Source: a phage. From it: 64,000 nt of DNA. This document shows, in pieces, positions 1 through 64,000 of this stretch. The notes beneath the pieces are model-generated. The model saw only the letters and a program-made list of their open reading frames with translations. It did not search any database and was not told the origin of the DNA. How positions within the stretch are numbered: the stretch's first letter is position 1; each line of letters opens with the position of its first letter. Location: sequence record PZ445432.1; one strand, given 5' to 3'. The position numbers were made by a program, and so were the translations under genes.

Positions 1-39
1 TTCTTGGCAACGTTTAATAAAGTCTTTTACATTAGTCAT

Positions 40-312
40 TTATTCTGCCTCATAGTACGTGGGTTGTCTGGTAGATCCGTGCCACGTATAATTTTTGCAA
101 AGATGCAAATATGTAGTTTTTACTAGCCTATCCGATAATGGAGAGTATATTTCAGCTATTAATACTTCTTTTTCGTAATAAAGTGAAATCAGTTTATACC
201 CAGCTCTAGTTTTAGTATACTTTTCCCCATTAATCTTTTCCTCCCACATGAGTATGAGAGGCTGTCCGATATATGGAAAAGGTTTAAGTGTACTTATATG
301 TATCTTTTTCAC
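40..312 (-). CDS. hypothetical protein
   Basis: ORF from track; conserved early promoter copy immediately upstream on minus strand (340-376). Confidence 0.5.
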   Translation of the reverse strand: MKKIHISTLKPFPYIGQPLILMWEEKINGEKYTKTRAGYKLISLYYEKEVLIAEIYSPLSDRLVKTTYLHLCKNYTWHGSTRQPTYYEAE

Positions 313-339
313 TTTGCAACCCTCTCATTAATTTATATA

Positions 340-376
340 AATATTATATAACAAAACTGAGTTGAAAGCAAATACA
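340..376 (-). promoter_or_regulatory. conserved early sigma70 promoter (TTGCTT -35 / TATAAT -10 family)
   Basis: minus-strand reading gives tatttgctttc ... tatataat upstream of ORF 40-312. Confidence 0.5.
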
Positions 377-398
377 TTTATAAAGAAAAAGCCAAGAA

Positions 399-707
399 CT
401 AGGCATTCTTGGCTTTGAGTTCTTCAGCTCGTTTCTGTACTTCATGTAAAACCTCAGATTCGCTAAGAATCTGTGTAAACGCATAGAAAAGCTGTGATGT
501 TGTTTCTAGGGTGTAAGGAAAAGAGAAGCCAGATTTCGTTGGAAACCATTCATCATTAATATCAAGAAGCCAGTAACGAATACCCATGTATAGATTCCCA
601 CGAAATTCAGATACTGTTAATCTTACTTGTTCCCCCTCCCTCTCCCAAAGTATGATGGACTGGTCATCAACGTGTCCTTCATAGTTTTGATTTACCTGTT
701 CGCTCAT
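399..707 (-). CDS. hypothetical protein
   Basis: ORF from track, same orientation as neighbours. Confidence 0.5.
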   Translation of the reverse strand: MSEQVNQNYEGHVDDQSIILWEREGEQVRLTVSEFRGNLYMGIRYWLLDINDEWFPTKSGFSFPYTLETTSQLFYAFTQILSESEVLHEVQKRAEELKAKNA

Positions 708-757
708 TTACATATCCCAAATACACAAAAAGCCCCATATAGGGGCTAATTGTTTTC

Positions 758-1054
758 TTATCGGCCTACTGGAGAAGCACGATCTAACTCTGATTGGAGG
801 CTAGTCACACGACGAACTTTCTCAACAGGAATAAAACGGAAGCTATCATTAGTACGAGAGAAGACAAGGATTTCGTCATCTTTTGGTTGACGGATACGTT
901 CGCGTTTAATACGCTCCGCCAGATATTTATCTTGGGCCGGATCAAATTCCATTGTACCCTGAAGATATGTGGTTCCTTTCTGACGAAGTTTCTCGTAATG
1001 AAGATAAAACTCACCAAATTTTTCACACTGTGCAATAATTTCAGCTTTAGTCAT
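758..1054 (-). CDS. hypothetical protein
   Basis: ORF from track; overlapping plus-strand ORFs judged spurious. Confidence 0.5.
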   Translation of the reverse strand: MTKAEIIAQCEKFGEFYLHYEKLRQKGTTYLQGTMEFDPAQDKYLAERIKRERIRQPKDDEILVFSRTNDSFRFIPVEKVRRVTSLQSELDRASPVGR

Positions 1055-1090
1055 AGCTATAGTTCCTTTTGTTGGTGGATTTATCTAAAA

Positions 1091-1501
1091 TTATTTAGTG
1101 ATGGCTCGAATTGCTTCTGCCAGATGAGCAGCCGCTTTACCGGTCAGTTTGTCGATAATTGCATCATCCAGAAAATCTGGTGCTAAGCCAGCGTCAGAGA
1201 ATGCTGAGCGAAGGTCAGCATGAGCTTGGGCTTTGGAGGTACGAGAACCACCAGAGGCTTTTTCTGCAGTAGATGCGCTAGATTTAGAAGCAGAGCCAGC
1301 AGCTTTCTTGATATACACACCTGCTTTAGTCAGCTTCATACGAAAACCGTTCGGAGTTACACCATTTTCCTGGGCAATTTCGCTAACAATTTCCATGCTA
1401 ACATTCGGACGTTCATCCTCTGGGAATTGCTCCATACGAGCAACGTATTCGGAAGACATTTTTTCGAACAGTTCATCAGTCCACTGAGTTGGAGTAGTCA
1501 T
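1091..1501 (-). CDS. hypothetical protein (Ser/Ala-rich linker)
   Basis: ORF from track. Confidence 0.5.
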   Translation of the reverse strand: MTTPTQWTDELFEKMSSEYVARMEQFPEDERPNVSMEIVSEIAQENGVTPNGFRMKLTKAGVYIKKAAGSASKSSASTAEKASGGSRTSKAQAHADLRSAFSDAGLAPDFLDDAIIDKLTGKAAAHLAEAIRAITK

Positions 1502-1604
1502 ATTTTATATTTCCTTAATTAAGAATTAAACAGAATAGTTCTTTCAAACTATGAGAATATTATATCAAGAATTATAGGATTAAGCAACTGAAATTTTTAA
1601 GTAG

Positions 1605-1880
1605 TTACTCCACCAGGCCAACAGCGAGCATATCATCAATGCTGGCAACCTCCCAATCGTCCGCAATAGCTTCGCATACTGTTAATGAAACAACCTCGCT
1701 ATATGGATAGTTACCGGCTACCCAGGTATGCTGAGTAGCTACATCTGAGTCAGCATCTAAAGTTAATAACACTAAGCCGTTATTATCGTTATCCCAGCTT
1801 CTACGATATAGCGTTTTTACTTCCCCATCTTTAAGTAAATCAGTTAGTCTACTCACTACGTTTTCCTTTTTCTTTATCAA
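1605..1880 (-). CDS. hypothetical protein
   Basis: ORF from track. Confidence 0.45.
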   Translation of the reverse strand: MIKKKENVVSRLTDLLKDGEVKTLYRRSWDNDNNGLVLLTLDADSDVATQHTWVAGNYPYSEVVSLTVCEAIADDWEVASIDDMLAVGLVE

Positions 1881-2553
1881 GTTTCAAGGCAGCCTTAACA
1901 GCTTCGTTAATCAGTGTGATAACTTCTTCCCGGGACCATTTATACCCCAGAGATTTTACGTCTACCCCCAGCTTTTCCAGATGCTTTACAGAAGCCAATT
2001 CATAATTCATATAATGAACGTTCTGTTGTTTGCCTTCTGATAGAAGCCATACACGGTAGCAACCAACAGGATTATCCATTGCTTTTTTGATTTCACCGAT
2101 ACACTGGTATCCAGGAACCCAAACAAGCTCACCTACCTCAAATTCTTCTGCTACAGCATCATCAGGAATAATTGGTGGATTCAATGGATCTACAATATCA
2201 TTCAAACGAAGCAGAGCACCATATCGTTCCAGAACAGATTTAACCATTGCTACAGAGCGGTAATTACGATCGGCAATCTCTTCAAAAGAATCGCCAGATA
2301 GATACTGTTCAATAACGTTGGCTAACTCAATACCTTCAATGAGTGTACCACGTTTCTTTTTCTTCATTTCGGCAACTTGAATCTGGCGGTCTTGCCACTC
2401 TTCAATCATCCTTTCCATAGTTGGATTGGATGATACACCGAGCATTTCACATGCTGCTTTCTTAGTACCACCGTTCTCCAGATGCTCTATAACTTTTTTA
2501 AAGACTTCATCCGGGATTTCATGGATGTGTTTCTTTCTGCGAGAACCAGCCAT
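1849..2553 (-). CDS. putative helix-turn-helix DNA-binding protein
   Basis: N-terminal HTH-like segment GGTKKAACEMLGVS; sits directly downstream of the PN25-like promoter. Confidence 0.55.
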   Translation of the reverse strand: MAGSRRKKHIHEIPDEVFKKVIEHLENGGTKKAACEMLGVSSNPTMERMIEEWQDRQIQVAEMKKKKRGTLIEGIELANVIEQYLSGDSFEEIADRNYRSVAMVKSVLERYGALLRLNDIVDPLNPPIIPDDAVAEEFEVGELVWVPGYQCIGEIKKAMDNPVGCYRVWLLSEGKQQNVHYMNYELASVKHLEKLGVDVKSLGYKWSREEVITLINEAVKAALKLDKEKGKRSE

Positions 2554-2577
2554 ATTTAAACTCCTCTCTCAAATTTA

Positions 2578-2625
2578 TGAATCTATTATACAGAAAAATT
2601 TTCCTGAAAGCAAATAAATTTTTTA
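2578..2625 (-). promoter_or_regulatory. strong early promoter, matches T5 PN25 as recalled
   Basis: minus strand reads aaaaatttatttgctttcaggaaaatttttctgtataatagattcataaatttgagagaggag. Confidence 0.7.
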
Positions 2626-2865
2626 TGATTCTTTGAGCAAAGAAGAAAGTTCAGCATATACTTTATCTAACTCAAACCCTATGCGAAGAGATACGTTAGT
2701 CCTCCGTTGTTTAAGTAACCACTCGGATATGTTAGGGATGCCAGCTAGTCTAGCAGGAACCACCCTACATAGCTTCTCCGAAGTATCATAAACAGGGACT
2801 TTACGTTCTTTTACTGGAAACTTCCTTGTTTCCCATTTTTTATTCTTCACTGTCATTTCTAGCAC
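2623..2865 (-). CDS. hypothetical protein
   Basis: ORF from track. Confidence 0.4.
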   Translation of the reverse strand: MLEMTVKNKKWETRKFPVKERKVPVYDTSEKLCRVVPARLAGIPNISEWLLKQRRTNVSLRIGFELDKVYAELSSLLKES

Positions 2866-5827
2866 CTAGCTCTGACATTGCTTCTTCTGCCATAGCCTTC
2901 TCTTCCTCTGTCATGAATTTGAAAGGAATTGGCATACACTCGATTTTACAATAGGTTCTGTACCAGTCTACGATATTCTCCGTGTTCATATCTTTACCAA
3001 TACCCATCATACCAAGATACATTCTAGCATATTTTGGGTTAGCACTCTGGCCTGTTTTAAGGAAGAAATCCTTTTTCTTACCTTTTAGAGCTTCTATGAA
3101 TGGTTTAATGGTTACATTTGAACACTTCTTAATGTCTTCCCAGAACATCTCGTGCATCTTATGAAAGAATGCAGCTCGATCATTTGGTTTATCTTTGATA
3201 TATTGTTCAACATGCTCAACTGTTACATCTTTAATAGACTCAAGATGATAATAGCGAACAATAAGTAGTTTAGCTTCATACGCATCAGCATGACGTGGAG
3301 CACAATAATCCGGAGTTGAATGTAGAATAGCTTTGATTCGCTCTTCTGTGTACTCTTTACCAGCACCTTCAATAGTTCCCCAGCTTTCACTGAAAATATC
3401 AATAGTTGCACCCTGATCAAGCAAGTAATAACGTAAAGTACTAGTATAGTTCCTAGATTCCAGCTCCCTGCGACGTGCGTATAATTGCTGTGCTAACTCC
3501 AGCCAACCCTCATCAATGTTATACTGTTCAGAACCTGCGGAGAATCCACTCGTAGATTTATCAATAAAATAATAAATGTTCTGAGCGCCACGGTCGCGCC
3601 TGATTGCTTGGAAACGCATGTTTGGCGCTTGATTACTGGTTCTAGTAATAACAAATACGTTATCAAAATAGTTGAAGTCAACTCCACTCGTTACGGATGG
3701 ACTACATAATAAGCAATCAATTTGTTGATCAATTAGCTCATTAGTTGTGTAATCCAGAATACGTCTAATATCCACATCTGATGTGGAGTTTGAGTGGATT
3801 TCCTTAACTAACGCACCAGTATTACGACGTAGTGCCATGCCCTTCTCATTCAGCTCATCAGGGCCACAATCAGATACTAGAATAGATTTCTCACCCATCT
3901 CTAGAGAAGTCTGAAGTGCAACCCAAATACTGGATTCATCGGGGAACTCATAAGCGTGAGCTTTTGACAGCATTTTACGGTGATGATTATAAAATGCTAC
4001 TGGTTTATCGAACTCAATCAAAGAACCATATGCTTCAATTGTTTCAGCACTAATATCACCATCGGATAGTATAATGATTTTTGCAGTTGCAAGAATATCA
4101 CGAAGAACCTGAATACACTCGCGACGTTGCTTAACAACTGGGGCGAATAATAGGTCATTCATTACTGCATCACATTCATCGATAAAGATTGCATCAATTT
4201 GACCAATAAAACTCTTAAACTTATGTAAAGAGTGGATAGTTGTGGACATACGGTCAATAGCACCACGCTTAAAATTAAGCATATCTACAGACTTATCATA
4301 TTGTCCTGCACTAAATTTCTTGGCATTTGAAGACACCAGTGCCCTAGTATTGGTAATTGCTAAGAAATTACCTTTAATAACTCCTGAATCTAACCAACGC
4401 ACAACTGCCGTGGTTTTACCTGTACCTAGACTTGCTTTTACAAAAGTCATATAACCTTCTGGTGGTACAGTGTTTAATTTCAAGAAGTTATCAGTTTCTA
4501 GAGAATTAGTTTCTAATTTTTTAAGTGGAACACCTTTTAATACTTCTGGGATCTCACGCTTAGAGTTATTAACAAAGGCTTTTAATGCCTGTTTTCGACC
4601 GTTATTAAAATAATCTTGAATATTACGACTATTATCTTTAGTTGCAATATACTCAGATAAAGCTGGGCGGATCTCCTTCTCTAGCCAACCAAAATCTACA
4701 CCATCCTCTAACGCTCGGTGATATAGCTTTGGAATAATACGTAGATATACACCATCCTCAGCCTCTTCTAACTCGCTAATGGTTTCTTCTACTTTATCAG
4801 AAGCAATCTTTTTGCCTTTAATTTGATCGAGTAAAGAGTAGAATTCCTCTTTAAACTCCCCTCTAGTTGTTTCATAGTCAACCAGATTATTAGGTAAATT
4901 TACTTTAGAACCCTTAACAAATACCAGACGTGAAGCACCCTCCGCTTTAAACGGATCAACTATACCATCAGTAAATAAAGGATCTGCAAAGTAATGGAGC
5001 TGTACGGAAGAGTAATAAGCTAAGTCGGCAATATCAAAGCCATACTTTTGTCTACTACTTTCATTGATAGATGTAAATAAGAACTTGATCTGACCCTGTG
5101 TAACTTTAACATTAGATTCTAGTATTAAGTGCATTCGGATACCTGGTTTTAGTCCAGCCGAAGACGATGCATGAGCAATAAACCCTGCATCAAGAGGAAA
5201 CATATCCTCACTAATACTATTCAACATTCTAATAATATGACGCGCCATGCCAACAAGATCAAACTTGTTACAACCTCCTGTATCTACAATACCATCCACG
5301 TCCATTGCAATTATATGACTTGGGTTAGATACATTAAAGTTGTCCTTCTTACGCCGCACATTATTTTTAGGTGCAAGACATCGACCTCGTACCGCAACGA
5401 TATGGGGGTCAGACGTTAAACGTCTCATAAGAGGGAGCATTTCTACTAGGGTTTGAGGATCAACTTCATCAATTACATCAAACTTGAAGGGCATTGAAGC
5501 TGGTTTACCTTCAGGATGCTTTGAGGAAAATCTTTTAGCAAAAAGATAATCTTCTGCTTTAACTTCTCGCCAATTGCCCGTGGCTAAATCGCGATGAAAT
5601 CCTGCATGACCTTGTAGGATTGAGAACACAACAATACTCCTGTGTTGGAAATGAAATAAGTTTTCTTTAGGACTATTCAGAAAGAATAGAACAACTGTTA
5701 CTGTCAATTTCTCAACAATTAATCGCAAATACTGAAGTGGGGTGGCAACTTCCACTTTCACGCTGCGCTGCTGCCTCATTATACCGCACAAATCCTTGAG
5801 GATGGCCGCTAAGCCGGATTTGCTCAC
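2840..5827 (-). CDS. putative SF2 helicase / replication origin-binding-like ATPase
   Basis: Walker A LGTGKTT, DExD-like IFIDECD, motif VI-like QAIRRDRG; N-terminal ~110 aa look non-protein-like, true start may be the internal ATG at 5494. Confidence 0.65.
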   Translation of the reverse strand: MSKSGLAAILKDLCGIMRQQRSVKVEVATPLQYLRLIVEKLTVTVVLFFLNSPKENLFHFQHRSIVVFSILQGHAGFHRDLATGNWREVKAEDYLFAKRFSSKHPEGKPASMPFKFDVIDEVDPQTLVEMLPLMRRLTSDPHIVAVRGRCLAPKNNVRRKKDNFNVSNPSHIIAMDVDGIVDTGGCNKFDLVGMARHIIRMLNSISEDMFPLDAGFIAHASSSAGLKPGIRMHLILESNVKVTQGQIKFLFTSINESSRQKYGFDIADLAYYSSVQLHYFADPLFTDGIVDPFKAEGASRLVFVKGSKVNLPNNLVDYETTRGEFKEEFYSLLDQIKGKKIASDKVEETISELEEAEDGVYLRIIPKLYHRALEDGVDFGWLEKEIRPALSEYIATKDNSRNIQDYFNNGRKQALKAFVNNSKREIPEVLKGVPLKKLETNSLETDNFLKLNTVPPEGYMTFVKASLGTGKTTAVVRWLDSGVIKGNFLAITNTRALVSSNAKKFSAGQYDKSVDMLNFKRGAIDRMSTTIHSLHKFKSFIGQIDAIFIDECDAVMNDLLFAPVVKQRRECIQVLRDILATAKIIILSDGDISAETIEAYGSLIEFDKPVAFYNHHRKMLSKAHAYEFPDESSIWVALQTSLEMGEKSILVSDCGPDELNEKGMALRRNTGALVKEIHSNSTSDVDIRRILDYTTNELIDQQIDCLLCSPSVTSGVDFNYFDNVFVITRTSNQAPNMRFQAIRRDRGAQNIYYFIDKSTSGFSAGSEQYNIDEGWLELAQQLYARRRELESRNYTSTLRYYLLDQGATIDIFSESWGTIEGAGKEYTEERIKAILHSTPDYCAPRHADAYEAKLLIVRYYHLESIKDVTVEHVEQYIKDKPNDRAAFFHKMHEMFWEDIKKCSNVTIKPFIEALKGKKKDFFLKTGQSANPKYARMYLGMMGIGKDMNTENIVDWYRTYCKIECMPIPFKFMTEEEKAMAEEAMSELGARNDSEE

Positions 5828-6330
5828 CTAATGCTTCATATACTAGCTCATACTAGATGCAATATAACTTACAGAATCACGTCTCGGTAGTTTTTCACTC
5901 CTCCCATCTCACTTCACAACCACCTCATACTAGGTTGCTTCGAGGCCTTACCAGGGTTCCTATGGGACGCAGATCGCTAAGTATTCTATTAACTATTTGT
6001 TTAAAAACTAACACGTAACAGTTAAAACAACCCTTAATGGGGCAGCCTAACTGTTCCGTATCGCGGATTGTAAACAAGAAAAAACTTTTTCGTAAAGCTC
6101 TAGCAACGTACCTTATGCAGCTATTTACGGGTCATCGATTCCTCTCGCCGTAAATCCATTGTCAGCTTCACTAAGAAAAATTAGCAAAATCAATTTTTAC
6201 TAATGTCTCTCAATTCAATATAAATATTATAGCAAGATTTTGAGCATCATGCAAGTAAATTTTTAAGGAGAATGCTATCAGTGTCTTTGAGCACAGTGAA
6301 AACCGAGCCAAAATGACTCGGTTATGTGGA

Positions 6331-6525
6331 TTAGACACTTAAAATACTTCTAATCTCTTCTATATACTTATCTACTTTTTTAGCATCTATTTTACTTAGT
6401 TTTCCTATATCAAAATCAGGATCAGTCAAATATCTTGCCATAAATTTTACTTGTTTAGCTGAAAGTTGACCCTTATTCCACTTTTTAATTTTACCATAAC
6501 ATACCCAATATTCTTTATTCATCAT
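6331..6525 (-). CDS. hypothetical protein
   Basis: ORF from track. Confidence 0.4.
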   Translation of the reverse strand: MMNKEYWVCYGKIKKWNKGQLSAKQVKFMARYLTDPDFDIGKLSKIDAKKVDKYIEEIRSILSV

Positions 6526-6907
6526 TTAGTCCCGAAACATAAATCCCAACACGGTTTAATTGTTCTTTGGCTTCTTTGAGAATATCTGGAGTGTACTCCC
6601 AAATATCATCTTCCACCTGTAAAAGATGGGGCGAACAACCGTCATCGGGCACACGACATATGGCCAAACCACGTGGATGGAACAAAGAGAAATTTAGTGC
6701 AACAATTAAACCCATAGCAGACAACTCATTCCAATCCAATTCCCATTCCCTAGCGTAGCCTGATAGGAAAACACCAATACAGGGATCGTCTATTTGCTGC
6801 TCCGGAAAAGTAAAGGAGGCTTGTCTTACCCCCAACCAACGTTGTAGCAGCTTCTCCGCACGCTTCACCAAACTAGGATCAATCTGACGCCAATATACTT
6901 GTTCCAT
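6515..6907 (-). CDS. hypothetical protein (paralog of 6917-7345)
   Basis: shares CIGVFL...W.EL.AMGL..ALN..LF.P block with the adjacent ORF. Confidence 0.5.
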   Translation of the reverse strand: MEQVYWRQIDPSLVKRAEKLLQRWLGVRQASFTFPEQQIDDPCIGVFLSGYAREWELDWNELSAMGLIVALNFSLFHPRGLAICRVPDDGCSPHLLQVEDDIWEYTPDILKEAKEQLNRVGIYVSGLNDE

Positions 6908-6916
6908 TGTGCCACC

Positions 6917-7345
6917 TTAGGCAGTTAAACCAGGAATTTGATAACCAAAACGACGAAGTTTCTGGATACCATCATTTACTTCTTCCGGTGAGTAAGACCA
7001 ACCGTAATGTTCATCAACTTGAAAGCCAGGAGATTCACTGGTTTTATAGTTAACAACAATACGGTGTTTATTGGGCATAAATAGCTTATAGTTTAATGCA
7101 AAAACCAACCCCATTTCATCCAGCTCTTTCCAGCCGACAATCTCTTCCAGACCATCCTCTACCTGCACAACTAGACCAATACACGGGGCCTCATCAATAT
7201 CATCTTTAAAAGCAAAGGAGATTTCATTATTTTCACACCATATTTTCAAGGAGTTAATAGTCTCATTATACAGGCTAGCTGGGAGAGTACGCCAGAAGTT
7301 AACCAAAATTGGATTAGCTTCTTTAGAGAATACATTATTGAACAT
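6917..7345 (-). CDS. hypothetical protein (paralog of 6515-6907)
   Basis: CIGLVVQ...WKELDEMGLVFALNYKLFMP similar to neighbour. Confidence 0.5.
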   Translation of the reverse strand: MFNNVFSKEANPILVNFWRTLPASLYNETINSLKIWCENNEISFAFKDDIDEAPCIGLVVQVEDGLEEIVGWKELDEMGLVFALNYKLFMPNKHRIVVNYKTSESPGFQVDEHYGWSYSPEEVNDGIQKLRRFGYQIPGLTA

Positions 7346-7347
7346 AT

Positions 7348-7854
7348 TTACACCTTAAGTTGTTGTAGGGCTTTACACATTTCAAGATCTGGACTAAATT
7401 CTAGCATATAGCTAACAGCCATTAAATCTTGAAGGTTTATTCCAGTTCTACCGTTGACTATAACCGTTGGATACTGGTACATCATAGCACCAGCGTCATC
7501 CAGCACACACCAATGTTTGAGCTTATGCTTTTCAACGAAGCGAAGAACAGAATTACCCCTAGATAGCCCACCACCAGTAAAATCCGTTGTACCAAGAAAA
7601 CGATCAATAAGATCTAATCTGGTCATAATCTGAACGTTCTCCATCTCATTCCTGACAGAGAACCATGAAGATACCCCAACAATCATTATTGGAGAAGGAC
7701 GAATAAAGTCCTGAAAAGCCTTGAGAAGCGGCTTAAAAACCCAGTCACTTCCAAAGAAAATCTTTTCATCATCAGGTGCATGATGGTGGGAGATGCTCGA
7801 ATTAAGCACCCCATCGATGTCTAGAAAAATAATTGGAGTATTACTTATTTCCAT
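7348..7854 (-). CDS. HAD-superfamily phosphatase-like protein
   Basis: N-terminal FLDIDGVL motif (DxDG nucleophile motif of HAD hydrolases). Confidence 0.55.
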   Translation of the reverse strand: MEISNTPIIFLDIDGVLNSSISHHHAPDDEKIFFGSDWVFKPLLKAFQDFIRPSPIMIVGVSSWFSVRNEMENVQIMTRLDLIDRFLGTTDFTGGGLSRGNSVLRFVEKHKLKHWCVLDDAGAMMYQYPTVIVNGRTGINLQDLMAVSYMLEFSPDLEMCKALQQLKV

Positions 7855-8023
7855 TTCTGTTCCTTTCTAAGAACGTATCATACTCAACCGTATCAACATA
7901 TATGACACCATAGTCATCGGATTTATAGTCCATTTCCCATAGCTCACATCGATAGCACCAACTACCATCCGCCCATACAAATATATCATCGGGATGTGTA
8001 TACACAGATTTAACTATGGACAT
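7841..8023 (-). CDS. hypothetical protein
   Basis: ORF from track. Confidence 0.35.
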   Translation of the reverse strand: MSIVKSVYTHPDDIFVWADGSWCYRCELWEMDYKSDDYGVIYVDTVEYDTFLERNRNGNK

Positions 8024-8838
8024 ATTTGTTTTCCCGGCATATAAGGTCTACCCTCTAGATGAGCTTCTACACGAGCAATAAAACCAGGATCACTGAAAGC
8101 ATCTACTGCACCTTTACTCCAGTAAGGAATACCACGATCTTCCAGTTGGTACATATCACTACGAGTCATACCTTGATAGCCTGGTTTCGACGCTAGGGCA
8201 CTATCATAGTAGTTAACTACCATAAGTTTCGCAGCAGTCCGATTAAGAACAGGGAATAGTTCCCAGTAGAAGTTAATTACTTGGTTAGAGCAACCAACTA
8301 CAACGATCATATCTTGACTGGTAATACCATCAAAAATATTGTACATTTCTGCGTACGCTGGAGCATGCTCACCAAAAAAGATTACATTAGGTTTAACCCA
8401 TTTATAATCATCTGGGTCAATAGAGTTATACCCAACATCAATAACCCGTTTATTACTACTATTGTAGCTATCAGCTACAACAACCTCTTTTAAATATCCG
8501 TGAATGTGCAGAATATCACTATGTGGAACGCCAGCACGCTCAATAAGGTCATCAACGTTGGTAGTCAAGTTTACTACTTGACCCGGATATTTCTTATACC
8601 ATTCACCAATACGCAAGTGTGCAAGATTAGGTTCAACAGTTTCTAACTCTTCACGCCGCTTGTTGTAAAACATATGGGTTTTATGATAAAAGTTACCACG
8701 AAAGGCGTGAATATTACATACTTCTTCTAGATCATAATCATCCCACAGTGCTTTACCACTAGCAGTATCGGTACGAAAAGCTCGTACACCACTTTCAACG
8801 CTCAAACCTGCACCGCTAATAATAATTAATCTACGCAC
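8014..8838 (-). CDS. Sir2-family NAD-dependent deacetylase-like protein
   Basis: GAGLSVESGVRAFR and TTNVDDL motifs characteristic of sirtuins. Confidence 0.7.
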   Translation of the reverse strand: MRRLIIISGAGLSVESGVRAFRTDTASGKALWDDYDLEEVCNIHAFRGNFYHKTHMFYNKRREELETVEPNLAHLRIGEWYKKYPGQVVNLTTNVDDLIERAGVPHSDILHIHGYLKEVVVADSYNSSNKRVIDVGYNSIDPDDYKWVKPNVIFFGEHAPAYAEMYNIFDGITSQDMIVVVGCSNQVINFYWELFPVLNRTAAKLMVVNYYDSALASKPGYQGMTRSDMYQLEDRGIPYWSKGAVDAFSDPGFIARVEAHLEGRPYMPGKQICP

Positions 8839-9032
8839 TATACGATTCCTCGCTTAAATCCTTCGATAATATTTCGGAGTAAAATTGCTTCCTCCGGGCG
8901 TACCTTCTCTTGCTTAATAAGCATATCCAATCCAGCAATACAACTAGTTACACCAGCATTATAACCAGAGTTCCATTGCTCAATGAGCATGTTTTCTAGA
9001 TTACTTTTTAGATTCTGATTCAAGAAGTCCAT
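8838..9032 (-). CDS. hypothetical protein
   Basis: ORF from track. Confidence 0.4.
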   Translation of the reverse strand: MDFLNQNLKSNLENMLIEQWNSGYNAGVTSCIAGLDMLIKQEKVRPEEAILLRNIIEGFKRGIV

Positions 9033-9225
9033 AAAGTTTCTCCTCTAGTCCCATAATACGATTTTCATAAGAAGCACGCAACTTTTCAATTGCCAGCGCA
9101 CGCACTGTAACCTCATTAGAATTAATAGCTAACTGGGCCAGATCTTCTGTTTCCATACGTCCGTTGTAAATTAAGCGATATTTAAGGTGTTTCACATTCT
9201 TGGTCATTATTAAACTCCACTGCAA
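9001..9225 (-). CDS. hypothetical protein
   Basis: ORF from track. Confidence 0.4.
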   Translation of the reverse strand: MQWSLIMTKNVKHLKYRLIYNGRMETEDLAQLAINSNEVTVRALAIEKLRASYENRIMGLEEKLYGLLESESKK

Positions 9226-9580
9226 CTGTTTCTAGGTCTTCGTCAAAAAAACTAGAGTATGTATCTTTAAGATACTGTTTAATACTCCAAGTAATATCTT
9301 CGTATCCATCTGGACTACGTTGGTATACTTTTAACACTCTATTATACACAAATTCAAGATTACATTTTACTTCATCTCTGTCTTCATCAAACAAGCAATA
9401 TGGGTTATATGGCGATACATCTAGATTTGTTTCCACCCAATCACCAATAACGGTGGGGTATCCAGCACCATCTATATGAGAGTAATCACCTGTGGCAGCA
9501 AAGACAGCCTCAGCAATATCATCCACGCCCAGATGGAAATCACCACATGTAGATTCAACTATATAGGGCTTTAATTCCAT
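9182..9580 (-). CDS. hypothetical acidic protein
   Basis: ORF from track; conserved promoter copy upstream at 9603-9648. Confidence 0.5.
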   Translation of the reverse strand: MELKPYIVESTCGDFHLGVDDIAEAVFAATGDYSHIDGAGYPTVIGDWVETNLDVSPYNPYCLFDEDRDEVKCNLEFVYNRVLKVYQRSPDGYEDITWSIKQYLKDTYSSFFDEDLETVAVEFNNDQECETP

Positions 9581-9602
9581 ATCTTTCTCCTCTCAAATTT
9601 AT

Positions 9603-9648
9603 AAATCTATTATACATAAATTTTTAGCTGAAAGCAAATAAAATAAAA
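9603..9648 (-). promoter_or_regulatory. conserved early sigma70 promoter
   Basis: minus strand: tatttgctttcagc ... tatgtataatagat. Confidence 0.5.
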
Positions 9649-9679
9649 GCCAGGTCGACTAGCAACCCGGCTGATTAGC

Positions 9680-11506
9680 TTACTTAAGATTTAAGTGTTT
9701 TACTCTACCAAGAACTTCTTTTTGTTTCCCAGAATTGAAAGGCCTACTGCTAGGGGATCCCAAGTACCCGCAAACCCTACGTGTAACCTCTATTTCTTCA
9801 GACCCACAACTCGGACATACAAACCCACGTTCAGAGGCAACAGATTCACCCATATACCCACAGTTGAAGCACTCATCAATTGGTATATTAACACCAATAT
9901 AATGGCTACATTCTAGCCCCTTATCCACCACATACTCAAGAGCTTTGTGGAACTTTTTCATTTGAGGTAGTTCCACAAATGATATATTACCACCATTAGC
10001 TATTTTGGTAAAATGAGCCTCGTACTCAAATTTAGTATCTGGGGCTACCTTCTCTCTTACGTCCAAATGGTGACTATTAGTGAGATAGCCTTTATCTGTT
10101 AGCCAAGAATACTCTGGGAATCTACGTTCTAGTAATTTATTAAAACGATTACATAGAGACTCACTAGGAGTAGCGTATAAGCTAAATCCAAGATTAGTCT
10201 CATTAGCTTTAACTTCGCAACGATTTTTTAGGTGAGTAAGAACTTCTTCTGTAAATTCAATACAATCCCTATGGGTTTGTGGTAGACCAAACATTATTTG
10301 GCACATCTCATAGACCCCAATGTATCCAAGAGATACAGAAGATCTACCCTCAAAAATAGGCCATACATACTCTTCCCCATCTAAACGCACACCAAAACCA
10401 CCGTGCATATAAAGAATAGGGGCTTGTTTAGCCTTAACTTTCTTCAGTCTGTTTAAGAAGAAGTCATGCGCTTCAAAAGCCTCATCCACATATTTGTCTA
10501 GAATATCCCAGAAATCTTCAAAAACCCCATCTGCCTCAGCAGCAACCATAGGTAGATTAATAGACACTACACCTAAATTATTGCGCCCTGCAATTTCTCC
10601 GGAGGGGATAGCAGATAAAAAGCTACGACAACCCATAGGTGCTTTAAAATCACCAGTAACAGCTACAACTTTCTCATAGCTTAAATAGTCCGGGTACATA
10701 CGGGTAGCAGAACACTCAAGTGCTAGCTGTTTTATATCGTAGTTAGGATCGCCTGGATTTTTATTTAACCCTTCTTTAACTGAGAATACTAGTTTAGGGA
10801 AGATAGGGGTTGACTCAGCAGCACCTAAACCTTTAATACGGTTTTGGAGGATGGCTTTCTGAATCATCCTTTCCTCCCACTCCTGTCCTAGCCCAAAGCC
10901 AAGCGTAACAAAAGGAGTCTGTCCATTAGAGTTAAATAATGAATTAGTTTCATACTCTAGGGCTTGGAATGCGTCATAACACTCTTTTTCAGTGAGTTCA
11001 GTAGCATATACAGCAGCTTTCCTTTCATCCTTGAGCCAACGTAGACCACGACCCAGGTGCTTATCATAAGACTTTCTGACATAAGGGGCTAAAACCTCAT
11101 CGATACGATCAATAGAAGTGCCACCATACTGAGCACCAGATACTTGGGCAATAATCTGAGCAGTGATTGCACATGCAGTAGTTATGGATTTAGGAGTTTC
11201 AATATTTGCATTACCAATTTTAGTACCATTCTTCAGCATGCCACCAAGGTCTACTAAACAACAGTTAGTGTATCCCTGTGCCCTGTAATCCATATCATGG
11301 ATGTGTATTTTACCTAGATTATGGGAGTCTAATAGATGTTTAGGTAATTCTTGTGCTACTAAATACTTGTTGATTTCTCCAGCTAATAAGTCTCTTTGGG
11401 TATGGAACATCTCACTAGGCTTATTAGCATTATTATGTTGTAAGTCCTTATCAGCAGTTAGAGTGAGCAGGCCTTTGCAATTCTCAATTAATTCATTCTC
11501 TGTCAT
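9680..11506 (-). CDS. nrdD: anaerobic ribonucleoside-triphosphate reductase
   Basis: C-terminal glycyl-radical motif RRVCGYLG and CxxC...CPSC zinc site; 608 aa. Confidence 0.9.
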   Translation of the reverse strand: MTENELIENCKGLLTLTADKDLQHNNANKPSEMFHTQRDLLAGEINKYLVAQELPKHLLDSHNLGKIHIHDMDYRAQGYTNCCLVDLGGMLKNGTKIGNANIETPKSITTACAITAQIIAQVSGAQYGGTSIDRIDEVLAPYVRKSYDKHLGRGLRWLKDERKAAVYATELTEKECYDAFQALEYETNSLFNSNGQTPFVTLGFGLGQEWEERMIQKAILQNRIKGLGAAESTPIFPKLVFSVKEGLNKNPGDPNYDIKQLALECSATRMYPDYLSYEKVVAVTGDFKAPMGCRSFLSAIPSGEIAGRNNLGVVSINLPMVAAEADGVFEDFWDILDKYVDEAFEAHDFFLNRLKKVKAKQAPILYMHGGFGVRLDGEEYVWPIFEGRSSVSLGYIGVYEMCQIMFGLPQTHRDCIEFTEEVLTHLKNRCEVKANETNLGFSLYATPSESLCNRFNKLLERRFPEYSWLTDKGYLTNSHHLDVREKVAPDTKFEYEAHFTKIANGGNISFVELPQMKKFHKALEYVVDKGLECSHYIGVNIPIDECFNCGYMGESVASERGFVCPSCGSEEIEVTRRVCGYLGSPSSRPFNSGKQKEVLGRVKHLNLK

Positions 11507-11696
11507 TGATTATTTCCTCAATAAACTTTATAGCTACTTTTGGTTCAATATTGAAGAATTCCGTAGCGCCGTCAAAATCTTTGTACTGGCAATTCTGCTC
11601 TTTAAAGTAGTTATGGGCTAATTTTTCTATTCGAACTGCACTACTATATTCTCCAATTTCAAATACTTTAATTTTTTCGGCATTACTCTTCTCCAC
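11493..11696 (-). CDS. hypothetical protein
   Basis: ORF from track, translationally coupled to nrdD; no radical-SAM Cys motif, so not NrdG. Confidence 0.45.
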   Translation of the reverse strand: MEKSNAEKIKVFEIGEYSSAVRIEKLAHNYFKEQNCQYKDFDGATEFFNIEPKVAIKFIEEIINDRE

Positions 11697-11869
11697 AGAA
11701 TTTTCACACCTATTATACTAAACATTATCCACTATGTCAATTAAAATTTTCTTTCGCCACCTAATACTGTAATATTCCGCGTATAAATAAATGATTATCT
11801 AATACCATACATTTCCCGTTAAAAGCAAGCAAATTTTTTATTTAAATGCAATATCATAGGCTTATTTAA

Positions 11870-11910
11870 AATTGTAGTTGCTTTTTACTGCATATACTGG
11901 TATAATATAT
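11870..11910 (+). promoter_or_regulatory. sigma70 promoter (TTGCTT, 17-bp spacer, extended TGgTATAAT)
   Basis: agttgctttttactgcatatactggtataat upstream of phoH. Confidence 0.5.
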
Positions 11911-11973
11911 TTGTAAGTTGATAAACAAGATCTCTTTGTTGATCCTCTGTTAGAAGCGAAGTACACTATAGGA

Positions 11974-12735
11974 GTGTTATGTATGGGAAAAGCACGTCAA
12001 AAAAGAGAGAACCGCAATGGTTCAAGAAAGCGTGGCAACAAATATGAGAATAACGTAATTCAGGCTGATTTTTCTAATGATTACGCTAACCCAGTTGCTA
12101 AATCCCTAGTAGGTAAAAACCGAGAGCAAAAATCATATATCAATATGATCAAGAACAACACAGTGACTGTGGGTATCGGTGAGCCAGGTACAGGTAAAAC
12201 CTTTATCCCGTCTGTTCTTGCAGCTCAGGAACTCGTAGACATTCACTCAGATATTGAGCAAGTGATCCTCGTACGTCCTAATGAACCTCTAGGTAAGTCT
12301 CTTGGTATGCTTCCTGGTGATCTAGCAGAAAAGCTAGAGCCTTGGTTGGAGCCAATAGCTGATGGTATGAAATGGGCCATCGGTGATCATGCCTATAGGG
12401 GATACGTCGAACGTCAGAAAATTAAATTTTTGGCTATCGAACATGCTCGTGGCAGAACTTTCAACAACTCCTATGTAATTGTCGATGAAGCTCAGAATAT
12501 TTCCGTTGAGGCAATGATTTGTCTCCTAACTCGTGTAGGACAAGACTGCCGTTTAATTATCTGCGGAGATATAGCTCAGAAAGACATTAAAGGTGACTCA
12601 GGTCTAGCACTCCTTATGGAAGTCTATGAGAAATACGAAAATGCCCCCTTCTCAATGATCGAATTGATTGATAACGTTCGTTCTGCTGAGTCTAAAGCAT
12701 TCTACGATATTTTTAAAGACATGGGGAAGGTGTAA
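11974..12735 (+). CDS. phoH: PhoH-like ATPase
   Basis: Walker A GEPGTGKT and PhoH-like length and pattern. Confidence 0.85.
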   Translation: MLCMGKARQKRENRNGSRKRGNKYENNVIQADFSNDYANPVAKSLVGKNREQKSYINMIKNNTVTVGIGEPGTGKTFIPSVLAAQELVDIHSDIEQVILVRPNEPLGKSLGMLPGDLAEKLEPWLEPIADGMKWAIGDHAYRGYVERQKIKFLAIEHARGRTFNNSYVIVDEAQNISVEAMICLLTRVGQDCRLIICGDIAQKDIKGDSGLALLMEVYEKYENAPFSMIELIDNVRSAESKAFYDIFKDMGKV

Positions 12736-12736
12736 T

Positions 12737-12934
12737 ATGGGAGACGTTGTACATCTACACCGAAAAACTAAAATACATCGTACTTCACTGAGTGCTGCTA
12801 ATATGATTACACGTAAGGAAGGGGAAGAAAGTCCTAAGACTACCCTAGCGTGGAAAATTGTAACCTCAAATCCAAATCGGCCCTTCAATTATAACGAACT
12901 AAGTACCTCAATAGATATTCTGCTGAGAACTTAA
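12737..12934 (+). CDS. hypothetical protein
   Basis: ATG one nt after phoH stop; the track ORF starting at 12668 overlaps phoH and is trimmed. Confidence 0.35.
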   Translation: MGDVVHLHRKTKIHRTSLSAANMITRKEGEESPKTTLAWKIVTSNPNRPFNYNELSTSIDILLRT

Positions 12935-13078
12935 GTGGCCAAAAACTAGACTGACAACACAGAAGGCCTGGGTATGAAAGTACTCGGGCCTTTTCTATCA
13001 GAAAATTTTATTTGCCAAATGACTGAGAATAAAGTAAACTATTTCCTAAATCCTGATAACTATAAAAAGGAAAGCCAA

Positions 13079-15412
13079 ATGAGCCATCGCATTGAAAAGG
13101 TAATTAAACGTGACGGTACTGTAGAAGACTTTGCTCCTGAAAAACTCAATGGTTGGGCAGAGTATGGTTGCAAAACAGTTGATGTAAGTTGGTCTGCCAT
13201 TACTATGGCTGCTCAAAAAACTCTGCCTAAAGGGGTTGTAGATTCCGACACTCTGATGGATGCGTTAATTAAAGCTGCTGAAAGTCTTATCAAAGATAAT
13301 CCAGCATACGACGTGCCAGCAAAGGAATTACGTCTTGCGCAGATGCGTAAACGCCTTTATGATTCCTTTGAACCACCTTCTCTACGCTTCTTCCACGATC
13401 ATATGGTTAGTGTAGGTGCATGGGAAGACATGAGTGCATGGATTACCGATGAGCAATTTGAAGCTCTGAATCAGGTTATCGACCATGATCGTGACCGTCT
13501 TTTCACTAGTGGAGGACTGAAACAATTCTTTGATAAGTATTCCCGTCGTAACATAGCCACCGGTGAAATTTATGAAACCCCGCAGTTTGCCTACATGGGT
13601 ATGGCAATGGCGATGCTATCTCAACCTAACTGGACAATTCTCGATGCAATCGACCTATACAACGCAATGTCACTCCACAAAATCAACGTTCCTACGCCGC
13701 CACTGGTTGGTCTGCGCTCTAGTGATCGTGGATTTGCTAGTTGTTGCCTCGTTGATTCCACTGACACATTGGATTCAATCGACACAGCCGAGCACATCGT
13801 TTTTAAAATGGTCGCAGCCAGAGCGGGAATCGGGTATCATCTTGAAAGCAGATCAATTGCTGATCCGGTGCGAAATGGGGCATTCCCGCATTCCGGAAAA
13901 CTGCCATATTATCGACACATTGACCGCTCAGTAAAGGCCAACACTCAGCAAACTCGTGGTGGTTCTGCTACAGTGTCTTATCCATACTTTGATCCTGAAA
14001 TCATTCAGTTGATGCAGGTTAAGCAACAACGTGCTACAGACGAGAATAAAATCGATAAGATGGATTATTCTCTGAGCTTCAACAATCTTTTGTTAAAACG
14101 TTATCTTAAAAATGAAGATATTACGCTAATGTCATACTTCTATGCTCCGGAAGTTCATGAAGCGTTTTATAGTGATGACGAGGCTAAATTTGAAGAAATC
14201 TATGTGGCAGCGGAGAAACGTGTGGCATCTCTTACAAAGATCGACCACGAAGGAAAAACAGTTCCAGCAGCTCCTAAAGTCTCTGCAAAAGAAATCCTAG
14301 ATACTTGGCTGCGTATCCGAATGGAAACAGGACGTATGTATGCCCACCACATTGGGGAATCTAATCGTCACGGTAACTTCCTTGATCCGATCCGTATGAC
14401 AAACCTTTGTGTTGAAATTACTCAGCCTACACGCCCGTTCCATCATATCACGGAACTGTATAAAACGAAAGAGCAGCTTGACCAAATGAAGCCGGAGGAT
14501 ATTGGGGAAGTATCTCTATGTAACTTAGGTGGTGTTGTACTAGGACGCATGGAATCTCTAGCTGAGTGGGAAAAAACTTGCTACATCCTCCTGAAATTCG
14601 TTGATACAATTATTGAAATTCAGGATTATCCGTTCCCAACTATGGAATATACGGCTAAGAAACGTCGTAATGTTGGTATTGGCCTGATGAACGCAGCAGG
14701 TGCAATGGCAGCAGAAGGTCTGGCTTATGAAGGTATTGAAGCCCGTAACTGGATTCACCGTGAGGCTGAAAAACTGTCTTACTTCCTGCATAAAGCCTCT
14801 GTACGCCTAGCTAAAGAACAGGGTGCATGTGAGTGGTTTGATCGTACTAAACCATCTAAAGGAATTCTGGTAATCGACACATACAAGAAAACTGTTGATG
14901 AGCTGGTATCCGTAGGTCTAGAAATGGATTGGGAATCTCTGCGTGCAGATATTCTGAAATACGGTATGCGTAACTCTGTTCTGACTGCGCAGATGCCTGG
15001 AGAAAGTTCCTCTGTACTATTGGGTGTTACCAACTCAATTGAGCCACCTCGTAGGATTGTATCTATCAAGGGTAGTGCAGTGAATAAAGTAATTGCAATT
15101 GCTCCGGGTGCAACTGATTGGGATACTCTCATGAGCTATAAACTGGCCTATGATATTGATCGCACTGAGTGGATCAAATGGAACGCCGTTTACCAAAAAT
15201 TCTTGAGCCAGTCATCAAGTTTCCAGATGTATTATGATTACTCTAAATTCGAGAATGAAATCATTCCTGGCCCAGTAGTAGTTCGTGACTTTATGACTGC
15301 GGTTAAGTATGGTATAAAGACCTGGTATTATGCTAACTTTAACACTGCGAATGGTGGAGGAGCTGGTGAAGAGGCGGCAACAGGTTGTGCATCAGGCGGT
15401 TGTCAGTTATAA
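13079..15412 (+). CDS. nrdA: ribonucleoside-diphosphate reductase large subunit (class Ia)
   Basis: ATP-cone start MSHRIEKVIKRDG preceded by AAGGAAAG RBS; catalytic-core motifs; track start 12974 judged too early. Confidence 0.9.
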   Translation: MSHRIEKVIKRDGTVEDFAPEKLNGWAEYGCKTVDVSWSAITMAAQKTLPKGVVDSDTLMDALIKAAESLIKDNPAYDVPAKELRLAQMRKRLYDSFEPPSLRFFHDHMVSVGAWEDMSAWITDEQFEALNQVIDHDRDRLFTSGGLKQFFDKYSRRNIATGEIYETPQFAYMGMAMAMLSQPNWTILDAIDLYNAMSLHKINVPTPPLVGLRSSDRGFASCCLVDSTDTLDSIDTAEHIVFKMVAARAGIGYHLESRSIADPVRNGAFPHSGKLPYYRHIDRSVKANTQQTRGGSATVSYPYFDPEIIQLMQVKQQRATDENKIDKMDYSLSFNNLLLKRYLKNEDITLMSYFYAPEVHEAFYSDDEAKFEEIYVAAEKRVASLTKIDHEGKTVPAAPKVSAKEILDTWLRIRMETGRMYAHHIGESNRHGNFLDPIRMTNLCVEITQPTRPFHHITELYKTKEQLDQMKPEDIGEVSLCNLGGVVLGRMESLAEWEKTCYILLKFVDTIIEIQDYPFPTMEYTAKKRRNVGIGLMNAAGAMAAEGLAYEGIEARNWIHREAEKLSYFLHKASVRLAKEQGACEWFDRTKPSKGILVIDTYKKTVDELVSVGLEMDWESLRADILKYGMRNSVLTAQMPGESSSVLLGVTNSIEPPRRIVSIKGSAVNKVIAIAPGATDWDTLMSYKLAYDIDRTEWIKWNAVYQKFLSQSSSFQMYYDYSKFENEIIPGPVVVRDFMTAVKYGIKTWYYANFNTANGGGAGEEAATGCASGGCQL

Positions 15413-15419
15413 TAAAAAC

Positions 15420-15448
15420 AAGGAGATCTTCGGGTCTCCTTTTTCTTT
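15420..15448 (+). terminator. rho-independent terminator
   Basis: ggagatcttcgggtctcc hairpin followed by tttttcttt. Confidence 0.6.
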
Positions 15449-15513
15449 GAAATTTTACTTGCTAATCGCTACCAGATTTGCTATAATATCTCCATTAGTT
15501 AAGGAGATTAGTT

Positions 15514-16029
15514 TTGATAACACAAGATGAATTAAAAAGGATTCTGGAGTATAATCCAGATGAAGGAACATTTACTTGGTTAAATAACCAGGAAGTACAC
15601 AATAAAGTAAGGGGACTACCTGCTGGCTGTTTAAAACCCCACTCAGTAGATCCTAACCGAAAAGACTTAGTAATACAAATCAAGGGTAAGAAGTATCCCG
15701 CACAAAATATTGCTTTCCTGTACATGACAGGAAACTTACCTAAAGTTATGGTTGACCATATAGATGGAGATTCACTAAACTATAAGTGGGCTAATCTAAG
15801 AGAAGCAGACTGGCAGTTAAATAGTCAAAATAGAAAAACTAGTAAAAACAATATATTGGGTACTAAGAATATTCGGAAGAAAGGGTCTGGATTTCAAGTT
15901 AGAAAATCCATTAACGGAAAAGAATATGTGAAAACTCTCCCAACTCTAGAAGAGGCGATAGAGTATCGAGATTCTTTAATCCTCTCTATAACCAAAGATC
16001 CAACACTACTTAGAAACACAGATAAATAG
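15514..16029 (+). CDS. HNH homing endonuclease
   Basis: HIDGDSLNYKWANLREA HNH signature; inserted between nrdA and nrdB. Confidence 0.75.
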   Translation: MITQDELKRILEYNPDEGTFTWLNNQEVHNKVRGLPAGCLKPHSVDPNRKDLVIQIKGKKYPAQNIAFLYMTGNLPKVMVDHIDGDSLNYKWANLREADWQLNSQNRKTSKNNILGTKNIRKKGSGFQVRKSINGKEYVKTLPTLEEAIEYRDSLILSITKDPTLLRNTDK

Positions 16030-16037
16030 GAGAACTA

Positions 16038-17183
16038 ATGACAACTTTACTTAACTTAAACTGGGATCATACCAATAAAGATCTATTTCTCGGTGATTCT
16101 CTTGGTATTGCAGATTATGTACGAGTAGCCCATCCAGAGCTGGAAAGGCTGGCGTTATTAGCTCGCTCTCAATTCTGGACTGAAACTGAAATCAGTCTGG
16201 AAGCAGATAAGAAACAATGGCCTAATCTCCCACGAGAAATTCAGGAAATTACCCTCCTGAATTTAGCATGGCAGACTCAAACTGATTCCTTTATCAGTCG
16301 AGCGCCTGAAGCAGCTATTATGCCACTTGTAAGTCGTCCAGAATTGGAAGGTATGCTAAAGCAGTGGAGCTACTTCGAAGACCTGCATAGTCGCGCCTAT
16401 AGCAATATTATTCGTAATGTGCTGACTGATCCAGCAGAATTTATTGATTCTGTAACCAAAAACCAGGAAGCATTCGCACGCATCGCTGATTCTGTTGAAC
16501 TGTTCGATGAACTGTATCAGTTAGGTCAGTATTTCCTCGCAGTACGCGATCATCGTGGTGACAATACATATCCAGAAACTGAGTTCCCTGAAGTTAAACG
16601 TGAAACTCAGGCTAAACTATTAGACGCTTACTTTGCGATCTATGGTCTGGAAGCAATGCAGTTTTACGCATCCTTTGCATGTACTTTTGCTCTAGCAGAG
16701 AACGATATTCTGCAAGGTATTGCTAAGAACCTGCAATTAATCGCTAAAGATGAGGCTCTGCACACCCAGATGTCTAAAGCAATCATCCAGATTATGTTCC
16801 AGCAGTTTGACAAAGATCTGGTAGATGAAGCAGTGGCTAAAGCACCAGCACAGCTCCTGAAAACTCTGAAAACTGAAATTGAATGGGGTCATTTCATTTT
16901 CAAAGGTCGTAGTCTGATTGGCTTGAATGCAGAACTTCTAGAAGAATATCTGTACTTTGTGGGGCGTAATGCATTTATGCACATCGGTGTAGAATGGCCT
17001 AGTCATTTACCAGTAATCACTAAGAACCCCATTCCGTGGATCATGAACTGGCTGGATACCACTTCTTTACAGCCTGCTCCACAAGAAATCCAGATTGGTG
17101 CAGCCTACCGTGTAGGTCAGGTAACTGAGACCTCTACTGATACTCTGAAAGATCTGGGTAATGAATTTGGAGATTTCTTATGA
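16038..17183 (+). CDS. nrdB: ribonucleoside-diphosphate reductase small subunit
   Basis: di-iron/tyrosyl-radical R2 fold motifs; 381 aa. Confidence 0.9.
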   Translation: MTTLLNLNWDHTNKDLFLGDSLGIADYVRVAHPELERLALLARSQFWTETEISLEADKKQWPNLPREIQEITLLNLAWQTQTDSFISRAPEAAIMPLVSRPELEGMLKQWSYFEDLHSRAYSNIIRNVLTDPAEFIDSVTKNQEAFARIADSVELFDELYQLGQYFLAVRDHRGDNTYPETEFPEVKRETQAKLLDAYFAIYGLEAMQFYASFACTFALAENDILQGIAKNLQLIAKDEALHTQMSKAIIQIMFQQFDKDLVDEAVAKAPAQLLKTLKTEIEWGHFIFKGRSLIGLNAELLEEYLYFVGRNAFMHIGVEWPSHLPVITKNPIPWIMNWLDTTSLQPAPQEIQIGAAYRVGQVTETSTDTLKDLGNEFGDFL

Positions 17184-17710
17184 TTACAGCAATGTATGCA
17201 GTTGGGCCGAATGGAGAGTTCGGCCTCCGAGGTAAACTTCCCTGGGGTTCCTTCAAAGAAGAGTTAGATGCTTTCTATTCTCAACTGGACGTGTTGAATC
17301 CAGATAACATCATCATTGGTGCGGGTACTTATTTAGCACTTCCAGAAGTTGTTAGGCAACGTATGATTGGAGAATCCGACCTCTTTATTCGTGCTGACCG
17401 ACCTCTGGCTGATAGCATCAAAGAAACTTACACTGCCATATCAAGGATAGGTGATACACTACCTACTTTCCTAAAAGATCAGCAAACAGTAGTTCTAGGC
17501 GGAGCTAATCTTCTCCTAGAAATGTATCAGCATGGGCATATAGAAAGTGCTTTTGTATCTACAATCTTTAGTGAGCAGAAGCTAGAGGCAGATACATACC
17601 TAGATAGTATGATACTGGATTATAACTATGAATCCACTCGATTAGTCTATGCAGTTGGCGCAAACAGTGATAACAGCCTGCGATTTGTACAGGAATTGGT
17701 TACTTATTAA
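17180..17710 (+). CDS. frd: dihydrofolate reductase
   Basis: MITAMYAVGPNGEFG...LPW DHFR N-terminus; overlaps nrdB stop. Confidence 0.85.
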   Translation: MITAMYAVGPNGEFGLRGKLPWGSFKEELDAFYSQLDVLNPDNIIIGAGTYLALPEVVRQRMIGESDLFIRADRPLADSIKETYTAISRIGDTLPTFLKDQQTVVLGGANLLLEMYQHGHIESAFVSTIFSEQKLEADTYLDSMILDYNYESTRLVYAVGANSDNSLRFVQELVTY

Positions 17711-18549
17711 TGCAACAATACTTAAAAATTTTGACAGATGTAATTTTACTAGGTGAACCCCGTAATGACCGTACAGGAACAGGCACAGTTTCAATTTTTG
17801 ATTCCTATGCTAAGTTCGATCTACGTGAGGGATTCCCTGCCGTAACCACTAAACGTCTAGCCTGGAAATCAGTAGTAGGAGAACTTTTATGGTTCTTGTC
17901 TGGTTCCACAAATCTTCATGATCTACGTGTATTCACATTTGGGCGTGACGAAGGACAGTGGACCATCTGGACTCCAAATTATGAAGACCAAGCTATAAGT
18001 ATGGGGTATGATAAGGGTAATCTAGGACCGGTATATGGTAAACAGTGGCGTAACTTTGGTGGGCGAGATCAGATTCTAGAACTTATTGAAGGACTCAAGA
18101 ATAATCCTCATGGCCGCAGACATCTAGTTTCTGCATGGAACGTAGCTGAACTTGATAAAATGGCATTACCGCCCTGCCACTACGGCTTCCAGTGCTATGT
18201 AAGTAACGATGGATACCTAGATCTTAAATGGACACAACGTTCTGTAGATTGTTTCCTCGGTTTACCCTTCAATATTGCTAGTTATGCTTTATTAACGCAT
18301 ATATTAGCAAAACTGACAGGATTAAAACCTCGTTATCTCATCTTTAGTGGTGGAGATACTCATATCTATAATGACCACATGGAACAGGTAGAAGAACAGG
18401 TAAAACGCAAGCCACGCCCTCTACCAACTCTAGTAATGCCAGAGTTTGTAGATCTTTACGATTTATTAGAAAATAATACGGCAGCTTGGTCCTTCCAGCT
18501 TGAAGGATATGATCCGCATCCGGCTCTTAAAGCTAAAATGTCTTCCTAA
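17710..18549 (+). CDS. thyA: thymidylate synthase
   Basis: RNDRTGTGT, ELLWFL and PPCH active-site region. Confidence 0.9.
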   Translation: MQQYLKILTDVILLGEPRNDRTGTGTVSIFDSYAKFDLREGFPAVTTKRLAWKSVVGELLWFLSGSTNLHDLRVFTFGRDEGQWTIWTPNYEDQAISMGYDKGNLGPVYGKQWRNFGGRDQILELIEGLKNNPHGRRHLVSAWNVAELDKMALPPCHYGFQCYVSNDGYLDLKWTQRSVDCFLGLPFNIASYALLTHILAKLTGLKPRYLIFSGGDTHIYNDHMEQVEEQVKRKPRPLPTLVMPEFVDLYDLLENNTAAWSFQLEGYDPHPALKAKMSS

Positions 18550-18553
18550 CTCA

Positions 18554-18585
18554 AATAGCCCTTCGGGGCTATTATATTTAAATTT
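18554..18585 (+). terminator. rho-independent terminator
   Basis: aatagcccttcggggctatt hairpin with T-rich tail. Confidence 0.55.
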
Positions 18586-18620
18586 CATTTGCTTATTTAG
18601 TGAAATTTAAATATAATATA
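18580..18620 (+). promoter_or_regulatory. conserved early sigma70 promoter
   Basis: catttgctta ...17 bp... tataat. Confidence 0.55.
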
Positions 18621-18642
18621 TTTTATAAATTGGAGGTATATA

Positions 18643-18924
18643 ATGATTTCAGCCAAAGAAGCTCAAGAACTTGCAGGATTAACAGAAGTACCCGCATTCC
18701 TAAAGTTTATAGAAGAAAAGATTGTAGAAGCTGCTAAGTCTGGAAATACAGAAGTAATTATTCGAGATAATCCTTACGCTAGGTGGCTATATAATCCTAG
18801 AGAAATGCCAGGAGCAGCTAAATCGGTACTAAAAACCTTATCGGATAAGGGGTATCACCTCTCACAATACTACCGAGAAGCCGCCTTTGTAGACATGGGT
18901 CTTAAAATTAGTTGGGAGGTATAA
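18643..18924 (+). CDS. hypothetical protein
   Basis: ORF with GGAGG RBS. Confidence 0.5.
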   Translation: MISAKEAQELAGLTEVPAFLKFIEEKIVEAAKSGNTEVIIRDNPYARWLYNPREMPGAAKSVLKTLSDKGYHLSQYYREAAFVDMGLKISWEV

Positions 18925-19400
18925 TGTCGGTTTTCCACATTTACACAGATGGTGCTTGTAAGTCTAACCCAGGTCCAGGTGCTTGGGGTTTTATTGTCTA
19001 TAATGATAACGACGATCGTTTAGGTTCTAAATCTGGTTATAATCCTAAAACTACAAATAATGAGATGGAACTCACAGCTATTGTAGAAGCTCTACGTTGG
19101 TCTGTTAAAAAAGATAATAGACCAATTGCTATCTATACTGATTCTGCTTATTGCAAAAATGGCATGGAAAGTTGGATGTTTTCTTGGCAAAGGAAAGGCT
19201 GGAAGAAAGCAGATGGTGAAGTTCCCCTTAATCTAGAACTTTGGCAGGAAGCATTTAAATTAACACAGCAGTATATCAACTTTCATAATATTAACCCTAC
19301 TTTTATTAAGGTTAAAGGACATTCTGGTATTAGTGGTAATGAAGCTGTAGACGCCTTATGTAACACAGTTATTACTGAGCAAGAACTTGCCGAGATGTGA
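18912..19400 (+). CDS. rnhA: ribonuclease HI
   Basis: YTDGAC, TDS and HSG...NE.D catalytic motifs. Confidence 0.85.
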   Translation: MGGIMSVFHIYTDGACKSNPGPGAWGFIVYNDNDDRLGSKSGYNPKTTNNEMELTAIVEALRWSVKKDNRPIAIYTDSAYCKNGMESWMFSWQRKGWKKADGEVPLNLELWQEAFKLTQQYINFHNINPTFIKVKGHSGISGNEAVDALCNTVITEQELAEM

Positions 19401-19409
19401 TAAGTAAAT

Positions 19410-19452
19410 TAAAAATTCAATTGCTTAAAGCCCTCTAATTTAGTATAATATT
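19410..19452 (+). promoter_or_regulatory. conserved early sigma70 promoter
   Basis: aaaaattcaattgcttaaag...tagtataat. Confidence 0.55.
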
Positions 19453-19476
19453 CGTATTGAAAGTGAGGAGGGCTTT

Positions 19477-19761
19477 ATGAGAATTTATAACTCAAATTCA
19501 TTAGGATTTAAACCATTGAGAAAACGTGCACAATCACCTCGTCAAATAAGAAAGGCTAATATTGGTGAACCAGAAACACGTCTTCCACCTCCTCCAGAAC
19601 AACGTTTAGTTTATCTGGACGAAGAATTAGCGGAACGCGAAAGAAAAGCTCAAGAAGAGATTAAGCATAAGAAAATGTGTACTGCTCCAGCCTACTCCAA
19701 AGGGGCTTATCAATATATCTATACAGCCGAGGAGGCTAAAGATGCGGGGCGTAAAAAATGA
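19477..19761 (+). CDS. hypothetical protein
   Basis: ORF from track. Confidence 0.5.
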   Translation: MRIYNSNSLGFKPLRKRAQSPRQIRKANIGEPETRLPPPPEQRLVYLDEELAERERKAQEEIKHKKMCTAPAYSKGAYQYIYTAEEAKDAGRKK

Positions 19762-20207
19762 AGATTACTGAATTTAAAGGTACTTATAGTTTTTTATCTA
19801 ACTTTTATTTATCACCAATTACTTTCGAATATCTAAATGAGATATGGCATGCTGATACTGTAGAACATGCTTTTCAGGCTATGAAATCCGACCAAAAAGA
19901 TGATGTAGCTCATGTGCTGCGCTCCCTAAATGCAGGAGTTGCCAAACGTAGAGGACGTAAATTAACTCTGCGCTCTGACTGGGATAAGGTAAAAGATGAT
20001 GTAATGTTAGAGCTTTTACGGTTAAAGTTTGCAATCCCTGATTTGAGGGACAAACTGTTAGCAACAAAAAATGCAACTTTGATCGAAGGAAATACCTGGG
20101 GAGATACATACTGGGGTGTTTGCCGAGGCATCGGGGATAATACTTTAGGAGTTCTTTTGATGCAGGTAAGGTCTGAAATTAAAAGAAGTTTACAGTTAAT
20201 AAATTAA
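19758..20207 (+). CDS. NADAR/YbiA-like (DUF1768) domain protein
   Basis: GTYSFLSNFY ... HAFQAMK ... GDTYWG pattern typical of the YbiA/NADAR family. Confidence 0.6.
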   Translation: MKITEFKGTYSFLSNFYLSPITFEYLNEIWHADTVEHAFQAMKSDQKDDVAHVLRSLNAGVAKRRGRKLTLRSDWDKVKDDVMLELLRLKFAIPDLRDKLLATKNATLIEGNTWGDTYWGVCRGIGDNTLGVLLMQVRSEIKRSLQLIN

Positions 20208-20246
20208 AAATTCATTTGCTAAACGCTTCAAATTCTAGTATAATAT
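20205..20246 (+). promoter_or_regulatory. conserved early sigma70 promoter
   Basis: aaaaattcatttgctaaacg...tagtataat. Confidence 0.55.
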
Positions 20247-20282
20247 ACTTCATAAATTGATAAACAAAAAGGAAAATAAATA

Positions 20283-20798
20283 ATGGCTAAGCAGAAAAAC
20301 GCAAAAACTCAAGCAGCAACTACAGTTAAAACTTTCCCTCAGACTGAGGCTAACCGCAAAGCTCGTCTGGAACGCCACCTGCGCAAGCATCCTACTGATG
20401 CTCAAGCTGCACAGGCACTGAATCGTCCGGCTCCGATTCGTCAAAAGCCGAAGGCTAAGAATGCTACTCGTTCTGTAACCCGCCTTGTGACCTATGTACA
20501 GGGTTATGGCCACAAATCTGTTCCAGTAACACTGAGTTTCAATGCTGGAGCTGAATTGTTCCCTCGTAATGGCATGGCCATGAAAGATTACGAGAAAGCA
20601 GTTAACCAGAAACGCAAGCCAACGGCAGATGTGCTTCGTGACACTCATGGACAGTTTGGCTCTGTTAAGCCAAATATCTTTGGCGTAGAGTATAGTAAAG
20701 ATAGTGTTCGTGCTCTGTGTTACGGTGTAGGCATTAAGTTCACTGGTGATTCTGCTCGTAAATCTGCTAAACCAGCTCGTAAACGTAAAGCGAAGTAA
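20283..20798 (+). CDS. hypothetical basic protein
   Basis: good RBS; plus strand consistent with operon; antisense ORF 20250-20825 rejected. Confidence 0.55.
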   Translation: MAKQKNAKTQAATTVKTFPQTEANRKARLERHLRKHPTDAQAAQALNRPAPIRQKPKAKNATRSVTRLVTYVQGYGHKSVPVTLSFNAGAELFPRNGMAMKDYEKAVNQKRKPTADVLRDTHGQFGSVKPNIFGVEYSKDSVRALCYGVGIKFTGDSARKSAKPARKRKAK

Positions 20799-20806
20799 TA
20801 GATAGG

Positions 20807-20830
20807 AGGGGCGAAAGCCCCTCATATTTT
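20807..20830 (+). terminator. hairpin terminator/attenuator
   Basis: aggggcgaaagcccct followed by catatttt. Confidence 0.45.
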
Positions 20831-20839
20831 GGAGAAACT

Positions 20840-21076
20840 ATGCGTAATTTTGTAGTAAAGAATGATTTTAACCGTGCTAGCACCCATAAGTCCGCTAGAG
20901 ATTATACACGACTTTCTAGTCATGAGGTAATGGATACCTGTTATGAAGAGCTGGAAGATAACTGGAATGAATGGCCAGACTTTTCTATGGAAGAAAACTG
21001 GGATGTTAGTGAAGATATGCTTCCTGGTTTTAAAGACCCCAAGAAGTGGGAGTCTATTAAAGAGACAGCTCTTTAA
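20840..21076 (+). CDS. hypothetical acidic protein
   Basis: ORF from track with GGAG RBS. Confidence 0.5.
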   Translation: MRNFVVKNDFNRASTHKSARDYTRLSSHEVMDTCYEELEDNWNEWPDFSMEENWDVSEDMLPGFKDPKKWESIKETAL

Positions 21077-21104
21077 TAGTTTTCTACACAATAAAGGATA
21101 AGTT

Positions 21105-21806
21105 ATGAAAGTAAAACCATTTGGTATGCTAGATATTGAATCTCTAGGAACTCCGGGGGATTGTGGTACTACTCATATCGCAATGCCTTCTTTCGCTTTT
21201 GTGGCTATGCATGGGATTGATAAAGACCCTGACTTAGTATTTGCTACTTTGGATGTGCAGGATCAGCTTAATTCTGGTGCCAAAGTTACAGCATCTACTC
21301 TAGCATTCTGGATGGATCAAGCTAAAAATAGCCCGTCTGCTATTCACATTATGGAAGCTATGAAGGAACGTAATCCAAAACTGATTGCCTTCCAAAATGG
21401 TAAACATCATTGCACTACTAAATTAGGCTCAAACTATGCTGCCTTCTCTATGGCTCAAAATATTATGGAGTTGGCTCTAGGCGAAAATGCTTTGTATTAT
21501 GGCAATGGCCCAGAGTTTGATATGACTATCTACTCTGCAAACACGTTCCATGCTGGAACCAATGAAGAGGTAGTTCCGTGGAAATTCTGGAATTTAGGCA
21601 ATGTTCGATCTCTTCGTAATCTCTGGATGCAAGCGGGTTATAGTTACAAAGATCTAGAGGCTGAAGGTATTAGCTGGGCAAAAGCTAAAATGGAGAAGAT
21701 GGACACCATTCGTTATGGGATCTATCCGGTTAAGCACGACCCAGCATTCGATGCCCTAGTTGAGGGCTATTGTGTTGCAGCTATGATCGAAAAAATGAAA
21801 ATTTGA
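21105..21806 (+). CDS. hypothetical protein (possible DEDD-type exonuclease, weak)
   Basis: N-terminal LDIESLG resembles exonuclease motif I; weak. Confidence 0.45.
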   Translation: MKVKPFGMLDIESLGTPGDCGTTHIAMPSFAFVAMHGIDKDPDLVFATLDVQDQLNSGAKVTASTLAFWMDQAKNSPSAIHIMEAMKERNPKLIAFQNGKHHCTTKLGSNYAAFSMAQNIMELALGENALYYGNGPEFDMTIYSANTFHAGTNEEVVPWKFWNLGNVRSLRNLWMQAGYSYKDLEAEGISWAKAKMEKMDTIRYGIYPVKHDPAFDALVEGYCVAAMIEKMKI

Positions 21807-21840
21807 TTTGCTTCCGGCTCCAAAATTCTGTATAATATAT
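21798..21840 (+). promoter_or_regulatory. conserved early sigma70 promoter
   Basis: atttgatttgcttccgg...ctgtataat. Confidence 0.55.
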
Positions 21841-21877
21841 TTATAAATTTGAGAAAACAATAAAAGGAAAAACAAAT

Positions 21878-22060
21878 ATGCCAGTATCTAAAAATGTTCG
21901 TAAAAATGGTAAGAAAGCTACTCGTAATCTGGGTATCCGTCGTATGGCCGAACGTCAATCAGGTGTCCAGAAAATCTTTGATCTGTTAAATCGTGCTAAT
22001 CCTAAAATTGATAACAGTAATGATACTGTTCTGCGCACTCTGCTGGCAATTGGTCTGTAA
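21878..22060 (+). CDS. hypothetical basic protein
   Basis: ORF from track. Confidence 0.45.
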   Translation: MPVSKNVRKNGKKATRNLGIRRMAERQSGVQKIFDLLNRANPKIDNSNDTVLRTLLAIGL

Positions 22061-22113
22061 TAGATCAAATTTAAACAAATTCAAATCTCAAACTTCATAT
22101 AAGGAAGCAAATA

Positions 22114-22752
22114 ATGACTACTCGTATTTCTAAAACTCGCGCTCTGGCAACTATCAAATCTCTGGAAGCTAAAATCCGTAAAGCTGCTGAACAGCAGGTT
22201 CTGATCGCTGTTGGTGAAGGTAAGGATAAAAATAAGGTTGTAGTTGGCGCTGCAATCGAAGTAGACGATCTGTCCGCCCGTATTAAGGCAGATTTCCAAT
22301 CTCTCCTGGATATGATGTCCCAGCGTGATCGTATCAAAGCTGCTCTGATTAAGAGCAATGCGGAAACAATCGTTGAGATTGGCTCTCGTAAGATGACTGT
22401 TGCGGAAGCAATTGAAGCTAAGCGTTCTATGGAACTTAAAGCCCAACTGCTGGCTAACATGCGTAAGCAGTTCCAAGCCGCTACGGCTAAGTTTAATACG
22501 CAGAAAGCACAGTTTGATGCTAAATATGAGCGTTTGCAGGATAGCATGGCTACCCGCGATAAGAAAACTTCCGAAGATGAAGTTAAAATGCAGCTCAACC
22601 TGCTGGAACTCAAGAATACTCCATTCTTGATTGATCCGCTGGAACTGGAGAAGCTGATTAAGCAGCATGACGAGGAATACCAGGACTTTGCAACAAATGT
22701 TGACTTTGTTCTGTCCGAGTCTAACGCCTCTACCTTCATTGAAGTAGAGTAA
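22114..22752 (+). CDS. hypothetical coiled-coil protein
   Basis: AAGGAAG RBS before the ATG; antisense ORFs rejected. Confidence 0.55.
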   Translation: MTTRISKTRALATIKSLEAKIRKAAEQQVLIAVGEGKDKNKVVVGAAIEVDDLSARIKADFQSLLDMMSQRDRIKAALIKSNAETIVEIGSRKMTVAEAIEAKRSMELKAQLLANMRKQFQAATAKFNTQKAQFDAKYERLQDSMATRDKKTSEDEVKMQLNLLELKNTPFLIDPLELEKLIKQHDEEYQDFATNVDFVLSESNASTFIEVE

Positions 22753-23124
22753 TAATTTAAAAGCTAGTAAATCGGTAGACGAAAGCCCAAGCATCTTACC
22801 TCGCAGCAGCGGTTGAAATACGAGGTTAAATAAGACCGCTGACCATACTATAAAGTATAATCTATTGGAGATTATGTTTATTACATCAGACATTTAATCT
22901 GACACGTAAAAACAAAGCGTCGTTGATATTACCGACACAACTTCAAAGATCAACATTTAAGTATGAAAGCTGAAAAGTTTAAAGAACTCAAACTTCTAAA
23001 CTTCTAAAGCTAAAAGATGCAAAGTATTCGTTGATGATTCAAACCCTAGATCAAAGGTACATGGCTCATAAGATATGGCCTGTGGCGCCTCTAGGCTGTT
23101 TATCGGTTTACTAGTTTCACAATT

Positions 23125-23166
23125 TAAAAATGTATTTGCTAATTTATTAAGTTATCTGTATAATAT
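23125..23166 (+). promoter_or_regulatory. conserved early sigma70 promoter
   Basis: aaaaatgtatttgctaattt...ctgtataat. Confidence 0.55.
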
Positions 23167-23194
23167 ATTTTTAAATTGATGAAACGAGGCTATT

Positions 23195-24016
23195 ATGGGT
23201 AAATTACAAAAACAAATACTACCATATATAGATTATATCCGAGAAATTATAGAGTATAATCCCTATACTGGTAAATTATTCTATAAGCCTAATAAATATA
23301 AGAATAAAACTTGGCATACTTTATATGCTGGGAGAGAAATATGTAGTAAGAACTCTGATGGGTACATCAGAGTTAGTTTGCTCTTAGATAATAAACCCAC
23401 AATTATTTATGGACACCGAATAGCGTGGCTCCTTCACTATGGGGAGGAACCACCTGCTATGATTGATCATATAAATACTATACCGTGGGATAATAGAATT
23501 ATTAACCTAAGAGAGACAAATTTTAAGTTAAACAGACTTAATACTAACAAAACGGTAGGTGTAGAGCTGCTGCCAGAAGGATTTGTGTACAGCATTACAT
23601 TAGGTGAAAAGTTTTTTGTATCCCCCGGCTTCCCCACTTTCGAACAAGCTAAAGTGGAAAGAGAAAAACTAGTAAATGGTTTATGTAATGCAGAAATTGG
23701 GAAGCAGACCAATATTCTAATAGACGATGTTAGAGATTTACCTGAAATGTCCATTATTTGTCGTACAGTTATAGGTGCGCTGGAACTATCAGATGTGTTT
23801 AGTTTCACAGGATCCTATTTATTTATGGACTCAGATTTAGGAGATTCAGAGGTACAAGGAAAAGATTTATTAGATCATATACTATTATTAGGTCAAAGAC
23901 CCCTAAAAGTGATTCTAGTAACATCTAATCCTGTTGACGCAGAGTACATGAGAGGTACTCTTACGTCTTATGGATACCGAGAAAATCCCAATAGATTAGA
24001 ATATGATCTATTTTAA
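23195..24016 (+). CDS. HNH homing endonuclease-like protein
   Basis: IDHINTIPWDNRIINLRE HNH signature; N-terminus paralogous to the other HNH ORFs. Confidence 0.65.
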   Translation: MGKLQKQILPYIDYIREIIEYNPYTGKLFYKPNKYKNKTWHTLYAGREICSKNSDGYIRVSLLLDNKPTIIYGHRIAWLLHYGEEPPAMIDHINTIPWDNRIINLRETNFKLNRLNTNKTVGVELLPEGFVYSITLGEKFFVSPGFPTFEQAKVEREKLVNGLCNAEIGKQTNILIDDVRDLPEMSIICRTVIGALELSDVFSFTGSYLFMDSDLGDSEVQGKDLLDHILLLGQRPLKVILVTSNPVDAEYMRGTLTSYGYRENPNRLEYDLF

Positions 24017-24028
24017 GGAGTAAAAAGA

Positions 24029-24478
24029 ATGAAGGCAGCTTTGCTTTTAGTAGCTGCCCTTACCTTCAGCTTCAATAGTCATGCGACCTACGACTCAAAG
24101 CAGATTGATTGCATTGCAAAAAATATCTACTTCGAAGCACGAGGTGAGGGCATAAAGGGAATGACGGCGATTGCACACGTTACTAAAAACCGTGTTAACT
24201 CTGGTACTTTTCCTGATTCTTACTGTAAAGTAGTATATCAGTCTAACCAGTTCTCTTGGGTATCTAAGAGACCAAAAGTTGATAAAACTGATGAGGCTTG
24301 GAAAACCGCCAAGAATTTAGCTAGAGTGATATACTACGTTGATTCACCACAAGATCCTACACATGGAGCGTTATACTTCCATAGTGGTAAAGATAAACCG
24401 CGCTGGACAAAGAAGTTTAAGAAAACAACTAAGATTGAGGGACATACATTTTATAAGCCTGTTGTCACTAAAACTTAA
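24029..24478 (+). CDS. secreted SleB/CwlJ-type cell-wall hydrolase
   Basis: signal peptide plus NIYFEARGE motif typical of the Hydrolase_2 family. Confidence 0.65.
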   Translation: MKAALLLVAALTFSFNSHATYDSKQIDCIAKNIYFEARGEGIKGMTAIAHVTKNRVNSGTFPDSYCKVVYQSNQFSWVSKRPKVDKTDEAWKTAKNLARVIYYVDSPQDPTHGALYFHSGKDKPRWTKKFKKTTKIEGHTFYKPVVTKT

Positions 24479-24517
24479 AAATTTATTTGCTTAAATACTT
24501 AAACTTCTGTATAATAC
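24478..24517 (+). promoter_or_regulatory. conserved early sigma70 promoter
   Basis: aaaatttatttgcttaaat...ctgtataat. Confidence 0.55.
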
Positions 24518-24546
24518 TTTCATAAATTAATGAGAGGAAGCGAAAT

Positions 24547-24717
24547 ATGAAAAACTTGATCGTCATTGGTGTTAACACTCGCGGTATTCGTACTACGAAA
24601 ACTGTTAAAACTTCTAACGTTGCTGAGATCACTACGAACCCTAAAAAGTTTGATTTCGCCAAAGTCTCAGCAGTTATGACAGAACAATCTTTTAACCAAG
24701 CGTTAGGAATGAAATAA
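24547..24717 (+). CDS. small hypothetical protein (56 aa)
   Basis: hand-translated MKNLIVIGVNTRGIRTTKTV...; stop overlaps next start (TAATG); absent from the >=60 aa track. Confidence 0.35.
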   Translation: MKNLIVIGVNTRGIRTTKTVKTSNVAEITTNPKKFDFAKVSAVMTEQSFNQALGMK

Positions 24718-25160
24718 TGGGAGAGAATATTTTAGATGTTTTGCGTAGAGCTTTGCAGGATTCTAAGTTTAATGGTTCTGATAAAGAAGTCGCTAAAAGC
24801 TATCAGACCATAATCGGGGATCTTCAGCGTATTGATAAAGATTTCATCACTTCTGAACAATTTGTGTCTTATCTCAAAGCTCAACTAAAAAGCATTAACC
24901 AGATGAAAGCTAAACTTCATGGTCAAGATCTTGATAGTTATAGCTTGCAGTCCGCTCAGTATGAATACATTCTAAATAAGTGGTTGCAGGAGTATCTGCC
25001 TCCTCAGTTATCTGATACTGAGATTCGTAAATACTTTGCAGAATTAGTTAAGCTAAACCCTGGAATTACAAAAGGTATGCTGATGAAAGCGATTAAGGAA
25101 GAATTTCCTGGGCGTTATGATGGTGGTACTGCTGCTCAGATTGCTGGCGAATTTAATTAA
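24717..25160 (+). CDS. hypothetical protein
   Basis: ORF from track. Confidence 0.5.
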   Translation: MGENILDVLRRALQDSKFNGSDKEVAKSYQTIIGDLQRIDKDFITSEQFVSYLKAQLKSINQMKAKLHGQDLDSYSLQSAQYEYILNKWLQEYLPPQLSDTEIRKYFAELVKLNPGITKGMLMKAIKEEFPGRYDGGTAAQIAGEFN

Positions 25161-25200
25161 AAATTTATTTGCTAAATGCCTATAAATTCTGTATAATATA
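25160..25200 (+). promoter_or_regulatory. conserved early sigma70 promoter driving an ORF-free region
   Basis: aaaatttatttgctaaatgcctataaattctgtataat. Confidence 0.55.
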
Positions 25201-25201
25201 T

Positions 25202-25993
25202 TAATAAATTAGAGAACAGCGGGCCGATTACGCTGAGTGCAGAATCCAAACCGGAGTGCATTGAATAGAGTCGGTGGGTTAGTTGTAAAACTAGTACACA
25301 GTGGGCGGCAATCCCGGTTAGTGGCTAGAACGTGTAAAATGGGGCGTCTGAAACCTCTCCCCTAAACTCTTCTCTAGTTTATAAATAGTGGGGTGTGGAA
25401 ATCACTTATGTAGTAACACTGCCGATCTAGTATAAACGGTATTATCAAGCCGTAACTGGTGGAAGATGTAGGTTCGAATCCTACGATCGGTAAGAACTGG
25501 ATAACTGGTGCTTTTAACGTAAAAGCTTCCGAGGTTAGTTGCGCACTGCCTAAACCACGCGGTAGTTGGTTCCAGACTAACCAACCAGTCTGCTGAATAG
25601 TTTTATTACGATTTAACTATGTCCAGGCTAAAGAAGAACTTTAGAAGGTATTCTAGGTGGTGAAGTTTTTCCTCCATATCGGAGTAGTTTTTCAAGCTAC
25701 CAACAAAGTGGGAAATGCTGACATGAGAGATGTCACTAATGGTGCACAATAGCACAGGTAATTCGCGATAACTCCTGTTGAGTAGCAGCAAAAGGCGGGA
25801 AGTCATGACCCCAAGCCTAACCGAGTCCTCAATATACCGCAGGACATAACCACTAAGTCACCCTGACTTAAACTGGAAAATAATAGACGTTACTGTATTT
25901 TGTCTTGAAATACTTAATGAGTGAGACTTATGACTCTCCCGGTATCGTCTGTATTTTTAAGAGTTTTTACGAGAGTTCTTAAAAATACTTAAA
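25202..25993 (+). ncRNA. candidate non-coding RNA region (ORF-free, promoter-driven)
   Basis: ~800 nt downstream of a consensus promoter with no plausible plus-strand ORF; contains hairpins and one tRNA-like element. Confidence 0.3.
25421..25492 (+). other. tRNA-like element (canonical T-arm and acceptor pairing, other arms unresolved)
   Basis: gtaggttcgaatcctac T-arm; gccgatc/gatcggt acceptor; D and anticodon arms did not fold canonically by hand. Confidence 0.35.
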
Positions 25994-26068
25994 CGGGGTG
26001 TAGTCTAAGGGAGAGGCAGGAGTCTTCTAAATTCCTTTATGCAGGTTCGAATCCTGTCACCTCGGCCA
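25994..26068 (+). tRNA. tRNA-Arg (anticodon UCU)
   Basis: hand-folded cloverleaf: acceptor cggggtg/cacctcg, D stem gtct/aggc, anticodon loop cTTCTaa, T-arm gcaggttcgaatcctgt, encoded CCA. Confidence 0.8.
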
Positions 26069-26102
26069 ATTTTATTAACTGTAACTAAAACAAAGGAAAT
26101 AT

Positions 26103-27050
26103 ATGTTTAATACTAAAAATATGAAAGAACTGACTTCTGAGCAAAAAGTAATTCGCACTATTAAACGTTGGGGTATTGGTTCTGTAGTTGGTTTAGCAGG
26201 TTTAATCCTAGCTTTTAATTCATATACTATTGTTTCTGATGGTACAGTTAAAACCCAAACATTTCTGGGTAAAGTAGATCCTAACCCAGTATTACCTGGT
26301 TTCCATCTTGTAAACCCATTTGCATCTTTCGATACTTTTAGTACAAAAGATATTGCTGTAAAATTAGATAAACTTCAGGTTCCTAGCCAGGATAAGTTTA
26401 AATCCACTGTTGACCTGACTGTTATGTTGCAGTTTGATGGTTCTAAGGCACCGATCAACCGTATTAATGCAGGTACTCAGGATCAGGCGTTAGACAAATA
26501 TGTTACTGAAAAATTACTGTCTACCATCCGTGAGTTTGGTAAGTCTGTACCTAAAGCACAAGATTTGTTTGATGCTAAAATTCAAGCACAATTACAAACT
26601 GCAATTCAACAGGAAGTTGAAGAGTATGCACGCCCTTATGGTTACACAGTTAAGCAAGTGTTCCTTCAGGATATTACATTGCCACCGGTAATTATGGAAC
26701 AGGTACAGAATACCAAAGTTCGTGAAGAACAAGTTAATGCTGCGAAAGCTGAATTGGCTCGTGTTGAACAAGAAGCACAGCAGAAGGTTAAACAAGCAGA
26801 AGCAGATCGTGAAGCTCGTAACAACCAAGCTATTGCAAACGAACGTGATGCAGATGCTAAACTGTATGCAGCTAAGAAAGAAGCCGAAGCTAACGCCGCT
26901 CTGCAACGTACTATTACTCCTGAGATGATTCGCTGGAAACAACTAGAAGTTGAAATGACTCGTGCTCAGAAGTATCAAGGTGGTGTGCCTCAGACTGTAG
27001 TAGGTACTGGTTACGATGGTCAAATGATCATGGATATGCGTAACAAGTAA
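26103..27050 (+). CDS. SPFH (band-7 / HflK/C-like) domain membrane protein
   Basis: N-terminal TM segment, SPFH-like core, C-terminal coiled-coil QEAQQKVKQAEADREARN. Confidence 0.65.
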   Translation: MFNTKNMKELTSEQKVIRTIKRWGIGSVVGLAGLILAFNSYTIVSDGTVKTQTFLGKVDPNPVLPGFHLVNPFASFDTFSTKDIAVKLDKLQVPSQDKFKSTVDLTVMLQFDGSKAPINRINAGTQDQALDKYVTEKLLSTIREFGKSVPKAQDLFDAKIQAQLQTAIQQEVEEYARPYGYTVKQVFLQDITLPPVIMEQVQNTKVREEQVNAAKAELARVEQEAQQKVKQAEADREARNNQAIANERDADAKLYAAKKEAEANAALQRTITPEMIRWKQLEVEMTRAQKYQGGVPQTVVGTGYDGQMIMDMRNK

Positions 27051-27073
27051 TAGTTACACGTAATCTTCGAAGT

Positions 27074-27114
27074 AAGCCCTGTGTTCCCTGGAGAGCGCAG
27101 GGCTTTTCTGTTTT
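27074..27114 (+). terminator. rho-independent terminator
   Basis: aagccctg...cagggctt hairpin followed by ttctgtttt. Confidence 0.65.
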
Positions 27115-27264
27115 AAGGTAGAGGATAAGTGTGTCTCTTTGGTCACTCAGCTATGACAAATACTTTACACTATATCACATTGAAAATCAAGTGGGGATAA
27201 CAATTTTGGGGTCTATCCACTTACCTGCTACCCTTAAGCATCCTGTTATTTTCCTCTAAAAAGT

Positions 27265-27308
27265 TAAAAAATTCAATTGCTTGAATGCTAAATTCTCTGT
27301 ATAATATA
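27265..27308 (+). promoter_or_regulatory. conserved early sigma70 promoter
   Basis: aaaaaattcaattgcttgaatg...ctgtataat. Confidence 0.55.
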
Positions 27309-27337
27309 CTTATAAATTTGAGAGAGAGGAATCTAGT

Positions 27338-27856
27338 ATGACTGTTGATGAACTAACAGAACATCTCTTATCTAGAGGGTTTGATACAGATAAGTATCAT
27401 TGCTGGTTAAGTCCGGAAGGATGGCTAACAGTCCCGTTGTATGACTTCTCTGGGATGTTGAGAGGCTATCAGACTTATAATCCTTCTGCTCCAAAAGGTC
27501 ATGGTAAGTGCCCCTTTGAAGCTAAATATTTTACTTATTCAACTACACAGTGTGTATGGGGATTAGAAACTCTCAATGGAGATGAAAAAGTAGTATTGAT
27601 TGCTGAATCTGTATTTAAGGCAGTTGCGTTACATAACGCTGGTTATCCAGCCCTGGCAATGTTGGGTTCTTCCCCCGGAAAAGCATTGTTAAAGCAATTG
27701 AAATTATTACCTTTTAAATTGGTAGCTGTCGGAGATAATGATCCTGCGGGTGAAAAATTTGCTAGAAAATTAAACGGCTTTGTTTCTCCTGTAGATGTAG
27801 ATGAGATGTCTACCGAAAACTTGAAAAATTTTCTTGCTATGAAGCTAAATTTCTAA
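27338..27856 (+). CDS. hypothetical protein
   Basis: ORF from track. Confidence 0.5.
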   Translation: MTVDELTEHLLSRGFDTDKYHCWLSPEGWLTVPLYDFSGMLRGYQTYNPSAPKGHGKCPFEAKYFTYSTTQCVWGLETLNGDEKVVLIAESVFKAVALHNAGYPALAMLGSSPGKALLKQLKLLPFKLVAVGDNDPAGEKFARKLNGFVSPVDVDEMSTENLKNFLAMKLNF

Positions 27857-27864
27857 TATAATAT
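27830..27864 (+). promoter_or_regulatory. sigma70 promoter for the tRNA cluster
   Basis: ttgcta, 17-bp spacer, tataat, embedded in the 3' end of the preceding ORF. Confidence 0.45.
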
Positions 27865-27876
27865 ATTTATAAATTC

Positions 27877-27965
27877 GGAAGAATAGCATAACGGTATTGC
27901 AGCAGATTGCTAATCTGTCGGTTTGAAATATAGCCTTGTGGGTTCGATTCCCACTTCTTCCGCCA
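27877..27965 (+). tRNA. tRNA-Ser (anticodon GCU), type II
   Basis: acceptor ggaagaa/ttcttcc, anticodon arm gcaga-ttGCTaa-tctgt, long variable arm, T-arm gtgggttcgattcccac, CCA. Confidence 0.8.
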
Positions 27966-27971
27966 AATTCT

Positions 27972-28049
27972 GGTTCTCAAGCTCATATGGTATGAGCACC
28001 CAGCTCATAACTGGAAGGTACGTAGGTTCGAATCCTCGGGGAGCCACCA
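27972..28049 (+). tRNA. tRNA with CAU anticodon (Met or Ile2)
   Basis: anticodon loop ctCATaa; D stem gctc/gagc; acceptor ggttctc/gggagcc with G-U pairs; T stem imperfect; CCA. Confidence 0.6.
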
Positions 28050-28068
28050 AATTAAATAAGGACAACTA

Positions 28069-28257
28069 ATGGAATTATTCATAGTTTCTGTTAAATTTGC
28101 ACAAGATAGAGAACGTTCGGATGAGTTTAAACAAGGGTACAGACTAGTAAAGGCTACATCTGAACTCCATGCTATGGACAAAGTAGTAGACTATATGTAT
28201 AATGTAGAAGATGTTTACTACGTCAATGCTTTAGAAGCCTCAAAAGTAATTGACTAA
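28069..28257 (+). CDS. hypothetical protein
   Basis: ORF from track. Confidence 0.45.
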   Translation: MELFIVSVKFAQDRERSDEFKQGYRLVKATSELHAMDKVVDYMYNVEDVYYVNALEASKVID

Positions 28258-28266
28258 GGAGACTAT

Positions 28267-28452
28267 ATGTCTAAGTTTCAAGAACTCAAGCAAGAGCTAG
28301 AAGAATGTGCCTGCCCTGAGTGTAGAGGAATTGGTGAAAGTTCTGATGCAGAAGCAGTGGATACTTTTTGCAATATCTGGGTTTGCCCAAATTGCAAGGG
28401 TACAGGTATTAATCCTAACTGTGGTATTTCTCTAGATATTGAAAGAGGATAA
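28267..28452 (+). CDS. small Cys-rich zinc-ribbon-like protein
   Basis: CACPEC...CNIWVCPNC paired Cys motifs. Confidence 0.45.
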   Translation: MSKFQELKQELEECACPECRGIGESSDAEAVDTFCNIWVCPNCKGTGINPNCGISLDIERG

Positions 28453-28552
28453 TACCTGTGAAACTAAAAGATTATTATATTGGTTGGTTTGTGGGACTAG
28501 TAGTAGGATTTTCACTAGGCTATAATATGTATCAACTAATAAACTGATTACA

Positions 28553-28627
28553 TGGGGGTGTAATCGAATTGGCATAGGTACTGTACTTAAAATTCAGGTT
28601 TTGTGGGTTCGAATCCCAGCGAGGCGT
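28553..28627 (+). other. tRNA-like element (unresolved fold)
   Basis: gtgggttcgaatcccag T-arm; no canonical acceptor partner found by hand. Confidence 0.3.
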
Positions 28628-28675
28628 AACTGCCTGGTGTGATAGAGGCATCATTCCACTAATATTGGAAAACTA

Positions 28676-28906
28676 ATGAAACGAAAATTAAAAAAATCTT
28701 ATATAATTAAGATAAATAAGCTAAGAAGTAGGGCAAAAGGATGGCCACTTCGGATATTAATTGCGGATAACCATATTAGATACCATGCGGAACAACGTCA
28801 TTATAAACAGTGGGAGTCATACTGCCGCTCAAAAGCAGGTCGTTTAGATGGATCTTATGAGTTTCTATTTGGTAAGAAGCCTACTAGAGTAGCTTTAGGT
28901 AATTAA
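28676..28906 (+). CDS. hypothetical basic protein
   Basis: ORF from track. Confidence 0.4.
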   Translation: MKRKLKKSYIIKINKLRSRAKGWPLRILIADNHIRYHAEQRHYKQWESYCRSKAGRLDGSYEFLFGKKPTRVALGN

Positions 28907-28992
28907 TACTTGGAAGAGCAAATCGAATTGGCGACGAAAACCGCTTGGAAAGTGGCTGACCGGTAAAACGGCTTGAGAGTTCAAATCTCTCC
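28902..28992 (+). tRNA. tRNA-Ser (anticodon GGA), type II
   Basis: acceptor ggaagag/ctcttcc, anticodon loop ttGGAaa, long variable arm, T-arm gagagttcaaatctctc, CCA. Confidence 0.8.
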
Positions 28993-29004
28993 TCTTCCGC
29001 CAAA

Positions 29005-29099
29005 CAATTTATATGGTAGGTCAATCCAACGGCTGGCGCTGGACTCCGACTTGAAATCGGTTGATCGTAGTGATACGGTGTAAGGGTTCGATCCCCTTA
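29005..29099 (+). tRNA. tRNA-Ser (anticodon UGA), type II
   Basis: acceptor ggtaggt/acctacc, anticodon loop cTTGAaa, long variable arm, T-arm aagggttcgatcccctt, CCA. Confidence 0.75.
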
Positions 29100-29465
29100 C
29101 CTACCTCCAAATCTTGAAGTATGCCGGAATCGGTAGACGGGGCTGCCTAAAAGGTTTATAGGGAACATCCACTCCCTGCAACATACCTCATAAAGCGGCT
29201 GAGATAAATGGTCTATCTCGTGAAGGTTCAAGTCCTTCTGCTTCTTGATACATCTATGGCTCAAAGTGTAACGGTGCTATTTGATGCTCTTGGTAAGACT
29301 TCCCCGACATGCGTTCGGGAGTAAGCTGCTAAGACTAGAGTAGAAGAGTTTCTGAGAGCCGCCACAATTGAAAATTCGTACTCGTCTTGAGCTGCGTGCA
29401 ATAGGAGATAACTTGATTAGTATTCTAGAACATGCTAATTGAGGATGGTTTCGCTAACCCTGCGA
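29100..29465 (+). ncRNA. candidate structured RNA region including a tRNA-like T-arm (29212-29228)
   Basis: ORF-free 365 nt between tRNAs; gaaggttcaagtccttc T-arm-like hairpin; 13-bp inverted repeat ccacaattgaaaa/ttttcaattgtgg (29353-29365 and 29457-29469). Confidence 0.3.
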
Positions 29466-29542
29466 GTTTTCAATTGTGGCTATATCATAATTGGTTAATG
29501 ATCCTGATTGTGAATCAGGCCTATGTGGATTCGAATTCCACT
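29466..29542 (+). tRNA. tRNA-His (anticodon GUG)
   Basis: acceptor gtggcta/tagccac, D stem tcat/atga, anticodon arm cctga-ttGTGaa-tcagg, T-arm gtggattcgaattccac, CCA. Confidence 0.8.
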
Positions 29543-29577
29543 AGCCACCCCAAATTAACTTAAATAGGAAATAAAAT

Positions 29578-29775
29578 ATGGCTGATTTCTGCAAACAATG
29601 CTCCATTGATATGTGGGGCAGAGATACTGGTGATCTTTCTGGTTTGATTACAGAAGCCGAAGTCAAAGAAGGTTATGGTGCAGTTGTGGTTTGCGAAGGA
29701 TGCGGAGTTATTCGAGTAGATCATGAAGGCAAACGTTTAGAAGAACCGGAAAATTTAGGAGAAACAAATGAGTAA
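29578..29775 (+). CDS. small zinc-ribbon-like protein
   Basis: CKQC ... CEGC paired Cys motifs. Confidence 0.45.
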   Translation: MADFCKQCSIDMWGRDTGDLSGLITEAEVKEGYGAVVVCEGCGVIRVDHEGKRLEEPENLGETNE

Positions 29776-30004
29776 TGCTTTAATTAGTGAAATTATGTTA
29801 ACACGTCTTGCAGAACTGCAAACTCTTCGAGATGAATCTCAGAATAACTTATCCTACCATAAACAGATGGTAGATACTCTTACTACTCGTATTGAAACTT
29901 ACGAGCGTGATATTGCAGCATTACAAGCTCTTTTCTCCGTATCAGCACCAGATACGTTAGAACAGCCTGCTGTATCTCAGCCAGTAGAGACAGCATCTAG
30001 TTAA
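29768..30004 (+). CDS. hypothetical coiled-coil protein
   Basis: ORF from track. Confidence 0.45.
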   Translation: MSNALISEIMLTRLAELQTLRDESQNNLSYHKQMVDTLTTRIETYERDIAALQALFSVSAPDTLEQPAVSQPVETASS

Positions 30005-30013
30005 TAGCATTTT

Positions 30014-30089
30014 TGGAGTGTAGATCAATTGGCAGATCGTCGGCCTCTGACTCCGAAGGTTCCTGGTTCGATCCCAGGCACTCCAGCCA
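30014..30089 (+). tRNA. tRNA-Gln (anticodon CUG)
   Basis: U1-A72 acceptor tggagtg/cactcca, D stem gatc/gatc, anticodon loop cTCTGac, T-arm cctggttcgatcccagg, CCA. Confidence 0.75.
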
Positions 30090-30095
30090 AATAAT

Positions 30096-30171
30096 TGGAG
30101 AGTAGTGTAACGGTTAGCACAACGGCCTTTGACTCCGTTAATGGTAGGTTCGATTCCTCCTTCTCCAGCCA
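30096..30171 (+). tRNA. tRNA-Gln (anticodon UUG)
   Basis: U1-A72 acceptor tggagag/ttctcca, anticodon loop cTTTGac, T-arm gtaggttcgattcctcc, CCA. Confidence 0.75.
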
Positions 30172-30178
30172 AAATAAT

Positions 30179-30253
30179 GCGTGATTAGTTCAGTGGCTAG
30201 AACAACTGGCTTCCAACCAGTAGACACGAGTTCGACTCTCGTATCCCGCACCA
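30179..30253 (+). tRNA. tRNA-Gly (anticodon UCC)
   Basis: anticodon arm actgg-cTTCCaa-ccagt, D stem gttc/gaac, T-arm acgagttcgactctcgt, CCA; one U-C mismatch in acceptor. Confidence 0.75.
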
Positions 30254-30267
30254 AATAAGGAATCTCT

Positions 30268-30519
30268 ATGCACGTTTTTGAGTTTCGTAATAAAAGTACC
30301 AATAAACGAGTTATTGTTATTGGGGAAACATATCGAGCATATGAACAAACTGACGGCTCTGTTATCTTGAATGATGAGAAAGGGGGTTTTAGCTTTTATC
30401 CAGAAGAACCTTATGAAGAGTTTCGAAAACAATTTAACCTAGACTGGAGAAAGCATTTAAACACTGTTGCTTCATCTGTAGTACTGCCAACTACCAGTAC
30501 TGTACTATCTAATGGCTGA
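30268..30519 (+). CDS. hypothetical protein
   Basis: ORF from track. Confidence 0.45.
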   Translation: MHVFEFRNKSTNKRVIVIGETYRAYEQTDGSVILNDEKGGFSFYPEEPYEEFRKQFNLDWRKHLNTVASSVVLPTTSTVLSNG

Positions 30520-30676
30520 TAACCTAAAAGTCAAGATCGACAAACAAAAGAAACGTGTAGAAGTAGAGATTGGTGAAGAACGTGTAGCCTTCACCTTTGA
30601 ATTTCTACAACAAATGGCAATGACAGTTATGACTGATAAGTCTCCTGTTATTGAAAAAGAAATCCCGTTGAAATAA
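30512..30676 (+). CDS. small hypothetical protein (54 aa)
   Basis: hand-translated MADNLKVKIDKQKKRVEVEIGEER...; followed by cccgttgaaataacggg hairpin. Confidence 0.3.
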   Translation: MADNLKVKIDKQKKRVEVEIGEERVAFTFEFLQQMAMTVMTDKSPVIEKEIPLK

Positions 30677-30684
30677 CGGGTTCT

Positions 30685-30771
30685 GCTGGGTTGGCAGAAT
30701 GGTTGAATGCACCTGATTTGTAATCAGGAGGAGTAATCCCGTTGCAGGTTCGAATCCTGTGCCCAGCACCA
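30685..30771 (+). tRNA. type II tRNA, anticodon read as UGU (identity uncertain)
   Basis: acceptor gctgggt/gcccagc, anticodon arm cctga-ttTGTaa-tcagg, 15-nt variable arm, T-arm gcaggttcgaatcctgt, CCA. Confidence 0.55.
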
Positions 30772-30785
30772 ATTTAAGGACTATT

Positions 30786-30953
30786 ATGTTTAAACTGTTA
30801 GTAGTTATCTGGTATAGTCAATCAAATAGAGCGAATACCTCCCACGTTATAGACTTTACTACTAAAAATGAAGCTGAAAAAGCATATGCTAATTTAATAG
30901 AACGCAATAAAGAATCTCGTAGTATAGTTTATGAAGTGACTAAACTTTATTAA
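30786..30953 (+). CDS. hypothetical protein
   Basis: internal ATG with AAGGA RBS; track ORF start 30759 overlaps the tRNA and is trimmed. Confidence 0.4.
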   Translation: MFKLLVVIWYSQSNRANTSHVIDFTTKNEAEKAYANLIERNKESRSIVYEVTKLY

Positions 30954-30992
30954 AAATTCATTTGCTTTCCCTCTTATTTATTGTTATAATAT
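30952..30992 (+). promoter_or_regulatory. conserved early sigma70 promoter
   Basis: aaaaattcatttgctttccc...ttgttataat. Confidence 0.55.
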
Positions 30993-31020
30993 TTATATAA
31001 ATTAATGAGAGGGAAACCAA

Positions 31021-31311
31021 ATGAAACGTTATCTTTCTGTTATGTTCCAAACCGGCGGCCAAAGATACACCTATGAATTTCCACCTTCCTGGAAAATCAG
31101 GGAAGGTGATCAAATAGTTGTGTTGACACCGCGTGAAGAATATAAAGTAGTGACGGTTAAACAAGTATTTCCAAAAGATCATGAACCAGCTATAGGCATC
31201 CGATATAAGATGATTCATGGCGTGGTTCGTCAAGTACCACGAACTGAGGTAGAAGTAGATAATACTGGAGAAACTAAATTCCATTATACTTCTTACTTAG
31301 ACAGTGTGTGA
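31021..31311 (+). CDS. hypothetical protein
   Basis: ORF from track. Confidence 0.5.
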   Translation: MKRYLSVMFQTGGQRYTYEFPPSWKIREGDQIVVLTPREEYKVVTVKQVFPKDHEPAIGIRYKMIHGVVRQVPRTEVEVDNTGETKFHYTSYLDSV

Positions 31312-31326
31312 TGTAAATATTTTAAT

Positions 31327-31403
31327 GCTTCGGTAGCTTAGCGATCTAAAGCACTCGGCTGATAACCGAGAGATCAGGGGTTTAAATCCCTCCCGGAGTA
31401 CCA
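31327..31403 (+). tRNA. tRNA-Ile (anticodon GAU)
   Basis: acceptor gcttcgg/ccggagt with G-U pairs, D stem gctt/aagc, anticodon arm ctcgg-ctGATaa-ccgag, T-loop tttaaat, CCA. Confidence 0.75.
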
Positions 31404-31499
31404 AATCTAGGAATTAAGACTATGCGTCCAGGAAAGTTTAAAAAAGCTAGTTGGTCTAAAGAGTACAAAGAATACTTACTTAGCCTAGTAAAACGTAAT

Positions 31500-31575
31500 A
31501 GTTAGTTGGCAGAGTGGTTATGCGCCTCCTTCATACGGAGCGACTACAGTGGTTCAAATCCACTACTAACTACCA
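31500..31575 (+). tRNA. tRNA with CAU anticodon (Met or Ile2)
   Basis: acceptor agttagt/actaact, anticodon loop ttCATac, T-arm agtggttcaaatccact, CCA. Confidence 0.7.
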
Positions 31576-31588
31576 AACAGGAGATCTA

Positions 31589-31957
31589 ATGAAAGCGTAT
31601 CAAAATCTTAAATCTGGCGTAATTAATATTGTTCATAATAATCAGATTATTCAACTGTACTCTAAAGATGGTGAACTTAAACAAAAGGTTCTAGTTGAAG
31701 ATCTAGATGGTATCACACCTCATTTTGACCCAGAATCCTTTCGTGAAGTCAAAGTGGAAGTCGCCCCTCAAATTGAAGGTGGTCAACACCTAAATGTCAA
31801 TGTGTTAAGTCGTGATCAGCTTTTGGATGCGCAGAAACATCCTGAAAAATACCCTCAATTAACTATCCGTGTTTCAGGGTACGCTGTGCGTTTTAACGCA
31901 CTGACGCGTGAACAGCAGAACGACGTTATTAGTCGTACATTTACTCAGGCGATGTAA
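31589..31957 (+). CDS. grcA: autonomous glycyl radical cofactor GrcA(YfiD)-like protein
   Basis: C-terminus [10 protein letters not shown]...[34 protein letters not shown] closely matches E. coli GrcA as recalled; AGGAG RBS; track start 31514 overlaps the tRNA. Confidence 0.8.
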
Positions 31958-32038
31958 TGGGGCTTGGATACGGTTTCTACGAACTACGTAAGGTAGTCGA
32001 GCAAACTCCATTTATCTCCCAAGTTTTAGGAGAAATGT

Positions 32039-32353
32039 GTGGATCGAGCATTAAGACGTCATCACCGGCAACGTGTAAAGAACAACCGCAAGAAGTATTG
32101 GACAGTCTTCCCACATGAAGAAAGCCCTAAACGGTTAGGTATTATCACTACTACTCCTTGTATCTGTTCTTGTTGGATGTGCGGGAACCCTCGCAAACAC
32201 TTTAAGAATAGTAAAGCAGGGATGAAAACCTCGGAGATTAGGAAAATGGAAGCAATGATTACGGATATTTCAAATGATGAATTTGATGGCTTCGTAGGAT
32301 TCGGGGAAGATATTAGCTCGGACTGTTTCGAAGATGAGCTCCCAGGTCTATGA
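32039..32353 (+). CDS. hypothetical basic Cys-rich protein
   Basis: GTG start with AGGAG RBS; CICSCWMCGNP cluster. Confidence 0.5.
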   Translation: MDRALRRHHRQRVKNNRKKYWTVFPHEESPKRLGIITTTPCICSCWMCGNPRKHFKNSKAGMKTSEIRKMEAMITDISNDEFDGFVGFGEDISSDCFEDELPGL

Positions 32354-32362
32354 TTAATAACA

Positions 32363-32398
32363 AACCCCAGCTATTGAATAAGTAGTCTGGGGTTTTTC
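32363..32398 (+). terminator. rho-independent terminator
   Basis: aaccccag...ctggggtt hairpin followed by tttt. Confidence 0.65.
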
Positions 32399-32474
32399 TG
32401 TATACAGGTAGATAATTTATGTATAATAAAATTCATCCACATTAGGTTAATTCAAAAGACTTAATGGAGGTAAT

Positions 32475-32822
32475 ATGAGCCGTACTTATCGTAGACAAAC
32501 TGGTGATCAGTGGTGGAAGTCTAAAGCTAATTACACCCAGGGATATACTTTCCTCAAAGCAAGTGACTACTACATTCGTGTTACTTATGCTAAATCCTGG
32601 GATGAGGTAGAACAGGAAATGGAAGAAGCAACCATTCGTAATGAGAAAAAGGATGGTTATAGCTGGAATTCTGTTAGTAAGAATGTTAAGTGGCATTCTA
32701 ATAAAATGGTTCGTCAAGGAAATCGTCAAGAACTCCACCGCGTGATGAAAGACCCAGAAAATTACGACTATAATCGCGATCATGACATGCGTAAGCGTGG
32801 GTTACGGTGGTGCTATGACTAA
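32475..32822 (+). CDS. hypothetical protein
   Basis: GGAGG RBS. Confidence 0.5.
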   Translation: MSRTYRRQTGDQWWKSKANYTQGYTFLKASDYYIRVTYAKSWDEVEQEMEEATIRNEKKDGYSWNSVSKNVKWHSNKMVRQGNRQELHRVMKDPENYDYNRDHDMRKRGLRWCYD

Positions 32823-32829
32823 ATTCTGA

Positions 32830-32870
32830 AATAATTCATTTGCTAAACCTCTCTTTTCTTGCTATAATAT
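32830..32870 (+). promoter_or_regulatory. conserved early sigma70 promoter
   Basis: aattcatttgctaaacc...gctataat. Confidence 0.55.
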
Positions 32871-32898
32871 ATTTATAAATTGATGAGAGAGGTTTGAA

Positions 32899-33180
32899 AT
32901 GAAAACTCGTCTAGACTGTGCTGTTCATGTTCTTGAACATGATGTTGTGGGAACCTGTATGTCTTATCACGAAGCAGGTCGTTTAATTAAAGAACGTGTG
33001 GCAGATGTATGTGGGTTGAAGATTACTGCTGAGGAAGCTGATGATCTTCTAGACCAGGCACTGGGGAAAACAGAAATATTCCTCTGCGATTCCTGCTCCT
33101 GGTGGTGTGAAGCTCACGAACATTCCTTCAACGATTATGATGTATGCCGTGACTGTAATGAGGGGGACCATGATGAATAA
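32899..33180 (+). CDS. hypothetical Cys-rich protein
   Basis: ORF from track; C...CDSCSWWC...CRDC. Confidence 0.5.
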   Translation: MKTRLDCAVHVLEHDVVGTCMSYHEAGRLIKERVADVCGLKITAEEADDLLDQALGKTEIFLCDSCSWWCEAHEHSFNDYDVCRDCNEGDHDE

Positions 33181-33472
33181 GTTTATTGTTGCACTGATGG
33201 TTTCAGCAGTTAGTTTCGGTTCTCTAGCATCTACCAAAGTTTTTATGAAAAACGGTAATGTTAGGGTACAACAGAATGGTATTATTACCGAGTATGGTAA
33301 AGTGCGTGATATTAAAGAACGTAATGGCAAAGTAGAAATATATACTAATAAAAACTTCTCTACTCCAGCCGTTACTGTTAGCAAACGCGGTGAAATAACC
33401 ACTCAACGTACTAATAGCTCTAGTTCTTTTACTTGTCGTTATGATTGCGACTTTGAAGGTGAAGATGAATAA
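33170..33472 (+). CDS. secreted hypothetical protein
   Basis: signal-peptide-like MMNKFIVALMVSAVSFGSLAS; track start 33107 trimmed to the internal ATG. Confidence 0.5.
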   Translation: MMNKFIVALMVSAVSFGSLASTKVFMKNGNVRVQQNGIITEYGKVRDIKERNGKVEIYTNKNFSTPAVTVSKRGEITTQRTNSSSSFTCRYDCDFEGEDE

Positions 33473-33815
33473 TTTAGATCCTAGAATTAAATTTGCAATT
33501 ACAGAAATCCAAGATCAAATTGATGAAGACTTCACTGTTTGGTCAAGGTCCGGTAACGGGGAATACTGCCAGCTTTATAGCATGAAAATGGGTATCTCAA
33601 TTGAGCTTAATATCAACTCTGAAGGTAGAGTAGAAGCCCAACCCATGTTCAGTGTTCCAGGCTTCTCTGGATTTGTTGCAGGTATGAAATTGTGTCTACC
33701 AAATAACCATCTTCATCGAGTTATTTGTCAACTAGAGACTATTAAACACTTCTTGCCAGAAGGTAATATTAATGACTACTACCATGAAGTTGTAGCAGCT
33801 CATATGATGAAATAA
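33465..33815 (+). CDS. hypothetical protein
   Basis: internal ATG with GAAGG RBS. Confidence 0.5.
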   Translation: MNNLDPRIKFAITEIQDQIDEDFTVWSRSGNGEYCQLYSMKMGISIELNINSEGRVEAQPMFSVPGFSGFVAGMKLCLPNNHLHRVICQLETIKHFLPEGNINDYYHEVVAAHMMK

Positions 33816-33837
33816 TGCAAACGTCGGAGAGAAGAAC

Positions 33838-34134
33838 GTGAAAAGACTAAACATCAACAGCACAGTGCAGATTCCAGCAACTAAGGATATTTTAACCTTC
33901 CTACGGAGTGAAAACGCTCAGTTTTGGCATGATCATGTTGTAAAGAACGGTAGTACTCCAGATGTAGTTGCCTTTGCTAAAAAACGTATCGAGGAGTACA
34001 AAGATCCAGAGATTAAAGATGGTATGATTACTATGCAGTTGTGGGTAGCTATGCAAACCTTTGGCCCCACCATGTGTTTAGGAAATACTCCATTATTTAC
34101 AAATATTTTAATTAATGAAAAGGATTTGAAATGA
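33838..34134 (+). CDS. hypothetical protein
   Basis: ORF from track. Confidence 0.5.
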   Translation: MKRLNINSTVQIPATKDILTFLRSENAQFWHDHVVKNGSTPDVVAFAKKRIEEYKDPEIKDGMITMQLWVAMQTFGPTMCLGNTPLFTNILINEKDLK

Positions 34135-34415
34135 TTGTTTCTCCATTTGCTCTTTGGTTCGTCATTGGGTCTATAGTTGCTATTTATAGTCTAATAGATG
34201 ATTTATTCATCTCCAAGAATAAAGATGTGTTCTTATATGTTGCACACAAAACACGCCCATCAGACCTAGCACCTCTTGATGATAAAACGCTACTAAGATG
34301 TGCTAGAGCTGCAATATTTATTATGGATATTCTGCTAGGACCAGCATCTGTATTTTTCTATTACCGAAAAACTCGTAATATGAAAAAATTTAAAGCAGAA
34401 ATGCAGAATAACTAA
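34131..34415 (+). CDS. small membrane protein
   Basis: hydrophobic N-terminal helix. Confidence 0.5.
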   Translation: MIVSPFALWFVIGSIVAIYSLIDDLFISKNKDVFLYVAHKTRPSDLAPLDDKTLLRCARAAIFIMDILLGPASVFFYYRKTRNMKKFKAEMQNN

Positions 34416-34489
34416 AGAACTCGCGTAGGACCGAGTTGCGTCACCTGCAACTGTTACGGATAAGGGAGTCGTGCCCCTTAGTGCGGTAA

Positions 34490-34870
34490 GTGGTGAGTTG
34501 GTCGCTGACCCTAACTGGAGATGATATGACTATATTACTAATTCTTGTTACTACCTGGTTTTTAATCGGTGCTGGATATGCAATAGCTATTATTAGACAT
34601 TTGGATGAACATTCTGCTGAATGGTTTGTTAAATATCTACGTATAGACAACAAGGATCACGAGTTTAAAGATGAAAAGCAGAAAAAAGCAGTTGAAGAAA
34701 TGACAGGCGAAGAATGTTTATTCTATATGCGTGCAATAGGATTCTTAGGATTATTTAGTGCTGGCCCACTAGGTTTTACCATAGCTCCTTATAAAGAAAC
34801 AGTAGACGATATTAAGTTATGGAGAAATGCAGGGGTACTACGCAAAGCTAGAGAAACTAATATTACATAA
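34490..34870 (+). CDS. membrane protein
   Basis: two hydrophobic segments. Confidence 0.5.
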   Translation: MVSWSLTLTGDDMTILLILVTTWFLIGAGYAIAIIRHLDEHSAEWFVKYLRIDNKDHEFKDEKQKKAVEEMTGEECLFYMRAIGFLGLFSAGPLGFTIAPYKETVDDIKLWRNAGVLRKARETNIT

Positions 34871-34913
34871 GATTGACACTAAGTCAGCTTACTAGCAAAA
34901 GCAAATAATGACA

Positions 34914-34950
34914 AAGCCCAGCCTGCACTTTTGCAACTGGGCTATTTTTA
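34914..34950 (+). terminator. rho-independent terminator
   Basis: aagcccag...ctgggct hairpin followed by attttta. Confidence 0.6.
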
Positions 34951-34954
34951 TAAT

Positions 34955-34995
34955 AAAATTTTAGTTGCTTAGATGCCCAAACTTTTGTATAATAT
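34955..34995 (+). promoter_or_regulatory. conserved early sigma70 promoter
   Basis: aaaattttagttgcttagatg...tgtataat. Confidence 0.55.
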
Positions 34996-35024
34996 GTTTA
35001 TAGATTGAGGCAAGAGGATTAAAT

Positions 35025-35705
35025 ATGAGGATTATTTCTAAGTTCGCCGATGTGTATGATCTGCAGAACAGTTTGTTTGACCCAGATCGTGTGTGGGAAC
35101 GTAAAACTGAAGAGCTAACAATAAAAGCCCCAGATGATGACAACTATACGATCATGCAAGAACGTAGGATTGCTCGTATTGAGGGAAAGATTGGTTACTT
35201 TAAAATTTTGCCTTTCTTCCTAGCTGGGGAGATTTACTGGTTATACCACATTGATGTACTGGATACCCAAGTAAAAACCTTCAGTTTGGACGAGGCGTTA
35301 GAAATTTTGGAGGAGAAGGGATGGTCAACAGGGTTTTCTTTGCTAGACATAAATAGGGGGAAGCCAAAAGAGTCTATCTTAGCATGGCAAGAAGAAGTTA
35401 CCCCCAAAGCTAAAGAAGCCTTAACTGAGTTAAGAGTACCCTTAGCAATTCTAGACTCAGTAGTTCCAAATGATAAAGATAACAATAAATACTTCAAGGT
35501 TATAACTAATCCACGCCTACACCTATCAGGAATACCGTGGCAGAGTGTGGAACCTAACTTATATCGACTGCACCAAAGAATCGAGCAGTATATTTGGGGT
35601 GTACTAGGAACTGGTGAGCCTGATATGATTACTGTGTCAGATAAAGACCGCCTAGCAGCACATGGATTTGATACGGTTACGTCATTCAGGAATATGAAAA
35701 GATGA
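35025..35705 (+). CDS. hypothetical protein
   Basis: ORF from track. Confidence 0.55.
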   Translation: MRIISKFADVYDLQNSLFDPDRVWERKTEELTIKAPDDDNYTIMQERRIARIEGKIGYFKILPFFLAGEIYWLYHIDVLDTQVKTFSLDEALEILEEKGWSTGFSLLDINRGKPKESILAWQEEVTPKAKEALTELRVPLAILDSVVPNDKDNNKYFKVITNPRLHLSGIPWQSVEPNLYRLHQRIEQYIWGVLGTGEPDMITVSDKDRLAAHGFDTVTSFRNMKR

Positions 35706-36145
35706 TAAAAAACTTTATTAGTTCTCTATGGCAAGGTAAATGGTATATCCTGGGAGCAGGTCTAGCGATAGGCATCGGATTCGGTGCTTATCACTTAGTA
35801 GATAAAGTGGAGACTTTAGCAGGAGATCTTGCGGTAGCTACTAAAAAGATTTCTTCCCTAGAAACTTCCCTCAATAAGGTGAAAGCTGAAAGCGAACTTC
35901 GTGAGACTAGAATGAATCAGTATTTCACAATGAATAATATTTCGCAAGCAGATCTAGACAAAAAGATTAAGCAGTTAGATAAAGCTCTTAGTCGCCAAGA
36001 TATTATAGCTGCAAAGCCTGGATTGGTAACATTAATTGCTAAAAAGCAGAGTAAAGAATTTGAGGAGAGATTAGCATGTCTTTCTGGAAGTGTGGAATAC
36101 TGCTCGCAGCCGCAATCACAATCACAGGCTGTGCACAAGAAATAA
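35702..36145 (+). CDS. membrane-anchored coiled-coil protein
   Basis: N-terminal TM helix then heptad-like region. Confidence 0.5.
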   Translation: MIKNFISSLWQGKWYILGAGLAIGIGFGAYHLVDKVETLAGDLAVATKKISSLETSLNKVKAESELRETRMNQYFTMNNISQADLDKKIKQLDKALSRQDIIAAKPGLVTLIAKKQSKEFEERLACLSGSVEYCSQPQSQSQAVHKK

Positions 36146-36429
36146 AGCCAGAGCCCTCTCATGAGCTACCAACAGCTCACGTAGATTGGCCTAAAGGACT
36201 TCAACCTTGTAGCTTTGACTTTAAGTTTGAAAAGAAAGTAGCTACAAATGGAGAAGAGGGCGTAGTAGTTGTTGTACCATATAAAGATTGGAATATGTTG
36301 GCAAAATGCCGTGAGGCAGAATATTCCTTTATTTCACGACTGACTAGTATGGTTTGCTTCTATCGCCAAGATTTACAAGAAAAACGTTGCTTAATTTACT
36401 ATCCACCCATTAACAGTAGGAAAGATTAA
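36076..36429 (+). CDS. putative lipoprotein
   Basis: signal peptide with lipobox-like ITGC; overlaps the preceding ORF in another frame. Confidence 0.45.
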   Translation: MSFWKCGILLAAAITITGCAQEIKPEPSHELPTAHVDWPKGLQPCSFDFKFEKKVATNGEEGVVVVVPYKDWNMLAKCREAEYSFISRLTSMVCFYRQDLQEKRCLIYYPPINSRKD

Positions 36430-37181
36430 TGTCAGTATTAGTAGGTTTACATGGCGAGGCAGGTGCAGGAAAAGATACCGTTGCAAAATTAATTATCGAT
36501 TGGTGTAATGACACGTATCCAACGTGTTTACCACGTCGTTACAGTTTTGCTAAACCAGTTTATGAGCTTGCATCCGTAATCCTCGGGGTAACTCCAGAGT
36601 TTCTAGGAGAGCGCAGGGGAAAAGAAATTGACCAATGGTTTACGGTCACACAATCTCAATTGGAGCGAGCTAGAGACGTATGGTTTAAATATGGTATCGA
36701 TAAGTTTGAAGACTTCTCGTACGTTTGGCCGATTTTTGAGGAAAAATATCTTAATCCTCAACAACTTATCTCAGAGAATAAAGAAGACGGACTTTATAGT
36801 TTATTTATTTCTCCGAGAAAAATGTTACAGCTCGTAGGAACAGAGCTAGGAAGGCAGCTGGTACATGAACGCATTTGGCTCATAATTCTGGAGCAATCCA
36901 TCGCTAAAGACGACCCAGATGTCGCCGTAATAACAGATGTGAGATTCCCCAATGAAGGAGAGTTACTCAGAGAAACGAACCATTTAGATATGGATTCTTT
37001 ACTAATAAATGTAGTGCCCGCTGAGCAGAAGTTCACTATTAAATCAGATCATCCATCTGAAAGTGGTATTCCTACAAAATATATCACTCACGAATTAGTT
37101 AATAAATTCGATGGTATCAATAACCTTAAACTAGAAGTGTATAACTTCTGTGACTTAGAGCTAGAACCACTAGTTGGATAA
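36429..37181 (+). CDS. dnk: deoxynucleoside monophosphate kinase
   Basis: P-loop GEAGAGKDT; size and position consistent with T5 dNMP kinase. Confidence 0.7.
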   Translation: MSVLVGLHGEAGAGKDTVAKLIIDWCNDTYPTCLPRRYSFAKPVYELASVILGVTPEFLGERRGKEIDQWFTVTQSQLERARDVWFKYGIDKFEDFSYVWPIFEEKYLNPQQLISENKEDGLYSLFISPRKMLQLVGTELGRQLVHERIWLIILEQSIAKDDPDVAVITDVRFPNEGELLRETNHLDMDSLLINVVPAEQKFTIKSDHPSESGIPTKYITHELVNKFDGINNLKLEVYNFCDLELEPLVG

Positions 37182-37193
37182 TCAAGGATTGCT

Positions 37194-37787
37194 ATGGCTA
37201 ATAAAAAAGAAGAAAAGACTAACCTGTTTCACTCCATTCGCCAATCTAACGAGTATACCTTTTTCTTTGATGAAGAACTTGGTCCGCCTGATGAATACCG
37301 TGATTTATCAATGGTACTTATGCAGGCAAATGAGGACGACGAAATTAATCTGATGATTAATGGCCCTGGTGGCTATGTTGATACCGCTGCACAGTTATCT
37401 AACTTAATTGCCAATTGCCGTGGAACAGTTATAGGACATCTGATTGGTCCTAGTGCTTCTGCTTATTGCACAATTTTCCTATCCTGTCATAGATGGGTAG
37501 TACATCCACATGCTACGCTAATGGGACACACGTTCTCTGGCGGATTCTGTGAGAAAGGTCAAGAAATCAAGAAAGCCTATGAATCTTACAACAAGTTTGT
37601 AGAAGATATGATGCTAGATGTCTACTATCCGTTCTTCTCAATAGATGAAATCGACGAGATGGTAAAAGACAACAAAAATATCTATCTAGATAGCAAGGAA
37701 ATTCATAAGCGTATTGAAATCTTGGCAAAATATCGATCTGAGCAATATAATAAAGCCCAGTTACCTCAATCCTGGGGGCACAACTAA
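37194..37787 (+). CDS. ClpP-like serine protease
   Basis: INGPGGYVDTAAQ and GPSASAY...H.H...MGH resemble ClpP catalytic-core motifs. Confidence 0.55.
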   Translation: MANKKEEKTNLFHSIRQSNEYTFFFDEELGPPDEYRDLSMVLMQANEDDEINLMINGPGGYVDTAAQLSNLIANCRGTVIGHLIGPSASAYCTIFLSCHRWVVHPHATLMGHTFSGGFCEKGQEIKKAYESYNKFVEDMMLDVYYPFFSIDEIDEMVKDNKNIYLDSKEIHKRIEILAKYRSEQYNKAQLPQSWGHN

Positions 37788-37803
37788 GAGTAAGTAGTTT
37801 TAA

Positions 37804-37835
37804 GCCAGGGTTTAACGACCCTGGCCTTTCTTTTA
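37804..37835 (+). terminator. rho-independent terminator
   Basis: gccagggtttaacgaccctggc followed by ctttctttt. Confidence 0.65.
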
Positions 37836-37905
37836 TCTAAAATTCTTCTTGACAACGACATAATTTTGTGCTCCAAGTGTAACGTTTAAAAACCAATTGA
37901 AATTT

Positions 37906-37936
37906 TCCTCCAAAATTAGTATAATGGTACTGGTTA
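37906..37936 (+). promoter_or_regulatory. sigma70 promoter (TTGAAA, 17-bp spacer, TATAAT)
   Basis: ttgaaattttcctccaaaattagtataat. Confidence 0.5.
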
Positions 37937-37950
37937 GAGGAGGTTACAAA

Positions 37951-38607
37951 TTGGAAAAGTTCTTACAATTATTAACAGTACTGCTCCAAGAAGCGAAAGA
38001 CCCAGCATCGCTTCTTAAACGTCTGCTAACTATCTTAGTTGCTGTCATTATTTTCTTATTTGTTAGTAATACTAGTGAGGTGATGTCATTCTTAAAGACT
38101 TTCTCCACGTCTGCGGTTCTACAGGATGTTCAAACTCAAAGGATAAGTAATTTTCCTAACGTAGCTAGAGAAAAGAGCATGGTGCTTTTTTCCCAAACGG
38201 GTGCGGATGCTGTTTTTGTAGTCAAGTATAAACCCGATGCCATTAATGATTATTCTAACATTATTGCATGGGAAAGCAATGCGCAATTAGATAGGGCTGA
38301 CTTGGCTGATAAAGCGGTAAATAAGACGTCTGAGCTATATAGACGTCACTTAGACGGCTTTAACTACGCATCGGATTTAAGTGTAAAAGTAAATAAATAC
38401 ATGGGGTTAAATATACCTGCGTTTAAGAACGTTACTTTTAATTACATATACACTTGTCCGTATTTCAATCTAAACAATATCTATGCTGGATATATTGGTA
38501 TTGCTTGGAAAGATAATCCTGTAGATACAGCTGATTCTGAACAGTTCAAGGAATATTTAGCAAAGCTCTGTTCCCCACAACAGAGATCTTTAGGTAGGTC
38601 AATATGA
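37951..38607 (+). CDS. holin-like membrane protein
   Basis: TTG start 7 nt after GAGGAGG; TM helix LLTILVAVIIFLFV; immediately upstream of and overlapping the endolysin gene. Confidence 0.5.
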   Translation: MEKFLQLLTVLLQEAKDPASLLKRLLTILVAVIIFLFVSNTSEVMSFLKTFSTSAVLQDVQTQRISNFPNVAREKSMVLFSQTGADAVFVVKYKPDAINDYSNIIAWESNAQLDRADLADKAVNKTSELYRRHLDGFNYASDLSVKVNKYMGLNIPAFKNVTFNYIYTCPYFNLNNIYAGYIGIAWKDNPVDTADSEQFKEYLAKLCSPQQRSLGRSI

Positions 38608-39017
38608 GTTTTAAATTTAGTAAAAGAAGTTTAGATAGATTAAAGGGTGTTCATCCAGATTTAGTAAAAGTAACTCATAGAGCTTTAGAATTAAGCCCAT
38701 ATGATTTTACTATTACAGAAGGATTACGTTCCTTAGAACAAAGCGCCCAAAATATTAAGAATGGAACCTCGTTTTTAAAAGACCCGAGCAAGTCAAAACA
38801 CGTACAAGGGCTGGCTGTTGACTTTGCTCCTCTTAAAAATGGGGAGATTGATTGGAATGATTTAGAATCATTCAAATTAGTGGCAGATGCCTTCTTTAAG
38901 GCAGCAGAAGAGCTAGGAGTAAAGATTAGATGGGGTGGTGATTGGAACCAGAACGGAAGTTATAAGGATGAAATCCAACGTGGTACTTTTGATGGCCCAC
39001 ATATAGAATTGATTTAA
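38604..39017 (+). CDS. lys: endolysin, L-alanyl-D-glutamate peptidase (M15-like)
   Basis: 137 aa; H..GLAVDF and DGPHIEL zinc-peptidase motifs; matches T5 endolysin size and family. Confidence 0.8.
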   Translation: MSFKFSKRSLDRLKGVHPDLVKVTHRALELSPYDFTITEGLRSLEQSAQNIKNGTSFLKDPSKSKHVQGLAVDFAPLKNGEIDWNDLESFKLVADAFFKAAEELGVKIRWGGDWNQNGSYKDEIQRGTFDGPHIELI

Positions 39018-39026
39018 GTAAAATAC

Positions 39027-39051
39027 GGCGGGAATACTCCCGCCTTTTTAG
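39027..39051 (+). terminator. rho-independent terminator
   Basis: ggcgggaatactcccgcc followed by ttttt. Confidence 0.7.
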
Positions 39052-39092
39052 GCAAAGGGGGCTTTAATAACTTTTGAAGATAGGAGAAAGCC

Positions 39093-39509
39093 ATGTTTGC
39101 AGAACTATTCACTACGATGCTGCTAGGTATCTGGAAAATAAGTCTAGTAGTATTCGTTTTAATAATAGTCTTTACTATCCTTGCACTAACTACCAGAAAT
39201 ATCTTATTAATAAAGATTACTCATGGACTAGAGTATATAATTATGGGTTCATTCGGCGTTTGTAAATGCAATTGCCATAGAGATACGAAATATTGTTGGT
39301 TATGGATGGAACTAGAGAATCCTATATCCATAGCTTTGGCTGTTTCATTCGGTATGATTCTTATGGCCCTTACTCTAGCATTAATACCTTTGATGTTAGC
39401 TGGGGGAGTTACAGCGTATTTCACCCTTTTATCCCCGATACTTATGTACTCAATTTACCCAATAACTATGTATCTAGTTAGGAAAAGATTTATACATGCA
39501 GTAGATTAA
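39093..39509 (+). CDS. multi-pass membrane protein
   Basis: several hydrophobic helices; AGGAG RBS. Confidence 0.5.
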   Translation: MFAELFTTMLLGIWKISLVVFVLIIVFTILALTTRNILLIKITHGLEYIIMGSFGVCKCNCHRDTKYCWLWMELENPISIALAVSFGMILMALTLALIPLMLAGGVTAYFTLLSPILMYSIYPITMYLVRKRFIHAVD

Positions 39510-39514
39510 GATAA

Positions 39515-39553
39515 AAAAGTAGTTGACTTTTAGCCCTAGTTATTATATAATAT
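39515..39553 (+). promoter_or_regulatory. sigma70 promoter (TTGACT, TATAAT)
   Basis: agttgacttttagccctagttattatataat. Confidence 0.5.
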
Positions 39554-39584
39554 ATACATAAATTAGTTAAGAGAGGTATATATT

Positions 39585-39992
39585 ATGTCTGATCGTTTCT
39601 ATACTCAAATGGCGGAACATTATAACATGGCTCCATATGAGTTGAACATCGCATTACGTGACCTCGATTCACCAGAGCGTAAAAAACTTGAGAAGAAGGC
39701 AGGAACTACTATGTCTAAAGGCAAAAAGTTAACTCGTCTTGATCTTAATAAAATTTTAACTGAACTTTTGGGTACTGATATTGAAGGTGCTAAATTACCG
39801 CTTCTTGTACTAGAGACTATGATTAAAAAGGTCAAAAATAAAGAATATAAGAAGGTAGAAGTCCCAGAAGGCAGATTAAAGGCTCCTTATCAGGAAGCAT
39901 TAACCGAGTGTTTGGGTGTAAATCTTGATCTGAGCACCGCAACCGTAAAAACTATGAAAAACTTCTTAGAGGCCATTAATAACTATGAGTAA
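39585..39992 (+). CDS. hypothetical protein
   Basis: ORF from track. Confidence 0.5.
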   Translation: MSDRFYTQMAEHYNMAPYELNIALRDLDSPERKKLEKKAGTTMSKGKKLTRLDLNKILTELLGTDIEGAKLPLLVLETMIKKVKNKEYKKVEVPEGRLKAPYQEALTECLGVNLDLSTATVKTMKNFLEAINNYE

Positions 39993-40275
39993 ATTAGTAT
40001 ATCTATTAAAAGGTTCCACGTGTCGTCCTTGTGCTCTTTTCGAGCCAGTATTTGATAAAGTAGTCAATGAGTATAATTTGGAAGTCCATAAAGAGACTGA
40101 TAATACAGAATTAATGCAGAAATTTGGCGTACGCCAAGTTCCTGTAGTAGTTCTGGCGGATCGCTTACCTAATGGTCGAGTAGAAGCTAATCATATTTTG
40201 ATTGGACGTCAGCTTCGTAAAGAAACTATGCACGAAGCTATTAAAAATTTCCTGGATGATAATCCAGAAGGTTAA
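39985..40275 (+). CDS. thioredoxin/glutaredoxin-like (NrdH-like) protein
   Basis: CRPC redox motif near the N-terminus, ~96 aa. Confidence 0.55.
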   Translation: MSKLVYLLKGSTCRPCALFEPVFDKVVNEYNLEVHKETDNTELMQKFGVRQVPVVVLADRLPNGRVEANHILIGRQLRKETMHEAIKNFLDDNPEG

Positions 40276-40281
40276 TAAACC

Positions 40282-40315
40282 AAGCCTGATCTTAGCGGAT
40301 CAGGCTTTTATTTTA
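40282..40315 (+). terminator. rho-independent terminator
   Basis: aagcctgatc...gatcaggctt hairpin followed by ttatttt. Confidence 0.65.
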
Positions 40316-40347
40316 CTTGCTTTTTGCTAAAAATTTTGGTATAATAC
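40310..40347 (+). promoter_or_regulatory. conserved early sigma70 promoter
   Basis: acttgctttttgctaaaaattttggtataat. Confidence 0.5.
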
Positions 40348-40402
40348 TTATATAAATTGATAAGAAGGCTATCTACGCACTACAAAAAATAGGAGTATTC
40401 CA

Positions 40403-40780
40403 ATGAACTATGCATATCTAATTATTAATAATAACGTAGTTTGTGGTACTCGCGCTGTTGAGATGGGTATTACAGAAGAAGAGTATAAGTCACTTCCAGA
40501 AAAGGAACAACAATATTATGTTGAAGAAGCTGCTTGGGAGTATGCTGAGGTTTATCCCGAACAACGTGAAGATCGCGTTACTATTGTTGTTTCTTTGGGG
40601 CTGGTTGGCTGTGATACCGAAGTTGATACAGACCTAGAGACTTTAGAGGAGTGGGAAGAGTTAGATATTTCAGCTAAAAACTCCTTAATCCGTGAAGCCT
40701 TTTGGGAAGCTGTAGATTGCCACGTAGTATTTGAGCCTAATGATGAAGAGGCTGAAAAACATACTAACCATTGGAGATAA
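40403..40780 (+). CDS. hypothetical acidic protein
   Basis: ORF from track. Confidence 0.5.
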   Translation: MNYAYLIINNNVVCGTRAVEMGITEEEYKSLPEKEQQYYVEEAAWEYAEVYPEQREDRVTIVVSLGLVGCDTEVDTDLETLEEWEELDISAKNSLIREAFWEAVDCHVVFEPNDEEAEKHTNHWR

Positions 40781-40784
40781 TTAA

Positions 40785-41030
40785 ATGTTAGCAGAGCGAG
40801 CAAAACGTTTAGCTAGGGTTAATAGAGCTGCTCTTCTCAAGAGCAGGAAGAAATCATATAAGTATGTTAAAAGACGGATTATAGCTTCTGTAGAGGCTGG
40901 AGGTTCTTATGTGCAGTTTAACCGTGACGAAATTAGTTATGAAGCTATAAAAGCCCTCAATAAAGATGGTTATACTCTCAAACTATCTAATGAGTATGGC
41001 ACAACTATTTTAACTGTTATTTGGGAATAA
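40785..41030 (+). CDS. hypothetical protein
   Basis: ORF from track. Confidence 0.45.
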   Translation: MLAERAKRLARVNRAALLKSRKKSYKYVKRRIIASVEAGGSYVQFNRDEISYEAIKALNKDGYTLKLSNEYGTTILTVIWE

Positions 41031-41032
41031 TT

Positions 41033-41884
41033 ATGAAAAAAGAATTTAATGTACATAAAACTCTAGTAGTGCCAGATGATGCCAACTTGTTTTTCGTTGG
41101 TGATATTCATGGGTGCAACGATTTGCTAGAAGATGCACTACAATTAGCTGGCTATAACGGCAAGAAAGATTGCGTTGTATGCGTAGGGGATTTAATTGAC
41201 CGAGGCACGCAGAACCTACAAGTTTTAGCCAAATTCCTGTATAATCCACGCTTTATCAGTGTCCGTGGTAATCATGACCAATTTATGATTGTGGGAGATT
41301 GGGCTAACTGGATGTATAACGGTGGTATGTGGGCTATGAATGAACTAGATGCAGATACCATTAAAAATATTGCCGAAGACATGGCTGAAAAAATGCCAGT
41401 ATTCCTAACTGTTAAACATCGTGGCAAGAAGTATGGTGTTGTTCACGGTGCGGTTCCCTACAGGCATAAAGGGGATAATAACATATCTAAAATCCCAAAT
41501 TGGGACACTCTTATTCTGGAGGCAGAGCAGGCCAAAGGGCTTGATTTAGCAGATATTATAGACGATGCTCTATGGGATAGGGATGTGATCCAAGATGTAT
41601 TTTCCCATATGTCTGAGGATGCTGACCACCCGTATTTTCAAAGATATGCTGGACTTCCAGAAAACTTAATTAATCACATTCCTAAGGTAGAAGGAGTAGA
41701 ATTCGTATTTCACGGGCATACTGGAGTTCCTTACCCAATATTATATAAGAACCGTGTCTATCTTGATACTGGCGGTGTTTTCAACGGGCAGTTGACGGTT
41801 GCGCAGGTTAATGATGAAACTGGCAAAATCACCACATTTACCACAGACAAAAATGATAGCTGCGGTGTACAGAGGGTTCTTTAA
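41033..41884 (+). CDS. Ser/Thr protein phosphatase (calcineurin-like metallophosphoesterase)
   Basis: GDIHG, GDLIDRG and GNHD motifs. Confidence 0.75.
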   Translation: MKKEFNVHKTLVVPDDANLFFVGDIHGCNDLLEDALQLAGYNGKKDCVVCVGDLIDRGTQNLQVLAKFLYNPRFISVRGNHDQFMIVGDWANWMYNGGMWAMNELDADTIKNIAEDMAEKMPVFLTVKHRGKKYGVVHGAVPYRHKGDNNISKIPNWDTLILEAEQAKGLDLADIIDDALWDRDVIQDVFSHMSEDADHPYFQRYAGLPENLINHIPKVEGVEFVFHGHTGVPYPILYKNRVYLDTGGVFNGQLTVAQVNDETGKITTFTTDKNDSCGVQRVL

Positions 41885-42171
41885 TGAATGATAGAATGAA
41901 AGAAGTACAAGAAGAGTTACGAGCAATGCGTATTGATGCCCTTCGTTGGAGGGCATTAGTTAATGCTTTCGTAAAAGGAGATACCGGAGTAATATATTCT
42001 GGAATAGCAGTCAATTTTTGTTTTAATTCTCCTGCTGAAATAGAGATAGAAACAAGGCTTACTACCTTCCTTAATGAGGTAGACCTTAAGGAAGGAGAGA
42101 CTCCCGAGGAGTTTAAAACTAGAGTATTAACTACCTGGGTTGATAATTTAATACAAAAAAGGAGTAAGTGA
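41884..42171 (+). CDS. hypothetical protein
   Basis: ORF from track. Confidence 0.45.
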   Translation: MNDRMKEVQEELRAMRIDALRWRALVNAFVKGDTGVIYSGIAVNFCFNSPAEIEIETRLTTFLNEVDLKEGETPEEFKTRVLTTWVDNLIQKRSK

Positions 42172-42761
42172 TGAGGGTTAAATTCTGGTCAGACTTGCAC
42201 TTAGACCACCCTGGAGCACTACGTTTCCGTCCGTGGTTTAAGAACATGAAAGAGCACGATGAGTATATTCTAGATACTTTGTCCAAGCATATTGGTAAAC
42301 GAACAAAACTTATTTTGCTAGGAGATATTGCAGTAGGTCGTGAAGGTCTGGCCAAATTAAAGTCGGTTATCCACAATGTCCCTAATCAACTCATTATGGG
42401 TAATCATGATGCGGAGCGTCAAGGACTGAGTATTAGGGACTTAGCGGAAGTTTATGACGATATTCAAGCTCTAGGCAAACAGACTGGAGGTGGCAAAAAG
42501 TTTTGGCTATCTCATTGCCCTTTGCACCCCAATGAGCTTCGGGGCAAATTAAATATTCACGGACACGTACATGCTACTTCTATACGTGACCCTCGTTACA
42601 TCAATGTCTCATTTGAAATGAGCAAAACTCCTATTCCTCTAGAAGATATTGTATCAGGTAAGTTTACTAGCTATGATAGAGTAGTTAATTGTACTACTGG
42701 CGAAGTATTACAAATAGGGGAAGATGTAGCTGCTGTATTACGTGGCGATATAAATGTCTAA
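42168..42761 (+). CDS. calcineurin-like metallophosphoesterase
   Basis: SDLHLD, GDIA and GNHD motifs. Confidence 0.65.
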   Translation: MMRVKFWSDLHLDHPGALRFRPWFKNMKEHDEYILDTLSKHIGKRTKLILLGDIAVGREGLAKLKSVIHNVPNQLIMGNHDAERQGLSIRDLAEVYDDIQALGKQTGGGKKFWLSHCPLHPNELRGKLNIHGHVHATSIRDPRYINVSFEMSKTPIPLEDIVSGKFTSYDRVVNCTTGEVLQIGEDVAAVLRGDINV

Positions 42762-42849
42762 GTATATAGCTGGGGCTATAATTAAACGAGTCATACAAGC
42801 AGTAGCAATACTTATAATCATTTGTATTGCTATTGGTACAGGACTAGGC

Positions 42850-42890
42850 ATTTTAATTAAAAGTTTTATTTGCTAAAATGCCTAAGTTTC
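42850..42890 (+). promoter_or_regulatory. conserved early sigma70 promoter
   Basis: aaaagttttatttgctaaaatg...ctgtataat. Confidence 0.55.
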
Positions 42891-42928
42891 TGTATAATTA
42901 CTTTATAAATTGATGAGAGGGAAACAAA

Positions 42929-43360
42929 ATGAACAAAGTAGATAAAGCTCTAGTTTTTGCAGCAGCAGATAAGTTTGAACAAGTTAAAGCTACTTTCCGA
43001 ACCCTGTTCCAGTCTTACGTTCAGGATAAGTCTAATCCTATTTCTGAACGCTTGATGGTTTGGGAGTGTCATGCTTGCAATGCCTTGCTAATTGCTGATT
43101 ACCGTAGTGATATAGATAAAGATCTTTGTGAAATCCTTATCCCCGAGGAAGCAGAACGTTATCAGTTAATCTCTTTTCAAGATTTAGCAGAACAGATCAT
43201 CCCTGATGATCTTTGGGACAAGTATTATGGTGATCCTGAAGACGAAGGAATGACTCCAGAAGCATGTATTGAACTGATCTGCAAAGATCATCCTGAAATT
43301 GCAGAAAAATTTGAGAAAGTTTTTGTTTCTGAGTTCTCCGGTGTTGTTAACGATTGGTAA
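42929..43360 (+). CDS. hypothetical protein
   Basis: ORF from track. Confidence 0.5.
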   Translation: MNKVDKALVFAAADKFEQVKATFRTLFQSYVQDKSNPISERLMVWECHACNALLIADYRSDIDKDLCEILIPEEAERYQLISFQDLAEQIIPDDLWDKYYGDPEDEGMTPEACIELICKDHPEIAEKFEKVFVSEFSGVVNDW

Positions 43361-43367
43361 GTAATTA

Positions 43368-43408
43368 AAAAATTCAGTTGCTTCAAGCCTTAAAATTCTG
43401 TATAATAA
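43368..43408 (+). promoter_or_regulatory. conserved early sigma70 promoter
   Basis: aaaaaattcagttgcttcaag...ctgtataat. Confidence 0.55.
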
Positions 43409-43438
43409 GTTCATAAATTAATGAGAGAGGAAATTCTA

Positions 43439-43717
43439 ATGGAAAACATGACTAAAGACTTCGACGCCTCTAACCTTACCAAGACTGAAATGGCCAATGT
43501 ATTAGCAATTCTCCTCGACATGCAAGGATTTGAGGGGCAACTGATGAAAATGTCTATTCCGGCGATGAAGAAGATGTATGATTCTCTTAACAAGAACGCC
43601 ATGGCCTTTAACTTAGCAAAACAAGAGGCACGCTTTGCTAAGGAGCACCAAGCAGTGGCAGAACGCCGAGCAGCTAGCTTTGAGCGTGAAGTTAAGCAAT
43701 TAAAGAAAAAATGCTAA
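43439..43717 (+). CDS. hypothetical protein
   Basis: second ATG directly after GAGAGAGG RBS. Confidence 0.5.
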   Translation: MENMTKDFDASNLTKTEMANVLAILLDMQGFEGQLMKMSIPAMKKMYDSLNKNAMAFNLAKQEARFAKEHQAVAERRAASFEREVKQLKKKC

Positions 43718-44247
43718 CACAAGAAAGATTAAAAGAGCTATTTGAATACCGCCCGGAAACGGGCGAGTTTATTAGATTAGTAAGTATAGGTAATCAAAAA
43801 GCTGGTAGTACTGCTGGCTGTCTAAGAAAGACTGGGTATATAGAAATAAGAGTAGATAAAGTAGGCTACAAAGCACATCGACTAGCCTTCCTCTATATGG
43901 AAGGTTATATTCCCGAAGTAATAGACCACGTAAATCGTATACGGAGTGATAATAGGTGGGCTAACCTTAGAGAATCTAATAACCAAGAAAATTCTAGAAA
44001 TAGAACAGCAAGGAGCAAATCATGGTATTTGGGAATCTTTTGGCATAAACAAAAGCAAAAATGGGAAGTAAGGGTTGTAGATTCGTACAAAAAGTTAGTG
44101 CATGGTGGGTATTTTGATTTTCTAGATCTAGAATTAGCGGTTCAAAGAGCTAATGAACTACGTTTAGAACTACATGGGCCTAACGCTGTTATAGAAACTT
44201 TTGATCATACAAAACCCTTACCTACTTTAGAGGAATTAAATAAATGA
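43711..44247 (+). CDS. HNH homing endonuclease
   Basis: IDHVNRIRSDNRWANLRE HNH signature; N-terminus paralogous to ORFs at 15514, 23195 and 59791. Confidence 0.7.
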   Translation: MLTQERLKELFEYRPETGEFIRLVSIGNQKAGSTAGCLRKTGYIEIRVDKVGYKAHRLAFLYMEGYIPEVIDHVNRIRSDNRWANLRESNNQENSRNRTARSKSWYLGIFWHKQKQKWEVRVVDSYKKLVHGGYFDFLDLELAVQRANELRLELHGPNAVIETFDHTKPLPTLEELNK

Positions 44248-44525
44248 TTACAGAAATTCTTATTGGGTTACTAGTTCTTACTACACTAGTAGCGATTGGC
44301 GGAGTTATTGGGATTGTGAATGCACGAAAAAACATGGAAAATATGCTCATTACTAATGATGGGCTACACCACCGCTTGCTAGAGCAAGAGCAGGATATTG
44401 AACTAGCACAGAGACGCTCAGATATTCTTAAAGAAAAATTAAATAATATAGAAGCAATAGTTGGGAATAATAAATTACCTGCTAAAGTAATGCGTACACA
44501 GATAATTACGGAGATTAAAAAATGA
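44244..44525 (+). CDS. membrane-anchored hypothetical protein
   Basis: N-terminal TM helix. Confidence 0.45.
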   Translation: MITEILIGLLVLTTLVAIGGVIGIVNARKNMENMLITNDGLHHRLLEQEQDIELAQRRSDILKEKLNNIEAIVGNNKLPAKVMRTQIITEIKK

Positions 44526-44764
44526 TGTTTATTCTAGCGTTTTATTTGATTGTGGTAGGAGTTCTGGTTACTAAGTACCATACATGGGCACCAAAGAATG
44601 TAGCTAAGGTAGCACTATTTGTTATCCCAGTTCCACTTATTATACTTTCTATGTTACTGGTGATGTTAATCGGTAAAGTGACGAAGACCGATATTAAGCG
44701 CATTGCTGACGAATTGCAACAGTCCTGTGATATGATTGAGGATATTATTAAAGATGAAACTTAA
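44522..44764 (+). CDS. small membrane protein
   Basis: two hydrophobic segments. Confidence 0.45.
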   Translation: MMFILAFYLIVVGVLVTKYHTWAPKNVAKVALFVIPVPLIILSMLLVMLIGKVTKTDIKRIADELQQSCDMIEDIIKDET

Positions 44765-45080
44765 TTTCAATGAGTTAAATACCTTGCATGAGCTGTTACA
44801 GTTTGTAAATAATAATATTAGTATTCCAGCTGACACACTAGAAGTTCTCACGGTAATCGAGAAAAAGGTAGGAATTGAAATTGAGGACTCTTGGAAACCA
44901 CTTTCTGTATTAACGCCACTCAATATGAAAGTGATTGTTAAAAATATCAATACCGGAGAAGAACGTGAGATGGTTCGTACAGAACTGGCTGATAGTTACT
45001 CTCCAACGTCTGTAGTGATGCAACATGATGGTGTTTCTGAAGTTCTACAGACAGCTAATTACGTATGGCGTCTCCCATGA
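44754..45080 (+). CDS. hypothetical protein
   Basis: internal ATG chosen. Confidence 0.45.
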   Translation: MKLNFNELNTLHELLQFVNNNISIPADTLEVLTVIEKKVGIEIEDSWKPLSVLTPLNMKVIVKNINTGEEREMVRTELADSYSPTSVVMQHDGVSEVLQTANYVWRLP

Positions 45081-45179
45081 TTGATCTAGTACCAATTACT
45101 GCGGGACTAATAGCACTATTAGTGCTCGCAGTTTTCATTATTGTGGAGCAGGCCAAAGTAATAAGGAGACTTAAAAACA

Positions 45180-45380
45180 ATGATAAAACGTCTTGTTTAT
45201 CAGACACCAAAGATTGTAACTGAGTATTTTGTATTACTGCCTCAAATTGTATTTCTAACAGCATTATTTAATATACTTTTTCGACATCTAGGAATAACAG
45301 AAAATATATTCTATACTTCTGGGTTACTTCCTTTTATGTACGAAGGCATCATTATGGCGATTAACGGGGTTCGTAAATGA
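45180..45380 (+). CDS. small membrane protein
   Basis: ORF from track. Confidence 0.35.
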   Translation: MIKRLVYQTPKIVTEYFVLLPQIVFLTALFNILFRHLGITENIFYTSGLLPFMYEGIIMAINGVRK

Positions 45381-45844
45381 CAGCGCTACAACAACTACAG
45401 AATTACTGGTTTGATAACCAATTTAACGATCTTTTCATCCAGTTGTTTGTCGAAACGAACGGACGCTTCAACTACCGATTCTTTAATAAGTTTCATGAAA
45501 CAAAATTCTCACATACAGAAATTAATGCAGCGATCCAAGACCTAACTGGTTCTAAAGTAATTCAATATCGCGAAGTAGACTTTACACCAGATTGTTTTGG
45601 GTTTGAATTGTTTAAGAAAGCATATAAGTTTGGTAAGTTTGAAGATGCTCGTCAATGGGTTCACGATTTTTGGTATAACACCGATATTGTTCCTAGTCGC
45701 GTGCTGATTCTTAACTGGATTGCTAAGCAACATCCACCTAAAATGCAATCATCCTTCTTACCGACTGCCACAGGAAACCTCTACCATGACAGAAAAGAAG
45801 AATCCATTATTGGAGCAGATGAAGGAGTGGGAGAGCAATATTGA
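45377..45844 (+). CDS. hypothetical protein
   Basis: ORF from track. Confidence 0.5.
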   Translation: MTALQQLQNYWFDNQFNDLFIQLFVETNGRFNYRFFNKFHETKFSHTEINAAIQDLTGSKVIQYREVDFTPDCFGFELFKKAYKFGKFEDARQWVHDFWYNTDIVPSRVLILNWIAKQHPPKMQSSFLPTATGNLYHDRKEESIIGADEGVGEQY

Positions 45845-46157
45845 ATCTGGTCTAATAGACGGTGAAGATATTGTTAATTCCATGTTAGAAGTAACAGTAG
45901 ATAATATTAATCCTATTTTGGAGGGAGAAACCTCAGATCTTATAGGACTCTCTAGCACATTTGATTCTTTGGCTAAATTAGCTTTAGACGATGAAGAGAT
46001 AACCAAAGAAGATCTCGCTACAGCTATGAATATGGCTATTAATGCTTACATCGGTAAACGTACTGATGAACTTGGTAAACAGATCAAAAAGCGTGATGCT
46101 ACGCTAGGTCTTATGGAAACGGCCACTATGTTACGAAGTGGTAAACAACTTCATTAA
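45786..46157 (+). CDS. hypothetical acidic protein
   Basis: internal ATG chosen; overlaps upstream ORF end. Confidence 0.5.
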   Translation: MTEKKNPLLEQMKEWESNIESGLIDGEDIVNSMLEVTVDNINPILEGETSDLIGLSSTFDSLAKLALDDEEITKEDLATAMNMAINAYIGKRTDELGKQIKKRDATLGLMETATMLRSGKQLH

Positions 46158-46164
46158 TTTTAGG

Positions 46165-46200
46165 GGGCCAGGGCTTAACTGTTCTGGCCTTTTATGTTTT
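46165..46200 (+). terminator. rho-independent terminator
   Basis: ggccagggcttaactgttctggcc followed by ttttatgtttt. Confidence 0.65.
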
Positions 46201-46213
46201 CAAGGAAATTCAA

Positions 46214-46417
46214 ATGCAAGTATATGTCCTTACTAGAGATATAAATGAGTATAATCAGGATGGTGAGTATTTTGTAAAAGTATTCGCTGAAAAGCCAAGT
46301 AAACAACAATTATTAGATGTTGGAGTACCGGAAGACCAGGCTAAGTGTTTATTACAGGATAAAGAGTTTACTGGAGATGCTTACGAATGTTTCCACCTTA
46401 GCTGTGAGACTATTTAG
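46214..46417 (+). CDS. hypothetical protein
   Basis: ORF from track. Confidence 0.45.
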   Translation: MQVYVLTRDINEYNQDGEYFVKVFAEKPSKQQLLDVGVPEDQAKCLLQDKEFTGDAYECFHLSCETI

Positions 46418-46418
46418 T

Positions 46419-46865
46419 ATGAGAGAAAAAGTAAATGAATTATTAATCGAGGAAGCTAACAACTTTCCAATAAATAGGTTCGTCAAATCAGATGGGTCTA
46501 TTAATAGAACTAAGATTAAGCAGCTACACCCCGACTTCCAGCAAGAAGCGCTAAACCTTATCTTTATCAAGAAAGCCATTGCAGCTCACGGGGCTTTCTT
46601 TGGGTATGAGCGTGTAAATTATAAAACAATGCAGCAGCAAGTCGAGATCTATTGTCCAGACCATGATGGTTATTACTGGCAAACTGCTAGATCTCATTTA
46701 GAAGGGCATGGATGTCGACTGTGCGCACACAAGGTTGTGCAGCGTGTCACGGATTATGGAACTTATACCGTACCAGCATGTTACCATAAATTTGTAATTG
46801 ACGATAATCACATAGTTTGGTATAATAAGTTTTCAAAGTTAAGAATGGAGATAAGTAGTGAGTAG
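46419..46865 (+). CDS. hypothetical Cys/His-rich protein (possible nuclease-associated domain)
   Basis: CPDHDGYYW...HLEGHGCRLC cluster; start at ATG overlapping upstream stop. Confidence 0.45.
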   Translation: MREKVNELLIEEANNFPINRFVKSDGSINRTKIKQLHPDFQQEALNLIFIKKAIAAHGAFFGYERVNYKTMQQQVEIYCPDHDGYYWQTARSHLEGHGCRLCAHKVVQRVTDYGTYTVPACYHKFVIDDNHIVWYNKFSKLRMEISSE

Positions 46866-47148
46866 CTATATTGTATGGTCAAACCCACTAGCAGCACTTA
46901 GTAACAAACTATTTAAAACAACGTGGGGGTATAATGAAATAGACTTAGGTAGTCACCCAATACCAAACAAACATCCCTTAGTTCCAGAGCTGTATAGGGT
47001 AGTGATAAATGGCGCGGAGTATTTGGTTGATAAATTTGACAGAAAACGTTTACTAGAGGGTATCTACGATAATTCTACATCAATAAATGAATTAGTAGAA
47101 CATGCCCAAATATATGATAAAAGCTGGATGTTAATATGGAGATCATAG
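46858..47148 (+). CDS. hypothetical protein
   Basis: ORF from track. Confidence 0.45.
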   Translation: MSSYIVWSNPLAALSNKLFKTTWGYNEIDLGSHPIPNKHPLVPELYRVVINGAEYLVDKFDRKRLLEGIYDNSTSINELVEHAQIYDKSWMLIWRS

Positions 47149-47360
47149 TAATTATTTTAGCAGTTATGTTGTTTATTGTAACATTTGTATCATTTGCTAT
47201 TATGCGCAGAGCTAGAGAACTAGCGGAAGATATAACAAAATTACGTGGTGAGTTGGCTGCCCTTAAACTACAGCGCGAGGCTTTAAAGTTATTTGTGGTT
47301 CAAGTAGCGTGGAGCATACAACAGAAGACTTCATCACGTATCTCAAACATTACATGGTAA
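47136..47360 (+). CDS. small membrane protein
   Basis: N-terminal TM helix. Confidence 0.4.
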   Translation: MEIIVIILAVMLFIVTFVSFAIMRRARELAEDITKLRGELAALKLQREALKLFVVQVAWSIQQKTSSRISNITW

Positions 47361-47367
47361 TTAAATA

Positions 47368-47553
47368 ATGGAAACTCTTTTTCTTTTAATGCTTGTAGGT
47401 TCCCTGCTAGTCATATTAGCACTTCTACTAATCTGCAATATTCTTAATAATAAGAATTTAGAGTTAAAGTGTGAGAACCAAATCCTTAATCGTGAACTTA
47501 AACAATATAATCTAGCAGCTCATAAACTGCTAGACAAACTGGAGAATAAATAA
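47368..47553 (+). CDS. small membrane protein
   Basis: N-terminal TM helix. Confidence 0.4.
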   Translation: METLFLLMLVGSLLVILALLLICNILNNKNLELKCENQILNRELKQYNLAAHKLLDKLENK

Positions 47554-48161
47554 TGTTTACACAACAACCTATTCAAGTAGTACCAGATCATGAACTGAAT
47601 ACATGGGATTATAGCTTTAAAGATTTAACTGCTACTGTACAATTCAAATCTATGAAGCTAACCTTTGCACACACTAATATTAAAGCATGTAAAGATTTTG
47701 AAGGTAGGCTCAACAACGCTCGTAAGATTTTTGGTACGGCTCGGATTCCAGCTGATAACCTTATTAACGCATTAATAGATGCGGGCTATAAACTCGTGAA
47801 GGCTGAGGTGAACCGCCCTAGTACTCCAGTAACTGTTAGTGATCCGTGGCAGTCAGGGCCAATTATAAGGTGGAACAGTCCTAAAATAACGTCGGATTTG
47901 CACAATGTTCCATGCGGTGGTGCGCTGTCGTCTAATCAGTCCTATCGAGTTGGGGAAGATTATGGGCCTTCTGCACAGTTGAAACATACTCAAGAAGCTT
48001 TTGAATCTGACATGAAAAGCGTAGCACCTGCAGATGCTGGAGTTTCTAGGAGTTCTGTTTGTACTATTCATTTTAATAATCCTAGTAAACATGGAAGTCT
48101 AGAAGATGCTATTATGGGGGCGTTGGGAGCTGCTCTTAATGAAGATAAGAGAGGTAATTAA
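47553..48161 (+). CDS. hypothetical protein
   Basis: ORF from track. Confidence 0.5.
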   Translation: MFTQQPIQVVPDHELNTWDYSFKDLTATVQFKSMKLTFAHTNIKACKDFEGRLNNARKIFGTARIPADNLINALIDAGYKLVKAEVNRPSTPVTVSDPWQSGPIIRWNSPKITSDLHNVPCGGALSSNQSYRVGEDYGPSAQLKHTQEAFESDMKSVAPADAGVSRSSVCTIHFNNPSKHGSLEDAIMGALGAALNEDKRGN

Positions 48162-48886
48162 TGAGTATTAAAAAGAATTTAGCAGAGATTATTAAATTAG
48201 CTAGAGCTTGTAATGGAAAATGTGTTTCTCAACTTAATGAACTAGAGGCACATGCAGTAGCGTTTTGTGCAGAGTTTTATCCTGCATATATTAACGCTAG
48301 TGGACAGCCGAAATATAATAAAGATGCAGAAGAAGTTACGTTAGCTCCTTCGTATATTAGTATACGTCGTCTGATTCAAACTGTTGACCCTAATATTAAA
48401 GGATTTTCAGCAGATTCATTCCATGTTTTTGCGGATAAAGAACTCCCACATTTTAAAGAAGGAAGTGCAAAGACAGCCCTAGAATGTTATCCTAATATTT
48501 TGATGATTCCACCTAAGCAATGTAAGTATGATCATCTTCCTAGACTTACAAAGAAAGTAGAACCACCTTATTCTTCTCTATCTGAATTAAAGCTAGGAAT
48601 TGTATCTACACTTGCGCAGGTTCATCTAAGTATAGTTGACGACTCAACAACATCTAATCCAGTCTTAGATGCTGCACATTATGAAATTTTACGTGACCCT
48701 GAACAGGCTAGAAAAGTTGCGAAGTCTGTTAAGTTTGACATCTCAACAATTCTTGATACGATGCAAGATACGAGACCTAGAGGAAGTGTAGATTATTCTG
48801 CGCTAAATTCCGAGTCATCTTACCTAGCAACATTCCTTTTCATGGCATCGAAGGGAATCATACTCAAAGTCAATCACGATGTATAA
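48161..48886 (+). CDS. hypothetical protein
   Basis: ORF from track. Confidence 0.5.
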   Translation: MSIKKNLAEIIKLARACNGKCVSQLNELEAHAVAFCAEFYPAYINASGQPKYNKDAEEVTLAPSYISIRRLIQTVDPNIKGFSADSFHVFADKELPHFKEGSAKTALECYPNILMIPPKQCKYDHLPRLTKKVEPPYSSLSELKLGIVSTLAQVHLSIVDDSTTSNPVLDAAHYEILRDPEQARKVAKSVKFDISTILDTMQDTRPRGSVDYSALNSESSYLATFLFMASKGIILKVNHDV

Positions 48887-48902
48887 ACGTTAACAAAATC
48901 TT

Positions 48903-48931
48903 CTTGACATTATTTGAGCTGTATGTTATAA
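48903..48931 (+). promoter_or_regulatory. perfect-consensus sigma70 promoter (TTGACA, 17 bp, TATAAT)
   Basis: ttgacattatttgagctgtatgttataat; no ORF for ~1.7 kb downstream. Confidence 0.6.
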
Positions 48932-49225
48932 TAATCTCATAGATTAAAAACATCAACTTGTTTTTACCTCTAGGCCGTAGATTTACATCATTCCTCGTAG
49001 GAAAACACTTGATGACGGTTCTGTTCGCAGGTTCTCGTCAATTGTTCTTCCTCCCCGAGACTCAGGAGGATGTATCAAATCGCACGCGCCTAGAGGGGCT
49101 AACTCTCATGAAATGGGGGTATATTAACTTTTAAATAACTGATAAATATTTAAAGGCAATATCTGTGTTCAAGATGATACACCTGTTGCCGCTCATCTGC
49201 TAGGATGGCACAACACTTTCTTCTA

Positions 49226-50065
49226 GACTCCTAAGTTTCTAGGAAATTGATAAGCACAAATTCTAGAGATCGCACAAAAATATTCATCGGATTTGCACAT
49301 ATTCTAGGAAATTGATAAGTACAAAAATATTCATCGGATTTGCACATATTCTAGGGCAGTTTCTCTCAAACGTTACACATACTAGGCGGTTAATATAGGG
49401 CGGTTATAGGGAGGGCGGTTATTTCTAGGAGACATTTTTTGAAAACACATTTCTGGATTTTACTGTCGGATTTGCACACTGCATTTCTAGAAATTTATGG
49501 TCGGATTTGCACAAACGCCTAAGTTTTTAGGAACATATAATCTCTTGAAAATGGCAGCATTATTTCGGGCCGAAGGCCCATGATTGCCTGAGTTTTTAGA
49601 GCCACAGGAATTTTCACTTGTCAAGCTATTTTGCCCCATTTTGCTAATAAAATTTTACTTTTTCTGCACCTATCTCAAATTTCCCCAAATTATCTCAACT
49701 CTTCCCCAAAACCCCGCAAATCAGGTGCTCCGCACCAATCCTGCGCCCACACCATTCTAGCCTCCCAAATTTCTCTCGCTCTCTCATCTTCTCCTCAAAC
49801 CTATACAATCACACACCCTCTCATCGAAGTCACAAAAATTTCATCGGATTCGCACAAATAAACCCATGTCGGATTTGCACATATTCTAGCTAATTCCACA
49901 GGATTGATGCGCAGCATCGGATTGCTGGAGTTTTTGGGAAAATTCGTCGTCGGATTCGCACATCACAAAAGTTTTTAGGGTCGGATTTGCACACTACCAA
50001 AAATTGTCGGATTCGCACATACACGCCCGCACGTAACACCCGTGGAGCAATGTCGGATTTGCACA
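49226..50065 (+). repeat. array of ~12 direct copies of core tcggat(t/c)(t/c)gcaca, some inside longer ~50-bp repeat units
   Basis: repeated atcggatttgcacatattctag, gtcggatttgcacactgc, gtcggattcgcacat and similar, all on one strand. Confidence 0.7.
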
Positions 50066-50071
50066 AAAGCG

Positions 50072-50089
50072 CAGGGCAATTGCCCTGCG
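50072..50089. repeat. 18-bp perfect palindrome gcagggcaattgccctgc
   Basis: read directly. Confidence 0.7.
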
Positions 50090-50094
50090 ACTTT

Positions 50095-50335
50095 GAATGA
50101 GAATCATTATCATTTAAGAAGTGGAATGCAAATGATAATTATTCTCATTTAAGAAGTGGAATGATTCTCATTTAATAAGTGGAATGCAAATGATAATTAT
50201 TCTCATTTAAGAAGTGGAATGAGAACTATTCAAGAAGTGAAACGATTCTCATTAAAGAAGCGAAACGATTCTCATCCTAGAAAGGGAATGCAAATGATAA
50301 TGATTCTCATTTAAAAACGGAAGTGAGAAACACTG
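50095..50335 (+). repeat. tandem degenerate repeats of (g)attctcatttaagaagtggaatg
   Basis: about 8 copies with variants aagaagtgaaacg / aagaagcgaaacg / aaaaacggaagtg. Confidence 0.7.
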
Positions 50336-50344
50336 TTATTTAAG

Positions 50345-50452
50345 TTATCCACAGACTTATTAACAGCACGATTTGACTTGACAGAATCCTAGCCATTTTG
50401 AGGCGTTATCCACAGACTTATCCACAGCTTATTCTACTGTATAAATATACAG
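50345..50452. repeat. left inverted module with three DnaA-box 9-mers (TTATCCACA) and 16-bp palindrome ctgtataaatatacag
   Basis: ttatccaca at ~50345, ~50406 and ~50418; palindrome at 50437-50452. Confidence 0.7.
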
Positions 50453-50648
50453 TATTCCTACGCAGTGAATAATTCTAATATAGGCCTAAAACGTCCTGAA
50501 TCGCATTCTAGCGCGTTTTATTTTGGCGGGGATACTAAAACAAGGGCAAAACTGGAGGAGGCTTAGAAATTAGTTAGCTCGCTAACGATCACACAAGGCG
50601 ACACGTAACACCCTAATCATTAGCAGGCTAACCATCGCGGGCGCGGTC

Positions 50649-50669
50649 AAATGAGAATCATTCTCATTT
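50649..50669. repeat. 21-bp palindrome aaatgagaatcattctcattt
   Basis: read directly; related to the gattctcattt repeat unit. Confidence 0.6.
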
Positions 50670-50709
50670 GAGGATTGGGGGCACTTCCTGATAATTGCCC
50701 CCGTGATTA

Positions 50710-50904
50710 TTAGTCCGGTAATTGATGCGTGATCTTCTCCTCTTCCCCGTAGGAATCGACTAAATGCTGATAATAACCATCATGATCATAAATGACTTTA
50801 TCATATTCGCCCAGCTCGACCGCTTGCCGGTTTTCCGGAGTATCGGGCACATAAAAAACGTCAACCATTGTGGTAGTTTTGGTCACAATAATTTTATCGC
50901 TCAT
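50710..50904 (-). CDS. hypothetical protein
   Basis: ORF from track. Confidence 0.45.
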   Translation of the reverse strand: MSDKIIVTKTTTMVDVFYVPDTPENRQAVELGEYDKVIYDHDGYYQHLVDSYGEEEKITHQLPD

Positions 50905-50919
50905 AATAACGCCCCGTTA

Positions 50920-51114
50920 TTAGTTGACTATCTCAAAGATAGCGTTCTCAAGTGTCGCCCTTAGGATCCCATCGCGCCCTACTACGGAATACTTGAGATC
51001 AGGTATTTTGTAACGCTCAATTGCTTTGAGTAATTGATCTTTTTGGGCTTTATATTTTTGCCCTTCTCGCGCTATCGTGTCGCCTTCGGCTTTAATGCAA
51101 ATCAGTGTAACCAT
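50920..51114 (-). CDS. hypothetical protein
   Basis: internal ATG preceded by AGGGGG RBS; track ORF extends to 51201. Confidence 0.45.
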   Translation of the reverse strand: MVTLICIKAEGDTIAREGQKYKAQKDQLLKAIERYKIPDLKYSVVGRDGILRATLENAIFEIVN

Positions 51115-51396
51115 AATAATCCCCCTAGTAAATATATTTTTGCCAATAGCGGCGAACGTTATCGCCACCAGCGGAATCATTAGCTGCCTTACTATTACCA
51201 ACGAAAATATATAATCTCATTAGTATTATTTTCCCCGCATTAATTTATACATAACTAACATCCCGCAAAACTGACCTAAGATAGTGCAGACAACAAGGGA
51301 TAACACAATATTGCCTATGGTGTTATAAGTAACCACACCAACAATAAGGGATAATGCATACCCTAGCAGGGCAATATAAACAGCCATATTATTTAC

Positions 51397-51732
51397 CTAT
51401 TTTCGAAACGCTGTTTCAATACTATCAGCCGTGGATTGAATATACGCGCCTTTCATTATCAGGCGCTCGGTGCATACTTTGCGAAAAATATTAATAAAAT
51501 CATCTTCATTTTCTGCGATTAACGCCTCCCCCATGACCTGAATATCACACGATGCAAAGGTCAAAAATTGAAACGCTAGTTCACGGGCGACGACCGCATT
51601 AATTTTATAATGCGCCTTTCCATCGTAAATATTAACAACGCCCTTATATTCAGGCGAAAGCTGATTTAAGTAGTTTGCTAATAATCCCGGGCGGCAATTA
51701 GTAACAAAGCGATTCCCTTCATAAATTACCAT
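51397..51732 (-). CDS. hypothetical protein
   Basis: ATG preceded by GGGAGG RBS. Confidence 0.5.
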   Translation of the reverse strand: MVIYEGNRFVTNCRPGLLANYLNQLSPEYKGVVNIYDGKAHYKINAVVARELAFQFLTFASCDIQVMGEALIAENEDDFINIFRKVCTERLIMKGAYIQSTADSIETAFRK

Positions 51733-51855
51733 TTTATAACCTCCCAATCAGATAGCCAGATAAAAGCATAAAAATCCCCAGCGAACTAGGGTCATTCTTA
51801 AACAAGGTGGCGGTAAAACCGCCAACCATTGCAAGGATAACAACAATAACGCTTT

Positions 51856-52068
51856 TCATAGTACCCCACGAAACGCAGCGTAAAAGGTGGCAAAGTGTCT
51901 AACCGTTTCAGCTATCACGTTGCCGCGCTTATCGAATTTTTTCTCGGTAACACGAAAGGCGTTTTTATTCCGTGCTACATATTCGATTTTACAATCTTCC
52001 CGCTCGAACGTGTTAACGTCCACCAGCTTAAAGCCTTTGGAACGAGCAAGGGAAACATTACGAATCAT
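51856..52068 (-). CDS. hypothetical protein
   Basis: ORF from track. Confidence 0.45.
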   Translation of the reverse strand: MIRNVSLARSKGFKLVDVNTFEREDCKIEYVARNKNAFRVTEKKFDKRGNVIAETVRHFATFYAAFRGVL

Positions 52069-52070
52069 TT

Positions 52071-52259
52071 TTATTCTCCTTTACTATTCATGCAGCCCAG
52101 CAGATAAGAAAATACAGCGACACCCGCGCCAATAATAACCATAGGTTTAGTATTTGCTAAACTGCAATAAGAATCCTGAATACCATAAGCGGTGGCGAAA
52201 AGAGTCAAAATAGCGCCCAAGATACCTGCTAAAAAAGCCCGAAAAATAACCATTTTCAT
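52071..52259 (-). CDS. small membrane protein
   Basis: two hydrophobic helices. Confidence 0.4.
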   Translation of the reverse strand: MKMVIFRAFLAGILGAILTLFATAYGIQDSYCSLANTKPMVIIGAGVAVFSYLLGCMNSKGE

Positions 52260-52299
52260 TCTCCTAGTTAGTGGGGCGAAAGTAGCGCCCCGTTATTAC

Positions 52300-52530
52300 T
52301 TACATTAAAACGATTTTGGCGGCTTGTTTTTTGGTGCAATGTTCTGCTTTCAGGGTATCCAGCAAAAAGCCCGCCGTTTGCTGATCGATTTGATCATTAT
52401 CATAAAGCGCCTGAATGGTAGTGTAAGTTTTAGCAATGCCGTATTCTTGCACCATTTCTTGAATGATCCAGCGATTTGATACCCAGCCTTTTCCAGTGAA
52501 AAGATGACTAGCAGAAGAATAAGCAACCAT
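52300..52530 (-). CDS. hypothetical protein
   Basis: ORF from track. Confidence 0.45.
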   Translation of the reverse strand: MVAYSSASHLFTGKGWVSNRWIIQEMVQEYGIAKTYTTIQALYDNDQIDQQTAGFLLDTLKAEHCTKKQAAKIVLM

Positions 52531-52648
52531 TATAAGCCTCCAAAATTTTTTGGGAAATTTTCAACCGTCCTCAAACGGTGTAAGGGCATTATAACAAAAA
52601 GGCCGCCATAATCGGCGACCTTTACAAAACTTTACATTAGATTATTTA

Positions 52649-53641
52649 TTACTCGTTTTCGGTGTTAGTGGTAAAAGTAGAAATATCGATACCTTTTACC
52701 ATTTCATCAATCATCTCAGCGATGTTAAAACTTTGCACCATTTCCAACATTGCCGCTTCCATAGCCGCTCCTGCTACCGCTTTCGCTTTCTGGTTATTCG
52801 GGGCGTACTGGTCAACCGCTACACTCAGCAGGTTAGCGATCACTACTCGACCGATCGGCGTATCAATATAGCCTTTAATCATAAATGGCGCTTTTTTAGC
52901 CGCTACTTTCGTGATTTGAGTTAGTGCAATTTTACCCGCTTCCAGTTTTGCAGCATTTACAACAGCGGATTTATTAGCGGCAACGATGTTAGCGATCTTA
53001 GTCATGGTATTTTTTCCTTTGTTTTCAGTGGTTTGAGTGTTAACGCTTTGAGTGTTAGAATTTACAGCATGTTTTTCTATATTGTCAATAGGCTGATCTT
53101 CATCTTTCCAGAAAGAAAAGCCCGCGCTTTCTATATCCCCATCGTATACGTATGGGTATACTTCCGACGGTAGCAAAAAATTGCCATCATCATCAAAGGC
53201 CATTACAGCCGCCAGACGATACCCGTCACCGATTGACCGATTCCAGCCAACTGATAAATAACGCCAAAATGAATCAAGAAAGTTTTCAACGTCATAAAGA
53301 TCCTTATCATAAGGCTCATAATTTTCTATTGAAAAAACTTCTAAGCCCGCCCCAGCATCATAGGCTTTTACTGTGCTACCTTTTACGATTATGAAATCAG
53401 TGTCCGGCCCCCTACTAGTAAGCAGGTGATTATCCCTATTATATAAGATAATAGTTGCCCCTTGCTTATATAATGGTAGAAAACTACTCATATCATAGGC
53501 GTCGAAATCATCAAAAAAATTCTGGTGAATATCTTCGGCCTTGTTAACAAAGTGCTTAATGCTGGTTGTTCTGCTACCGTCCAGCAGGTTGCGCAGCGCA
53601 CCTTTTAAGACGGTTGCGTTATCTGGTTTATATAGCCTCAT
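52649..53641 (-). CDS. hypothetical protein (330 aa)
   Basis: ORF from track; largest gene in the inverted-repeat-bracketed block. Confidence 0.55.
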   Translation of the reverse strand: MRLYKPDNATVLKGALRNLLDGSRTTSIKHFVNKAEDIHQNFFDDFDAYDMSSFLPLYKQGATIILYNRDNHLLTSRGPDTDFIIVKGSTVKAYDAGAGLEVFSIENYEPYDKDLYDVENFLDSFWRYLSVGWNRSIGDGYRLAAVMAFDDDGNFLLPSEVYPYVYDGDIESAGFSFWKDEDQPIDNIEKHAVNSNTQSVNTQTTENKGKNTMTKIANIVAANKSAVVNAAKLEAGKIALTQITKVAAKKAPFMIKGYIDTPIGRVVIANLLSVAVDQYAPNNQKAKAVAGAAMEAAMLEMVQSFNIAEMIDEMVKGIDISTFTTNTENE

Positions 53642-53907
53642 TTGTTGGCCTCCCTCGTTAATCGGTGAGTGAATGATAAAGGCAATTTTCTAGCATAGGC
53701 AAATATTATTTTACCTTTTTATTTTCCTTGCCTAGCGCCTAGTTTTATGCTAACCGCGCAGCGGTACAGTAAAGAGCAAAACACGGTGAAGCCACCAGGC
53801 CGACGCGTTGAGGCTTTACTTTAATATTACCCCACTGCGTTTAGCTCGTTAGAAAGCGATTTAGGCCGCTTAAAATTGATTGCAGTTGTTAACACTACCT
53901 TTTTACC

Positions 53908-54015
53908 CTGTATATTTATACAGTAGGATAACCTGTGGATAAGTCTGTGGATAAGCCCTTATATCGCCGCCTATTGTGTCAAATCATTTTGTGCTGTGAT
54001 TAAGTCTGTGGATAA
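53908..54015. repeat. right inverted module with three DnaA-box 9-mers on the opposite strand and palindrome ctgtatatttatacag
   Basis: tgtggataa at 53934, 53946 and 54007; palindrome at 53908-53923; reverse complement matches the left module. Confidence 0.7.
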
Positions 54016-54039
54016 CTTAAATGATAGTTTTTCTCACTT

Positions 54040-54420
54040 AGGCCGATAGTTTCTTATAGTGATTATTTTTATAGTGATTATTTTTATAGTTATTATTTCT
54101 CATTAATTTATATGTATATTATATAATATGAAATAGTTAGTTGGCTAATGAGATTTTACGGGATTAGTAGTCTGCTAATGGTTCAGGCTGTTACAATCCA
54201 CCAGCACGATTATCATTCTAGTAATTATTAGTCTGCTATCTTTCTAATACACAACAACAAATAAAAGTCAATTAATTAATTTTATAAAATAACTCATTTA
54301 GTCTTGATTTTTAAAAGTCAATACCTTTTACAACTATTTTTCAATTTTGCTTTTATTAAATATTTGTTAAGTCGAAAATAAGCCGCCTAAAACGCCCTAG
54401 AAAGCGGTAAAATTTTCAGG
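54040..54420. repeat. AT-rich region with short direct repeats (ttatagtgattattttta copies; agtctgctaa copies)
   Basis: read directly; adjacent to the DnaA-box module. Confidence 0.55.
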
Positions 54421-54765
54421 TATCCCATCATAAGGGGATAGCCCGTTTATCGTCACCTGATGGATTCTAGAAAAATCAAGTAGGGCAAGGCAAATATAAG
54501 TGAAAAAATTACTTGCCTATCTGCTATGTTTTGTGGTATCCGCGCGCCCGTTTCCTTTAAACTTGGGCAATCGCCGGACACCTTGCTTTCTTTACATTTC
54601 TTTACAAAAATAAGGTTGCGCCATTTTTGGTATTTGCTATTATTTACCTCGTAGGGCGGCAATGACGAACTACACGGCGGGAAGTTTACCGCCGCGCTCT
54701 TTAAAAATTGGGTATATCTTAAAGTCTATCGGCGGCAAACTTATACATTATAAGGAATCGCAGAT

Positions 54766-54969
54766 ATGAAACAAACTTTATTGATCACTGGCAAGCCAGC
54801 TAAAAAACTGGATGGCAATACTAGAAAGCTGTTGACAGTAGCGCAAAGATCAGTAAAATATCGATTTAAGCAGTACAAGAAAGGCCGCCAGCAAGGTCTA
54901 GAAATGATCTGGCGAAATATTATGATCGACCTAAAGGAAAATCATAAAAAACTGCAAAAAATTGTTTGA
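54766..54969 (+). CDS. hypothetical basic protein
   Basis: AAGGA RBS. Confidence 0.45.
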   Translation: MKQTLLITGKPAKKLDGNTRKLLTVAQRSVKYRFKQYKKGRQQGLEMIWRNIMIDLKENHKKLQKIV

Positions 54970-55134
54970 CAACCTAGCCGATAGGCTTTAAGATGTACCC
55001 AGTTCGATAAGAGCGATAACTTGATACAATTTGACGGCCGGTACTTGCCATAATGTGCCCCGCCCCCTAACTGGGATATAGCGGCCCGCGTGGAGTTCTT
55101 TAAATTGATTATATTGGCAAGCGGATTTTTTCTT

Positions 55135-55160
55135 ATTACCTGCTAGAAAGTAGCAGGTAA
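55135..55160. promoter_or_regulatory. palindromic operator-like site ttacctgctagaaagtagcaggtaa
   Basis: perfect 11-bp arms around a 4-bp centre, ~40 bp upstream of ORF 55198. Confidence 0.4.
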
Positions 55161-55197
55161 TGCGGAACAATCCACTAAATAAACTGGAGTTTATACT

Positions 55198-55449
55198 ATG
55201 CAAAACATTACTAATGCGCCGAAAGTTGGTCAATCCGTTTTTATCCCTTTCGTTACTAAAACGGACGAGGCAACCGGAAAGGCCGAACGCATCAAAGGCG
55301 CGGCGCTTATGCCGTTTGATGTGATTGATGCGGTATACGCTGAAACGGAACAGAGTAACAACGGGAAAACCGTTTTTAGCGTTCGCGTTAAATCCGGCGA
55401 CGTTGTAAAGGTTGCCCAGCGTAACGAAAAATGGGAAGCTGTAGCGTAA
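55198..55449 (+). CDS. hypothetical protein
   Basis: GGAG RBS. Confidence 0.5.
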   Translation: MQNITNAPKVGQSVFIPFVTKTDEATGKAERIKGAALMPFDVIDAVYAETEQSNNGKTVFSVRVKSGDVVKVAQRNEKWEAVA

Positions 55450-55552
55450 TATAGTGTTAACTTTATATTCCCCCAGTAGTTCGGGGGGAATATAACGATT
55501 AACATTATGTTAATCATTTAATCCCTTAAATTAAATCGATAGGAGCTATATC

Positions 55553-55969
55553 ATGACTAACGTTAAAGCCGAAAAATCCGCAAAATTTGCTTGGAATGAA
55601 GAAAACACCCAGCAGGCGGTTACTATGTATCAGCAGTTAATTAATGAAAACGGATTAGATTTTGCAAATAGCGACGGTTTAAAAGAGATTGCGAAAGCAG
55701 TTGGCGCGGCTTCTCCCGTGTCCGTTCGGTCAAAATTGACCAGCGCGAAAGCCTATCAAAAAAGCGATAAGCCGCGCAAAGTTGGCGGCGGCAGTTCAAT
55801 CCGCAAAGCGCATTACGTGCGCGTTATTGCAAAACATGCCATCGATTCCGGCATTATCAAGGACGCCGATGATCTGGCATCACTGGAAAGCGCAAAATTA
55901 GAAACGTTGGACGTCGTGGCGCAGATGTTAGGCGTTGCCGATGAAGTAAAACAAGCCGCAGGCGAATAA
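55553..55969 (+). CDS. hypothetical protein
   Basis: ORF from track. Confidence 0.5.
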   Translation: MTNVKAEKSAKFAWNEENTQQAVTMYQQLINENGLDFANSDGLKEIAKAVGAASPVSVRSKLTSAKAYQKSDKPRKVGGGSSIRKAHYVRVIAKHAIDSGIIKDADDLASLESAKLETLDVVAQMLGVADEVKQAAGE

Positions 55970-56058
55970 TAGTTATATCTTGCCCCTTCTAGCGAGGGGG
56001 CAATAATATAACTGTTTAGCGATAGTTATTTTCTTCCCCTAAATCAGGAGTTTTAAAA

Positions 56059-56256
56059 ATGATCTTTTACCCTACTGAATCGCTCATTCTAGGATTATTT
56101 ATTATGGCGGCCTCATTATTGTTTGCTTATTTCCAAAATGATCTGGATTCGTATTATTTTAAGCGCAAAGCTAAATTAGCAAAGCGGTTGGGCTTACTTT
56201 GCTTAATTGCCGCCGTTGCTTGTGGTGTTAGTTCTAGCCTGATGCCGATTAGTTAA
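56059..56256 (+). CDS. small membrane protein
   Basis: two hydrophobic helices. Confidence 0.4.
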   Translation: MIFYPTESLILGLFIMAASLLFAYFQNDLDSYYFKRKAKLAKRLGLLCLIAAVACGVSSSLMPIS

Positions 56257-56353
56257 ATATCGCAAGTTATAACGCCTATTATTTAAGGCGTTATATCTGG
56301 CAATATTGCCAATAACAAACGTTTTTTAATCCCTTTAATGGAGTTTTATTATT

Positions 56354-58024
56354 ATGGTTATTTCCGCAGAAAAACAAACCCAGATCCTCAACCTTGCCGC
56401 TGATTTCAATTTCTATGGTAAACGTCTGCGCGCTACTAAGCTGGAAGTTTGTGACGATATTTCAAAAGCTGTTTATGATACGCCGAAACATTCCACCGCT
56501 ATTTGTGACTGGTTGGAAGCAAATAAACCAGCGAAACCGAAAGCGGCGAAAGTAGCAAAAGCCATAAAAAACGATGACCGCCCTGAAGCCGCTGGAGTTA
56601 TTTCTAGCACGGTGGAGCAATGGGAAGTAAAACAAGGCAAACGCTTTATCATTACATCGATTCAGAATAATACTTTCCCGCATAAAAACTTTTTGGCCGC
56701 GCTTGAACAATATGCCCAATTTATTGGAGCTGATTTGCTGGTTAGCAAGTATATTTATAATAAAAACGGTTTTCAAAATGGGGAAGGGGCAGACGGAATC
56801 AAATATGATTCTGCATTTGACAAATATATTTGCAGCAAAAACGTGTTTTTAAATAACCGCCGCTTTGCTTTCATGGCTGAAATTAATGTTTTGCCAACCG
56901 CAGATTATCCGCTATCTGGATTTGCTGAAACTGCAACCGCGCTTAATCTGGAAGGTCTGGCAATTGGTCACGCTAAAATCACCGCCGAAAGCGTGCCAGC
57001 TTTAAAAGGTGAAGTAGTGCGCCGCATGTATTCAACCGGAACGGCAACGCTAAAAAATTACATTCAGCAGAAGGCAGGGCAAAAAGCGGAAGCGTTACAT
57101 AATTTTGGTGCGCTGATTGTCGAGTTCGACGAGGACGGAGAATTTTTTGTTCGCCAGCTTGAAACGATGGACGAAAGCGGCGTTTTTTACGATTTGAATA
57201 TTTGCGCCACTCCCACCGGATGCTATGAAACAACGGGGCACGTTTTAGGTTTACAGTATGGTGACATCCACGCTGAAAAATTAGATGAAGAGTGCGCCGC
57301 TGCATCATGGGGGCATGGTGATACCTATGGGCTTGTGGATATTCTCAAACCAAAATATCAATTCGTCCATGACGTGCATGATTTTACATCACGCAACCAT
57401 CACAACCGCGCCTCCGGTGTATTCCTAGCAAAACAGTACGCCGCCGGACGTGATAAGGTTCTGGATGATCTTATCGATACGGGGCGCGTACTGGAAGCAA
57501 TGGAGCGTGATTTCTCTCAAACAATCATTGTTGAATCGAATCACGATCTGGCGTTATCCCGCTGGCTTGATGATCGTAATGCTAACATTAAAGACGACCC
57601 AGCAAACGCGGAACTATATCACCGCCTGAATGCCGCGATTTACGGAGCTATCGCAGAAAAAGACGAAACCTTCAACGTGCTTGATTATGCGTTGCGCAAG
57701 GTTGCAGGTTGCGAGTTTAACGCCATTTTCCTAACGACTGACCAATCTTTCAAGATTGCAGGCATTGAATGCGGCGTACACGGTCACAATGGCATTAACG
57801 GGAGTCGTGGCAATCCTAAACAGTTTAAGAAATTGGGCAAATTAAACACGGGGCATACTCATACGGCAAGCATTTACGGCGGTGTATATACCGCTGGCGT
57901 TGCTGGTAGTCTGGACATGGGTTACAACGTTGGCGCGTCAAGCTGGACGCAAACGCATATTATTACCTATGTAAACGGTCAGCGCACTTTGATTGACTTT
58001 AAGAATGGTAAATTTTTCGCATAA
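56354..58024 (+). CDS. A1: pre-early protein A1-like (metallophosphatase-like motifs)
   Basis: 556 aa as recalled for T5 A1; GDIHAE and GHNG...GHTHTA motifs; synteny with A2-like and dmp-like genes. Confidence 0.7.
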   Translation: MVISAEKQTQILNLAADFNFYGKRLRATKLEVCDDISKAVYDTPKHSTAICDWLEANKPAKPKAAKVAKAIKNDDRPEAAGVISSTVEQWEVKQGKRFIITSIQNNTFPHKNFLAALEQYAQFIGADLLVSKYIYNKNGFQNGEGADGIKYDSAFDKYICSKNVFLNNRRFAFMAEINVLPTADYPLSGFAETATALNLEGLAIGHAKITAESVPALKGEVVRRMYSTGTATLKNYIQQKAGQKAEALHNFGALIVEFDEDGEFFVRQLETMDESGVFYDLNICATPTGCYETTGHVLGLQYGDIHAEKLDEECAAASWGHGDTYGLVDILKPKYQFVHDVHDFTSRNHHNRASGVFLAKQYAAGRDKVLDDLIDTGRVLEAMERDFSQTIIVESNHDLALSRWLDDRNANIKDDPANAELYHRLNAAIYGAIAEKDETFNVLDYALRKVAGCEFNAIFLTTDQSFKIAGIECGVHGHNGINGSRGNPKQFKKLGKLNTGHTHTASIYGGVYTAGVAGSLDMGYNVGASSWTQTHIITYVNGQRTLIDFKNGKFFA

Positions 58025-58079
58025 TTAAATTATTCCCTAGCGGCTTGAAATATAGCCGCTATTACAGGAGCCACAAAAA

Positions 58080-58370
58080 ATGAAAATTAATTTACCTAGC
58101 AATGAATTTTCCCCTAAAACTTCTTTACTAGATGATATTTCTTATCAAGATGCTTATATAAATGAGGAAGTATATCGCGCTTGTTCTGACCTCCTAGAAT
58201 ATCCCGATTATCCAATCTATAAAGGTGATTTCATTATACCCGTTTATAATGGTGTGCTAGTAGTAGGCAAAGCTGGGGTTATTGTTATAGATAGTTGTAC
58301 ATTGTCACAAGAAACGTTTAAAGTGCCACTAGAGTTAACTAATTATTCTCCTAGTATTACAGTACAATAA
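58080..58370 (+). CDS. hypothetical protein
   Basis: ORF from track. Confidence 0.45.
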   Translation: MKINLPSNEFSPKTSLLDDISYQDAYINEEVYRACSDLLEYPDYPIYKGDFIIPVYNGVLVVGKAGVIVIDSCTLSQETFKVPLELTNYSPSITVQ

Positions 58371-58407
58371 ATTAAGTCCCTTATTAAACTAATTGGAGTT
58401 TATAAAT

Positions 58408-58800
58408 ATGAAAAAGCAAAATATCCCATTCGATCGCGCTCAGTCTTCTATCGTTCTGGTTTATTCTAATGGTGCGCGGTATCACGTCGAGGCCGGTCAC
58501 GTTGTCGATGACTTAATCGAGTTTAATGACGTTTTGCAGGTTACTACTTTCGCCTATACCACGGGCAAGCTATCCAGCCGCATCAAGGCGAAAGGCGTTC
58601 ACATTGACACGATGAAACAAGAAACCATCATTATTGACGCGGTAAAATCCGGCCTAGCCTTTGCAGTTGTCGCGCCTTGCCCCGCTTGCCTTGATGATCA
58701 GCTAATGAGCGCAAAAGTATTTACTTGTGCGGGGATTCGTTCCGATGTATCAGGTGAAGATATTAGTTTTATCGCTGATGCGCTGGCTTATGGTCTTTGA
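58408..58800 (+). CDS. A2: pre-early protein A2-like
   Basis: ~130 aa between A1 and dmp; start at ATG after GGAG RBS. Confidence 0.5.
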   Translation: MKKQNIPFDRAQSSIVLVYSNGARYHVEAGHVVDDLIEFNDVLQVTTFAYTTGKLSSRIKAKGVHIDTMKQETIIIDAVKSGLAFAVVAPCPACLDDQLMSAKVFTCAGIRSDVSGEDISFIADALAYGL

Positions 58801-58880
58801 TAGTTGATTTATTATTGCCCGCTGATAAATAGCGGGCAATGCTGGATAAACTAAATCCCTTTAATGGAGAACGTAACAAA

Positions 58881-59615
58881 ATGAATCAAGTTAAAACGAA
58901 TATTACCCGTAATTTCCCGCATGTTTCCCGCGTCATGATCTGGGATCTGGATGGCACTATCGTTAACTCATTCCATCGCGTAGCGCCTTGCTTTGATAGT
59001 GATGGTAATCTAGATCTGAATAAGTATAAAAATGAAGCGTGCAAACATGATTTAATAATGCAAGATACTTTATTGCCGCTTGTTACATATATGCGCCAAT
59101 GCATGAATGACGCAAATACTTTAAACATTATTTGTACCGCTCGACTGATGAGCAAGTCGGACTATTATTATTTGCGCAAACAAGGCTTGCGAGGGCGTGG
59201 GAATAGCAATATCCGTGTATTTTCCCGCGATACACTGCATAAGTATTTTGAAGCTGATAAAGTTAGCGAAATATACCACAGTAAGGACGCAGTTTATAAA
59301 AGCCACTACTTTGAGTTATTTAAGCAGTTATATCCGAACGCTGATTTCACGATGATAGACGATCATAAAGGTGTGCTAGCAGCGGCGGCATCATACGGAT
59401 TTAAAACGTTGGACGCGCAAGCCGTTAACGATATTCTATCAATCGGTGTTACATTGATAGGCGAAACCTTTATCGACGAATCTCTTGAGGATGATAATGA
59501 TTATCAGTTCCTAGTCGATCGCTTGCAATTATGTTGGGAAAGTATGACCGAGGAAGAACGCGCAGAATATAGTTGCAGCCCGCAACAATATATCGAGAAA
59601 CTAAAAGTTGCATAG
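58881..59615 (+). CDS. dmp: 5'-deoxyribonucleotidase (HAD family)
   Basis: MIWDLDGTIVNS HAD motif I; 244 aa from the internal ATG with GGAG RBS. Confidence 0.7.
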   Translation: MNQVKTNITRNFPHVSRVMIWDLDGTIVNSFHRVAPCFDSDGNLDLNKYKNEACKHDLIMQDTLLPLVTYMRQCMNDANTLNIICTARLMSKSDYYYLRKQGLRGRGNSNIRVFSRDTLHKYFEADKVSEIYHSKDAVYKSHYFELFKQLYPNADFTMIDDHKGVLAAAASYGFKTLDAQAVNDILSIGVTLIGETFIDESLEDDNDYQFLVDRLQLCWESMTEEERAEYSCSPQQYIEKLKVA

Positions 59616-59630
59616 TAATTAAAGTTGATA

Positions 59631-59670
59631 TTGTTTCACCTTGCAATTAAAATGGTTGCAAGGTGAAACA
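59631..59670. terminator. 15-bp perfect inverted repeat hairpin between convergent genes
   Basis: tgtttcaccttgcaa ...10 nt... ttgcaaggtgaaaca; no T-tract. Confidence 0.45.
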
Positions 59671-59790
59671 GTTAGCATGATAATAGTAACGGGGGTGGCG
59701 GTTAGCAGACTAAGTATTTTCGCCCAGCCCACTGCACCCACCCACGCGTACGTAATCCAAAGAATTTGGCAAAAGTCATTTTAGCGCTAA

Positions 59791-60330
59791 TTACCTGTTT
59801 AATTGGGCAACGTCTGGTATACTTCCTTTGAACATCTCCTGTATTGCAAAGTCACCATGAAATGTCCTTCTTAGTAAATTTGCATAATTTACGGCATCTT
59901 CTAATTCGCTATAGGGAAAGTACTTAGTAGTGCCCCTTATCAGCCCCTGTTTATCGTGTAATCTTACCATCCACTTCTGAAGTTCTTTATGCCATGTAAC
60001 ATTTAGATAGCCTGATGATGCTCTTGAGATTCTGCCATTATGATTATTCTCTGTAATTGAAGCCTCTCTTAAATTTGACCATCTATTATTTAGTTTATTC
60101 CTATCTATGTGGTCTACACATTCCTCTGGCCATCTATTCTCCATAATAACAAAAGCTACTTGATGTGCATAAGCTTTAAACCCTCGATACTTGAGCTGCC
60201 TATATCCCCTATTTAAAGTACCTGCTTCTTTACCCTTACGATTGCCGCTTTTCCAGGTAAAAACTCCAGTTTCGGGGTCATAAGCAAATACTTCTTGTAT
60301 TTCCTGTATATTTAGATTATTCTTCACCAT
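59791..60330 (-). CDS. HNH homing endonuclease
   Basis: VDHIDRNKLNNRWSNLRE HNH signature; N-terminus paralogous to the other HNH ORFs. Confidence 0.7.
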   Translation of the reverse strand: MVKNNLNIQEIQEVFAYDPETGVFTWKSGNRKGKEAGTLNRGYRQLKYRGFKAYAHQVAFVIMENRWPEECVDHIDRNKLNNRWSNLREASITENNHNGRISRASSGYLNVTWHKELQKWMVRLHDKQGLIRGTTKYFPYSELEDAVNYANLLRRTFHGDFAIQEMFKGSIPDVAQLNR

Positions 60331-60372
60331 GAACCTCCATGTGTAATCTTATGAAATTTGGCAAAAGTCAAA

Positions 60373-60618
60373 TTAGTGCATAGAAGGGTCATCAAACCTG
60401 TGTTCTGGTCTAAACTCACGGAATCTCTTCCGCGACGCCCGAGAACCATCATTCCACTCCCGTTCAAACTCCGCACGTTTCTCATCGAACTTCCGCTCCC
60501 TTTCCGCAATCTCCCGCGATACTTCCGCAATATATTTACGATGCCTGTCGATAGCCGCAGTCATCCCGAAAACTCCCGCAAGTACCCCGATAATAAAAGC
60601 AATTATAATACTAAACAT
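60373..60618 (-). CDS. membrane-anchored hypothetical protein
   Basis: N-terminal TM helix then charged region. Confidence 0.4.
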   Translation of the reverse strand: MFSIIIAFIIGVLAGVFGMTAAIDRHRKYIAEVSREIAERERKFDEKRAEFEREWNDGSRASRKRFREFRPEHRFDDPSMH

Positions 60619-60805
60619 CTAATTCCCTCTCAATTTGCAGAATACGGGTGCTACCACAACGTTGCAGTAGTACTAGCTTTTCTAGAGCAACTTGTTGTTG
60701 TTTTACTTGAGCTTCTAGAGTTTTTAGGCGAACATACGCGTTATAAGAAACAATGAAAGTTGCCCAGACTAGTATTACTATTAGTGTAGCTACTATTTCC
60801 ATCAT
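60611..60805 (-). CDS. small TM/coiled-coil peptide (tandem paralog family)
   Basis: MEIVATLIVILVW... TM helix followed by LEAQVKQQQ coiled-coil. Confidence 0.4.
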   Translation of the reverse strand: MMEIVATLIVILVWATFIVSYNAYVRLKTLEAQVKQQQVALEKLVLLQRCGSTRILQIERELDV

Positions 60806-60908
60806 TTACGCTTCTCCGTTAATAAGGTTTCAATTCTAGCTAAGTGATTATCTAAAATACATTGCCCGATAATCACAATCCCTAGTAGTGCAATAATTAC
60901 CCATTCCA

Positions 60909-61094
60909 TTATTTACGCTCCTCTAATAAAGTTTCAATTCTAGATAATCTATTGCTCAACTGCATTAATTTAACCTCTACTTGGGTTACAGAGGTATCTA
61001 TTACACGTAAGCCTACAAAGAGAAGTATTAGTAAGACGAATATGCCAATAATTACCCATTCCATTAAATCCACCCCGCCATAGCTGCTAACCAA
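60909..61094 (-). CDS. small TM/coiled-coil peptide (tandem paralog family)
   Basis: MEWVIIGIFVLLILLFVG... then RLSRIETLLEERK; a third 35-aa copy lies at ~60808-60910. Confidence 0.4.
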   Translation of the reverse strand: MVSSYGGVDLMEWVIIGIFVLLILLFVGLRVIDTSVTQVEVKLMQLSNRLSRIETLLEERK

Positions 61095-61368
61095 AAACCT
61101 ACGAAAATAAAGAATAGAATAGTTCCGAATCCAAAGCTATTAATCCAGCTATCGTACACTTCCCCACGTCTACTTTTTCTTCTGTTTGACATATCTTTCA
61201 TGCTCCTATAAGTGCGGTATTTGAAATATTCTATAACTTGTGCACAACCAACCGTGCCTATGAACTCCTAGAAGGACTTCTACTTTTCCTACCTAGTGGT
61301 TTCTGCCAGTACACCATCCGAGAAATAAAAAATTTAGTTTACTTGGATGTCTTTTTGCTTTATACTAA

Positions 61369-61635
61369 TTACAGGTAGTTAGATTGCTCTAGTTTAAATT
61401 TACAATCACCGTATTTAAGATCAAACTGACTGAGATCCCACCACCCAAACTTAGTACGGAGCTGTACTACTGGAAAGCGATCTCCCTTAATACGAACTTT
61501 TTGAACCTTGAGGCCGTAATGCTCCTCCCCAGCACCGCCAAAAGATTTTACAAATCCCGTACAAAATGGTTTGGGAGCAGGTGCACAACCAGATAACATA
61601 GCTGCGGCAACTAGTGCAATTACAAACTTTTTCAT
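61369..61635 (-). CDS. llp: Llp-like lipoprotein (receptor-blocking superinfection exclusion candidate)
   Basis: lipoprotein signal with lipobox LSGC; divergent from and adjacent to the putative receptor-binding protein gene. Confidence 0.6.
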   Translation of the reverse strand: MKKFVIALVAAAMLSGCAPAPKPFCTGFVKSFGGAGEEHYGLKVQKVRIKGDRFPVVQLRTKFGWWDLSQFDLKYGDCKFKLEQSNYL

Positions 61636-61659
61636 ATTTATCTCTCCATTTCTAATTTA

Positions 61660-61702
61660 TGAATCTATTATAGCAAAATAGAGGGATGAAAGCAAATACA
61701 TT
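61660..61702 (-). promoter_or_regulatory. conserved early sigma70 promoter driving the llp-like gene
   Basis: minus strand: aaaaatgtatttgctttcatcc ... gctataat. Confidence 0.55.
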
Positions 61703-61720
61703 TTTATAATAGGAGATTAT

Positions 61721-63508
61721 ATGGGTTTTTTCGCTGGAAAATATAGTGATGGTAAAACTGTATTATCACTAAACAAGGTGAATGGGGGGGATATTAATGC
61801 TCACAAAACTCCTAACGCCAATACTATATTTCATTCTGACATGCCATTTGTTCTAGTTGAGAGTACGTATGAGAGTGCGTTAAGTAGTGCTGGTAATGGG
61901 TTCTTTGTATGTCAAATGCCTTCTGATATAGCTAATTTAAAGAGCAACGACCCTGGTAGAGTTATACTAACCGCTGTTGAGATAAACGGTACACATAGAG
62001 CTTTTCTTAATGGTACTCAATCCCAGGTTGGGCAGTTCTCAGCATTTTTCGAGGATTTTGCTAGTGGTAGGGCTGGTGCTGAATTATCTGTAACATCTGC
62101 TTTTGCGATCGGTGATAGTTTAGCACACGGTACTTATACTTATAACTCTGGTTTAGGCCATGAGGAATCTATTGCTCGACAAGGTTCTGGGGGCAGTTTA
62201 CTACAGGCCTCTGGGTTCCTGATCTATAGACCTGGTGGTGTTTCTGCTGGTGAAGCCATTTCCAGAGCCTGGAATCTTATGGGTTTTCCAGCGGGTGTCT
62301 CTACTGTTCCTTTAGATAGTAATCACGCAGATTATTGGGAGCCTAACTGGCAGGCACCTATTGGGTCTGCTGGTAGAGGTCACAATTGGTTTTATGTTTG
62401 TAACTCCAATATTCGTGGCTTTGCAGGTAAGAAAGGTGTATTACCAAATAACGTAAACGTTATTTATAAATCCCCCGCATACCCAGAAAAAATCTATGTT
62501 TGTAGAGGTTCTACCTCTAACTTAGCGAATCAAAGTGCTAAAAAAATGATTGTACAAGATAATTTTAATGTAACTCCAACTAAGGTTATTTGGTACGTAT
62601 TGAATCTTAAGTACTCTAATGGGGGTATGAGTGTTGCTAGTAATCCCTTTACTGGATCCGATATTCATATAAGTCCATCTAACTTTACTATAAAAGGTGT
62701 TAGTCTTCCAAACACTAGCTACAAATTCATTAATCAGAATGCTTTTGGTAATTTAGCGTCTAGACCTGATATGGAGTATGTTGGTAATAACGCTGCGTAT
62801 ACCGGAGTTTTTGGTGATAATACTGCAAGATGTGAAATTGTAGGTTCTAATAAAGGCTCTTTATGGTCTCCAGTAGATTATGGTGGTTCTAAGTCTCAGA
62901 TAAGTATTTACAAATTCTCTGCTGGTAAGCAATGGTATGTTAATTCCAACAATAATACTATAGGTAATGAGCATGGAGTTGTTTGGGGACCCTCTTCAGT
63001 ACCTTTACGATTACTACCAAATAACGTAGCCAGTACTTATATAGGTGATGACATAAACCCTTCTTACCCGGGTACAGGTAACAAGTATGTAGCCTTATCC
63101 ACAGTAAGTCTTGGACTACCAAATGCAAACTCTACAGTAATCCTAACTACTGAAGTAGTTGCTGGAAATCTTAATACTGCTGGAATGCCTGTGCGTACTT
63201 ACAGTGGTAGCGCTTGGCAGGTACAAGGTAGACGTAAACAAAGTTACACAGCTGGTGATGGCATATTCCATCAAATATTAACTTTACCACCCAACCATCT
63301 AGTACCATTCCATACTACAGCTTCCTATAGCTATGCACAAACTCAGGCTAGTAGGCCTGATGATTTAACATTTACTAGAAATGGGTTTATTTATACTATT
63401 AAAAATTTGGGTAACGGTAACGTTGAGTTGGGTGTAGTTATACATGCTGCGGAAGCGGCAGCTGTTTTCTTACCAAGACTACGTGTAACAGTTCAACGCC
63501 TTACCTAA
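61721..63508 (+). CDS. putative receptor-binding tail protein (pb5/Oad-like)
   Basis: 595 aa; placed divergently next to the llp-like gene as in T5; Gly/Ser/Asn-rich beta-type composition. Confidence 0.55.
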
Positions 63509-63518
63509 AGGAGGAAAT

Positions 63519-64000
63519 ATGGCAAATGATGTATTAGTACCAGATCTTATGTCCCCTGAAGGGATGGATGTAATTGAAGCATATTTACAGTGTGGCAGCG
63601 ATGTGCCTTCTGCCGCACGTAGTCTTGGAATGTCTGAAATTGCTTTCCGAGATATTATGAATCGTAGCGAAGTTAAAAACTACTTAAATGATATTTTTAT
63701 GGAGAGTGGTTTCCGTAATAGAGATCGTTTATTTGGTGTTCTAGATGAAGTTATTAAGCGTAAACTAGAGGAACTGGAAGAAACTGGCATGGGTTCTGAC
63801 CAAGATATTATGGATATTCTCTGGAAAGCACATAAAATGAAAATGGAAGAAATGAAAATGATGGTAGAACTGGAGAAAGTGAAGGCAGCAGCCCGCACTC
63901 CAGCTAACCAGACCAACATCCAGAATAATATTATTGCTGGAGCTGGGGATCAAAACTACATGGACTTAATTACTTCCCTAGCTACTGGAGGTAAGAAGTA
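63519..64000 (+). CDS. hypothetical protein, partial (runs off window end; HTH-like N-terminus)
   Basis: GGAGG RBS; [20 protein letters not shown]-like segment; 3' end truncated. Confidence 0.45.

Follow-up and report, generated by a model that had tools for sequence, protein, structure and literature searches.

The stretch of DNA analysed here (64,000 nucleotides, sequence record PZ445432.1; hereafter the window) is, judging from its sequence, that of a T5-like coliphage, Escherichia phage HildyBeyeler (Bas33, Tequintavirus; MZ501074), with which it is 100% identical except where a deletion removes 5,040 bp from the tRNA region. Three open reading frames, on the plus strand like every feature described below, are central to our analysis: 24029–24478, 37951–38607 and 38604–39017, the orthologues of T5.083, T5.041 and T5.040, which the MZ501074 record lists as a putative cell wall hydrolase, a holin and an endolysin, respectively. 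Matches well above chance level in HMM searches place their products in the families Hydrolase_2, Phage_holin_T and Peptidase_M15_4, in agreement with the positions and families proposed in an initial annotation. We regard these gene identities, and the anatomy of the hydrolase and lysis genes, as nearly certain.

The gene at 24029–24478 (bas33_0077), preceded by the ribosome binding site AAGGAG, encodes a precursor of 149 aa that is 89% identical to T5.083, with a predicted mature form of 130 aa that is very basic (pI 9.7). It is predicted to be a secreted, single-domain peptidoglycan hydrolase of the SleB/CwlJ fold: it matches Pfam Hydrolase_2 at E=5.7e-25 (88 bits; cutoff 27) and the PDB structures of SleB (4F55, 4FET) at E about 1e-8, and its AF2 model (pLDDT 92.3) is aligned to SleB by Foldseek with a TM of 0.77–0.80, an rmsd of 2.2 Å and 30% identity. 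Its score against the SleB equivalog model (52 bits) falls far below the cutoff of 236.5. Alignment to 4F55 places the predicted catalytic glutamate at E36 (codon 24134–24136), within the motif Y-F-E-A-R-G-E; this residue pairs with position 26 of the 4F55 chain (residues 126–253), which corresponds to SleB E151 if numbering is taken from the chain length, and all 78 homologues compared share it. The protein is probably a lytic transglycosylase. Two cysteines, C28 and C66, occur together in 77 of these 78 homologues and are jointly missing from the other, neither being found alone, and their co-occurrence suggests that they probably form a disulfide in the periplasm. Virtually every T5-like genome retains the gene, proteins at least 60% identical occur in 519 phage records (the 17-kb region is common to about as many, 522), and dN/dS against T5 is 0.20, compared with 0.17 for the endolysin and similar values for the spanins. 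Truncated copies are rare in close relatives (P0030, 102 aa, lacking both the signal and E36; P0034, 96 aa).

Residues 1–19 of the precursor (24029–24085; MKAALLLVAALTFSFNSHA) form a predicted Sec-type cleavable signal peptide with n-, h- and c-regions. Cleavage is predicted before T20, between MKAALLLVAALTFSFNSHA and TYD, with small residues at −3 (S) and −1 (A). The hydrophobic core comprises 13 residues and is rich in Leu, Val and Phe, 6 of the 13 being weakly hydrophobic; the best 11-residue hydropathy window reaches 2.6, yet over 19 residues the maximum drops to 1.21, and consequently the segment does not appear to be a membrane anchor. Neither a lipobox nor a twin arginine is present in the N-terminus. 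Nearly all of 80 homologues possess an N-terminal signal, in which the A-x-A-type site is kept while the remaining sequence varies, and export signals extend to homologues from other phage families (a cleavable signal in rV5, an N-terminal anchor in PaoP5). Given its cleavable Sec signal, bas33_0077 should reach the periplasm alone, without the holin, and we consider its predicted export highly likely.

A sigma70-type promoter (TTGCTA-17-TATAAT, 23136–23164; 10 of 12 matches in a consensus scan) precedes a unit of two genes, the second being that of the hydrolase, and the T5 annotation likewise shows a promoter in the corresponding position before T5.084. The co-transcribed first gene (23195–24016), a T5.084 homologue separated from the hydrolase ATG by 12 nt, encodes a cREC_REC receiver-like domain (Pfam, 1.3e-12, residues 173–257) with an HNH_3 endonuclease module (5.4e-11) fused in frame at the N-terminus; T5.084 itself has 105 aa and no HNH. 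Transcript levels of bas33_0076 and bas33_0077 are nearly equal in RNA-seq data. The cREC/HNH gene has no link to peptidoglycan or lysis, and a search among the neighbours of the hydrolase gene for a regulator or inhibitor found none. The hydrolase gene sits near the cREC gene and the tRNA region, some 14 kb from the lysis genes.

The holin-endolysin unit is bounded on its upstream side by an intrinsic terminator (37804–37825; 9-bp stem, 6 GC pairs, T-run) that closes the preceding operon of spanins, dNMP kinase and Clp-like protease, and on its downstream side by another (39027–39044; 7-bp stem, 6 GC pairs, TTTTT), both found by a terminator scan and both annotated at the same places in T5. 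Its sigma70 promoter (TTGAAA-17-TATAAT, 37897–37925; 11 of 12 matches) is identical in sequence to that annotated in T5. The first gene (37951–38607) encodes a T-type (class III) holin of 218 aa, a homologue of T5.041 (gene C1) with a Pfam Phage_holin_T match of E=4.3e-113, which has one transmembrane helix (about residues 21–39; hydropathy 2.44), a large C-terminal domain in the periplasm, and two cysteines (169 and 207). The TTG at 37951 is the true start: GAGGAGG lies 7 nt upstream, and both the ribosome binding site and the TTG are identical in T5. A longer reading frame from 37897 was rejected, as it begins within the −35 hexamer of the promoter. The holin stop and endolysin start overlap as ATGA. 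The endolysin (38604–39017; 137 aa), a homologue of T5.040 (lys), is a zinc M15C L-alanyl-D-glutamate endopeptidase (Peptidase_M15_4, E=2e-9; E=4.2e-57 against the EndoT5 structure 2MXZ/8P3A), and a scan for a signal sequence or hydrophobic segment found none, as befits a protein that is, by its sequence, cytoplasmic and soluble. It aligns end to end with EndoT5, and the zinc and catalytic residues H66, D73, D130 and H133 are all kept; however, its identity to T5 Lys is just 65% in amino acids (66% in nucleotides), as against 95% (93% in nucleotides) for the neighbouring holin and its T5 counterpart, a contrast indicating that lys has been replaced in mosaic fashion.

The lysis set further includes a spanin pair, overlooked by the initial annotation, in a separate operon 1.5 kb upstream of the holin-endolysin unit (35702–36429). 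The i-spanin (35702–36145; T5.045 homologue; PHROG 739, Rz-like spanin, 3.6e-37) has an N-terminal transmembrane helix and a coiled-coil periplasmic part, and the o-spanin (36076–36429; T5.044 homologue; PHROG 812, 4.3e-28), whose gene overlaps the 3' end of the i-spanin gene, has a lipoprotein signal with the lipobox ITGC. The record annotation agrees in both cases.

What the initial annotation observed is therefore confirmed: two peptidoglycan enzymes of unrelated families occupy separate transcription units, one being a signal-peptide-bearing SleB/CwlJ-type protein that retains the catalytic glutamate and so withstands the refutation test set by the initial annotation, and the other an M15 L-Ala-D-Glu peptidase adjoining a TTG-start holin. 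Its interpretation as a whole, in which the hydrolase, lying among the early genes, might act at entry or in wall remodelling instead of at lysis, is partly supported. The implied contrast in timing does not hold in Bas33 RNA-seq data taken at a single time point, 20 min into infection (PMC13250531 supplement), where two replicates gave 1630 and 1410 TPM for the hydrolase, 1072 and 845 for the holin and 898 and 686 for the endolysin, or 700–1,600 TPM overall, as against ~5 TPM each in infections arrested after first-step transfer (FST). None of the three is pre-early; all are post-FST genes expressed at a similar level. Moreover, both units lie within the T5-type "early" region, and since the holin-endolysin unit also has a sigma70-type promoter, a place among early genes does not set the hydrolase apart. 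Since transcripts of all three genes are present together and at similar levels, timing does not separate lysis from remodelling. In a CRISPRi-ART screen of T5 (PMC11879866 supplement), the holin was called 'Fit' and both lys and T5.083 'Not Fit', a pattern compatible with redundancy of the two enzymes, although 'Not Fit' calls are weak evidence given that the virion gene N4 received the same call (a false negative if N4 is essential).

We propose that the canonical lysis set is supplemented by an exported accessory lysin of lytic transglycosylase type, which is not an entry enzyme. In the canonical set, whose identities are shown by homology and conserved residues, the T-type holin opens large holes in the inner membrane, and only through these holes can the M15 endopeptidase, translationally coupled to it, reach the wall. 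The hydrolase would cross to the periplasm by its own Sec signal, independently of the holin, and would attack the wall from the periplasm by cleaving glycan strands, complementing the cleavage of peptide stems by the endopeptidase. Lysis could thereby be faster or more robust, with the two enzymes partly backing each other up. Indirect evidence tends to favour this accessory role, through the toxicity of the Vequintavirinae homologue, the precedent of Kayvirus Tgl and the results of T5 lys knockdown. Bacillus SleB requires muramic-delta-lactam, a component missing from E. coli peptidoglycan, and activity of bas33_0077 on the host wall is consequently assumed from distant relatives. A SleB-fold T6SS effector in the periplasm causes E. 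coli to round and burst, an effect abolished by an E-to-Q change at the equivalent glutamate (PMC11148199). Against the proposal count the low SleB equivalog score, the shared transcription with a cREC/HNH gene unconnected with lysis, and the danger that a muralytic enzyme, if active in the periplasm so early, would lyse the cell too soon were it neither weak nor controlled by a regulator, for which no gene turned up next to it. We judge the accessory role by itself to be about evenly balanced, and hold the explanation as a whole, in an estimate weighted to that least certain part, to be slightly favoured.

A chromosomal SleB homologue of Zymomonas acts in peptidoglycan remodelling and fitness (bioRxiv 10.64898/2026.07.21.739787), and bas33_0077 might similarly remodel the wall during infection with no part in lysis, by loosening or enlarging the sacculus, opening its mesh for envelope-spanning complexes (e.g. 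spanins) or altering peptidoglycan turnover. Export independent of the holin, transcription by 20 min alongside replication genes, a location far from the lysis genes, the placement of rV5-like and Pakpunavirus homologues among early or DNA-metabolism genes and the lack of a laboratory fitness effect on T5.083 knockdown would all suit such a function. We nevertheless consider it rather unlikely, given that transcription sets the hydrolase gene apart from those of holin and endolysin neither in timing nor in level, and that expression of the Vequintavirinae homologue, a protein implicated in lysis, is toxic to E. coli; furthermore, we know of no specific need for remodelling in T5 infection. 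Survival of the cell despite early export would be explained were the hydrolase a membrane-tethered or otherwise latent endolysin, switched on only by holin-induced collapse of the membrane potential, on the model of SAR (signal-arrest-release) endolysins or the Sec-exported Lys44 of phage fOg44. The N-terminal hydrophobic segment does run straight into the catalytic helix in the AF2 model, some homologues (PaoP5, P0062–P0072) replace the short signal by a longer N-terminal anchor rich in Gly and Ala, and the history of T4 RI illustrates how hard SAR and cleavable signals are to separate by sequence (PMC8385771). Yet the short core is not Gly/Ala/Ser-rich, its 19-residue hydropathy is low, the canonical A-x-A-type cleavage site is conserved where other signal positions vary, and the holin of this phage forms large holes (T-type) and is not a pinholin, all of which make latency improbable.

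It is quite improbable, too, that the gene is a dispensable acquisition whose product has little or no catalysis in E. coli, whether as a wall-binder or as an enzyme without a substrate. The 'Not Fit' call in T5, the truncated relatives P0030 and P0034 and the muramic-delta-lactam dependence of Bacillus SleB could be read in this way, but the near-universal presence of the gene in T5-like genomes under a low dN/dS, the conservation of the catalytic glutamate, its surrounding motif and the signal cleavage site, the strong transcription and the toxicity of relatives in E. coli argue otherwise. As for a role at entry, SleB folds are found inside very large proteins (>1,000 aa) of Agrobacterium and Rhizobium phages that may be virion proteins, and the domain may therefore serve entry in other phages. 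For bas33_0077 this is very unlikely, and a virion-associated lysin that digests peptidoglycan during DNA entry is scarcely credible: a free-standing 149-aa Sec precursor would leave the cytoplasm, the site of virion assembly, its gene lies within the early region and not among tail genes, and the homologue gp368 of the jumbo phage PA5oct was not detected in a virion proteome of 93 proteins (PMC7318152). Moreover, the muralytic entry activity of T5 has been published for the tape-measure tail protein pb2 (Boulanger 2008, as listed in PMC3326045); a Pfam search of the Bas33 counterpart of pb2 for a muralytic domain detected none.

The two-lysin arrangement is already known, being annotated and published for T5-like phages and Vequintavirinae, and is little new in itself; an M15 endolysin adjoining a holin, with a far-off SleB-domain ORF, was reported for T5-like phages in 2012 (PMC3326045) and in 2024 (PMC11180984). 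T5.083 (RefSeq 'endolysin', YP_006911) matches bas33_0077 in length and signal peptide and lies in an equivalent setting, between T5.084 upstream and T5.082 and T5.081 downstream, with its promoter in the same position, and apart from the in-frame HNH module carried by the upstream gene here, nothing essential differs; other Markadamsvirinae orthologues are named 'cell wall hydrolase SleB' or 'spore cortex-lytic enzyme precursor'. Bacillus SleB and CwlJ (4F55, 4FET) share the catalytic-domain fold and the glutamate in Y-x-E-[AS]-R-G-E, although bas33_0077 lacks the N-terminal PG_binding_1 domain of SleB, being single-domain like CwlJ, has a cysteine pair absent from SleB, and would act in a Gram-negative periplasm with neither muramic-delta-lactam nor the YpeB and GerQ partners. 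Tgl of Kayvirus (Staphylococcus phage K group) is an 'additional endolysin' that acts beside LysK and lyses cells once their membrane is permeabilised (PMC7150955); this function has been demonstrated experimentally, whereas that of bas33_0077 is one we infer. Tgl has an IsaA/SceD-like and not a SleB-like fold, a Gram-positive host and a location a few genes from lysK, as opposed to 14 kb here, yet it too is a second, transglycosylase-type wall enzyme with its own Sec signal and an early-type, host-RNA-polymerase promoter. Closer in fold is the SleB-like protein of the Vequintavirinae (CB7_83, CR3_087 and the rV5 homologue), with only about 40% identity in the catalytic domain and different cysteine positions; in Certrevirus its gene is overlapped by an ORF for a small two-TMD membrane protein, of which 24029–24478 has no equivalent. 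It is likewise a free-standing Hydrolase_2 protein with a cleavable signal, encoded outside any classic lysis cassette (in rV5, beside rIIA/rIIB). The signal-peptide-bearing CB7_83 is toxic upon expression in E. coli, and these phages, too, encode a cytoplasmic peptidoglycan hydrolase besides it; that of CB7 is an M15 peptidase resembling EndoT5, which gives the pair found in the window (PMC7344957).

The window encodes two cell-wall hydrolases of different families, as the initial annotation had proposed: a Hydrolase_2 protein at 24029-24478 (hereafter the hydrolase) and an M15 endopeptidase at 38604-39017, which lie 14 kb apart in separate units. Positions 23000-40000 gave a 100% megablast match to Escherichia phage HildyBeyeler (Bas33; Demerecviridae, Tequintavirus; MZ501074 / NC_105119), together with matches of 80-97% to hundreds of T5-like Salmonella and Escherichia phages. 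In the deposited record the hydrolase (bas33_0077) is named 'putative cell wall hydrolase', and the RefSeq product of its T5 orthologue, T5.083, is 'endolysin'; the gene at 37951-38607 (bas33_0142, deposited as 'holin') is orthologous to T5.041 (gene C1, holin), and the M15 gene (bas33_0143, deposited as 'endolysin') to T5.040 (lys).

Profile searches bear out both family assignments, with a match of the hydrolase to Pfam Hydrolase_2 (PF07486) over the entire model (positions 1-100 of 100; 88.3 bits against a cutoff of 27, E=5.7e-25), and a match of the 38604-39017 product to Peptidase_M15_4 (E=2e-9). By sequence the hydrolase is also similar to two structures of the SleB catalytic domain, 4F55 and 4FET (E ~1e-8), and an AlphaFold (AF2) model built on 24 homologues (pLDDT 92.3) retrieved the same two structures as the top Foldseek matches (E ~1e-5, target-normalised TM 0.77-0.80, rmsd 2.2 A), with no further significant neighbour in the PDB (next match E=2); the protein is thus predicted to adopt the SleB catalytic-domain fold. 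E36, within the motif YFEARGE, aligns with position 26 of chain 4F55 and position 120 of 4FET. The length of chain 4F55 (128 residues) fits residues 126-253, and on numbering deduced from chain lengths we take its position 26 to be E151, the catalytic Glu of SleB. Since this predicted equivalent of E151 is invariant in all 78 homologues aligned (R38, G44, R55 and H139 being invariant or nearly so), a loss of catalytic residues, which would speak against a SleB/CwlJ-type enzyme, is not observed, and that assignment survives. A SleB orthologue proper was considered and rejected: against the spore_SleB equivalog (NCBIfam TIGR02869) the hydrolase scores 52 bits, below the cutoff of 236.5, over model positions 79-201 (the catalytic part) only, and no PG_binding_1 or N-terminal peptidoglycan-binding domain was matched in Pfam. 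The hydrolase, a single-domain protein, therefore belongs to the fold family only.

The N-terminus of the hydrolase, MKAALLLVAALTFSFNSHA followed by TYD, comprises one positive charge, a 13-residue core rich in Leu, Val and Phe, and small residues at -3 and -1, such that n-, h- and c-regions are all present and cleavage is predicted between S-H-A and T. Hydropathy peaks at 2.6 in an 11-residue window and at only 1.21 in a 19-residue window, below the transmembrane range, and a signal peptide consequently fits better than a membrane anchor; neither a lipobox nor a twin arginine occurs in this N-terminus. Among 80 homologues the signal sequence drifts (FSSQA/S, PAYA/T, VVA/K, SANA/K and others, the slash marking cleavage) and yet is almost always there, with an A-x-A-type cleavage site kept and a lipobox or longer anchor in a few. 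The signal peptide noted in the initial annotation is thereby upheld at the level of prediction, as a cleavable Sec signal. Furthermore, 77 of 78 sequences have both C28 and C66 and the remaining one has neither, a co-occurrence that suggests a periplasmic disulfide; Bacillus SleB, unlike the hydrolase, does not have this pair. The predicted mature protein (15 kDa, pI 9.7) has a Lys-rich C-terminus; according to a survey, this trait is general among the Hydrolase_2 lysins of Gram-negative phages (PMC8223927).

The holin-endolysin unit lies between two terminators. A terminator at 37804-37825 ends the operon upstream, and a near-consensus sigma70 promoter (TTGAAA-17-TATAAT, 37897-37925) precedes the holin, whose TTG start at 37951 follows the ribosome-binding site GAGGAGG; the same three elements recur in T5. 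The mechanically longest holin ORF would begin at TTG 37897; this codon, however, belongs to the promoter as its -35 hexamer, so the start at 37951 given by the initial annotation is correct. The 218-aa product, 95% identical to the T5 holin, matches Phage_holin_T (PF11031; 376.9 bits against a cutoff of 22.2, 4e-113), and has a predicted single transmembrane helix (hydrophobic segment at residues 21-39) followed by a periplasmic domain of ~175 residues with two Cys, an HMM match and topology that place it among the Holin T family (class III holins). Its stop codon overlaps the endolysin ATG (ATGA). The endolysin (137 aa) aligns end to end with EndoT5 (PDB 2MXZ, E=4.2e-57, residues 1-137) and, as read from the sequence, retains H66, D73, D130 and H133, of which we take H66, D73 and H133 to be the zinc ligands and D130 the catalytic Asp, as in EndoT5. 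A hydropathy scan found neither a hydrophobic segment nor an export signal, so that the protein, encoded next to the holin, is predicted to be a cytoplasmic, holin-dependent M15C L-alanyl-D-glutamate endopeptidase of EndoT5 type, in agreement with its earlier designation. The unit ends at a terminator at 39027-39044.

A lysis gene may have been exchanged within this unit: the endolysin shares 65% aa and 66% nt identity with T5 lys (dS ~1.8), against 95%, 93% and a dS of 0.29 for the neighbouring holin, and lys appears to be a swapped mosaic allele in an otherwise conserved unit. Straight after the endolysin terminator, 39093-39509 encodes a 138-aa multi-pass membrane protein homologous to T5.039 (four TMDs annotated in T5), with no family match and no obvious promoter of its own, which could be a lysis-associated membrane protein; in the T5 CRISPRi-ART knockdown screen, none of the 'Not Fit' genes listed around T5.039 comes as close to significance as T5.039 itself (p=0.088).

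The lysis set of the initial annotation made no mention of spanins, and genes for both components lie 1.5 kb upstream of the holin unit. The i-spanin gene (35702-36145; PHROG 739), encoding an N-terminal transmembrane helix (WYILGAGLAIGIGFGAY), overlaps the o-spanin gene (36076-36429; PHROG 812; lipobox ITGC) at 36076-36145, and the two have the predicted features of a two-component, Rz/Rz1 type pair. They share the preceding operon with a dNMP kinase and a Clp-like protease. The first gene of this operon (35025-35705; 226 aa, PHROG 4243) encodes a homologue of T5.047 with no Pfam match and no membrane segment, and T5.047 is among the few function-unknown genes scored 'Fit' (p=0.0002) in the T5 screen.

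A strong ribosome-binding site (AAGGAG) precedes the hydrolase ORF, and a gap of 12 nt separates it from a homologue of T5.084, with which it makes up a two-gene unit served by a promoter at 23136-23164. T5.084 is a receiver domain alone (105 aa), whereas in its homologue here (23195-24016) Pfam places an HNH_3 endonuclease module at residues 73-107 and, joined to it in frame, a cREC_REC receiver domain at 173-257. This gene is annotated as an 'intein-containing hypothetical protein' with an intein that would begin at Lys3; Pfam gave no Hint/intein match, and the gene looks like an in-frame homing-endonuclease ORF fusion rather than a true intein. In published Bas33 RNA-seq at 20 min after infection (two replicates; PMC13250531 supplement), TPM values were 1826 and 1267 for this upstream gene (bas33_0076), 1630 and 1410 for the hydrolase, 1072 and 845 for the holin, 898 and 686 for the endolysin, and 5136 and 3009 for the major capsid gene (bas33_0007), and all five stood at ~5 TPM or below when infection was arrested after first-step transfer. 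Taken together, these values indicate that the hydrolase is expressed together with the lysis genes and does not belong to the pre-early class. The initial annotation had contrasted a hydrolase among the early genes with a separate lysis cassette, yet this contrast is unreal, because both units lie in a T5-type early region behind sigma70 promoters.

It had also suggested that the hydrolase may act at entry or in wall remodelling. To an entry role, which we consider very unlikely, we attach next to no weight, because a free-standing Sec precursor would exit the cytoplasm, the site of virion assembly; as such a precursor, encoded in the early region and outside the structural genes, the hydrolase would fall outside the class of virion-associated lysins. 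Muralytic activity at T5 entry has reportedly been published for the tape-measure protein pb2, by Boulanger in 2008; Pfam detected TMP_N and TMP_C only, and no muralytic domain of pb2, in the Bas33 tape-measure protein. PA5oct gp368, a homologue from a jumbo phage, does not appear in a virion proteome of 93 proteins (PMC7318152), which likewise argues against entry, and the virion proteome of AKFV33, with four proteins identified, is too shallow to exclude virion association (PMC3326045). In Agrobacterium and Rhizobium phages, SleB-fold domains are embedded in proteins of >1,000 aa, and the fold may there serve entry in a different architecture. Non-lytic wall remodelling is unlikely in our judgement, and a latent, SAR-like form distinctly improbable. 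SAR endolysins possess an uncleaved N-terminal transmembrane domain rich in Gly, Ala, Ser and Thr, and usually a pinholin, whereas the hydrophobic core of the hydrolase is of another composition (6 of its 13 residues being weakly hydrophobic), a cleavage motif is present, and the holin paired with it is of T type and makes large holes; judged from sequence, the hydrolase is not a member of the SAR class. That the gene is functionless is less probable still: against T5 its dN/dS of 0.20 is similar to those of the endolysin (0.17) and the spanins (0.16-0.17), with the holin at 0.08, and a homologue with at least 60% identity occurs in 519 phage records (the region itself being common to about the same number, 522, by megablast). 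Another ~930 phages of Gram-negative hosts encode homologues that are more distant.

The reading we favour, to which we give roughly an even chance, is that the hydrolase is an accessory or back-up lysin. Indirectly in its favour, all Vequintavirinae encode a signal-bearing SleB-like protein, the version from phage CB7 being toxic in E. coli (PMC7344957), and a SleB-fold T6SS effector causes E. coli to round and burst from the periplasm, an effect abolished by mutation of the equivalent Glu (PMC11148199). Additionally, experiments have shown Tgl of Kayvirus to be an extra endolysin, secreted by the Sec route and served by an early promoter, that works together with LysK (PMC7150955). There are also points against an accessory lysis role. 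Bacillus SleB requires muramic-delta-lactam, which to our knowledge is absent from E. coli. Furthermore, an active exported enzyme would have to be tolerated until lysis, and we found no periplasmic inhibitor, immunity gene, regulator or small holin (Certrevirus-like) beside the hydrolase, the downstream 56-aa and YqeY-like proteins having neither a signal nor a transmembrane segment. In the T5 screen, the holin was 'Fit', and lys, T5.083 and the spanins were 'Not Fit' (PMC11879866 supplement); a literature search for T5 locus tags gave no match in main texts, the data being in supplements. This pattern would fit redundancy between the two hydrolases and is only a hint, because the virion gene N4 was also 'Not Fit' (PMC11879866 supplement), which, if N4 is essential, points to false negatives. 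Redundancy, if true, would explain why knockdown of T5 lys alone is without cost and that of the holin costly, and a hydrolase that speeds the endolysin would equally account for the missing lys phenotype.

A broader proposal, which is possible but doubtful, is that the secreted SleB-fold enzyme is a holin-independent second lysin, redundant with the M15 endopeptidase, and that the pairing, which occurs in both Demerecviridae and Vequintavirinae although these groups are unrelated, reflects a general strategy. Large virulent coliphages would then mount a dual attack by a pre-positioned periplasmic transglycosylase and a holin-released peptidase.

With respect to the deposited HildyBeyeler record, the window lacks 5,040 bp of the tRNA region (MZ501074 ~71,667-76,706; ~ten tRNA genes and ~ten small ORFs, bas33_0092-0108). 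The junction (28598-28618) is a 21-bp stretch with a copy at each end of the missing segment, and because it holds the tRNA T-arm motif GGTTCGAATCC, it points to loss via recombination between tRNA-like repeats; ARAGORN did not call the junction-spanning tRNA-Leu(TTA). Nor did it call the Met, Ser(TCC) and Ser(TCA) tRNA genes of the deposited record (27972-28049, ~28913-29110), whose neighbours were called, which could reflect predictor thresholds or unusual tRNA structures. Flanking the tRNA region, 10 kb apart, are genes for an SPFH/Band-7 membrane protein (26103-27050) and a ClpP/NfeD-like serine protease (37194-37787; weak NfeD1b_N match), members of families that are usually operon partners in bacteria. 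At the tRNA locus where the window lacks its segment, another deletion (69,093-78,836) is reported for T5 variants and for a Bas33 stock from a different laboratory (PMC13250531). Judged from an ATG, a ribosome-binding site and offset arithmetic, the terminase small-subunit gene, position 1 of MZ501074, appears to begin in the last 481 bases (63520-64000); the window would thus cross the arbitrary ends of the deposited record and represent a near-identical phage assembled in another permutation.

As a genome observation, the two-hydrolase arrangement is ordinary and already known, since the genes bear annotations in GenBank and RefSeq and no fewer than three papers have taken the matter up: an M15 endolysin beside a holin with a distant SleB-domain ORF was described for AKFV33 in 2012 (PMC3326045), the same combination was reported in Salmonella T5-like phages by a 2024 paper that explicitly asks for experiments (PMC11180984), and the signal-bearing SleB-like protein was noted for Vequintavirinae (PMC7344957). 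Our analysis adds the exact anatomy of the transcription units, checks on the catalytic residue and the signal peptide, the finding that a Cys pair is conserved, a connection with existing RNA-seq of Bas33 and knockdown data for T5, and the argument against entry. T5-like lysis is usually told as one holin, one endolysin and spanins, and a conserved and expressed second enzyme, predicted to be exported and muralytic, falls outside this scheme. Were the hydrolase to back up or speed the endolysin, it would be relevant to engineering lysis-deficient or lysis-timed T5-like therapeutic phages, and would offer enzybiotic work a small, very basic, Gram-negative-active enzyme fold. The nearest parallels come from other phages. 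CB7, of an unrelated family, also encodes an EndoT5-like M15 peptidase (PMC7344957), and thus the same M15 and SleB-like pair as the window, and in rV5 the SleB-like gene lies just upstream of rIIA/rIIB. Like the Sec-exported lysins Tgl of Kayvirus, Lys44 of fOg44 and the SleB-like proteins of Vequintavirinae, the hydrolase coexists, separately, with a main holin-dependent endolysin.

Follow-up and report, generated by a model that had tools for sequence, protein, structure and literature searches.

Genomic context and transcription unit

The locus analyzed here belongs to the Escherichia phage HildyBeyeler and is part of a 64,000-nt stretch of DNA that was examined as a whole (hereafter, the window) and that shows 100% identity to HildyBeyeler. 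It includes the following features:

25169..25197, plus strand: sigma-70 early promoter, with the -35 element TTGCTA (25169-25174), a 17-bp spacer and the -10 element TATAAT (25192-25197)
25204..25993, plus strand: RNAX transcript body (ortholog of rnaX), running from the probable start to the base preceding tRNA-Arg, about 790 nt
25994..26068, plus strand: tRNA-Arg(UCU), probably co-transcribed; its 5' end would set the 3' end of RNAX
26103..27105, plus strand: remainder of the predicted transcription unit, with an SPFH/Band-7 membrane protein gene (26103-27050) followed by a terminator-like site (27074-27105)

The sigma-70 site scores 10/12 in the promoter scan, which returned 12 matches of this type versus 12.7 expected for shuffled sequence, so that such a match by itself is no proof. 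The site is kept in every relative that retains the 5' end of the region, and its counterpart in T5 and BF23 bears the annotation promoter P16-17, which supports the early promoter that the preliminary description had placed upstream of about 800 nt of DNA. Judging from the promoter spacing and the 75-nt promoter feature in T5, transcription is likely to start at about 25204. The region runs up to the tRNA-Arg gene, as had been proposed, and the earliest terminator-like site downstream of the promoter is the one at 27074-27105.

Identification of the locus as rnaX and coding potential

By position and similarity, the 25204-25993 segment is the HildyBeyeler ortholog of rnaX of the T5 group. This gene is annotated in T5 (AY543070), BF23 (NC_042564), Salmonella phage 5 (AJ604531), DT57C and DT571/2, with the GenBank note "RNAX, stable RNA with unknown functions". 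In T5, DT571/2, BF23 and phage 5, it occupies the equivalent position in the tRNA region, on the early strand, between promoter P16-17 and tRNA-Arg(UCU). The T5 RNAX, which likewise follows P16-17 and abuts tRNA-Arg(UCU), is 92.6% identical to the HildyBeyeler sequence over 515 nt (25365-25878) and 98.6% identical over 138 nt (25856-25993), but lacks the 5' domain of about 150 nt and carries its own 87-nt insertion bordered by 23-nt direct repeats. The BF23 rnaX (784 nt) is collinear with the HildyBeyeler region including the 5' domain, with 96% identity to the BF23 locus. In contrast to T5, the RNA is not annotated in the HildyBeyeler record, where three hypothetical CDSs (bas33_0080 to bas33_0082) are given instead. 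RNAX is already known from the "stable RNA" annotation in the T5-group GenBank records and thus is not a new discovery. The T5 annotation consists of the name and this note, without function or structure; our literature search found no accessible paper on RNAX, and its structure and family appear to be undescribed in the literature that could be searched.

The longest plus-strand ORFs within approximately 25204-25993 encode 42 and 45 amino acids, and two minus-strand ORFs (25402-25584 and 25606-25806) are present. A conserved coding frame, named beforehand as the finding that would refute the non-coding reading, was sought on both strands, and none was found: all five candidate ORFs run into stops or frameshifts in relatives, and none of the five has a Pfam match. 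The preliminary description thus was right in finding no convincing plus-strand ORF in the region and in regarding the two minus-strand ORFs as poorly supported; these do exist but are interrupted in relatives.

Distribution and mosaic architecture

The RNAX family is represented in about 525 records of Demerecviridae phages, with lengths of between 642 and about 1,290 nt. Our model R1 also matches a Pectobacterium phage that belongs to a different subfamily (45.5 bits, E = 9e-13), and RNAX motifs are invariant across subfamilies where blastn no longer aligns the remaining sequence. No homologs were detected in 5,426 complete genomes of E. coli. Four matches, in unrelated MAGs, came from a scan covering one genome for each bacterial species and were judged to be due to chance; of the loci returned by a metagenome scan, only about a dozen contained further RNAX motifs.

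Comparison of the homologs indicates that RNAX is a mosaic of swappable domains, namely, an optional 5' domain, a tRNA-like element, a variable centre and a universal 3' domain. From one phage to another, entire domains have been exchanged, lost or gained, and HNH genes and other ORFs are inserted in or beside the region. Such free reassortment fits independent units as well as it fits a single machine.

The 5' domain and linkers

The 5' part of RNAX, together with the linkers that flank the tRNA-like element, includes the following predicted elements:

25206..25380, plus strand: optional 5' domain, with helix P1 (25206-16 with 25370-80) as its closing stem
25217-21 / 25231-35, plus strand: hairpin P2a, inside the 5' domain
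25223-29 with 25269-75, plus strand: possible pseudoknot P2b, formed by the P2a loop, inside the 5' domain
about 25346-25361, plus strand: hairpin G[G/A/U]GG...CC[U/A]C, inside the 5' domain
25384..25420, plus strand: conserved linker AUAGUGGGGUG...ACUUAUGU..AACACU, made up of invariant alignment columns
25395-97 / 25403-05, plus strand: small hairpin Ba within this linker, with a G-C to C-G swap
25493..25526, plus strand: linker AAGAACUGGAUAACU and hairpin Bc (25510-15 / 25521-26)

The inverted repeat of P1 extends to 25199-25219 / 25367-25387 at the paired ends. Helices P1, P2a and P2b combined are 97% paired, compared to 36-47% when slid, with two covarying pairs; the 5' core is consistent with pairing, yet too conserved for covariation. 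P1 itself covaries in AKFV33, phiR2-01 and DU_PP_V, and another hairpin of this domain, P3, is wholly different between lineages. In T5 and DT571/2, the 5' domain is deleted and P1 remains as a plain hairpin; in mar003J3, an HNH gene takes the place of P1 and the 5' domain. Hairpin Bc covaries among homologs (GCUUUU/AAAAGC, GCUUAU/AUAAGC and GGUUC/GAACC).

The tRNA-like element

Between the two linkers lies the element that the preliminary description had already recognized as tRNA-like:

25421..25492, plus strand: tRNA-like element with the acceptor stem, D arm and T arm (TTCGAAT loop) kept

The assignment is borne out by a score of 39 bits against the Rfam tRNA model (RF00005, gathering score 29) and by an ARAGORN call. 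The RF00005 alignment skips the anticodon arm, leaving 18 nt unaligned, and ARAGORN assigns the unusual label "Ser(act)" and places the anticodon at position 36. In HildyBeyeler, the anticodon arm consists of 4 bp and a 6-nt loop; other phages have as substitutes either long covarying hairpins (GGGGA/UCCCC versus GGAGAU/AUCUCC) or hairpins with loops of 4-6 nt. A normal anticodon arm, with a 5-bp stem and a 7-nt loop containing the anticodon, was never found across the versions of the element compared, and no CCA is encoded. In a plain MAFFT alignment, 9 of the 29 pairs of this module show compensatory changes, compared to 0-1 in slid controls, and the covariation falls in the acceptor and T arms. 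The acceptor stem contains a recurrent U-U mismatch (12 of the 19 sequences are unpaired at this position), and the T arm is nearly identical to that of tRNA-Arg. Since the anticodon arm is not normal, the module is predicted to be incapable of decoding, that is, it is not a decoding tRNA.

The same arrangement, with acceptor, D and T arms and without a functional anticodon arm, is found in the "tRNA-like stable RNAs" RNA1, RNA2 and RNA3 of T5 which, like the RNAX element, are located inside or beside a longer non-coding RNA in the tRNA cluster. The T4 species 1 and 2 RNAs, the mascRNA of MALAT1 and the bacterial YrlA are tRNA-like processing signals or mimics that share this feature. The RNAX element differs from these mimics in that the general tRNA model is its sole Rfam match, that it lacks CCA and has the U-U mismatch in the acceptor stem, and that its cleavage by RNase P is only proposed.

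The central and 3' domains

The elements predicted for the remainder of RNAX are the following:

25527..25706, plus strand: variable central domain, which also holds hairpins AUAGUU/AACUAU and CUCC/GGAG
25565-71 / 25579-85, plus strand: conserved hairpin GUUGGUU/AACCAAC, central domain
25573-25578 / 25587-25592, plus strand: stem CAGACT/AGTCTG, competing with GUUGGUU/AACCAAC
25707..25784, plus strand: AAGUGGGAAA motif, hairpin Ha, hairpins at about 25742-25777 and GAUAAC loop
25720-24 / 25730-34, plus strand: hairpin Ha, with GACAU/AUGUC, GGCAU/AUGCC or UCACG/CGUGA; three pairs covary
25793..25818, plus strand: hairpin Hd; 6 of 8 pairs covary (helices 1-2)
25825..25853, plus strand: hairpin He (25825-29 / 25841-45) and conserved AUAACCAC; all five pairs covary (helix 3)
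25856..25878, plus strand: AGUCACCYUGACU and UAAACUGGAA, invariant; the former may form hairpin Hf or pair with the Hd loop
25885..25950, plus strand: three-way junction of Hg (25885-93 / 25942-50), Hh (25895-900 / 25908-13), conserved CUUAAU and Hi (25923-27 / 25932-36)
25951..25988, plus strand: hairpin hp3, 17 bp with a UACG loop, 5 nt upstream of tRNA-Arg; five pairs covary (helix 8)

The central domain is swapped for unrelated sequence in Epseptimavirus and Klebsiella phages. The CAGACT/AGTCTG stem-loop that had been noted in this domain is present, although its reported coordinates were one base off, and it is the competing hairpin that is conserved: SB13 and KKP_3711 keep only GUUGGUU/AACCAAC of the two, with the compensatory change GUUGAUU/AAUCAAC. 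In the same two phages, the ACAGG/CCUGU helix of the 25707-25784 part is replaced by AGGAAG/CUUCCU and UAGUG/CACUA.

The palindromic loop of Hd, GUCAUGAC (25802-25809), is identical in all aligned homologs, that of the Pectobacterium phage among them. The AGUCACCYUGACU element, which occurs once in the window, is modelled either to pair with the Hd loop, as suggested by RNAalifold, or to fold as Hf. In the three-way junction, 15 of 18 pairs covary (helices 5-7) and the topology is constant across four unrelated sequence versions. No other piece of the family is as conserved in sequence as hairpin hp3, which also has a single occurrence in the window; identity is 93-100% over 38-42 nt, even when the Pectobacterium phage is compared. 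We considered hp3 as an intrinsic terminator and rejected this possibility because no U-run follows the hairpin; the stem is A/U-rich, the subsequent sequence is UUAAAC and the site was not reported by the terminator scan.

For the 3' domain, RNAalifold applied to a plain MAFFT alignment recovered only hp3 and one invariant long-range pairing because the variable helices are misaligned; therefore, a covariance model was built from the hand-drawn HildyBeyeler structure and the sequences were re-aligned to it. In this alignment, where the fit to the model favours the structure, 31 of the 53 pairs show double changes, compared to 5-9 in slid controls, and 96% of the cells are paired (37-49% in slid controls); these values were reached in none of 500 shuffles. 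Across the analyses of the 3' domain and the tRNA-like module, more than 40 base pairs stay paired via double substitutions, and helices are replaced wholesale at fixed positions between conserved anchors. The plus strand is indicated by the far greater number of G-U pairs than A-C cells (117 versus 19, and 52 versus 2). The folding energy is not unusual relative to shuffled sequences (z = -1.1 and -1.4) and thus was left out as evidence. All covarying helices are local, with a span below about 180 nt; the complementary motifs AGUGG and CCACU recur, with both sides invariant, and together with the conserved single-stranded linkers could close larger domains. Two complementarities of 15-17 nt to tRNA-Arg are located in parts that are swapped in other RNAX versions and were judged to be chance or lineage-specific.

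Taken with the orthology to rnaX and the lack of a conserved reading frame, the compensatory changes in many helices, for which T5-like phages were to be compared according to the preliminary description, uphold its reading of a structured non-coding RNA and indicate that RNAX is a real, structured, multi-domain RNA.

Comparison with known RNA families

The Rfam covariance-model search that had been proposed as a check was run on 9 kb and three divergent homolog loci (E <= 1) and on the region itself (E <= 10), and only tRNA was matched; weak extra matches, for example, to plastid UTRs and miRNAs, were clearly spurious. The GOLLD and ROOL models gave no match in the region even at E <= 10, nor did those of self-splicing introns or other ribozymes in Rfam.

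Large, elaborately folded RNAs of bacteria and phages are rare. GOLLD and ROOL, for which structures have been solved, have to our knowledge no known function and come from less tractable hosts. Like RNAX, they are phage-encoded beside tRNA islands, are several hundred to more than 800 nt long and have no assigned function. The GOLLD 3' region is conserved, the 5' region is variable and tRNAs are sometimes present in the linker (PMC12286853, PMC5737381); the universal 3' domain, the variable 5' and central domains and the embedded tRNA-like element of RNAX make up a similar layout. Furthermore, OLE and GOLLD engage in symmetric kissing contacts through palindromic loops, a feature to which the invariant palindromic loop of RNAX is a parallel. 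RNAX differs from GOLLD and ROOL in its hosts, which are Enterobacterales phages, and in the reassortment of domains, which has not been described for either. The resemblance is one of setting only, not of homology, and long-range pairings or multimers would be attributed to RNAX by analogy.

Proposed role of RNAX and alternative explanations

The locus as a whole is probably best explained as the rnaX transcription unit, which would be non-coding and yield a processed product that works as an RNA. Most likely, RNAX is a stable RNA, "stable" being the term of the GenBank notes only, that is excised by tRNA-processing enzymes. The primary early transcript would run on through tRNA-Arg and the SPFH gene, and RNAX would be released by RNase P cleavage where tRNA-Arg begins, with the internal tRNA-like element as a possible further cleavage site. 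The P1-paired 5' end and the 17-bp hairpin at the 3' end might shield the product from decay, which would fit the annotation as a stable RNA. RNAX might then act in trans via the tRNA-shaped module, hp3 and the invariant loops, among them the palindrome GUCAUGAC and several motifs that recur (GAUAAC, AACUGG, AGUGGG and AACCAC). Early in infection, it is likely to bind tRNA-handling factors of the host or the phage, as a platform or as a decoy. Candidate partners are RNase P, the CCA-adding enzyme, EF-Tu, synthetases and the product of the neighbouring gene, which has a weak match to a YqeY domain. A link has been made between the tRNA island of the T5 family and escape from defences that target tRNAs. 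The anti-retron lead "Rad" from the T5 tRNA region was discarded: Rad is a protein and is encoded elsewhere.

Alternatively, albeit with a rather low probability, the region could encode a tandem array of small stable RNAs (the 5' domain, the tRNA-like RNA, the centre and the 3' domain) that are co-transcribed and then cut apart, as in the RNA1-RNAI-RNAIII cluster upstream of tRNA-His in T5. The local span of the covarying helices, the independent deletion, swapping and insertion of domains, and the internal tRNA-like element, a plausible RNase P site, are all compatible with such an array. The T5 tRNA region is annotated with seven other small "stable" or tRNA-like RNAs, and homologs of three of these are found at 29113-29474 in the window. 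However, annotators of T5, BF23, phage 5 and DT571/2 split the other small RNAs and kept RNAX as one feature of 636-784 nt, and the invariant linkers and AGUGG/CCACU motifs could hold larger domains together.

A more ambitious version of the single-RNA reading, which we regard as doubtful, is that giant ornate phage RNAs comprise, besides GOLLD and ROOL, a third family unrelated to these, namely RNAX. It would adopt a single fold of 0.65-1.3 kb, self-associate via the invariant palindromic loop GUCAUGAC and other conserved loops, and display or sequester the tRNA-shaped module so as to interfere with tRNA-directed enzymes or defences of the host.

The region might also be a cis-acting leader that controls the expression, processing or stability of what lies downstream, which is tRNA-Arg plus the SPFH gene in HildyBeyeler and an ORF in other phages. 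The downstream genes are probably co-transcribed, with no terminator before 27074; hp3 lies 8-12 nt upstream of the ribosome-binding site in ende, PRF-SP12, KKP_3711 and Klebsiella phages, and its sequence conservation is far above the need of a simple stabilising hairpin. What makes this explanation improbable is that the RNA is kept while the downstream gene varies (tRNA-Arg, a 160-170-aa ORF of unknown function or a 327-nt ORF), that 640-1,290 nt with many covarying domains is far larger than known bacterial leaders, and that no cis-regulatory family of Rfam is matched.

Very improbably, the region is a passive spacer, a graveyard of a decayed tRNA gene and homing-endonuclease remnants that is transcribed by virtue of its position only. 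The tRNA-like element does resemble a degraded tRNA, with a T arm like that of tRNA-Arg, the region and its surroundings have received HNH genes and other ORFs, and direct repeats flank the T5 insertion; against this, pairing is preserved via double substitutions, motifs are invariant across subfamilies beyond the reach of blastn and the altered anticodon arm itself covaries. Finally, a region coding for small proteins, as implied by bas33_0080 to bas33_0082, is hardly credible: ORFs of 42, 45 and 66 aa exist, but each is either disrupted in phages whose DNA is 88-98% identical or missing altogether, Pfam matches were obtained for none of them, and one shares sequence with the T arm of the tRNA-like element.

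Implications

Rfam has no RNAX family, and spurious "hypothetical proteins" or odd tRNAs are annotated across rnaX in hundreds of T5-like genomes. The swapping of RNA domains, with homing-endonuclease insertions nearby, is a clear case of mosaic evolution in an RNA gene. The T5 family, whose tRNA island contains RNAX, is a classic group of model phages that infect E. coli K-12; if RNAX is an analogous machine or decoy, its function would be directly testable in that system. Should RNAX indeed be a third family of giant phage RNAs, the tractable T5/E. coli K-12 system might finally allow a function to be assigned to such RNAs.

Identity and limits of the locus

The region from 25204 to 25993 (plus strand) matches Escherichia phage HildyBeyeler (MZ501074, Tequintavirus) with 100% identity; in that record, three hypothetical CDS (bas33_0080 to bas33_0082) are annotated ahead of tRNA-Arg. 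In T5 (AY543070), the same place is occupied by 'promoter P16-17' followed by a misc_RNA, rnaX, of 719 nt, which abuts tRNA-Arg and is described as 'RNAX, stable RNA with unknown functions'; rnaX is also annotated in DT571/2 (636 nt), BF23 (784 nt), DT57C and Salmonella phage 5. The T5 RNAX aligns with the window at 92.6% identity over 25365-25878 and 98.6% over 25856-25993, and the BF23 locus (96%) is collinear across the whole region. Given these alignments and the matching annotated place, the region is the HildyBeyeler ortholog of rnaX and belongs to the T5 rnaX family by both position and sequence. The existence of RNAX is thus already on record in GenBank entries for T5-group phages; nothing on its structure, its function or the extent of its family was found in the searchable literature, and Rfam contains no family for it. 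It is very probable that the region is rnaX and, jointly, that it encodes structured non-coding RNA as proposed in the preliminary description.

Features of the locus
25169-25197 (+), promoter, TTGCTA-17-TATAAT
25237-25365 (+), hypothetical CDS
25421-25492 (+), tRNA-like element
25459-25596 (+), hypothetical CDS
25606-25806 (-), hypothetical CDS
25994 (start), tRNA-Arg(UCU)

Promoter matches of such quality are no commoner in the window than in shuffled sequence; this one corresponds to the promoter annotated in T5 and BF23 and is retained in every relative that has the 5' end. A terminator scan detected none ahead of 27074-27105; the 3' hairpin hp3 is not counted as a terminator because it is A/U-rich and followed by UUAAAC. 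Both ends of RNAX are base-paired, with helix P1 of the 5' domain reaching 25199-25219/25367-25387 and hp3 stopping 5 nt short of tRNA-Arg. The G+C content is mildly higher in the region (41-46%) than in its flanks (33-39%).

Absence of a conserved reading frame

Translated through a 20-genome alignment, each of the five candidate ORFs proved to be interrupted in relatives, and Pfam matched none of them. The ORF at 25237-25365 is intact only in HildyBeyeler and BF23, contains many stops in LVR16A (88% identical DNA) and is absent from T5. The ORFs at 25459-25596 (+) and 25402-25584 (-) are intact only at 96-99% DNA identity and are broken in Wa28, SB13, KKP_3711 and the Klebsiella phages, and that at 25606-25806 (-) is frameshifted in T5, DT571/2, SP01, BF23 and LVR16A. 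The ORF at 25657-25752 (+) is intact in HildyBeyeler, Wa28, Eps7 and Sds2, has a frameshift or stop in DT571/2, SP01, BF23 and others, and lacks a start codon in T5. The earlier view that the region holds no convincing plus-strand ORF is therefore upheld, and the three annotated hypothetical proteins, all broken in close relatives, are probably spurious.

Conserved pairing on the plus strand

For the 3' domain (25785-25989), a structure of eight helices, namely Hd (two segments), He, Hf, the Hg/Hh/Hi three-way junction and hp3, was drawn on the HildyBeyeler sequence; a covariance model built on ten close relatives was then used to align 29 distinct homologs. In this alignment, 96% of the cells are paired (37-49% in slid controls), and 31 of the 53 pairs changed on both sides (5-9 in slid controls). 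The alignment is fitted to the model; the count of double changes is the more robust measure. None of 500 shuffles reached the observed values, although the sequences are related, so that this count is not a probability. The tRNA-like module with its flanks (25384-25536) was examined in a plain MAFFT alignment of 19 sequences fitted to no structure, and double changes are found at 9 of 29 pairs, compared to 0-1 in slid controls. For the centre of the Tequintavirus RNAs, RNAalifold predicts hairpins, and three pairs of one of these, Ha (25720-25734), covary. The 5' core, which consists of P1, P2a and the pseudoknot P2b, is 97% paired and nearly invariant, with only two covarying pairs. Distant 5'-core sequences, compared by eye, add support for the pairing through changes in P1 (GAGAG/CUUCUC in T5 vs GAUG/CAUC in AKFV33), P2a (CAGCG/CGCUG in HildyBeyeler vs CAGCA/UGCUG in DU_PP_V) and P2b (GCCGA/UCGGU vs GCAGA/UCUGU in the same two phages).

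The G-U pairs far outnumber A-C cells (117 vs 19, and 52 vs 2), and if the minus strand is taken as the RNA, pairing falls from 96% to 89% and from 89% to 80%, which indicates that the selected structure is that of the plus-strand RNA rather than of DNA or an antisense transcript. The folding energy of the region is unremarkable by itself. The comparative search for compensatory changes that the preliminary description called for thus yields, together with the lack of a conserved ORF, a structured non-coding RNA.

One element singled out by eye fares less well. The stem CAGACT/AGTCTG (25573-25578/25587-25592) is present and can form in HildyBeyeler, but competes with two alternatives. The overlapping hairpin GUUGGUU/AACCAAC (25565-25571/25579-25585) is kept through the compensatory form GUUGAUU/AAUCAAC in SB13 and KKP_3711, from which AGUCUG is absent, and RNAalifold on Tequintavirus pairs AGUCUG with a downstream CAGGCU instead.

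The tRNA-like element

The tRNA-like element noticed at 25421-25492 is recovered by the Rfam tRNA model at 39 bits (gathering score 29) with the anticodon arm skipped; ARAGORN reports an irregular 'Ser(act)'. An acceptor-type stem and T arm are kept in all versions of the element and the D arm in most, and a standard anticodon arm occurs in none, which implies selection on tRNA shape rather than decoding. In the anticodon-arm position, HildyBeyeler has 4 bp and a 6-nt loop, phiR2-01 and DU_PP_V a hairpin with a loop of 5 or 4 nt, and a Klebsiella-type version a long covarying hairpin (GGGGA/UCCCC vs GGAGAU/AUCUCC); in Eps7, the entire element is cut down to a stem and one hairpin. The acceptor stem begins with G1-U72 or G1-A72, the 5-68 pair is a U-U mismatch in most sequences (A-U in HildyBeyeler, U-A in BF23), and CCA is not encoded. 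In sequence, the T arm is almost the same as the T arm of the neighboring tRNA-Arg, which suggests descent from a tRNA gene. Other T5-like records name the element inconsistently, as tRNA-OTHER, tRNA-Ser, tRNA-Sec or pseudo-tRNA.

Family breadth and mosaic architecture

Homologs were detected by blastn in about 525 of 50,697 phage records, a few of which have Campylobacter or Listeria, for example, as the named host. The fetched loci belong to Demerecviridae, namely Tequintavirus, Epseptimavirus, Sugarlandvirus, Yersinia phage phiR2-01 and Enterobacter phage KKP_3711.

Length from the promoter to the conserved 3' hairpin
DT571/2, 642 nt
T5, 725 nt
HildyBeyeler, 789 nt
Eps7 group, about 1,010-1,090 nt
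SB13, 1,209 nt
Klebsiella phages, 1,247-1,294 nt

The alignments consist of conserved anchors separated by segments that differ wholly between lineages. The anchors are AUAGUGGGGUG, the tRNA-like core, GAUAACU, UAAACCAC, AAGUGGGA, GGAGUCAUGACC, AUAACCAC, AGUCACCYUGACU-UAAACUGGAA, CUUAAU and the 3' hairpin. T5 and DT571/2 have lost the 5' domain (25217-25369), and what remains of P1 there is a simple hairpin. An HNH endonuclease gene (Pfam HNH_3; locus L008, 417-899) takes the place of P1 and the 5' domain in mar003J3; at this position, PRF-SP12 carries a CDS of the same size (L007, 428-907), a putative HNH endonuclease gene. An extra domain of 170-250 nt, whose closing helix covaries (CGAUGG/CCAUCG vs UGGUGG/CCACCA), is inserted in Eps7, ende, SB13 and the Klebsiella phages. 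The 3' domain of T5 contains an 87-bp insertion that folds into its own hairpin, is flanked by 23-nt direct repeats AGTCACCTTGAC(T/A)TAAACTGGAA (L002, 1988-2010 and 2075-2097) and is shared with one metagenomic relative (L094); it resembles a duplication, or else a small mobile insertion, located at the motif that is conserved best. Domain versions also reassort between lineages, as in the metagenomic locus L109, which combines a HildyBeyeler-like backbone with a Klebsiella-type tRNA-like element.

The rnaX locus is also a hotspot for gene insertion: in several Epseptimavirus-like phages, a 160-170-aa ORF without a Pfam match lies between the 3' hairpin and tRNA-Arg (ende, L006 1626-2135; KKP_3711, L044 1724-2200).

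The same arrangement is found in Pectobacterium phage DU_PP_V, from another subfamily (Mccorquodalevirinae), in the order promoter, about 1 kb without CDS, pseudo-tRNA, GGAGUCAUGACC, 3' hairpin and tRNA-Arg; the 3'-domain model matches it with 45.5 bits (E = 9e-13). No RNAX homolog was found among 5,426 complete E. coli genomes, and when one genome per bacterial species was scanned by pattern, no more than four matches came up, in unrelated MAGs, and these were judged to be chance. Exact AGTCACCTTGACTnnAACTGG occurs in four different sequence contexts (L051/L118, from the 97-kb Ga0256843_1000051; L063; L087/L057; L120) on AT-rich contigs of one metagenome study, two of them about 100 kb long, with no other RNAX motifs on these contigs. 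In L051, which the 3'-domain model matches with 25.8 bits (E about 1e-5), AGTCACCTTGACTnnAACTGG overlaps the end of a 74-aa ORF and is followed by a terminator-like hairpin; in L063, it lies downstream of an HNH-like ORF. This sequence may be a portable hairpin or recognition motif.

One RNA or several

The main alternative is that the locus holds several small stable RNAs, transcribed together as an array. Every covarying helix is local and the domains reassort, which fits separate units as readily as a single molecule, and seven other small 'stable' or tRNA-like RNAs are annotated in the same tRNA region of T5, three of them with homologs in the window. Against this, the annotators entered RNAX as one unit. 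These three, whose T5 counterparts are likewise labelled 'stable RNAs with unknown functions', follow one another in tandem and end just before tRNA-His (29476).

Homologs of small T5 RNAs
29113-29257, RNA1 (tRNA-like), 85%
29258-29364, RNAI, 92%
29369-29474, RNAIII, 100%

Neighboring genes and tRNA matches

Three tRNA-type Rfam matches were missed by ARAGORN. Those at 27972-28046 (38.2 bits) and 28559-28621 (23.3 bits) are tRNA-Met and tRNA-Leu in GenBank; that at 29015-29105 (38.3 bits) is a below-threshold match to the tRNA-Sec model, unannotated in the part of the GenBank record examined. Immediately ahead of the rnaX promoter, the gene at 24717-25160 shows a weak YqeY-domain match (25.2 bits, cutoff 27) and is variously named 'recombination-related exonuclease', 'tRNA amidotransferase' and 'YqeY-like'; in the fetched Klebsiella phages, a CDS of about 460 nt (a cell wall hydrolase according to the KpGranit annotation) directly precedes the RNA instead. 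An intein-containing hypothetical protein is annotated three genes upstream of the promoter (23195-24016).

Possible processing and role

The early transcript would span RNAX, tRNA-Arg and the SPFH gene. Cleavage by RNase P at tRNA-Arg, and perhaps also at the internal tRNA-like element, would release RNAX, a route that we consider reasonably likely. The two terminal helices would make the RNA long-lived, which would fit the 'stable RNA' annotation, and the released molecule would then act in trans. Two stretches of RNAX (I5, 25354-25368 vs 26002-26016; I3, 25924-25940 vs 26009-26025) show 82-87% complementarity to the neighboring tRNA-Arg, in its D-arm/anticodon-stem region; because these segments are replaced in other RNAX versions, the complementarity is probably due to chance or lineage-specific.

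Several features point to specific recognition, not mere stability. In particular, hp3 is 93-100% identical across 38-42 nt even where the remainder of the region gives no blastn alignment, the Hd loop carries an invariant 8-nt palindrome, GUCAUGAC, that could pair with the equally invariant AGUCA..UGACU or with a second molecule, and the motifs GAUAAC/UAACUGG, AGUGGG and AACCAC recur in several copies. The reading adopted is that of a stable structured RNA, set free by tRNA-processing enzymes, whose tRNA-shaped module and conserved loops might let it act as a platform for binding or as a decoy; for this last role, our confidence is low.

In the Rfam searches, RNAX matched neither GOLLD nor ROOL, nor any model of an intron or ribozyme, and so is not placed in these families. 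Nevertheless, like GOLLD and ROOL, it is phage-encoded, located beside tRNA arrays, several hundred nucleotides or more in length, and conserved in the 3' part but variable in the 5' part. The GOLLD linkers sometimes contain tRNAs (PMC12286853, PMC5737381), and the OLE and GOLLD assemblies are held by symmetric palindromic kissing loops (PMC12286853), to which the palindromic Hd loop is a possible parallel if RNAX self-pairs. The resemblance is one of setting and style, so that RNAX may work like these RNAs without being one of them.

On balance, we favor the explanation of RNAX as a whole, from its identity and structure to its processing and its platform or decoy role, a single judgement that extends over claims of very different strength. 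RNAX emerges as an unusually large, modular structured RNA in a tractable model phage, at a known locus.

Follow-up and report, generated by a model that had tools for sequence, protein, structure and literature searches.

What are the two tRNA-like elements in the tRNA region of this phage genome (PZ445432.1), each with a canonical T arm in an apparently non-canonical body? A preliminary description had treated them as one class and left three options: tRNA pseudogenes, processing or regulatory elements, or genuine tRNAs with unusual structure. The shared T-arm type is borne out. Within the window (the whole 64,000-nt stretch analysed) the string GGTTCGAATCC occurs at 25471-25481 and 28606-28616, and the tRNA region contains all 5 of its copies, each on the + strand; chance alone would predict 0.01. 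The elements themselves are unrelated. Element 2 (28554-28630) appears to be a hybrid at the scar of a deletion, and element 1 (25421-25492) a conserved, non-decoding, tRNA-like module of the RNA annotated as RNAX in phage T5; that both assignments hold, any RNase P step excluded, we consider probable. The earlier observation is thus confirmed in part, and its interpretation partly supported: the pseudogene option suits element 2, the processing or regulatory option element 1, and genuine tRNAs with unusual structure find least support at either site.

Structure and conservation of element 1

Sequence related to element 1 is present in 513 phage records. As previously noted, its acceptor stem is a 7-bp pairing; one of the pairs in GCCGATC/GATCGGT is a G.U and the other 6 are Watson-Crick. 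The 5' strand, GCCGAUC, occupies 25421-25427 in the Rfam tRNA alignment; the 3' strand, GAUCGGU, is followed by the discriminator A and the 3' side of an internal loop (AAGA; 25485-25495 in all). CCA is encoded by each of the 19 ordinary (sibling) tRNA genes in the window and in Escherichia phage HildyBeyeler (Bas33, Tequintavirus), but element 1 lacks it and continues with AGAACU after the discriminator. Across homologs, acceptor pairs 5-68 and 6-67 show compensatory changes, and mismatches occur as well (U.U at pair 5-68 in most homologs, G.A at pair 1-72 in about 40%). The D arm (GUAU/AAACGGUA/UUAU, 25430-25445, Rfam alignment) folds with 3 pairs and a U.U, with the conserved G18 G19 in its loop; the U.U, pair 13-22, is U-A in four Epseptimavirus homologs. 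Of the two arms once described as non-canonical, only the anticodon arm is so. It is replaced by a mini hairpin (25449-25460) whose 3-bp stem (GCC/GGU) carries a loop of 6 nt (GUAACU); the stem covaries (GCC/GGU, ACC/GGU, GGC/GCC). The T arm (GUAGG/UUCGAAU/CCUAC, 25468-25484) is paired in 100% of cells, with 2 pairs changed on both sides. Rfam gives element 1 a tRNA score of 39.0 bits, which exceeds the gathering score of 29 bits, but the alignment passes over the anticodon arm as a gap of 18 nt; most sibling tRNAs reach 49-68 bits. ARAGORN gives 25420-25493 the odd label 'tRNA-Ser(ACT)'.

The alignments establish this predicted structure and its conservation. Over 18 distinct homologs, 92.1% of cells in the named structure are paired, against 28-44% when the partners are slid, although the homolog set is shallow and these cell counts overstate the number of independent events because many sequences are near-identical. 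Both sides change in 14 pairs, and the covariation score was reached by 0 of 500 shuffles. In a covariance-model search each genome yielded a single full copy, scoring 149.6 bits in the window and 151.3 bits in T5. In Tequintavirus, Epseptimavirus and Sugarlandvirus alike, pairing in the acceptor, T, mini-hairpin and clamp helices (the last is described below) is maintained by compensatory changes; across the same three genera the T-loop sequence, the D-loop GG and U8/A14 are conserved, and element 1 is the most conserved block of its intergenic region.

The clamp helix and the RNAX region

The leader and trailer of element 1 pair with each other in a clamp helix. Its 5' strand is AUCA-C-UUAU-G-UAGU (25401-25414; RNAalifold, 18 distinct homologs) and its 3' strand ACUG-G-AUAA-C-UGGU (25496-25509; RNAalifold, pair count and single-sequence folds). 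The 12 pairs are formed in 99.5% of cells in the 18 homologs, with compensatory changes on both sides in 6 of the 12, and the helix recurs in single-sequence minimum-free-energy folds of 4 divergent variants. G.U pairs at two positions in 11 of the 18 sequences indicate that pairing occurs in RNA read from the + strand. The outer 4-bp blocks covary, and the central 6 positions are invariant, including a C.C and a G.G mismatch. Between clamp and acceptor stem lies the internal-loop strand AACACU (25415-25420), whose columns are invariant in two alignments and whose last base, U25420, is position -1 to the acceptor stem. A conserved hairpin, GCUUUUA-ACG-UAAAAGC (25510-25526), directly follows the clamp, with 95% of cells paired and 2 pairs changed on both sides. 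A literature search of limited scope found no earlier description of the clamp helix.

Element 1 and its clamp stand within a conserved non-coding region (25385-25993, + strand) that extends from the leader to immediately upstream of tRNA-Arg(UCU), which is an ordinary tRNA at 25994-26068 (ARAGORN; Rfam, 49.3 bits; T5 annotation). By annotation and sequence comparison this region matches T5 RNAX (misc_RNA T5s08). In the T5 record (NC_005859) rnaX, described as a 'stable RNA with unknown functions', lies downstream of promoter P16-17 and spans 40848-41566, up to tRNA-Arg. Locus and orientation are the same in both phages, after a YqeY-like gene and that promoter, and the aligned part is 97.7% identical. 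However, an insertion adds about 83 nt to the T5 copy, and the T5 record holds a single 719-nt feature that marks neither the tRNA-like head nor the clamp nor any other hairpin. Identity over the region is about 97% within Tequintavirus and 73-80% in Epseptimavirus, where up to 19 gap openings per 593 nt argue that it is non-coding. It holds many conserved hairpins, and the small ORFs annotated there in HildyBeyeler have no Pfam match.

The anticodon region differs by lineage while acceptor stem and clamp stay. Most homologs have the 3-bp hairpin, Klebsiella phages carry an arm 20 nt longer, and in KFSSM a single hairpin stands in place of both D and anticodon arms. EPS7, PMBT22 and Sds2 lack the T and D arms yet retain clamp, internal loop and a stem resembling the acceptor; the tRNA shape is therefore dispensable in some lineages, which weakens a mechanism centred on RNase P.

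Possible role of element 1

Element 1 is best explained as the tRNA-shaped 5' module of a structured non-coding RNA of about 600 nt, the putative ortholog of T5 RNAX, ending at tRNA-Arg(UCU). A processing or regulatory role suits it best because compensatory changes accompany its conservation in three phage genera, it has neither a decoding anticodon loop nor a CCA, and it lies within RNAX. The module keeps the acceptor/T-arm stack and the elbow of a tRNA (7-bp acceptor, U-1/G+1, A73, canonical T loop, D-loop GG), has lost the anticodon arm and the encoded CCA, and has gained the 12-bp helix of leader and trailer that locks it. Such a module is very probably non-decoding. Our best guess is that it acts in recognition or processing by the tRNA-maturation machinery and in stabilisation, with RNase P cleavage before G25421 as the leading candidate step and the invariant clamp centre as a candidate binding site for a further factor; this assignment of enzyme and function is tentative, and we hold it at somewhat less than even. 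RNase P substrates do not usually have their leader and trailer paired with each other, which counts against that step. Conversely, RNase P cleaves the YrlA RNA of M. smegmatis, a tRNA mimic whose acceptor stem has 7 bp, and CCA is added to it (PMC4201824), a precedent for tRNA enzymes reading such mimics.

YrlA-type Y RNAs resemble element 1 in being non-decoding, in keeping T arm, D arm and acceptor stem, and in having a long stem formed from distant strands (Chen et al., 2014, PMC4201824). However, they are circularly permuted (T arm, closed acceptor stem-loop, D arm), with the terminal stem at the place of the anticodon stem, and are encoded next to Ro60 (PMC4201824); element 1 has the arm order of a tRNA, a stem that extends the acceptor, no adjacent Ro60 and no Y-RNA-type Rfam match. 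mascRNA, at the 3' end of MALAT1, is a tRNA-shaped, non-decoding signal in a longer transcript that RNase P and further tRNA enzymes recognise. In the tRNA cluster of phage T4, species 1 and 2 are stable RNAs of unknown function, co-transcribed with tRNAs. No sequence similarity of element 1 to these RNAs was detected; the mascRNA model matched only elsewhere, on a true tRNA, at a chance-level 20.9 bits. To our knowledge, a covarying leader-trailer clamp round a tRNA-like body has been described for neither mascRNA nor the T4 species.

The invariant clamp centre (C-UUAU-G/G-AUAA-C, with two fixed mismatches), flanked by covarying blocks, has the pattern typical of a sequence-specific binding site, and the clamp persists where the tRNA head is replaced. 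Both features would suit a tRNA-mimicking ligand or decoy akin to bacterial Y RNAs, in which the clamp centre binds a phage or host protein and the head attracts or diverts either an enzyme that binds tRNA or a defence nuclease that targets it. Y RNAs, including those of phages, combine a tRNA-like domain with a terminal stem (PMC4201824), and T5 tRNAs are known counter-defence tools (PMC11464382). Nevertheless, we regard this reading as rather unlikely: none of the neighbouring ORFs tested proved to be a Ro60/TROVE gene, no partner is known, the topology and the Rfam result set element 1 apart from YrlA, and a head without an anticodon loop would make a poor decoy for anticodon nucleases. The geometry also fits an RNase III site of the T7 style (lower stem, asymmetric loop, upper stem), the lower helix having 14 positions, the internal loop 6x4, and the stems stacked above it 7 and 5 bp; the tRNA-like head would merely cap the upper stem. 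Such a site would accommodate the EPS7-type variant that lacks a T arm, and RNase III has been implicated in the synthesis of phage T4 tRNAs (McClain, 1979, as cited in PMC4810235). Yet the lower helix is short and broken by two mismatches, and RNase III has no need of the conserved T-loop sequence, D-loop GG and U8/A14, so that this explanation seems improbable.

A true tRNA that decodes through an unusual anticodon loop, such as a suppressor, would agree with the Rfam score above the gathering score, with the ARAGORN calls (Ser(ACU) in the window, SeC(UCA) in Epseptimavirus homologs) and with the annotation of homologs as tRNA-Sec or tRNA-Pro in some GenBank records. It would have to read codons, however, with a 3-bp anticodon stem and a 6-nt loop; the UCA variants require a shifted stem register, with the loop-closing pair mismatched and C at position 37; several lineages replace the 'anticodon' region outright; and the absent CCA and the paired leader and trailer are equally out of place. 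In the T5 annotation nearly all tRNA genes carry a record of an amber-suppressor test, and this stretch is filed as RNAX, not as a tRNA. We consider decoding very unlikely. Neutral decay of a former tRNA gene would explain the degenerate anticodon arm and the mismatched acceptor stem, and several pipelines do label the element tRNA-Pseudo or tRNA-OTHER, but helices held by compensatory changes in three genera, within the most conserved intergenic block, leave the pseudogene reading of element 1 with hardly any credibility.

Element 2 at a deletion junction

Compared with the deposited HildyBeyeler genome, the window is identical over 64 kb save for one 5,041-bp deletion, and element 2 sits on the scar. 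By blastn, window 1-28618 equals HildyBeyeler 43049-71666 at 100% identity, and window 28598-63518 equals 76686-111607 with one mismatch and one gap, which fit the junction overlap, given that the parental sequences differ just 5' of the repeat. Window 63519-64000 equals HildyBeyeler 1-482, i.e., the window wraps the end of the deposited record. The two long alignments overlap at a 14-bp repeat, GGGTTCGAATCCCA (28605-28618, + strand), which stands at both deletion endpoints in the undeleted genome; HildyBeyeler has exactly 2 copies, at 71653 and 76694 (record 40000-89999, 50 kb examined), and the window has 1.

Upstream of the junction, 28554-28604 is the 5' two-thirds of a tRNA-Leu(UAA) (acceptor 5' strand, D arm, anticodon arm and start of the T stem; blastn, ARAGORN, Rfam), 100% identical to HildyBeyeler 71602-71652 within the intact gene. 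Downstream, a foreign tail (28619-28654, HildyBeyeler 76708 onward) replaces the Leu 3' acceptor strand and CCA and includes the hairpin AGGC-GUAACU-GCCU (28622-28635). The tail comes from a T-arm remnant that follows tRNA-Leu(UAG) in HildyBeyeler, where it is unannotated; the remnant occurs at 99-100% identity in 162 phage records, without annotation in nearly all records listed, and has no Rfam or ARAGORN match. The first intact ORF past the junction (28676-28906, + strand; ORF list) is the ortholog of bas33_0111 in the HildyBeyeler annotation. Twelve tRNA genes are gone, 11 of them lost whole between the repeat copies together with 9 small ORFs.

Damage to element 2 consists of the missing 3' acceptor strand and outermost T-stem pair. 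Its D and anticodon arms, reported not to fold canonically, are those of the intact tRNA-Leu(UAA), and its 5' end, placed at 28553, is G28554. Against the Rfam tRNA model the intact HildyBeyeler gene scores 54.6 bits; the hybrid aligns over model positions 6-65 only and scores 23.3 bits, below the 29-bit gathering score. ARAGORN, which calls the intact gene, makes no call at element 2. Both the drop in score and the absent call are due to the loss of the 3' acceptor strand. Standard, well-scoring tRNA predictions are thus found at neither site.

Judged by its sequence, element 2 is a non-functional hybrid pseudogene at the 5,041-bp deletion junction. The T arm of the parental tRNA-Leu(UAA) and the T-arm remnant 5 kb downstream would have offered the direct repeat, and recombination or replication slippage across its two copies would have removed the intervening DNA. 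The Leu gene would thereby retain its 5' part and acquire a tail that neither pairs with the acceptor 5' strand nor supplies a CCA. The sharing of the repeat, the loss of the intervening DNA and the hybrid gene with its foreign tail can be read directly from the aligned genomes.

The junction string is absent from the phages, viral_contigs, metagenome_contigs and genome_contigs collections, and the variant therefore has no independent record. This absence, together with the 100% identity of the rest of the window to a deposited record whose end it wraps, could point to an assembly or in-silico sequence-handling artefact in the source of the window. Such an origin is nonetheless doubtful. The breakpoints fall exactly on the sole two copies of the repeat, a pattern expected of recombination or slippage but not of a cut at random; a repeat of 14 bp would not make a modern assembly collapse; and the deleted block belongs to a region that is dispensable in T5 (PMC11464382). 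Large deletions of the T5 tRNA region are documented in T5Mos, T5-123 and the Glukhov 2018 collection (PMC11464382), which resemble the present case in being kilobase losses of many tRNA genes from a dispensable early region in viable phages (PMC11464382). Phage phiAPCEc03 has naturally and independently lost the same block, again leaving a hybrid tRNA-Leu with mismatched acceptor strands as the scar. There, however, tRNA-Leu(UAA) and tRNA-Leu(UAG) recombined over their whole length into a mosaic, whereas in element 2 a tRNA gene is joined to a T-arm remnant within the 14-bp T-loop repeat.

The tRNA-Like Head of RNAX

The two tRNA-like elements of the preliminary description are real and far above chance, but they are two different things, both explicable with known biology. 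The first (element 1, window 25421-25492) falls within the misc_RNA rnaX when the locus is checked against the T5 annotation. The T5 record describes this feature as "RNAX, stable RNA with unknown functions" (719 nt), and it is this note that supplies the word "stable". T5 rnaX is located 3′ of promoter P16-17 and extends to the first base of tRNA-Arg(UCU); seven further stable RNAs are recorded in T5, 3 of the 7 noted as "tRNA-like". The window carries the corresponding region at 25385-25993 (+), on the same strand, with alignable sequence and in the same position, flanked on one side by a YqeY-like gene and its promoter and on the other by tRNA-Arg(UCU). Element 1 is orthologous to a segment of T5 RNAX, a known but uncharacterised RNA annotated since 2004 with unknown function, and the fold described here is the first structural model found for any part of it. 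The accessible sources yielded neither papers dealing with RNAX or a Bas33 deletion variant nor RNA-seq of RNAX.

Annotation of this locus is inconsistent. ARAGORN calls element 1 as "tRNA-Ser(ACT)", and the Rfam tRNA model (RF00005) matches it with 39.0 bits over the full model length, passing over the anticodon arm as an 18-nt gap. In Escherichia phage HildyBeyeler (Bas33, Tequintavirus), small hypothetical ORFs and no RNA are annotated here, and homologs elsewhere are labeled tRNA-OTHER, tRNA-Pseudo, tRNA-Sec(tca), tRNA-Pro, or not at all. A tRNA mimic explains these clashing labels (tRNA-Ser, -Sec, -Pro, -OTHER, pseudo and small ORFs).

Over the remainder of RNAX (window 25510-25993), identity is about 97% within Tequintavirus and drops to 73-80% in Epseptimavirus, where the alignments contain up to 19 gap openings. 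The consensus fold of the whole region contains several conserved hairpins, including a near-perfect 38-nt hairpin (GUAUUUUUAAGAGUUUUUACGAGAGUUCUUAAAAAUAC, window 25951-25988) located just 5′ of tRNA-Arg(UCU) and kept into the Klebsiella phages. Because no U run follows this hairpin, a classical terminator is excluded. In the consensus model, the invariant leader AGUGG may pair with a distal CCACU to form a closing helix. A coding role of the region was considered and rejected: the small ORFs of HildyBeyeler (25459-25596, +; 25606-25806, -) have no Pfam match and many indels separate the genera. A search of window 20000-36000 for ribozymes and other RNA families in Rfam (E up to 10) returned only tRNA-clan and chance-level matches.

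The ORF just 5′ of RNAX (window 24717-25160) is labeled "tRNA amidotransferase" in T5, EPS7 and fuchur, and matches the YqeY/GatB tail domain below threshold (25.2 bits, with a cut-off of 27 bits). The location of a YqeY-like gene beside a tRNA mimic is a weak hint; a functional tie was rejected, given the sub-threshold Pfam match and the lack of this gene at the same position in the Klebsiella phages bearing the module.

Structure and Conservation of the Clamped Module

Matches to the 281-nt region around element 1 occur in 513 phage records, with identity falling to about 72% in Klebsiella Sugarlandvirus. From 28 distinct homologs, 18 were aligned and folded with RNAalifold, which recovers the acceptor stem (5 of 7 pairs), the T stem and a small hairpin. 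The 7-bp acceptor pairing announced in the preliminary description is present in the window as GCCGAUC/GAUCGGU. The fold also includes an unexpected feature, a 12-bp helix that joins the leader (25401-25414, AUCACUUAUGUAGU) to the trailer (25496-25509, ACUGGAUAACUGGU) and clamps the tRNA-like head. This covarying clamp is the new detail added to RNAX. Across the 18 homologs, 92.1% of the cells of the structure are paired, vs. 28-44% when the partners are slid by 1-3 columns; changes on both sides occur in 14 pairs, and none of 500 shuffles reaches the covariation score.

The clamp is 99.5% paired, with compensatory changes in 6 of its 12 pairs, and the T stem is 100% paired with 2 compensatory pairs. 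Pairing reaches 84% in the acceptor stem, where the window and T5 have A-U at pair 5-68, one phage has U-A and most have U.U, and 95% in a downstream hairpin (25510-25526). The stem of the small hairpin varies as GCC/GGU, ACC/GGU and GGC/GCC. At two clamp positions, G.U pairs occur in 11 of the 18 sequences, which indicates that pairing takes place in RNA of the + strand. The center of the clamp is invariant in sequence, including a C.C and a G.G mismatch, and so are the strands of the internal loop between clamp and acceptor stem (AACACU and AAGA). Single-sequence folds of all four divergent variants examined contain the clamp.

When 22 homologs are combined into a covariance model (129 positions, 36 pairs), each genome yields a single full copy; the window copy (25400-25528) scores 149.6 bits and that of T5 151.3 bits. 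The existence of paralogs, such as the other "tRNA-like stable RNAs" of T5, was examined with this model and rejected, since its extra matches are ordinary tRNAs that align to the tRNA part only and score at most 28.6 bits. A metagenome scan with the clamp pattern gave, among the 120 matches listed, 2 real ones and otherwise chance matches.

In some Epseptimavirus phages, a 50-nt body replaces the tRNA-like head (whole module at 1008-1111 of extract L049, EPS7, and at 537-640 of extracts L048 and L050). The phages EPS7, PMBT22 and Sds2 retain the clamp, the internal loop, an acceptor-like stem of 5-6 bp, a hairpin with the 6-nt loop UUUACU and the downstream hairpin; the T and D arms are absent, and the covariance model scores 68.6 bits. 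The clamp thus outlasts the tRNA shape.

Decoding features are absent from element 1. Its "anticodon arm" consists of a 3-bp stem and the 6-nt loop GUAACU, where a 5-bp stem, a 7-nt loop, U33 and a readable anticodon would be expected, so that the non-canonical anticodon arm reported earlier holds for this element. In the Epseptimavirus homologs that ARAGORN calls as SeC(UCA), the stem requires a shifted register, its closing pair is mismatched, and C occupies position 37. Klebsiella phages have an arm 20 nt longer in its place, and a single hairpin stands in place of both D and anticodon arms in phage KFSSM. The ordinary tRNA genes of the window and HildyBeyeler encode CCA in 19 of 19 cases, mostly as CCAAAT; element 1 has AGAACU instead.

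Possible Functions of the Module

Two of the explanations offered in the preliminary description can be weighed against this evidence. A genuine tRNA of unusual structure would agree with the full-length Rfam match; the 3-bp/6-nt arm, the replacement of arms among homologs and the lack of an encoded CCA speak against it, and this explanation is highly improbable. A neutrally decaying tRNA pseudogene could equally have lost its anticodon arm, but the compensatory changes argue against neutral decay, and element 1 is the best-conserved block in an intergenic region otherwise rich in indels; of all explanations this one deserves the least credence.

Element 1 has kept the features that tRNA-maturation enzymes read: the coaxial stack, U-1/G+1, A73, the T loop and the GG of the D loop. 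For RNase P in particular, the sequence offers a 7-bp plus 5-bp stack, the leader AACACU, U-1/G+1 and the T loop UUCGAAU. These retained features make a recognition or processing/stabilizing module of the RNAX-tRNA-Arg transcript the leading, if still tentative, reading. The tRNA-maturation enzymes would read element 1 within this transcript, and RNase P would cut 5′ of G25421. A precedent exists in YrlA of M. smegmatis: this tRNA mimic, whose acceptor stem has 7 bp, is cleaved by RNase P and receives CCA (PMC4201824). Functionally, element 1 would resemble tRNA mimics such as YrlA and mascRNA. However, it does not belong to the YrlA type, in which the tRNA-like domain is permuted (T arm, closed acceptor stem-loop, D arm), the terminal stem sits at the anticodon position and the gene lies adjacent to Ro60 (PMC4201824), whereas element 1 has the ordinary order of tRNA arms and its clamp prolongs the acceptor stem. 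No TROVE domain was found among the immediate neighbor ORFs scanned, which encode a cell-wall hydrolase, DUF7616, the weak YqeY match, SPFH and Toprim. Identity with YrlA or Y RNA is ruled out by topology, neighborhood and the absence of an Rfam match.

The invariant clamp center could instead be a putative docking site, which would make element 1 a protein-binding tRNA mimic or decoy; this is conceivable, at a clearly lower probability than the processing module. A more specific proposal is rather doubtful: the module (25401-25526) might be the recognition domain of the RNAX family, seen as a phage non-coding RNA class not characterised before. Its tRNA-shaped head would be displayed on the clamp helix, the doubly mismatched clamp center would dock a dedicated protein, and the mimic would hijack, titrate or sense host machinery for tRNA handling or tRNA-targeting defence, rather than serve as a passive signal. 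The succession of lower stem, internal loop and upper stem is also of the type that RNase III could cleave, and a role of RNase III in T4 tRNA synthesis is on record; an RNase III site is nevertheless unlikely. A clamped tRNA mimic kept across at least three genera is a worthwhile and testable lead.

A Hybrid tRNA-Leu at a Deletion Junction

The second element has a different origin. The 3.5-kb stretch around both elements matches 464 T5-like phage records, the top match being HildyBeyeler (MZ501074), which is 100% identical as far as window 28618; downstream, the match resumes 5 kb further along the HildyBeyeler record. Comparison of the whole window with this record by blastn gives three colinear pieces. 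Window 1-28618 equals record 43049-71666 without mismatches or gaps. Window 28598-63518 equals 76686-111607 with 1 mismatch and 1 gap, located where the left and right HildyBeyeler sequences diverge immediately 5′ of the junction repeat. Finally, window 63519-64000 equals 1-482. The window is therefore the deposited genome in circular permutation, the sole difference being a deletion of 5,041 bp. At window 63518/63519 the end of the HildyBeyeler record is followed by its base 1 (the start of the small terminase gene), so that the source is another permutation of the same genome.

Element 2 was first placed at 28553-28627; its derivation from a tRNA is upheld, with the gene start moved to G28554 (span 28554-28630). 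HildyBeyeler has an intact tRNA-Leu(UAA) at 71602-71678 (called by ARAGORN; Rfam 54.6 bits), with near-canonical D and anticodon arms. Window 28554-28618 equals HildyBeyeler 71602-71666, through ...GGGTTCGAATCCCA (28605-28618), and from 28605 onward the window equals 76694 onward. Beyond 28618 it reads GCGAGGCGTAACTGCC, where the intact gene reads CCACCCCTACCA. Both deletion endpoints carry the 14-mer GGGTTCGAATCCCA, which is found nowhere else in the 50 kb of HildyBeyeler examined; the window keeps a single copy, and the breakpoints lie inside this direct repeat. Recombination or slippage between short direct repeats leaves such a signature.

The hybrid retains the 5-bp anticodon stem and the 7-nt loop, with U33 and a legible anticodon, inherited from Leu(UAA), so that the earlier claim of non-canonical D and anticodon arms does not extend to element 2. 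Its acceptor strands do not match, 5′ GGGGGUG standing opposite GCGAGGCG without a 7-bp stem, and AACTGC takes the place of CCA. The match to RF00005 is confined to model positions 6-65 and reaches 23.3 bits (gathering score 29), and ARAGORN makes no tRNA call.

The exact junction has no exact match in viral, metagenome and genome contigs and is contiguous in none of 50,697 phage records; given its absence from the collections searched, the variant may be a feature of a single assembly rather than of a phage stock. Both breakpoints coincide with the sole two copies of the repeat, which speaks for a real event.

The tail of element 2 comes from an unannotated T-arm remnant 3′ of tRNA-Leu(UAG) (HildyBeyeler 76641-76743; extract L002 1456-1558), whose 3′ part is window 28605-28654. 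This remnant is 99-100% identical across 162 T5-like phage records and is matched by neither Rfam nor ARAGORN. It includes the hairpin AGGC-GUAACU-GCCU, with the same loop as the small hairpin of element 1, and its 12-mer GGCGTAACTGCC equals the corresponding stretch of element-1 homologs in Klebsiella phages. The hairpin motif common to both (CGTAACTG) is found 3 times against 1.23 expected, which is not significant.

Loss of tRNA Genes

The deletion removes whole genes for tRNA-Tyr, -Glu, -Trp, -Phe, -Cys, -Asn, -Asp, -Lys(CUU), -Ala, -Leu(UAG) and -Pro(UGG), together with nine small ORFs. With the inactivated Leu(UAA), the total loss is 12 tRNAs, and twelve tRNA genes remain in the window. 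The Pro(UGG) gene of the deleted block (HildyBeyeler 75662-75739; L002 477-554) is called by ARAGORN and unannotated, and overlaps the end of the bas33_0107 CDS.

Large, viable deletions of the T5 tRNA region are well documented, as in T5Mos (about 8 kb missing) and T5-123 (about 3 kb missing; PMC11464382), and Glukhov et al. (2018), as cited in PMC11464382, report a collection of them. Element 2 is a further case of this known class, and the scar itself is ordinary. A natural parallel is phage phiAPCEc03 (KR422353), in which the same 5-kb tRNA block is missing. To judge from its scar, this loss is independent and arose by recombination between tRNA-Leu(UAA) and tRNA-Leu(UAG): the unannotated scar (extract L047, about 1290-1470) is a mosaic of UAA-, UAG-, UAA- and UAG-type segments, in that order. 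As in the window, the resulting hybrid tRNA-Leu has mismatched acceptor strands, and ARAGORN does not call it.

Element 2 makes the shedding of tRNA genes by T5-like phages visible at base resolution. T-loop sequences are near-identical among neighboring tRNA genes and would thus act as built-in deletion hotspots. In T5, tRNA-Tyr and tRNA-Lys(UUU) oppose tRNA-cleaving host defences; the Lys gene deleted here is the CUU isoacceptor. The variant would act differently on hosts with PARIS-type or retron-type systems, which is relevant to users of Bas33 stocks and to comparisons of tRNA repertoires.

Other Loci

In the window, three tRNA genes with annotation in HildyBeyeler and T5 escape ARAGORN: a CAU-anticodon Ile2/Met tRNA (27972-28049; Rfam 38.2 bits), tRNA-Ser(GGA) (28912-29002) and tRNA-Ser(UGA) (29015-29109; 38.3 bits, with the tRNA-Sec model only). 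These omissions and the behavior of Rfam indicate that several genuine tRNAs here are also atypical. Between tRNA-Ser(UGA) and tRNA-His, window 29110-29475 is the site of the T5 stable RNAs RNA1 ("tRNA-like"), RNAI and RNAIII; it is unannotated in HildyBeyeler, and T5 RNA1 matches the tRNA model with just 24 bits. A Toprim-domain ORF beside the tRNA genes (27338-27856), which several records name "DNA primase", is orthologous to T5.076; the latter appears to be Rad, an inhibitor of retron defence called ORF071 in a different T5 assembly (PMC10644984). Finally, window 50095-50222 (HildyBeyeler 98184-98311) matches itself at an offset of about 58 nt with 93% identity, which indicates a short tandem repeat in non-coding sequence.
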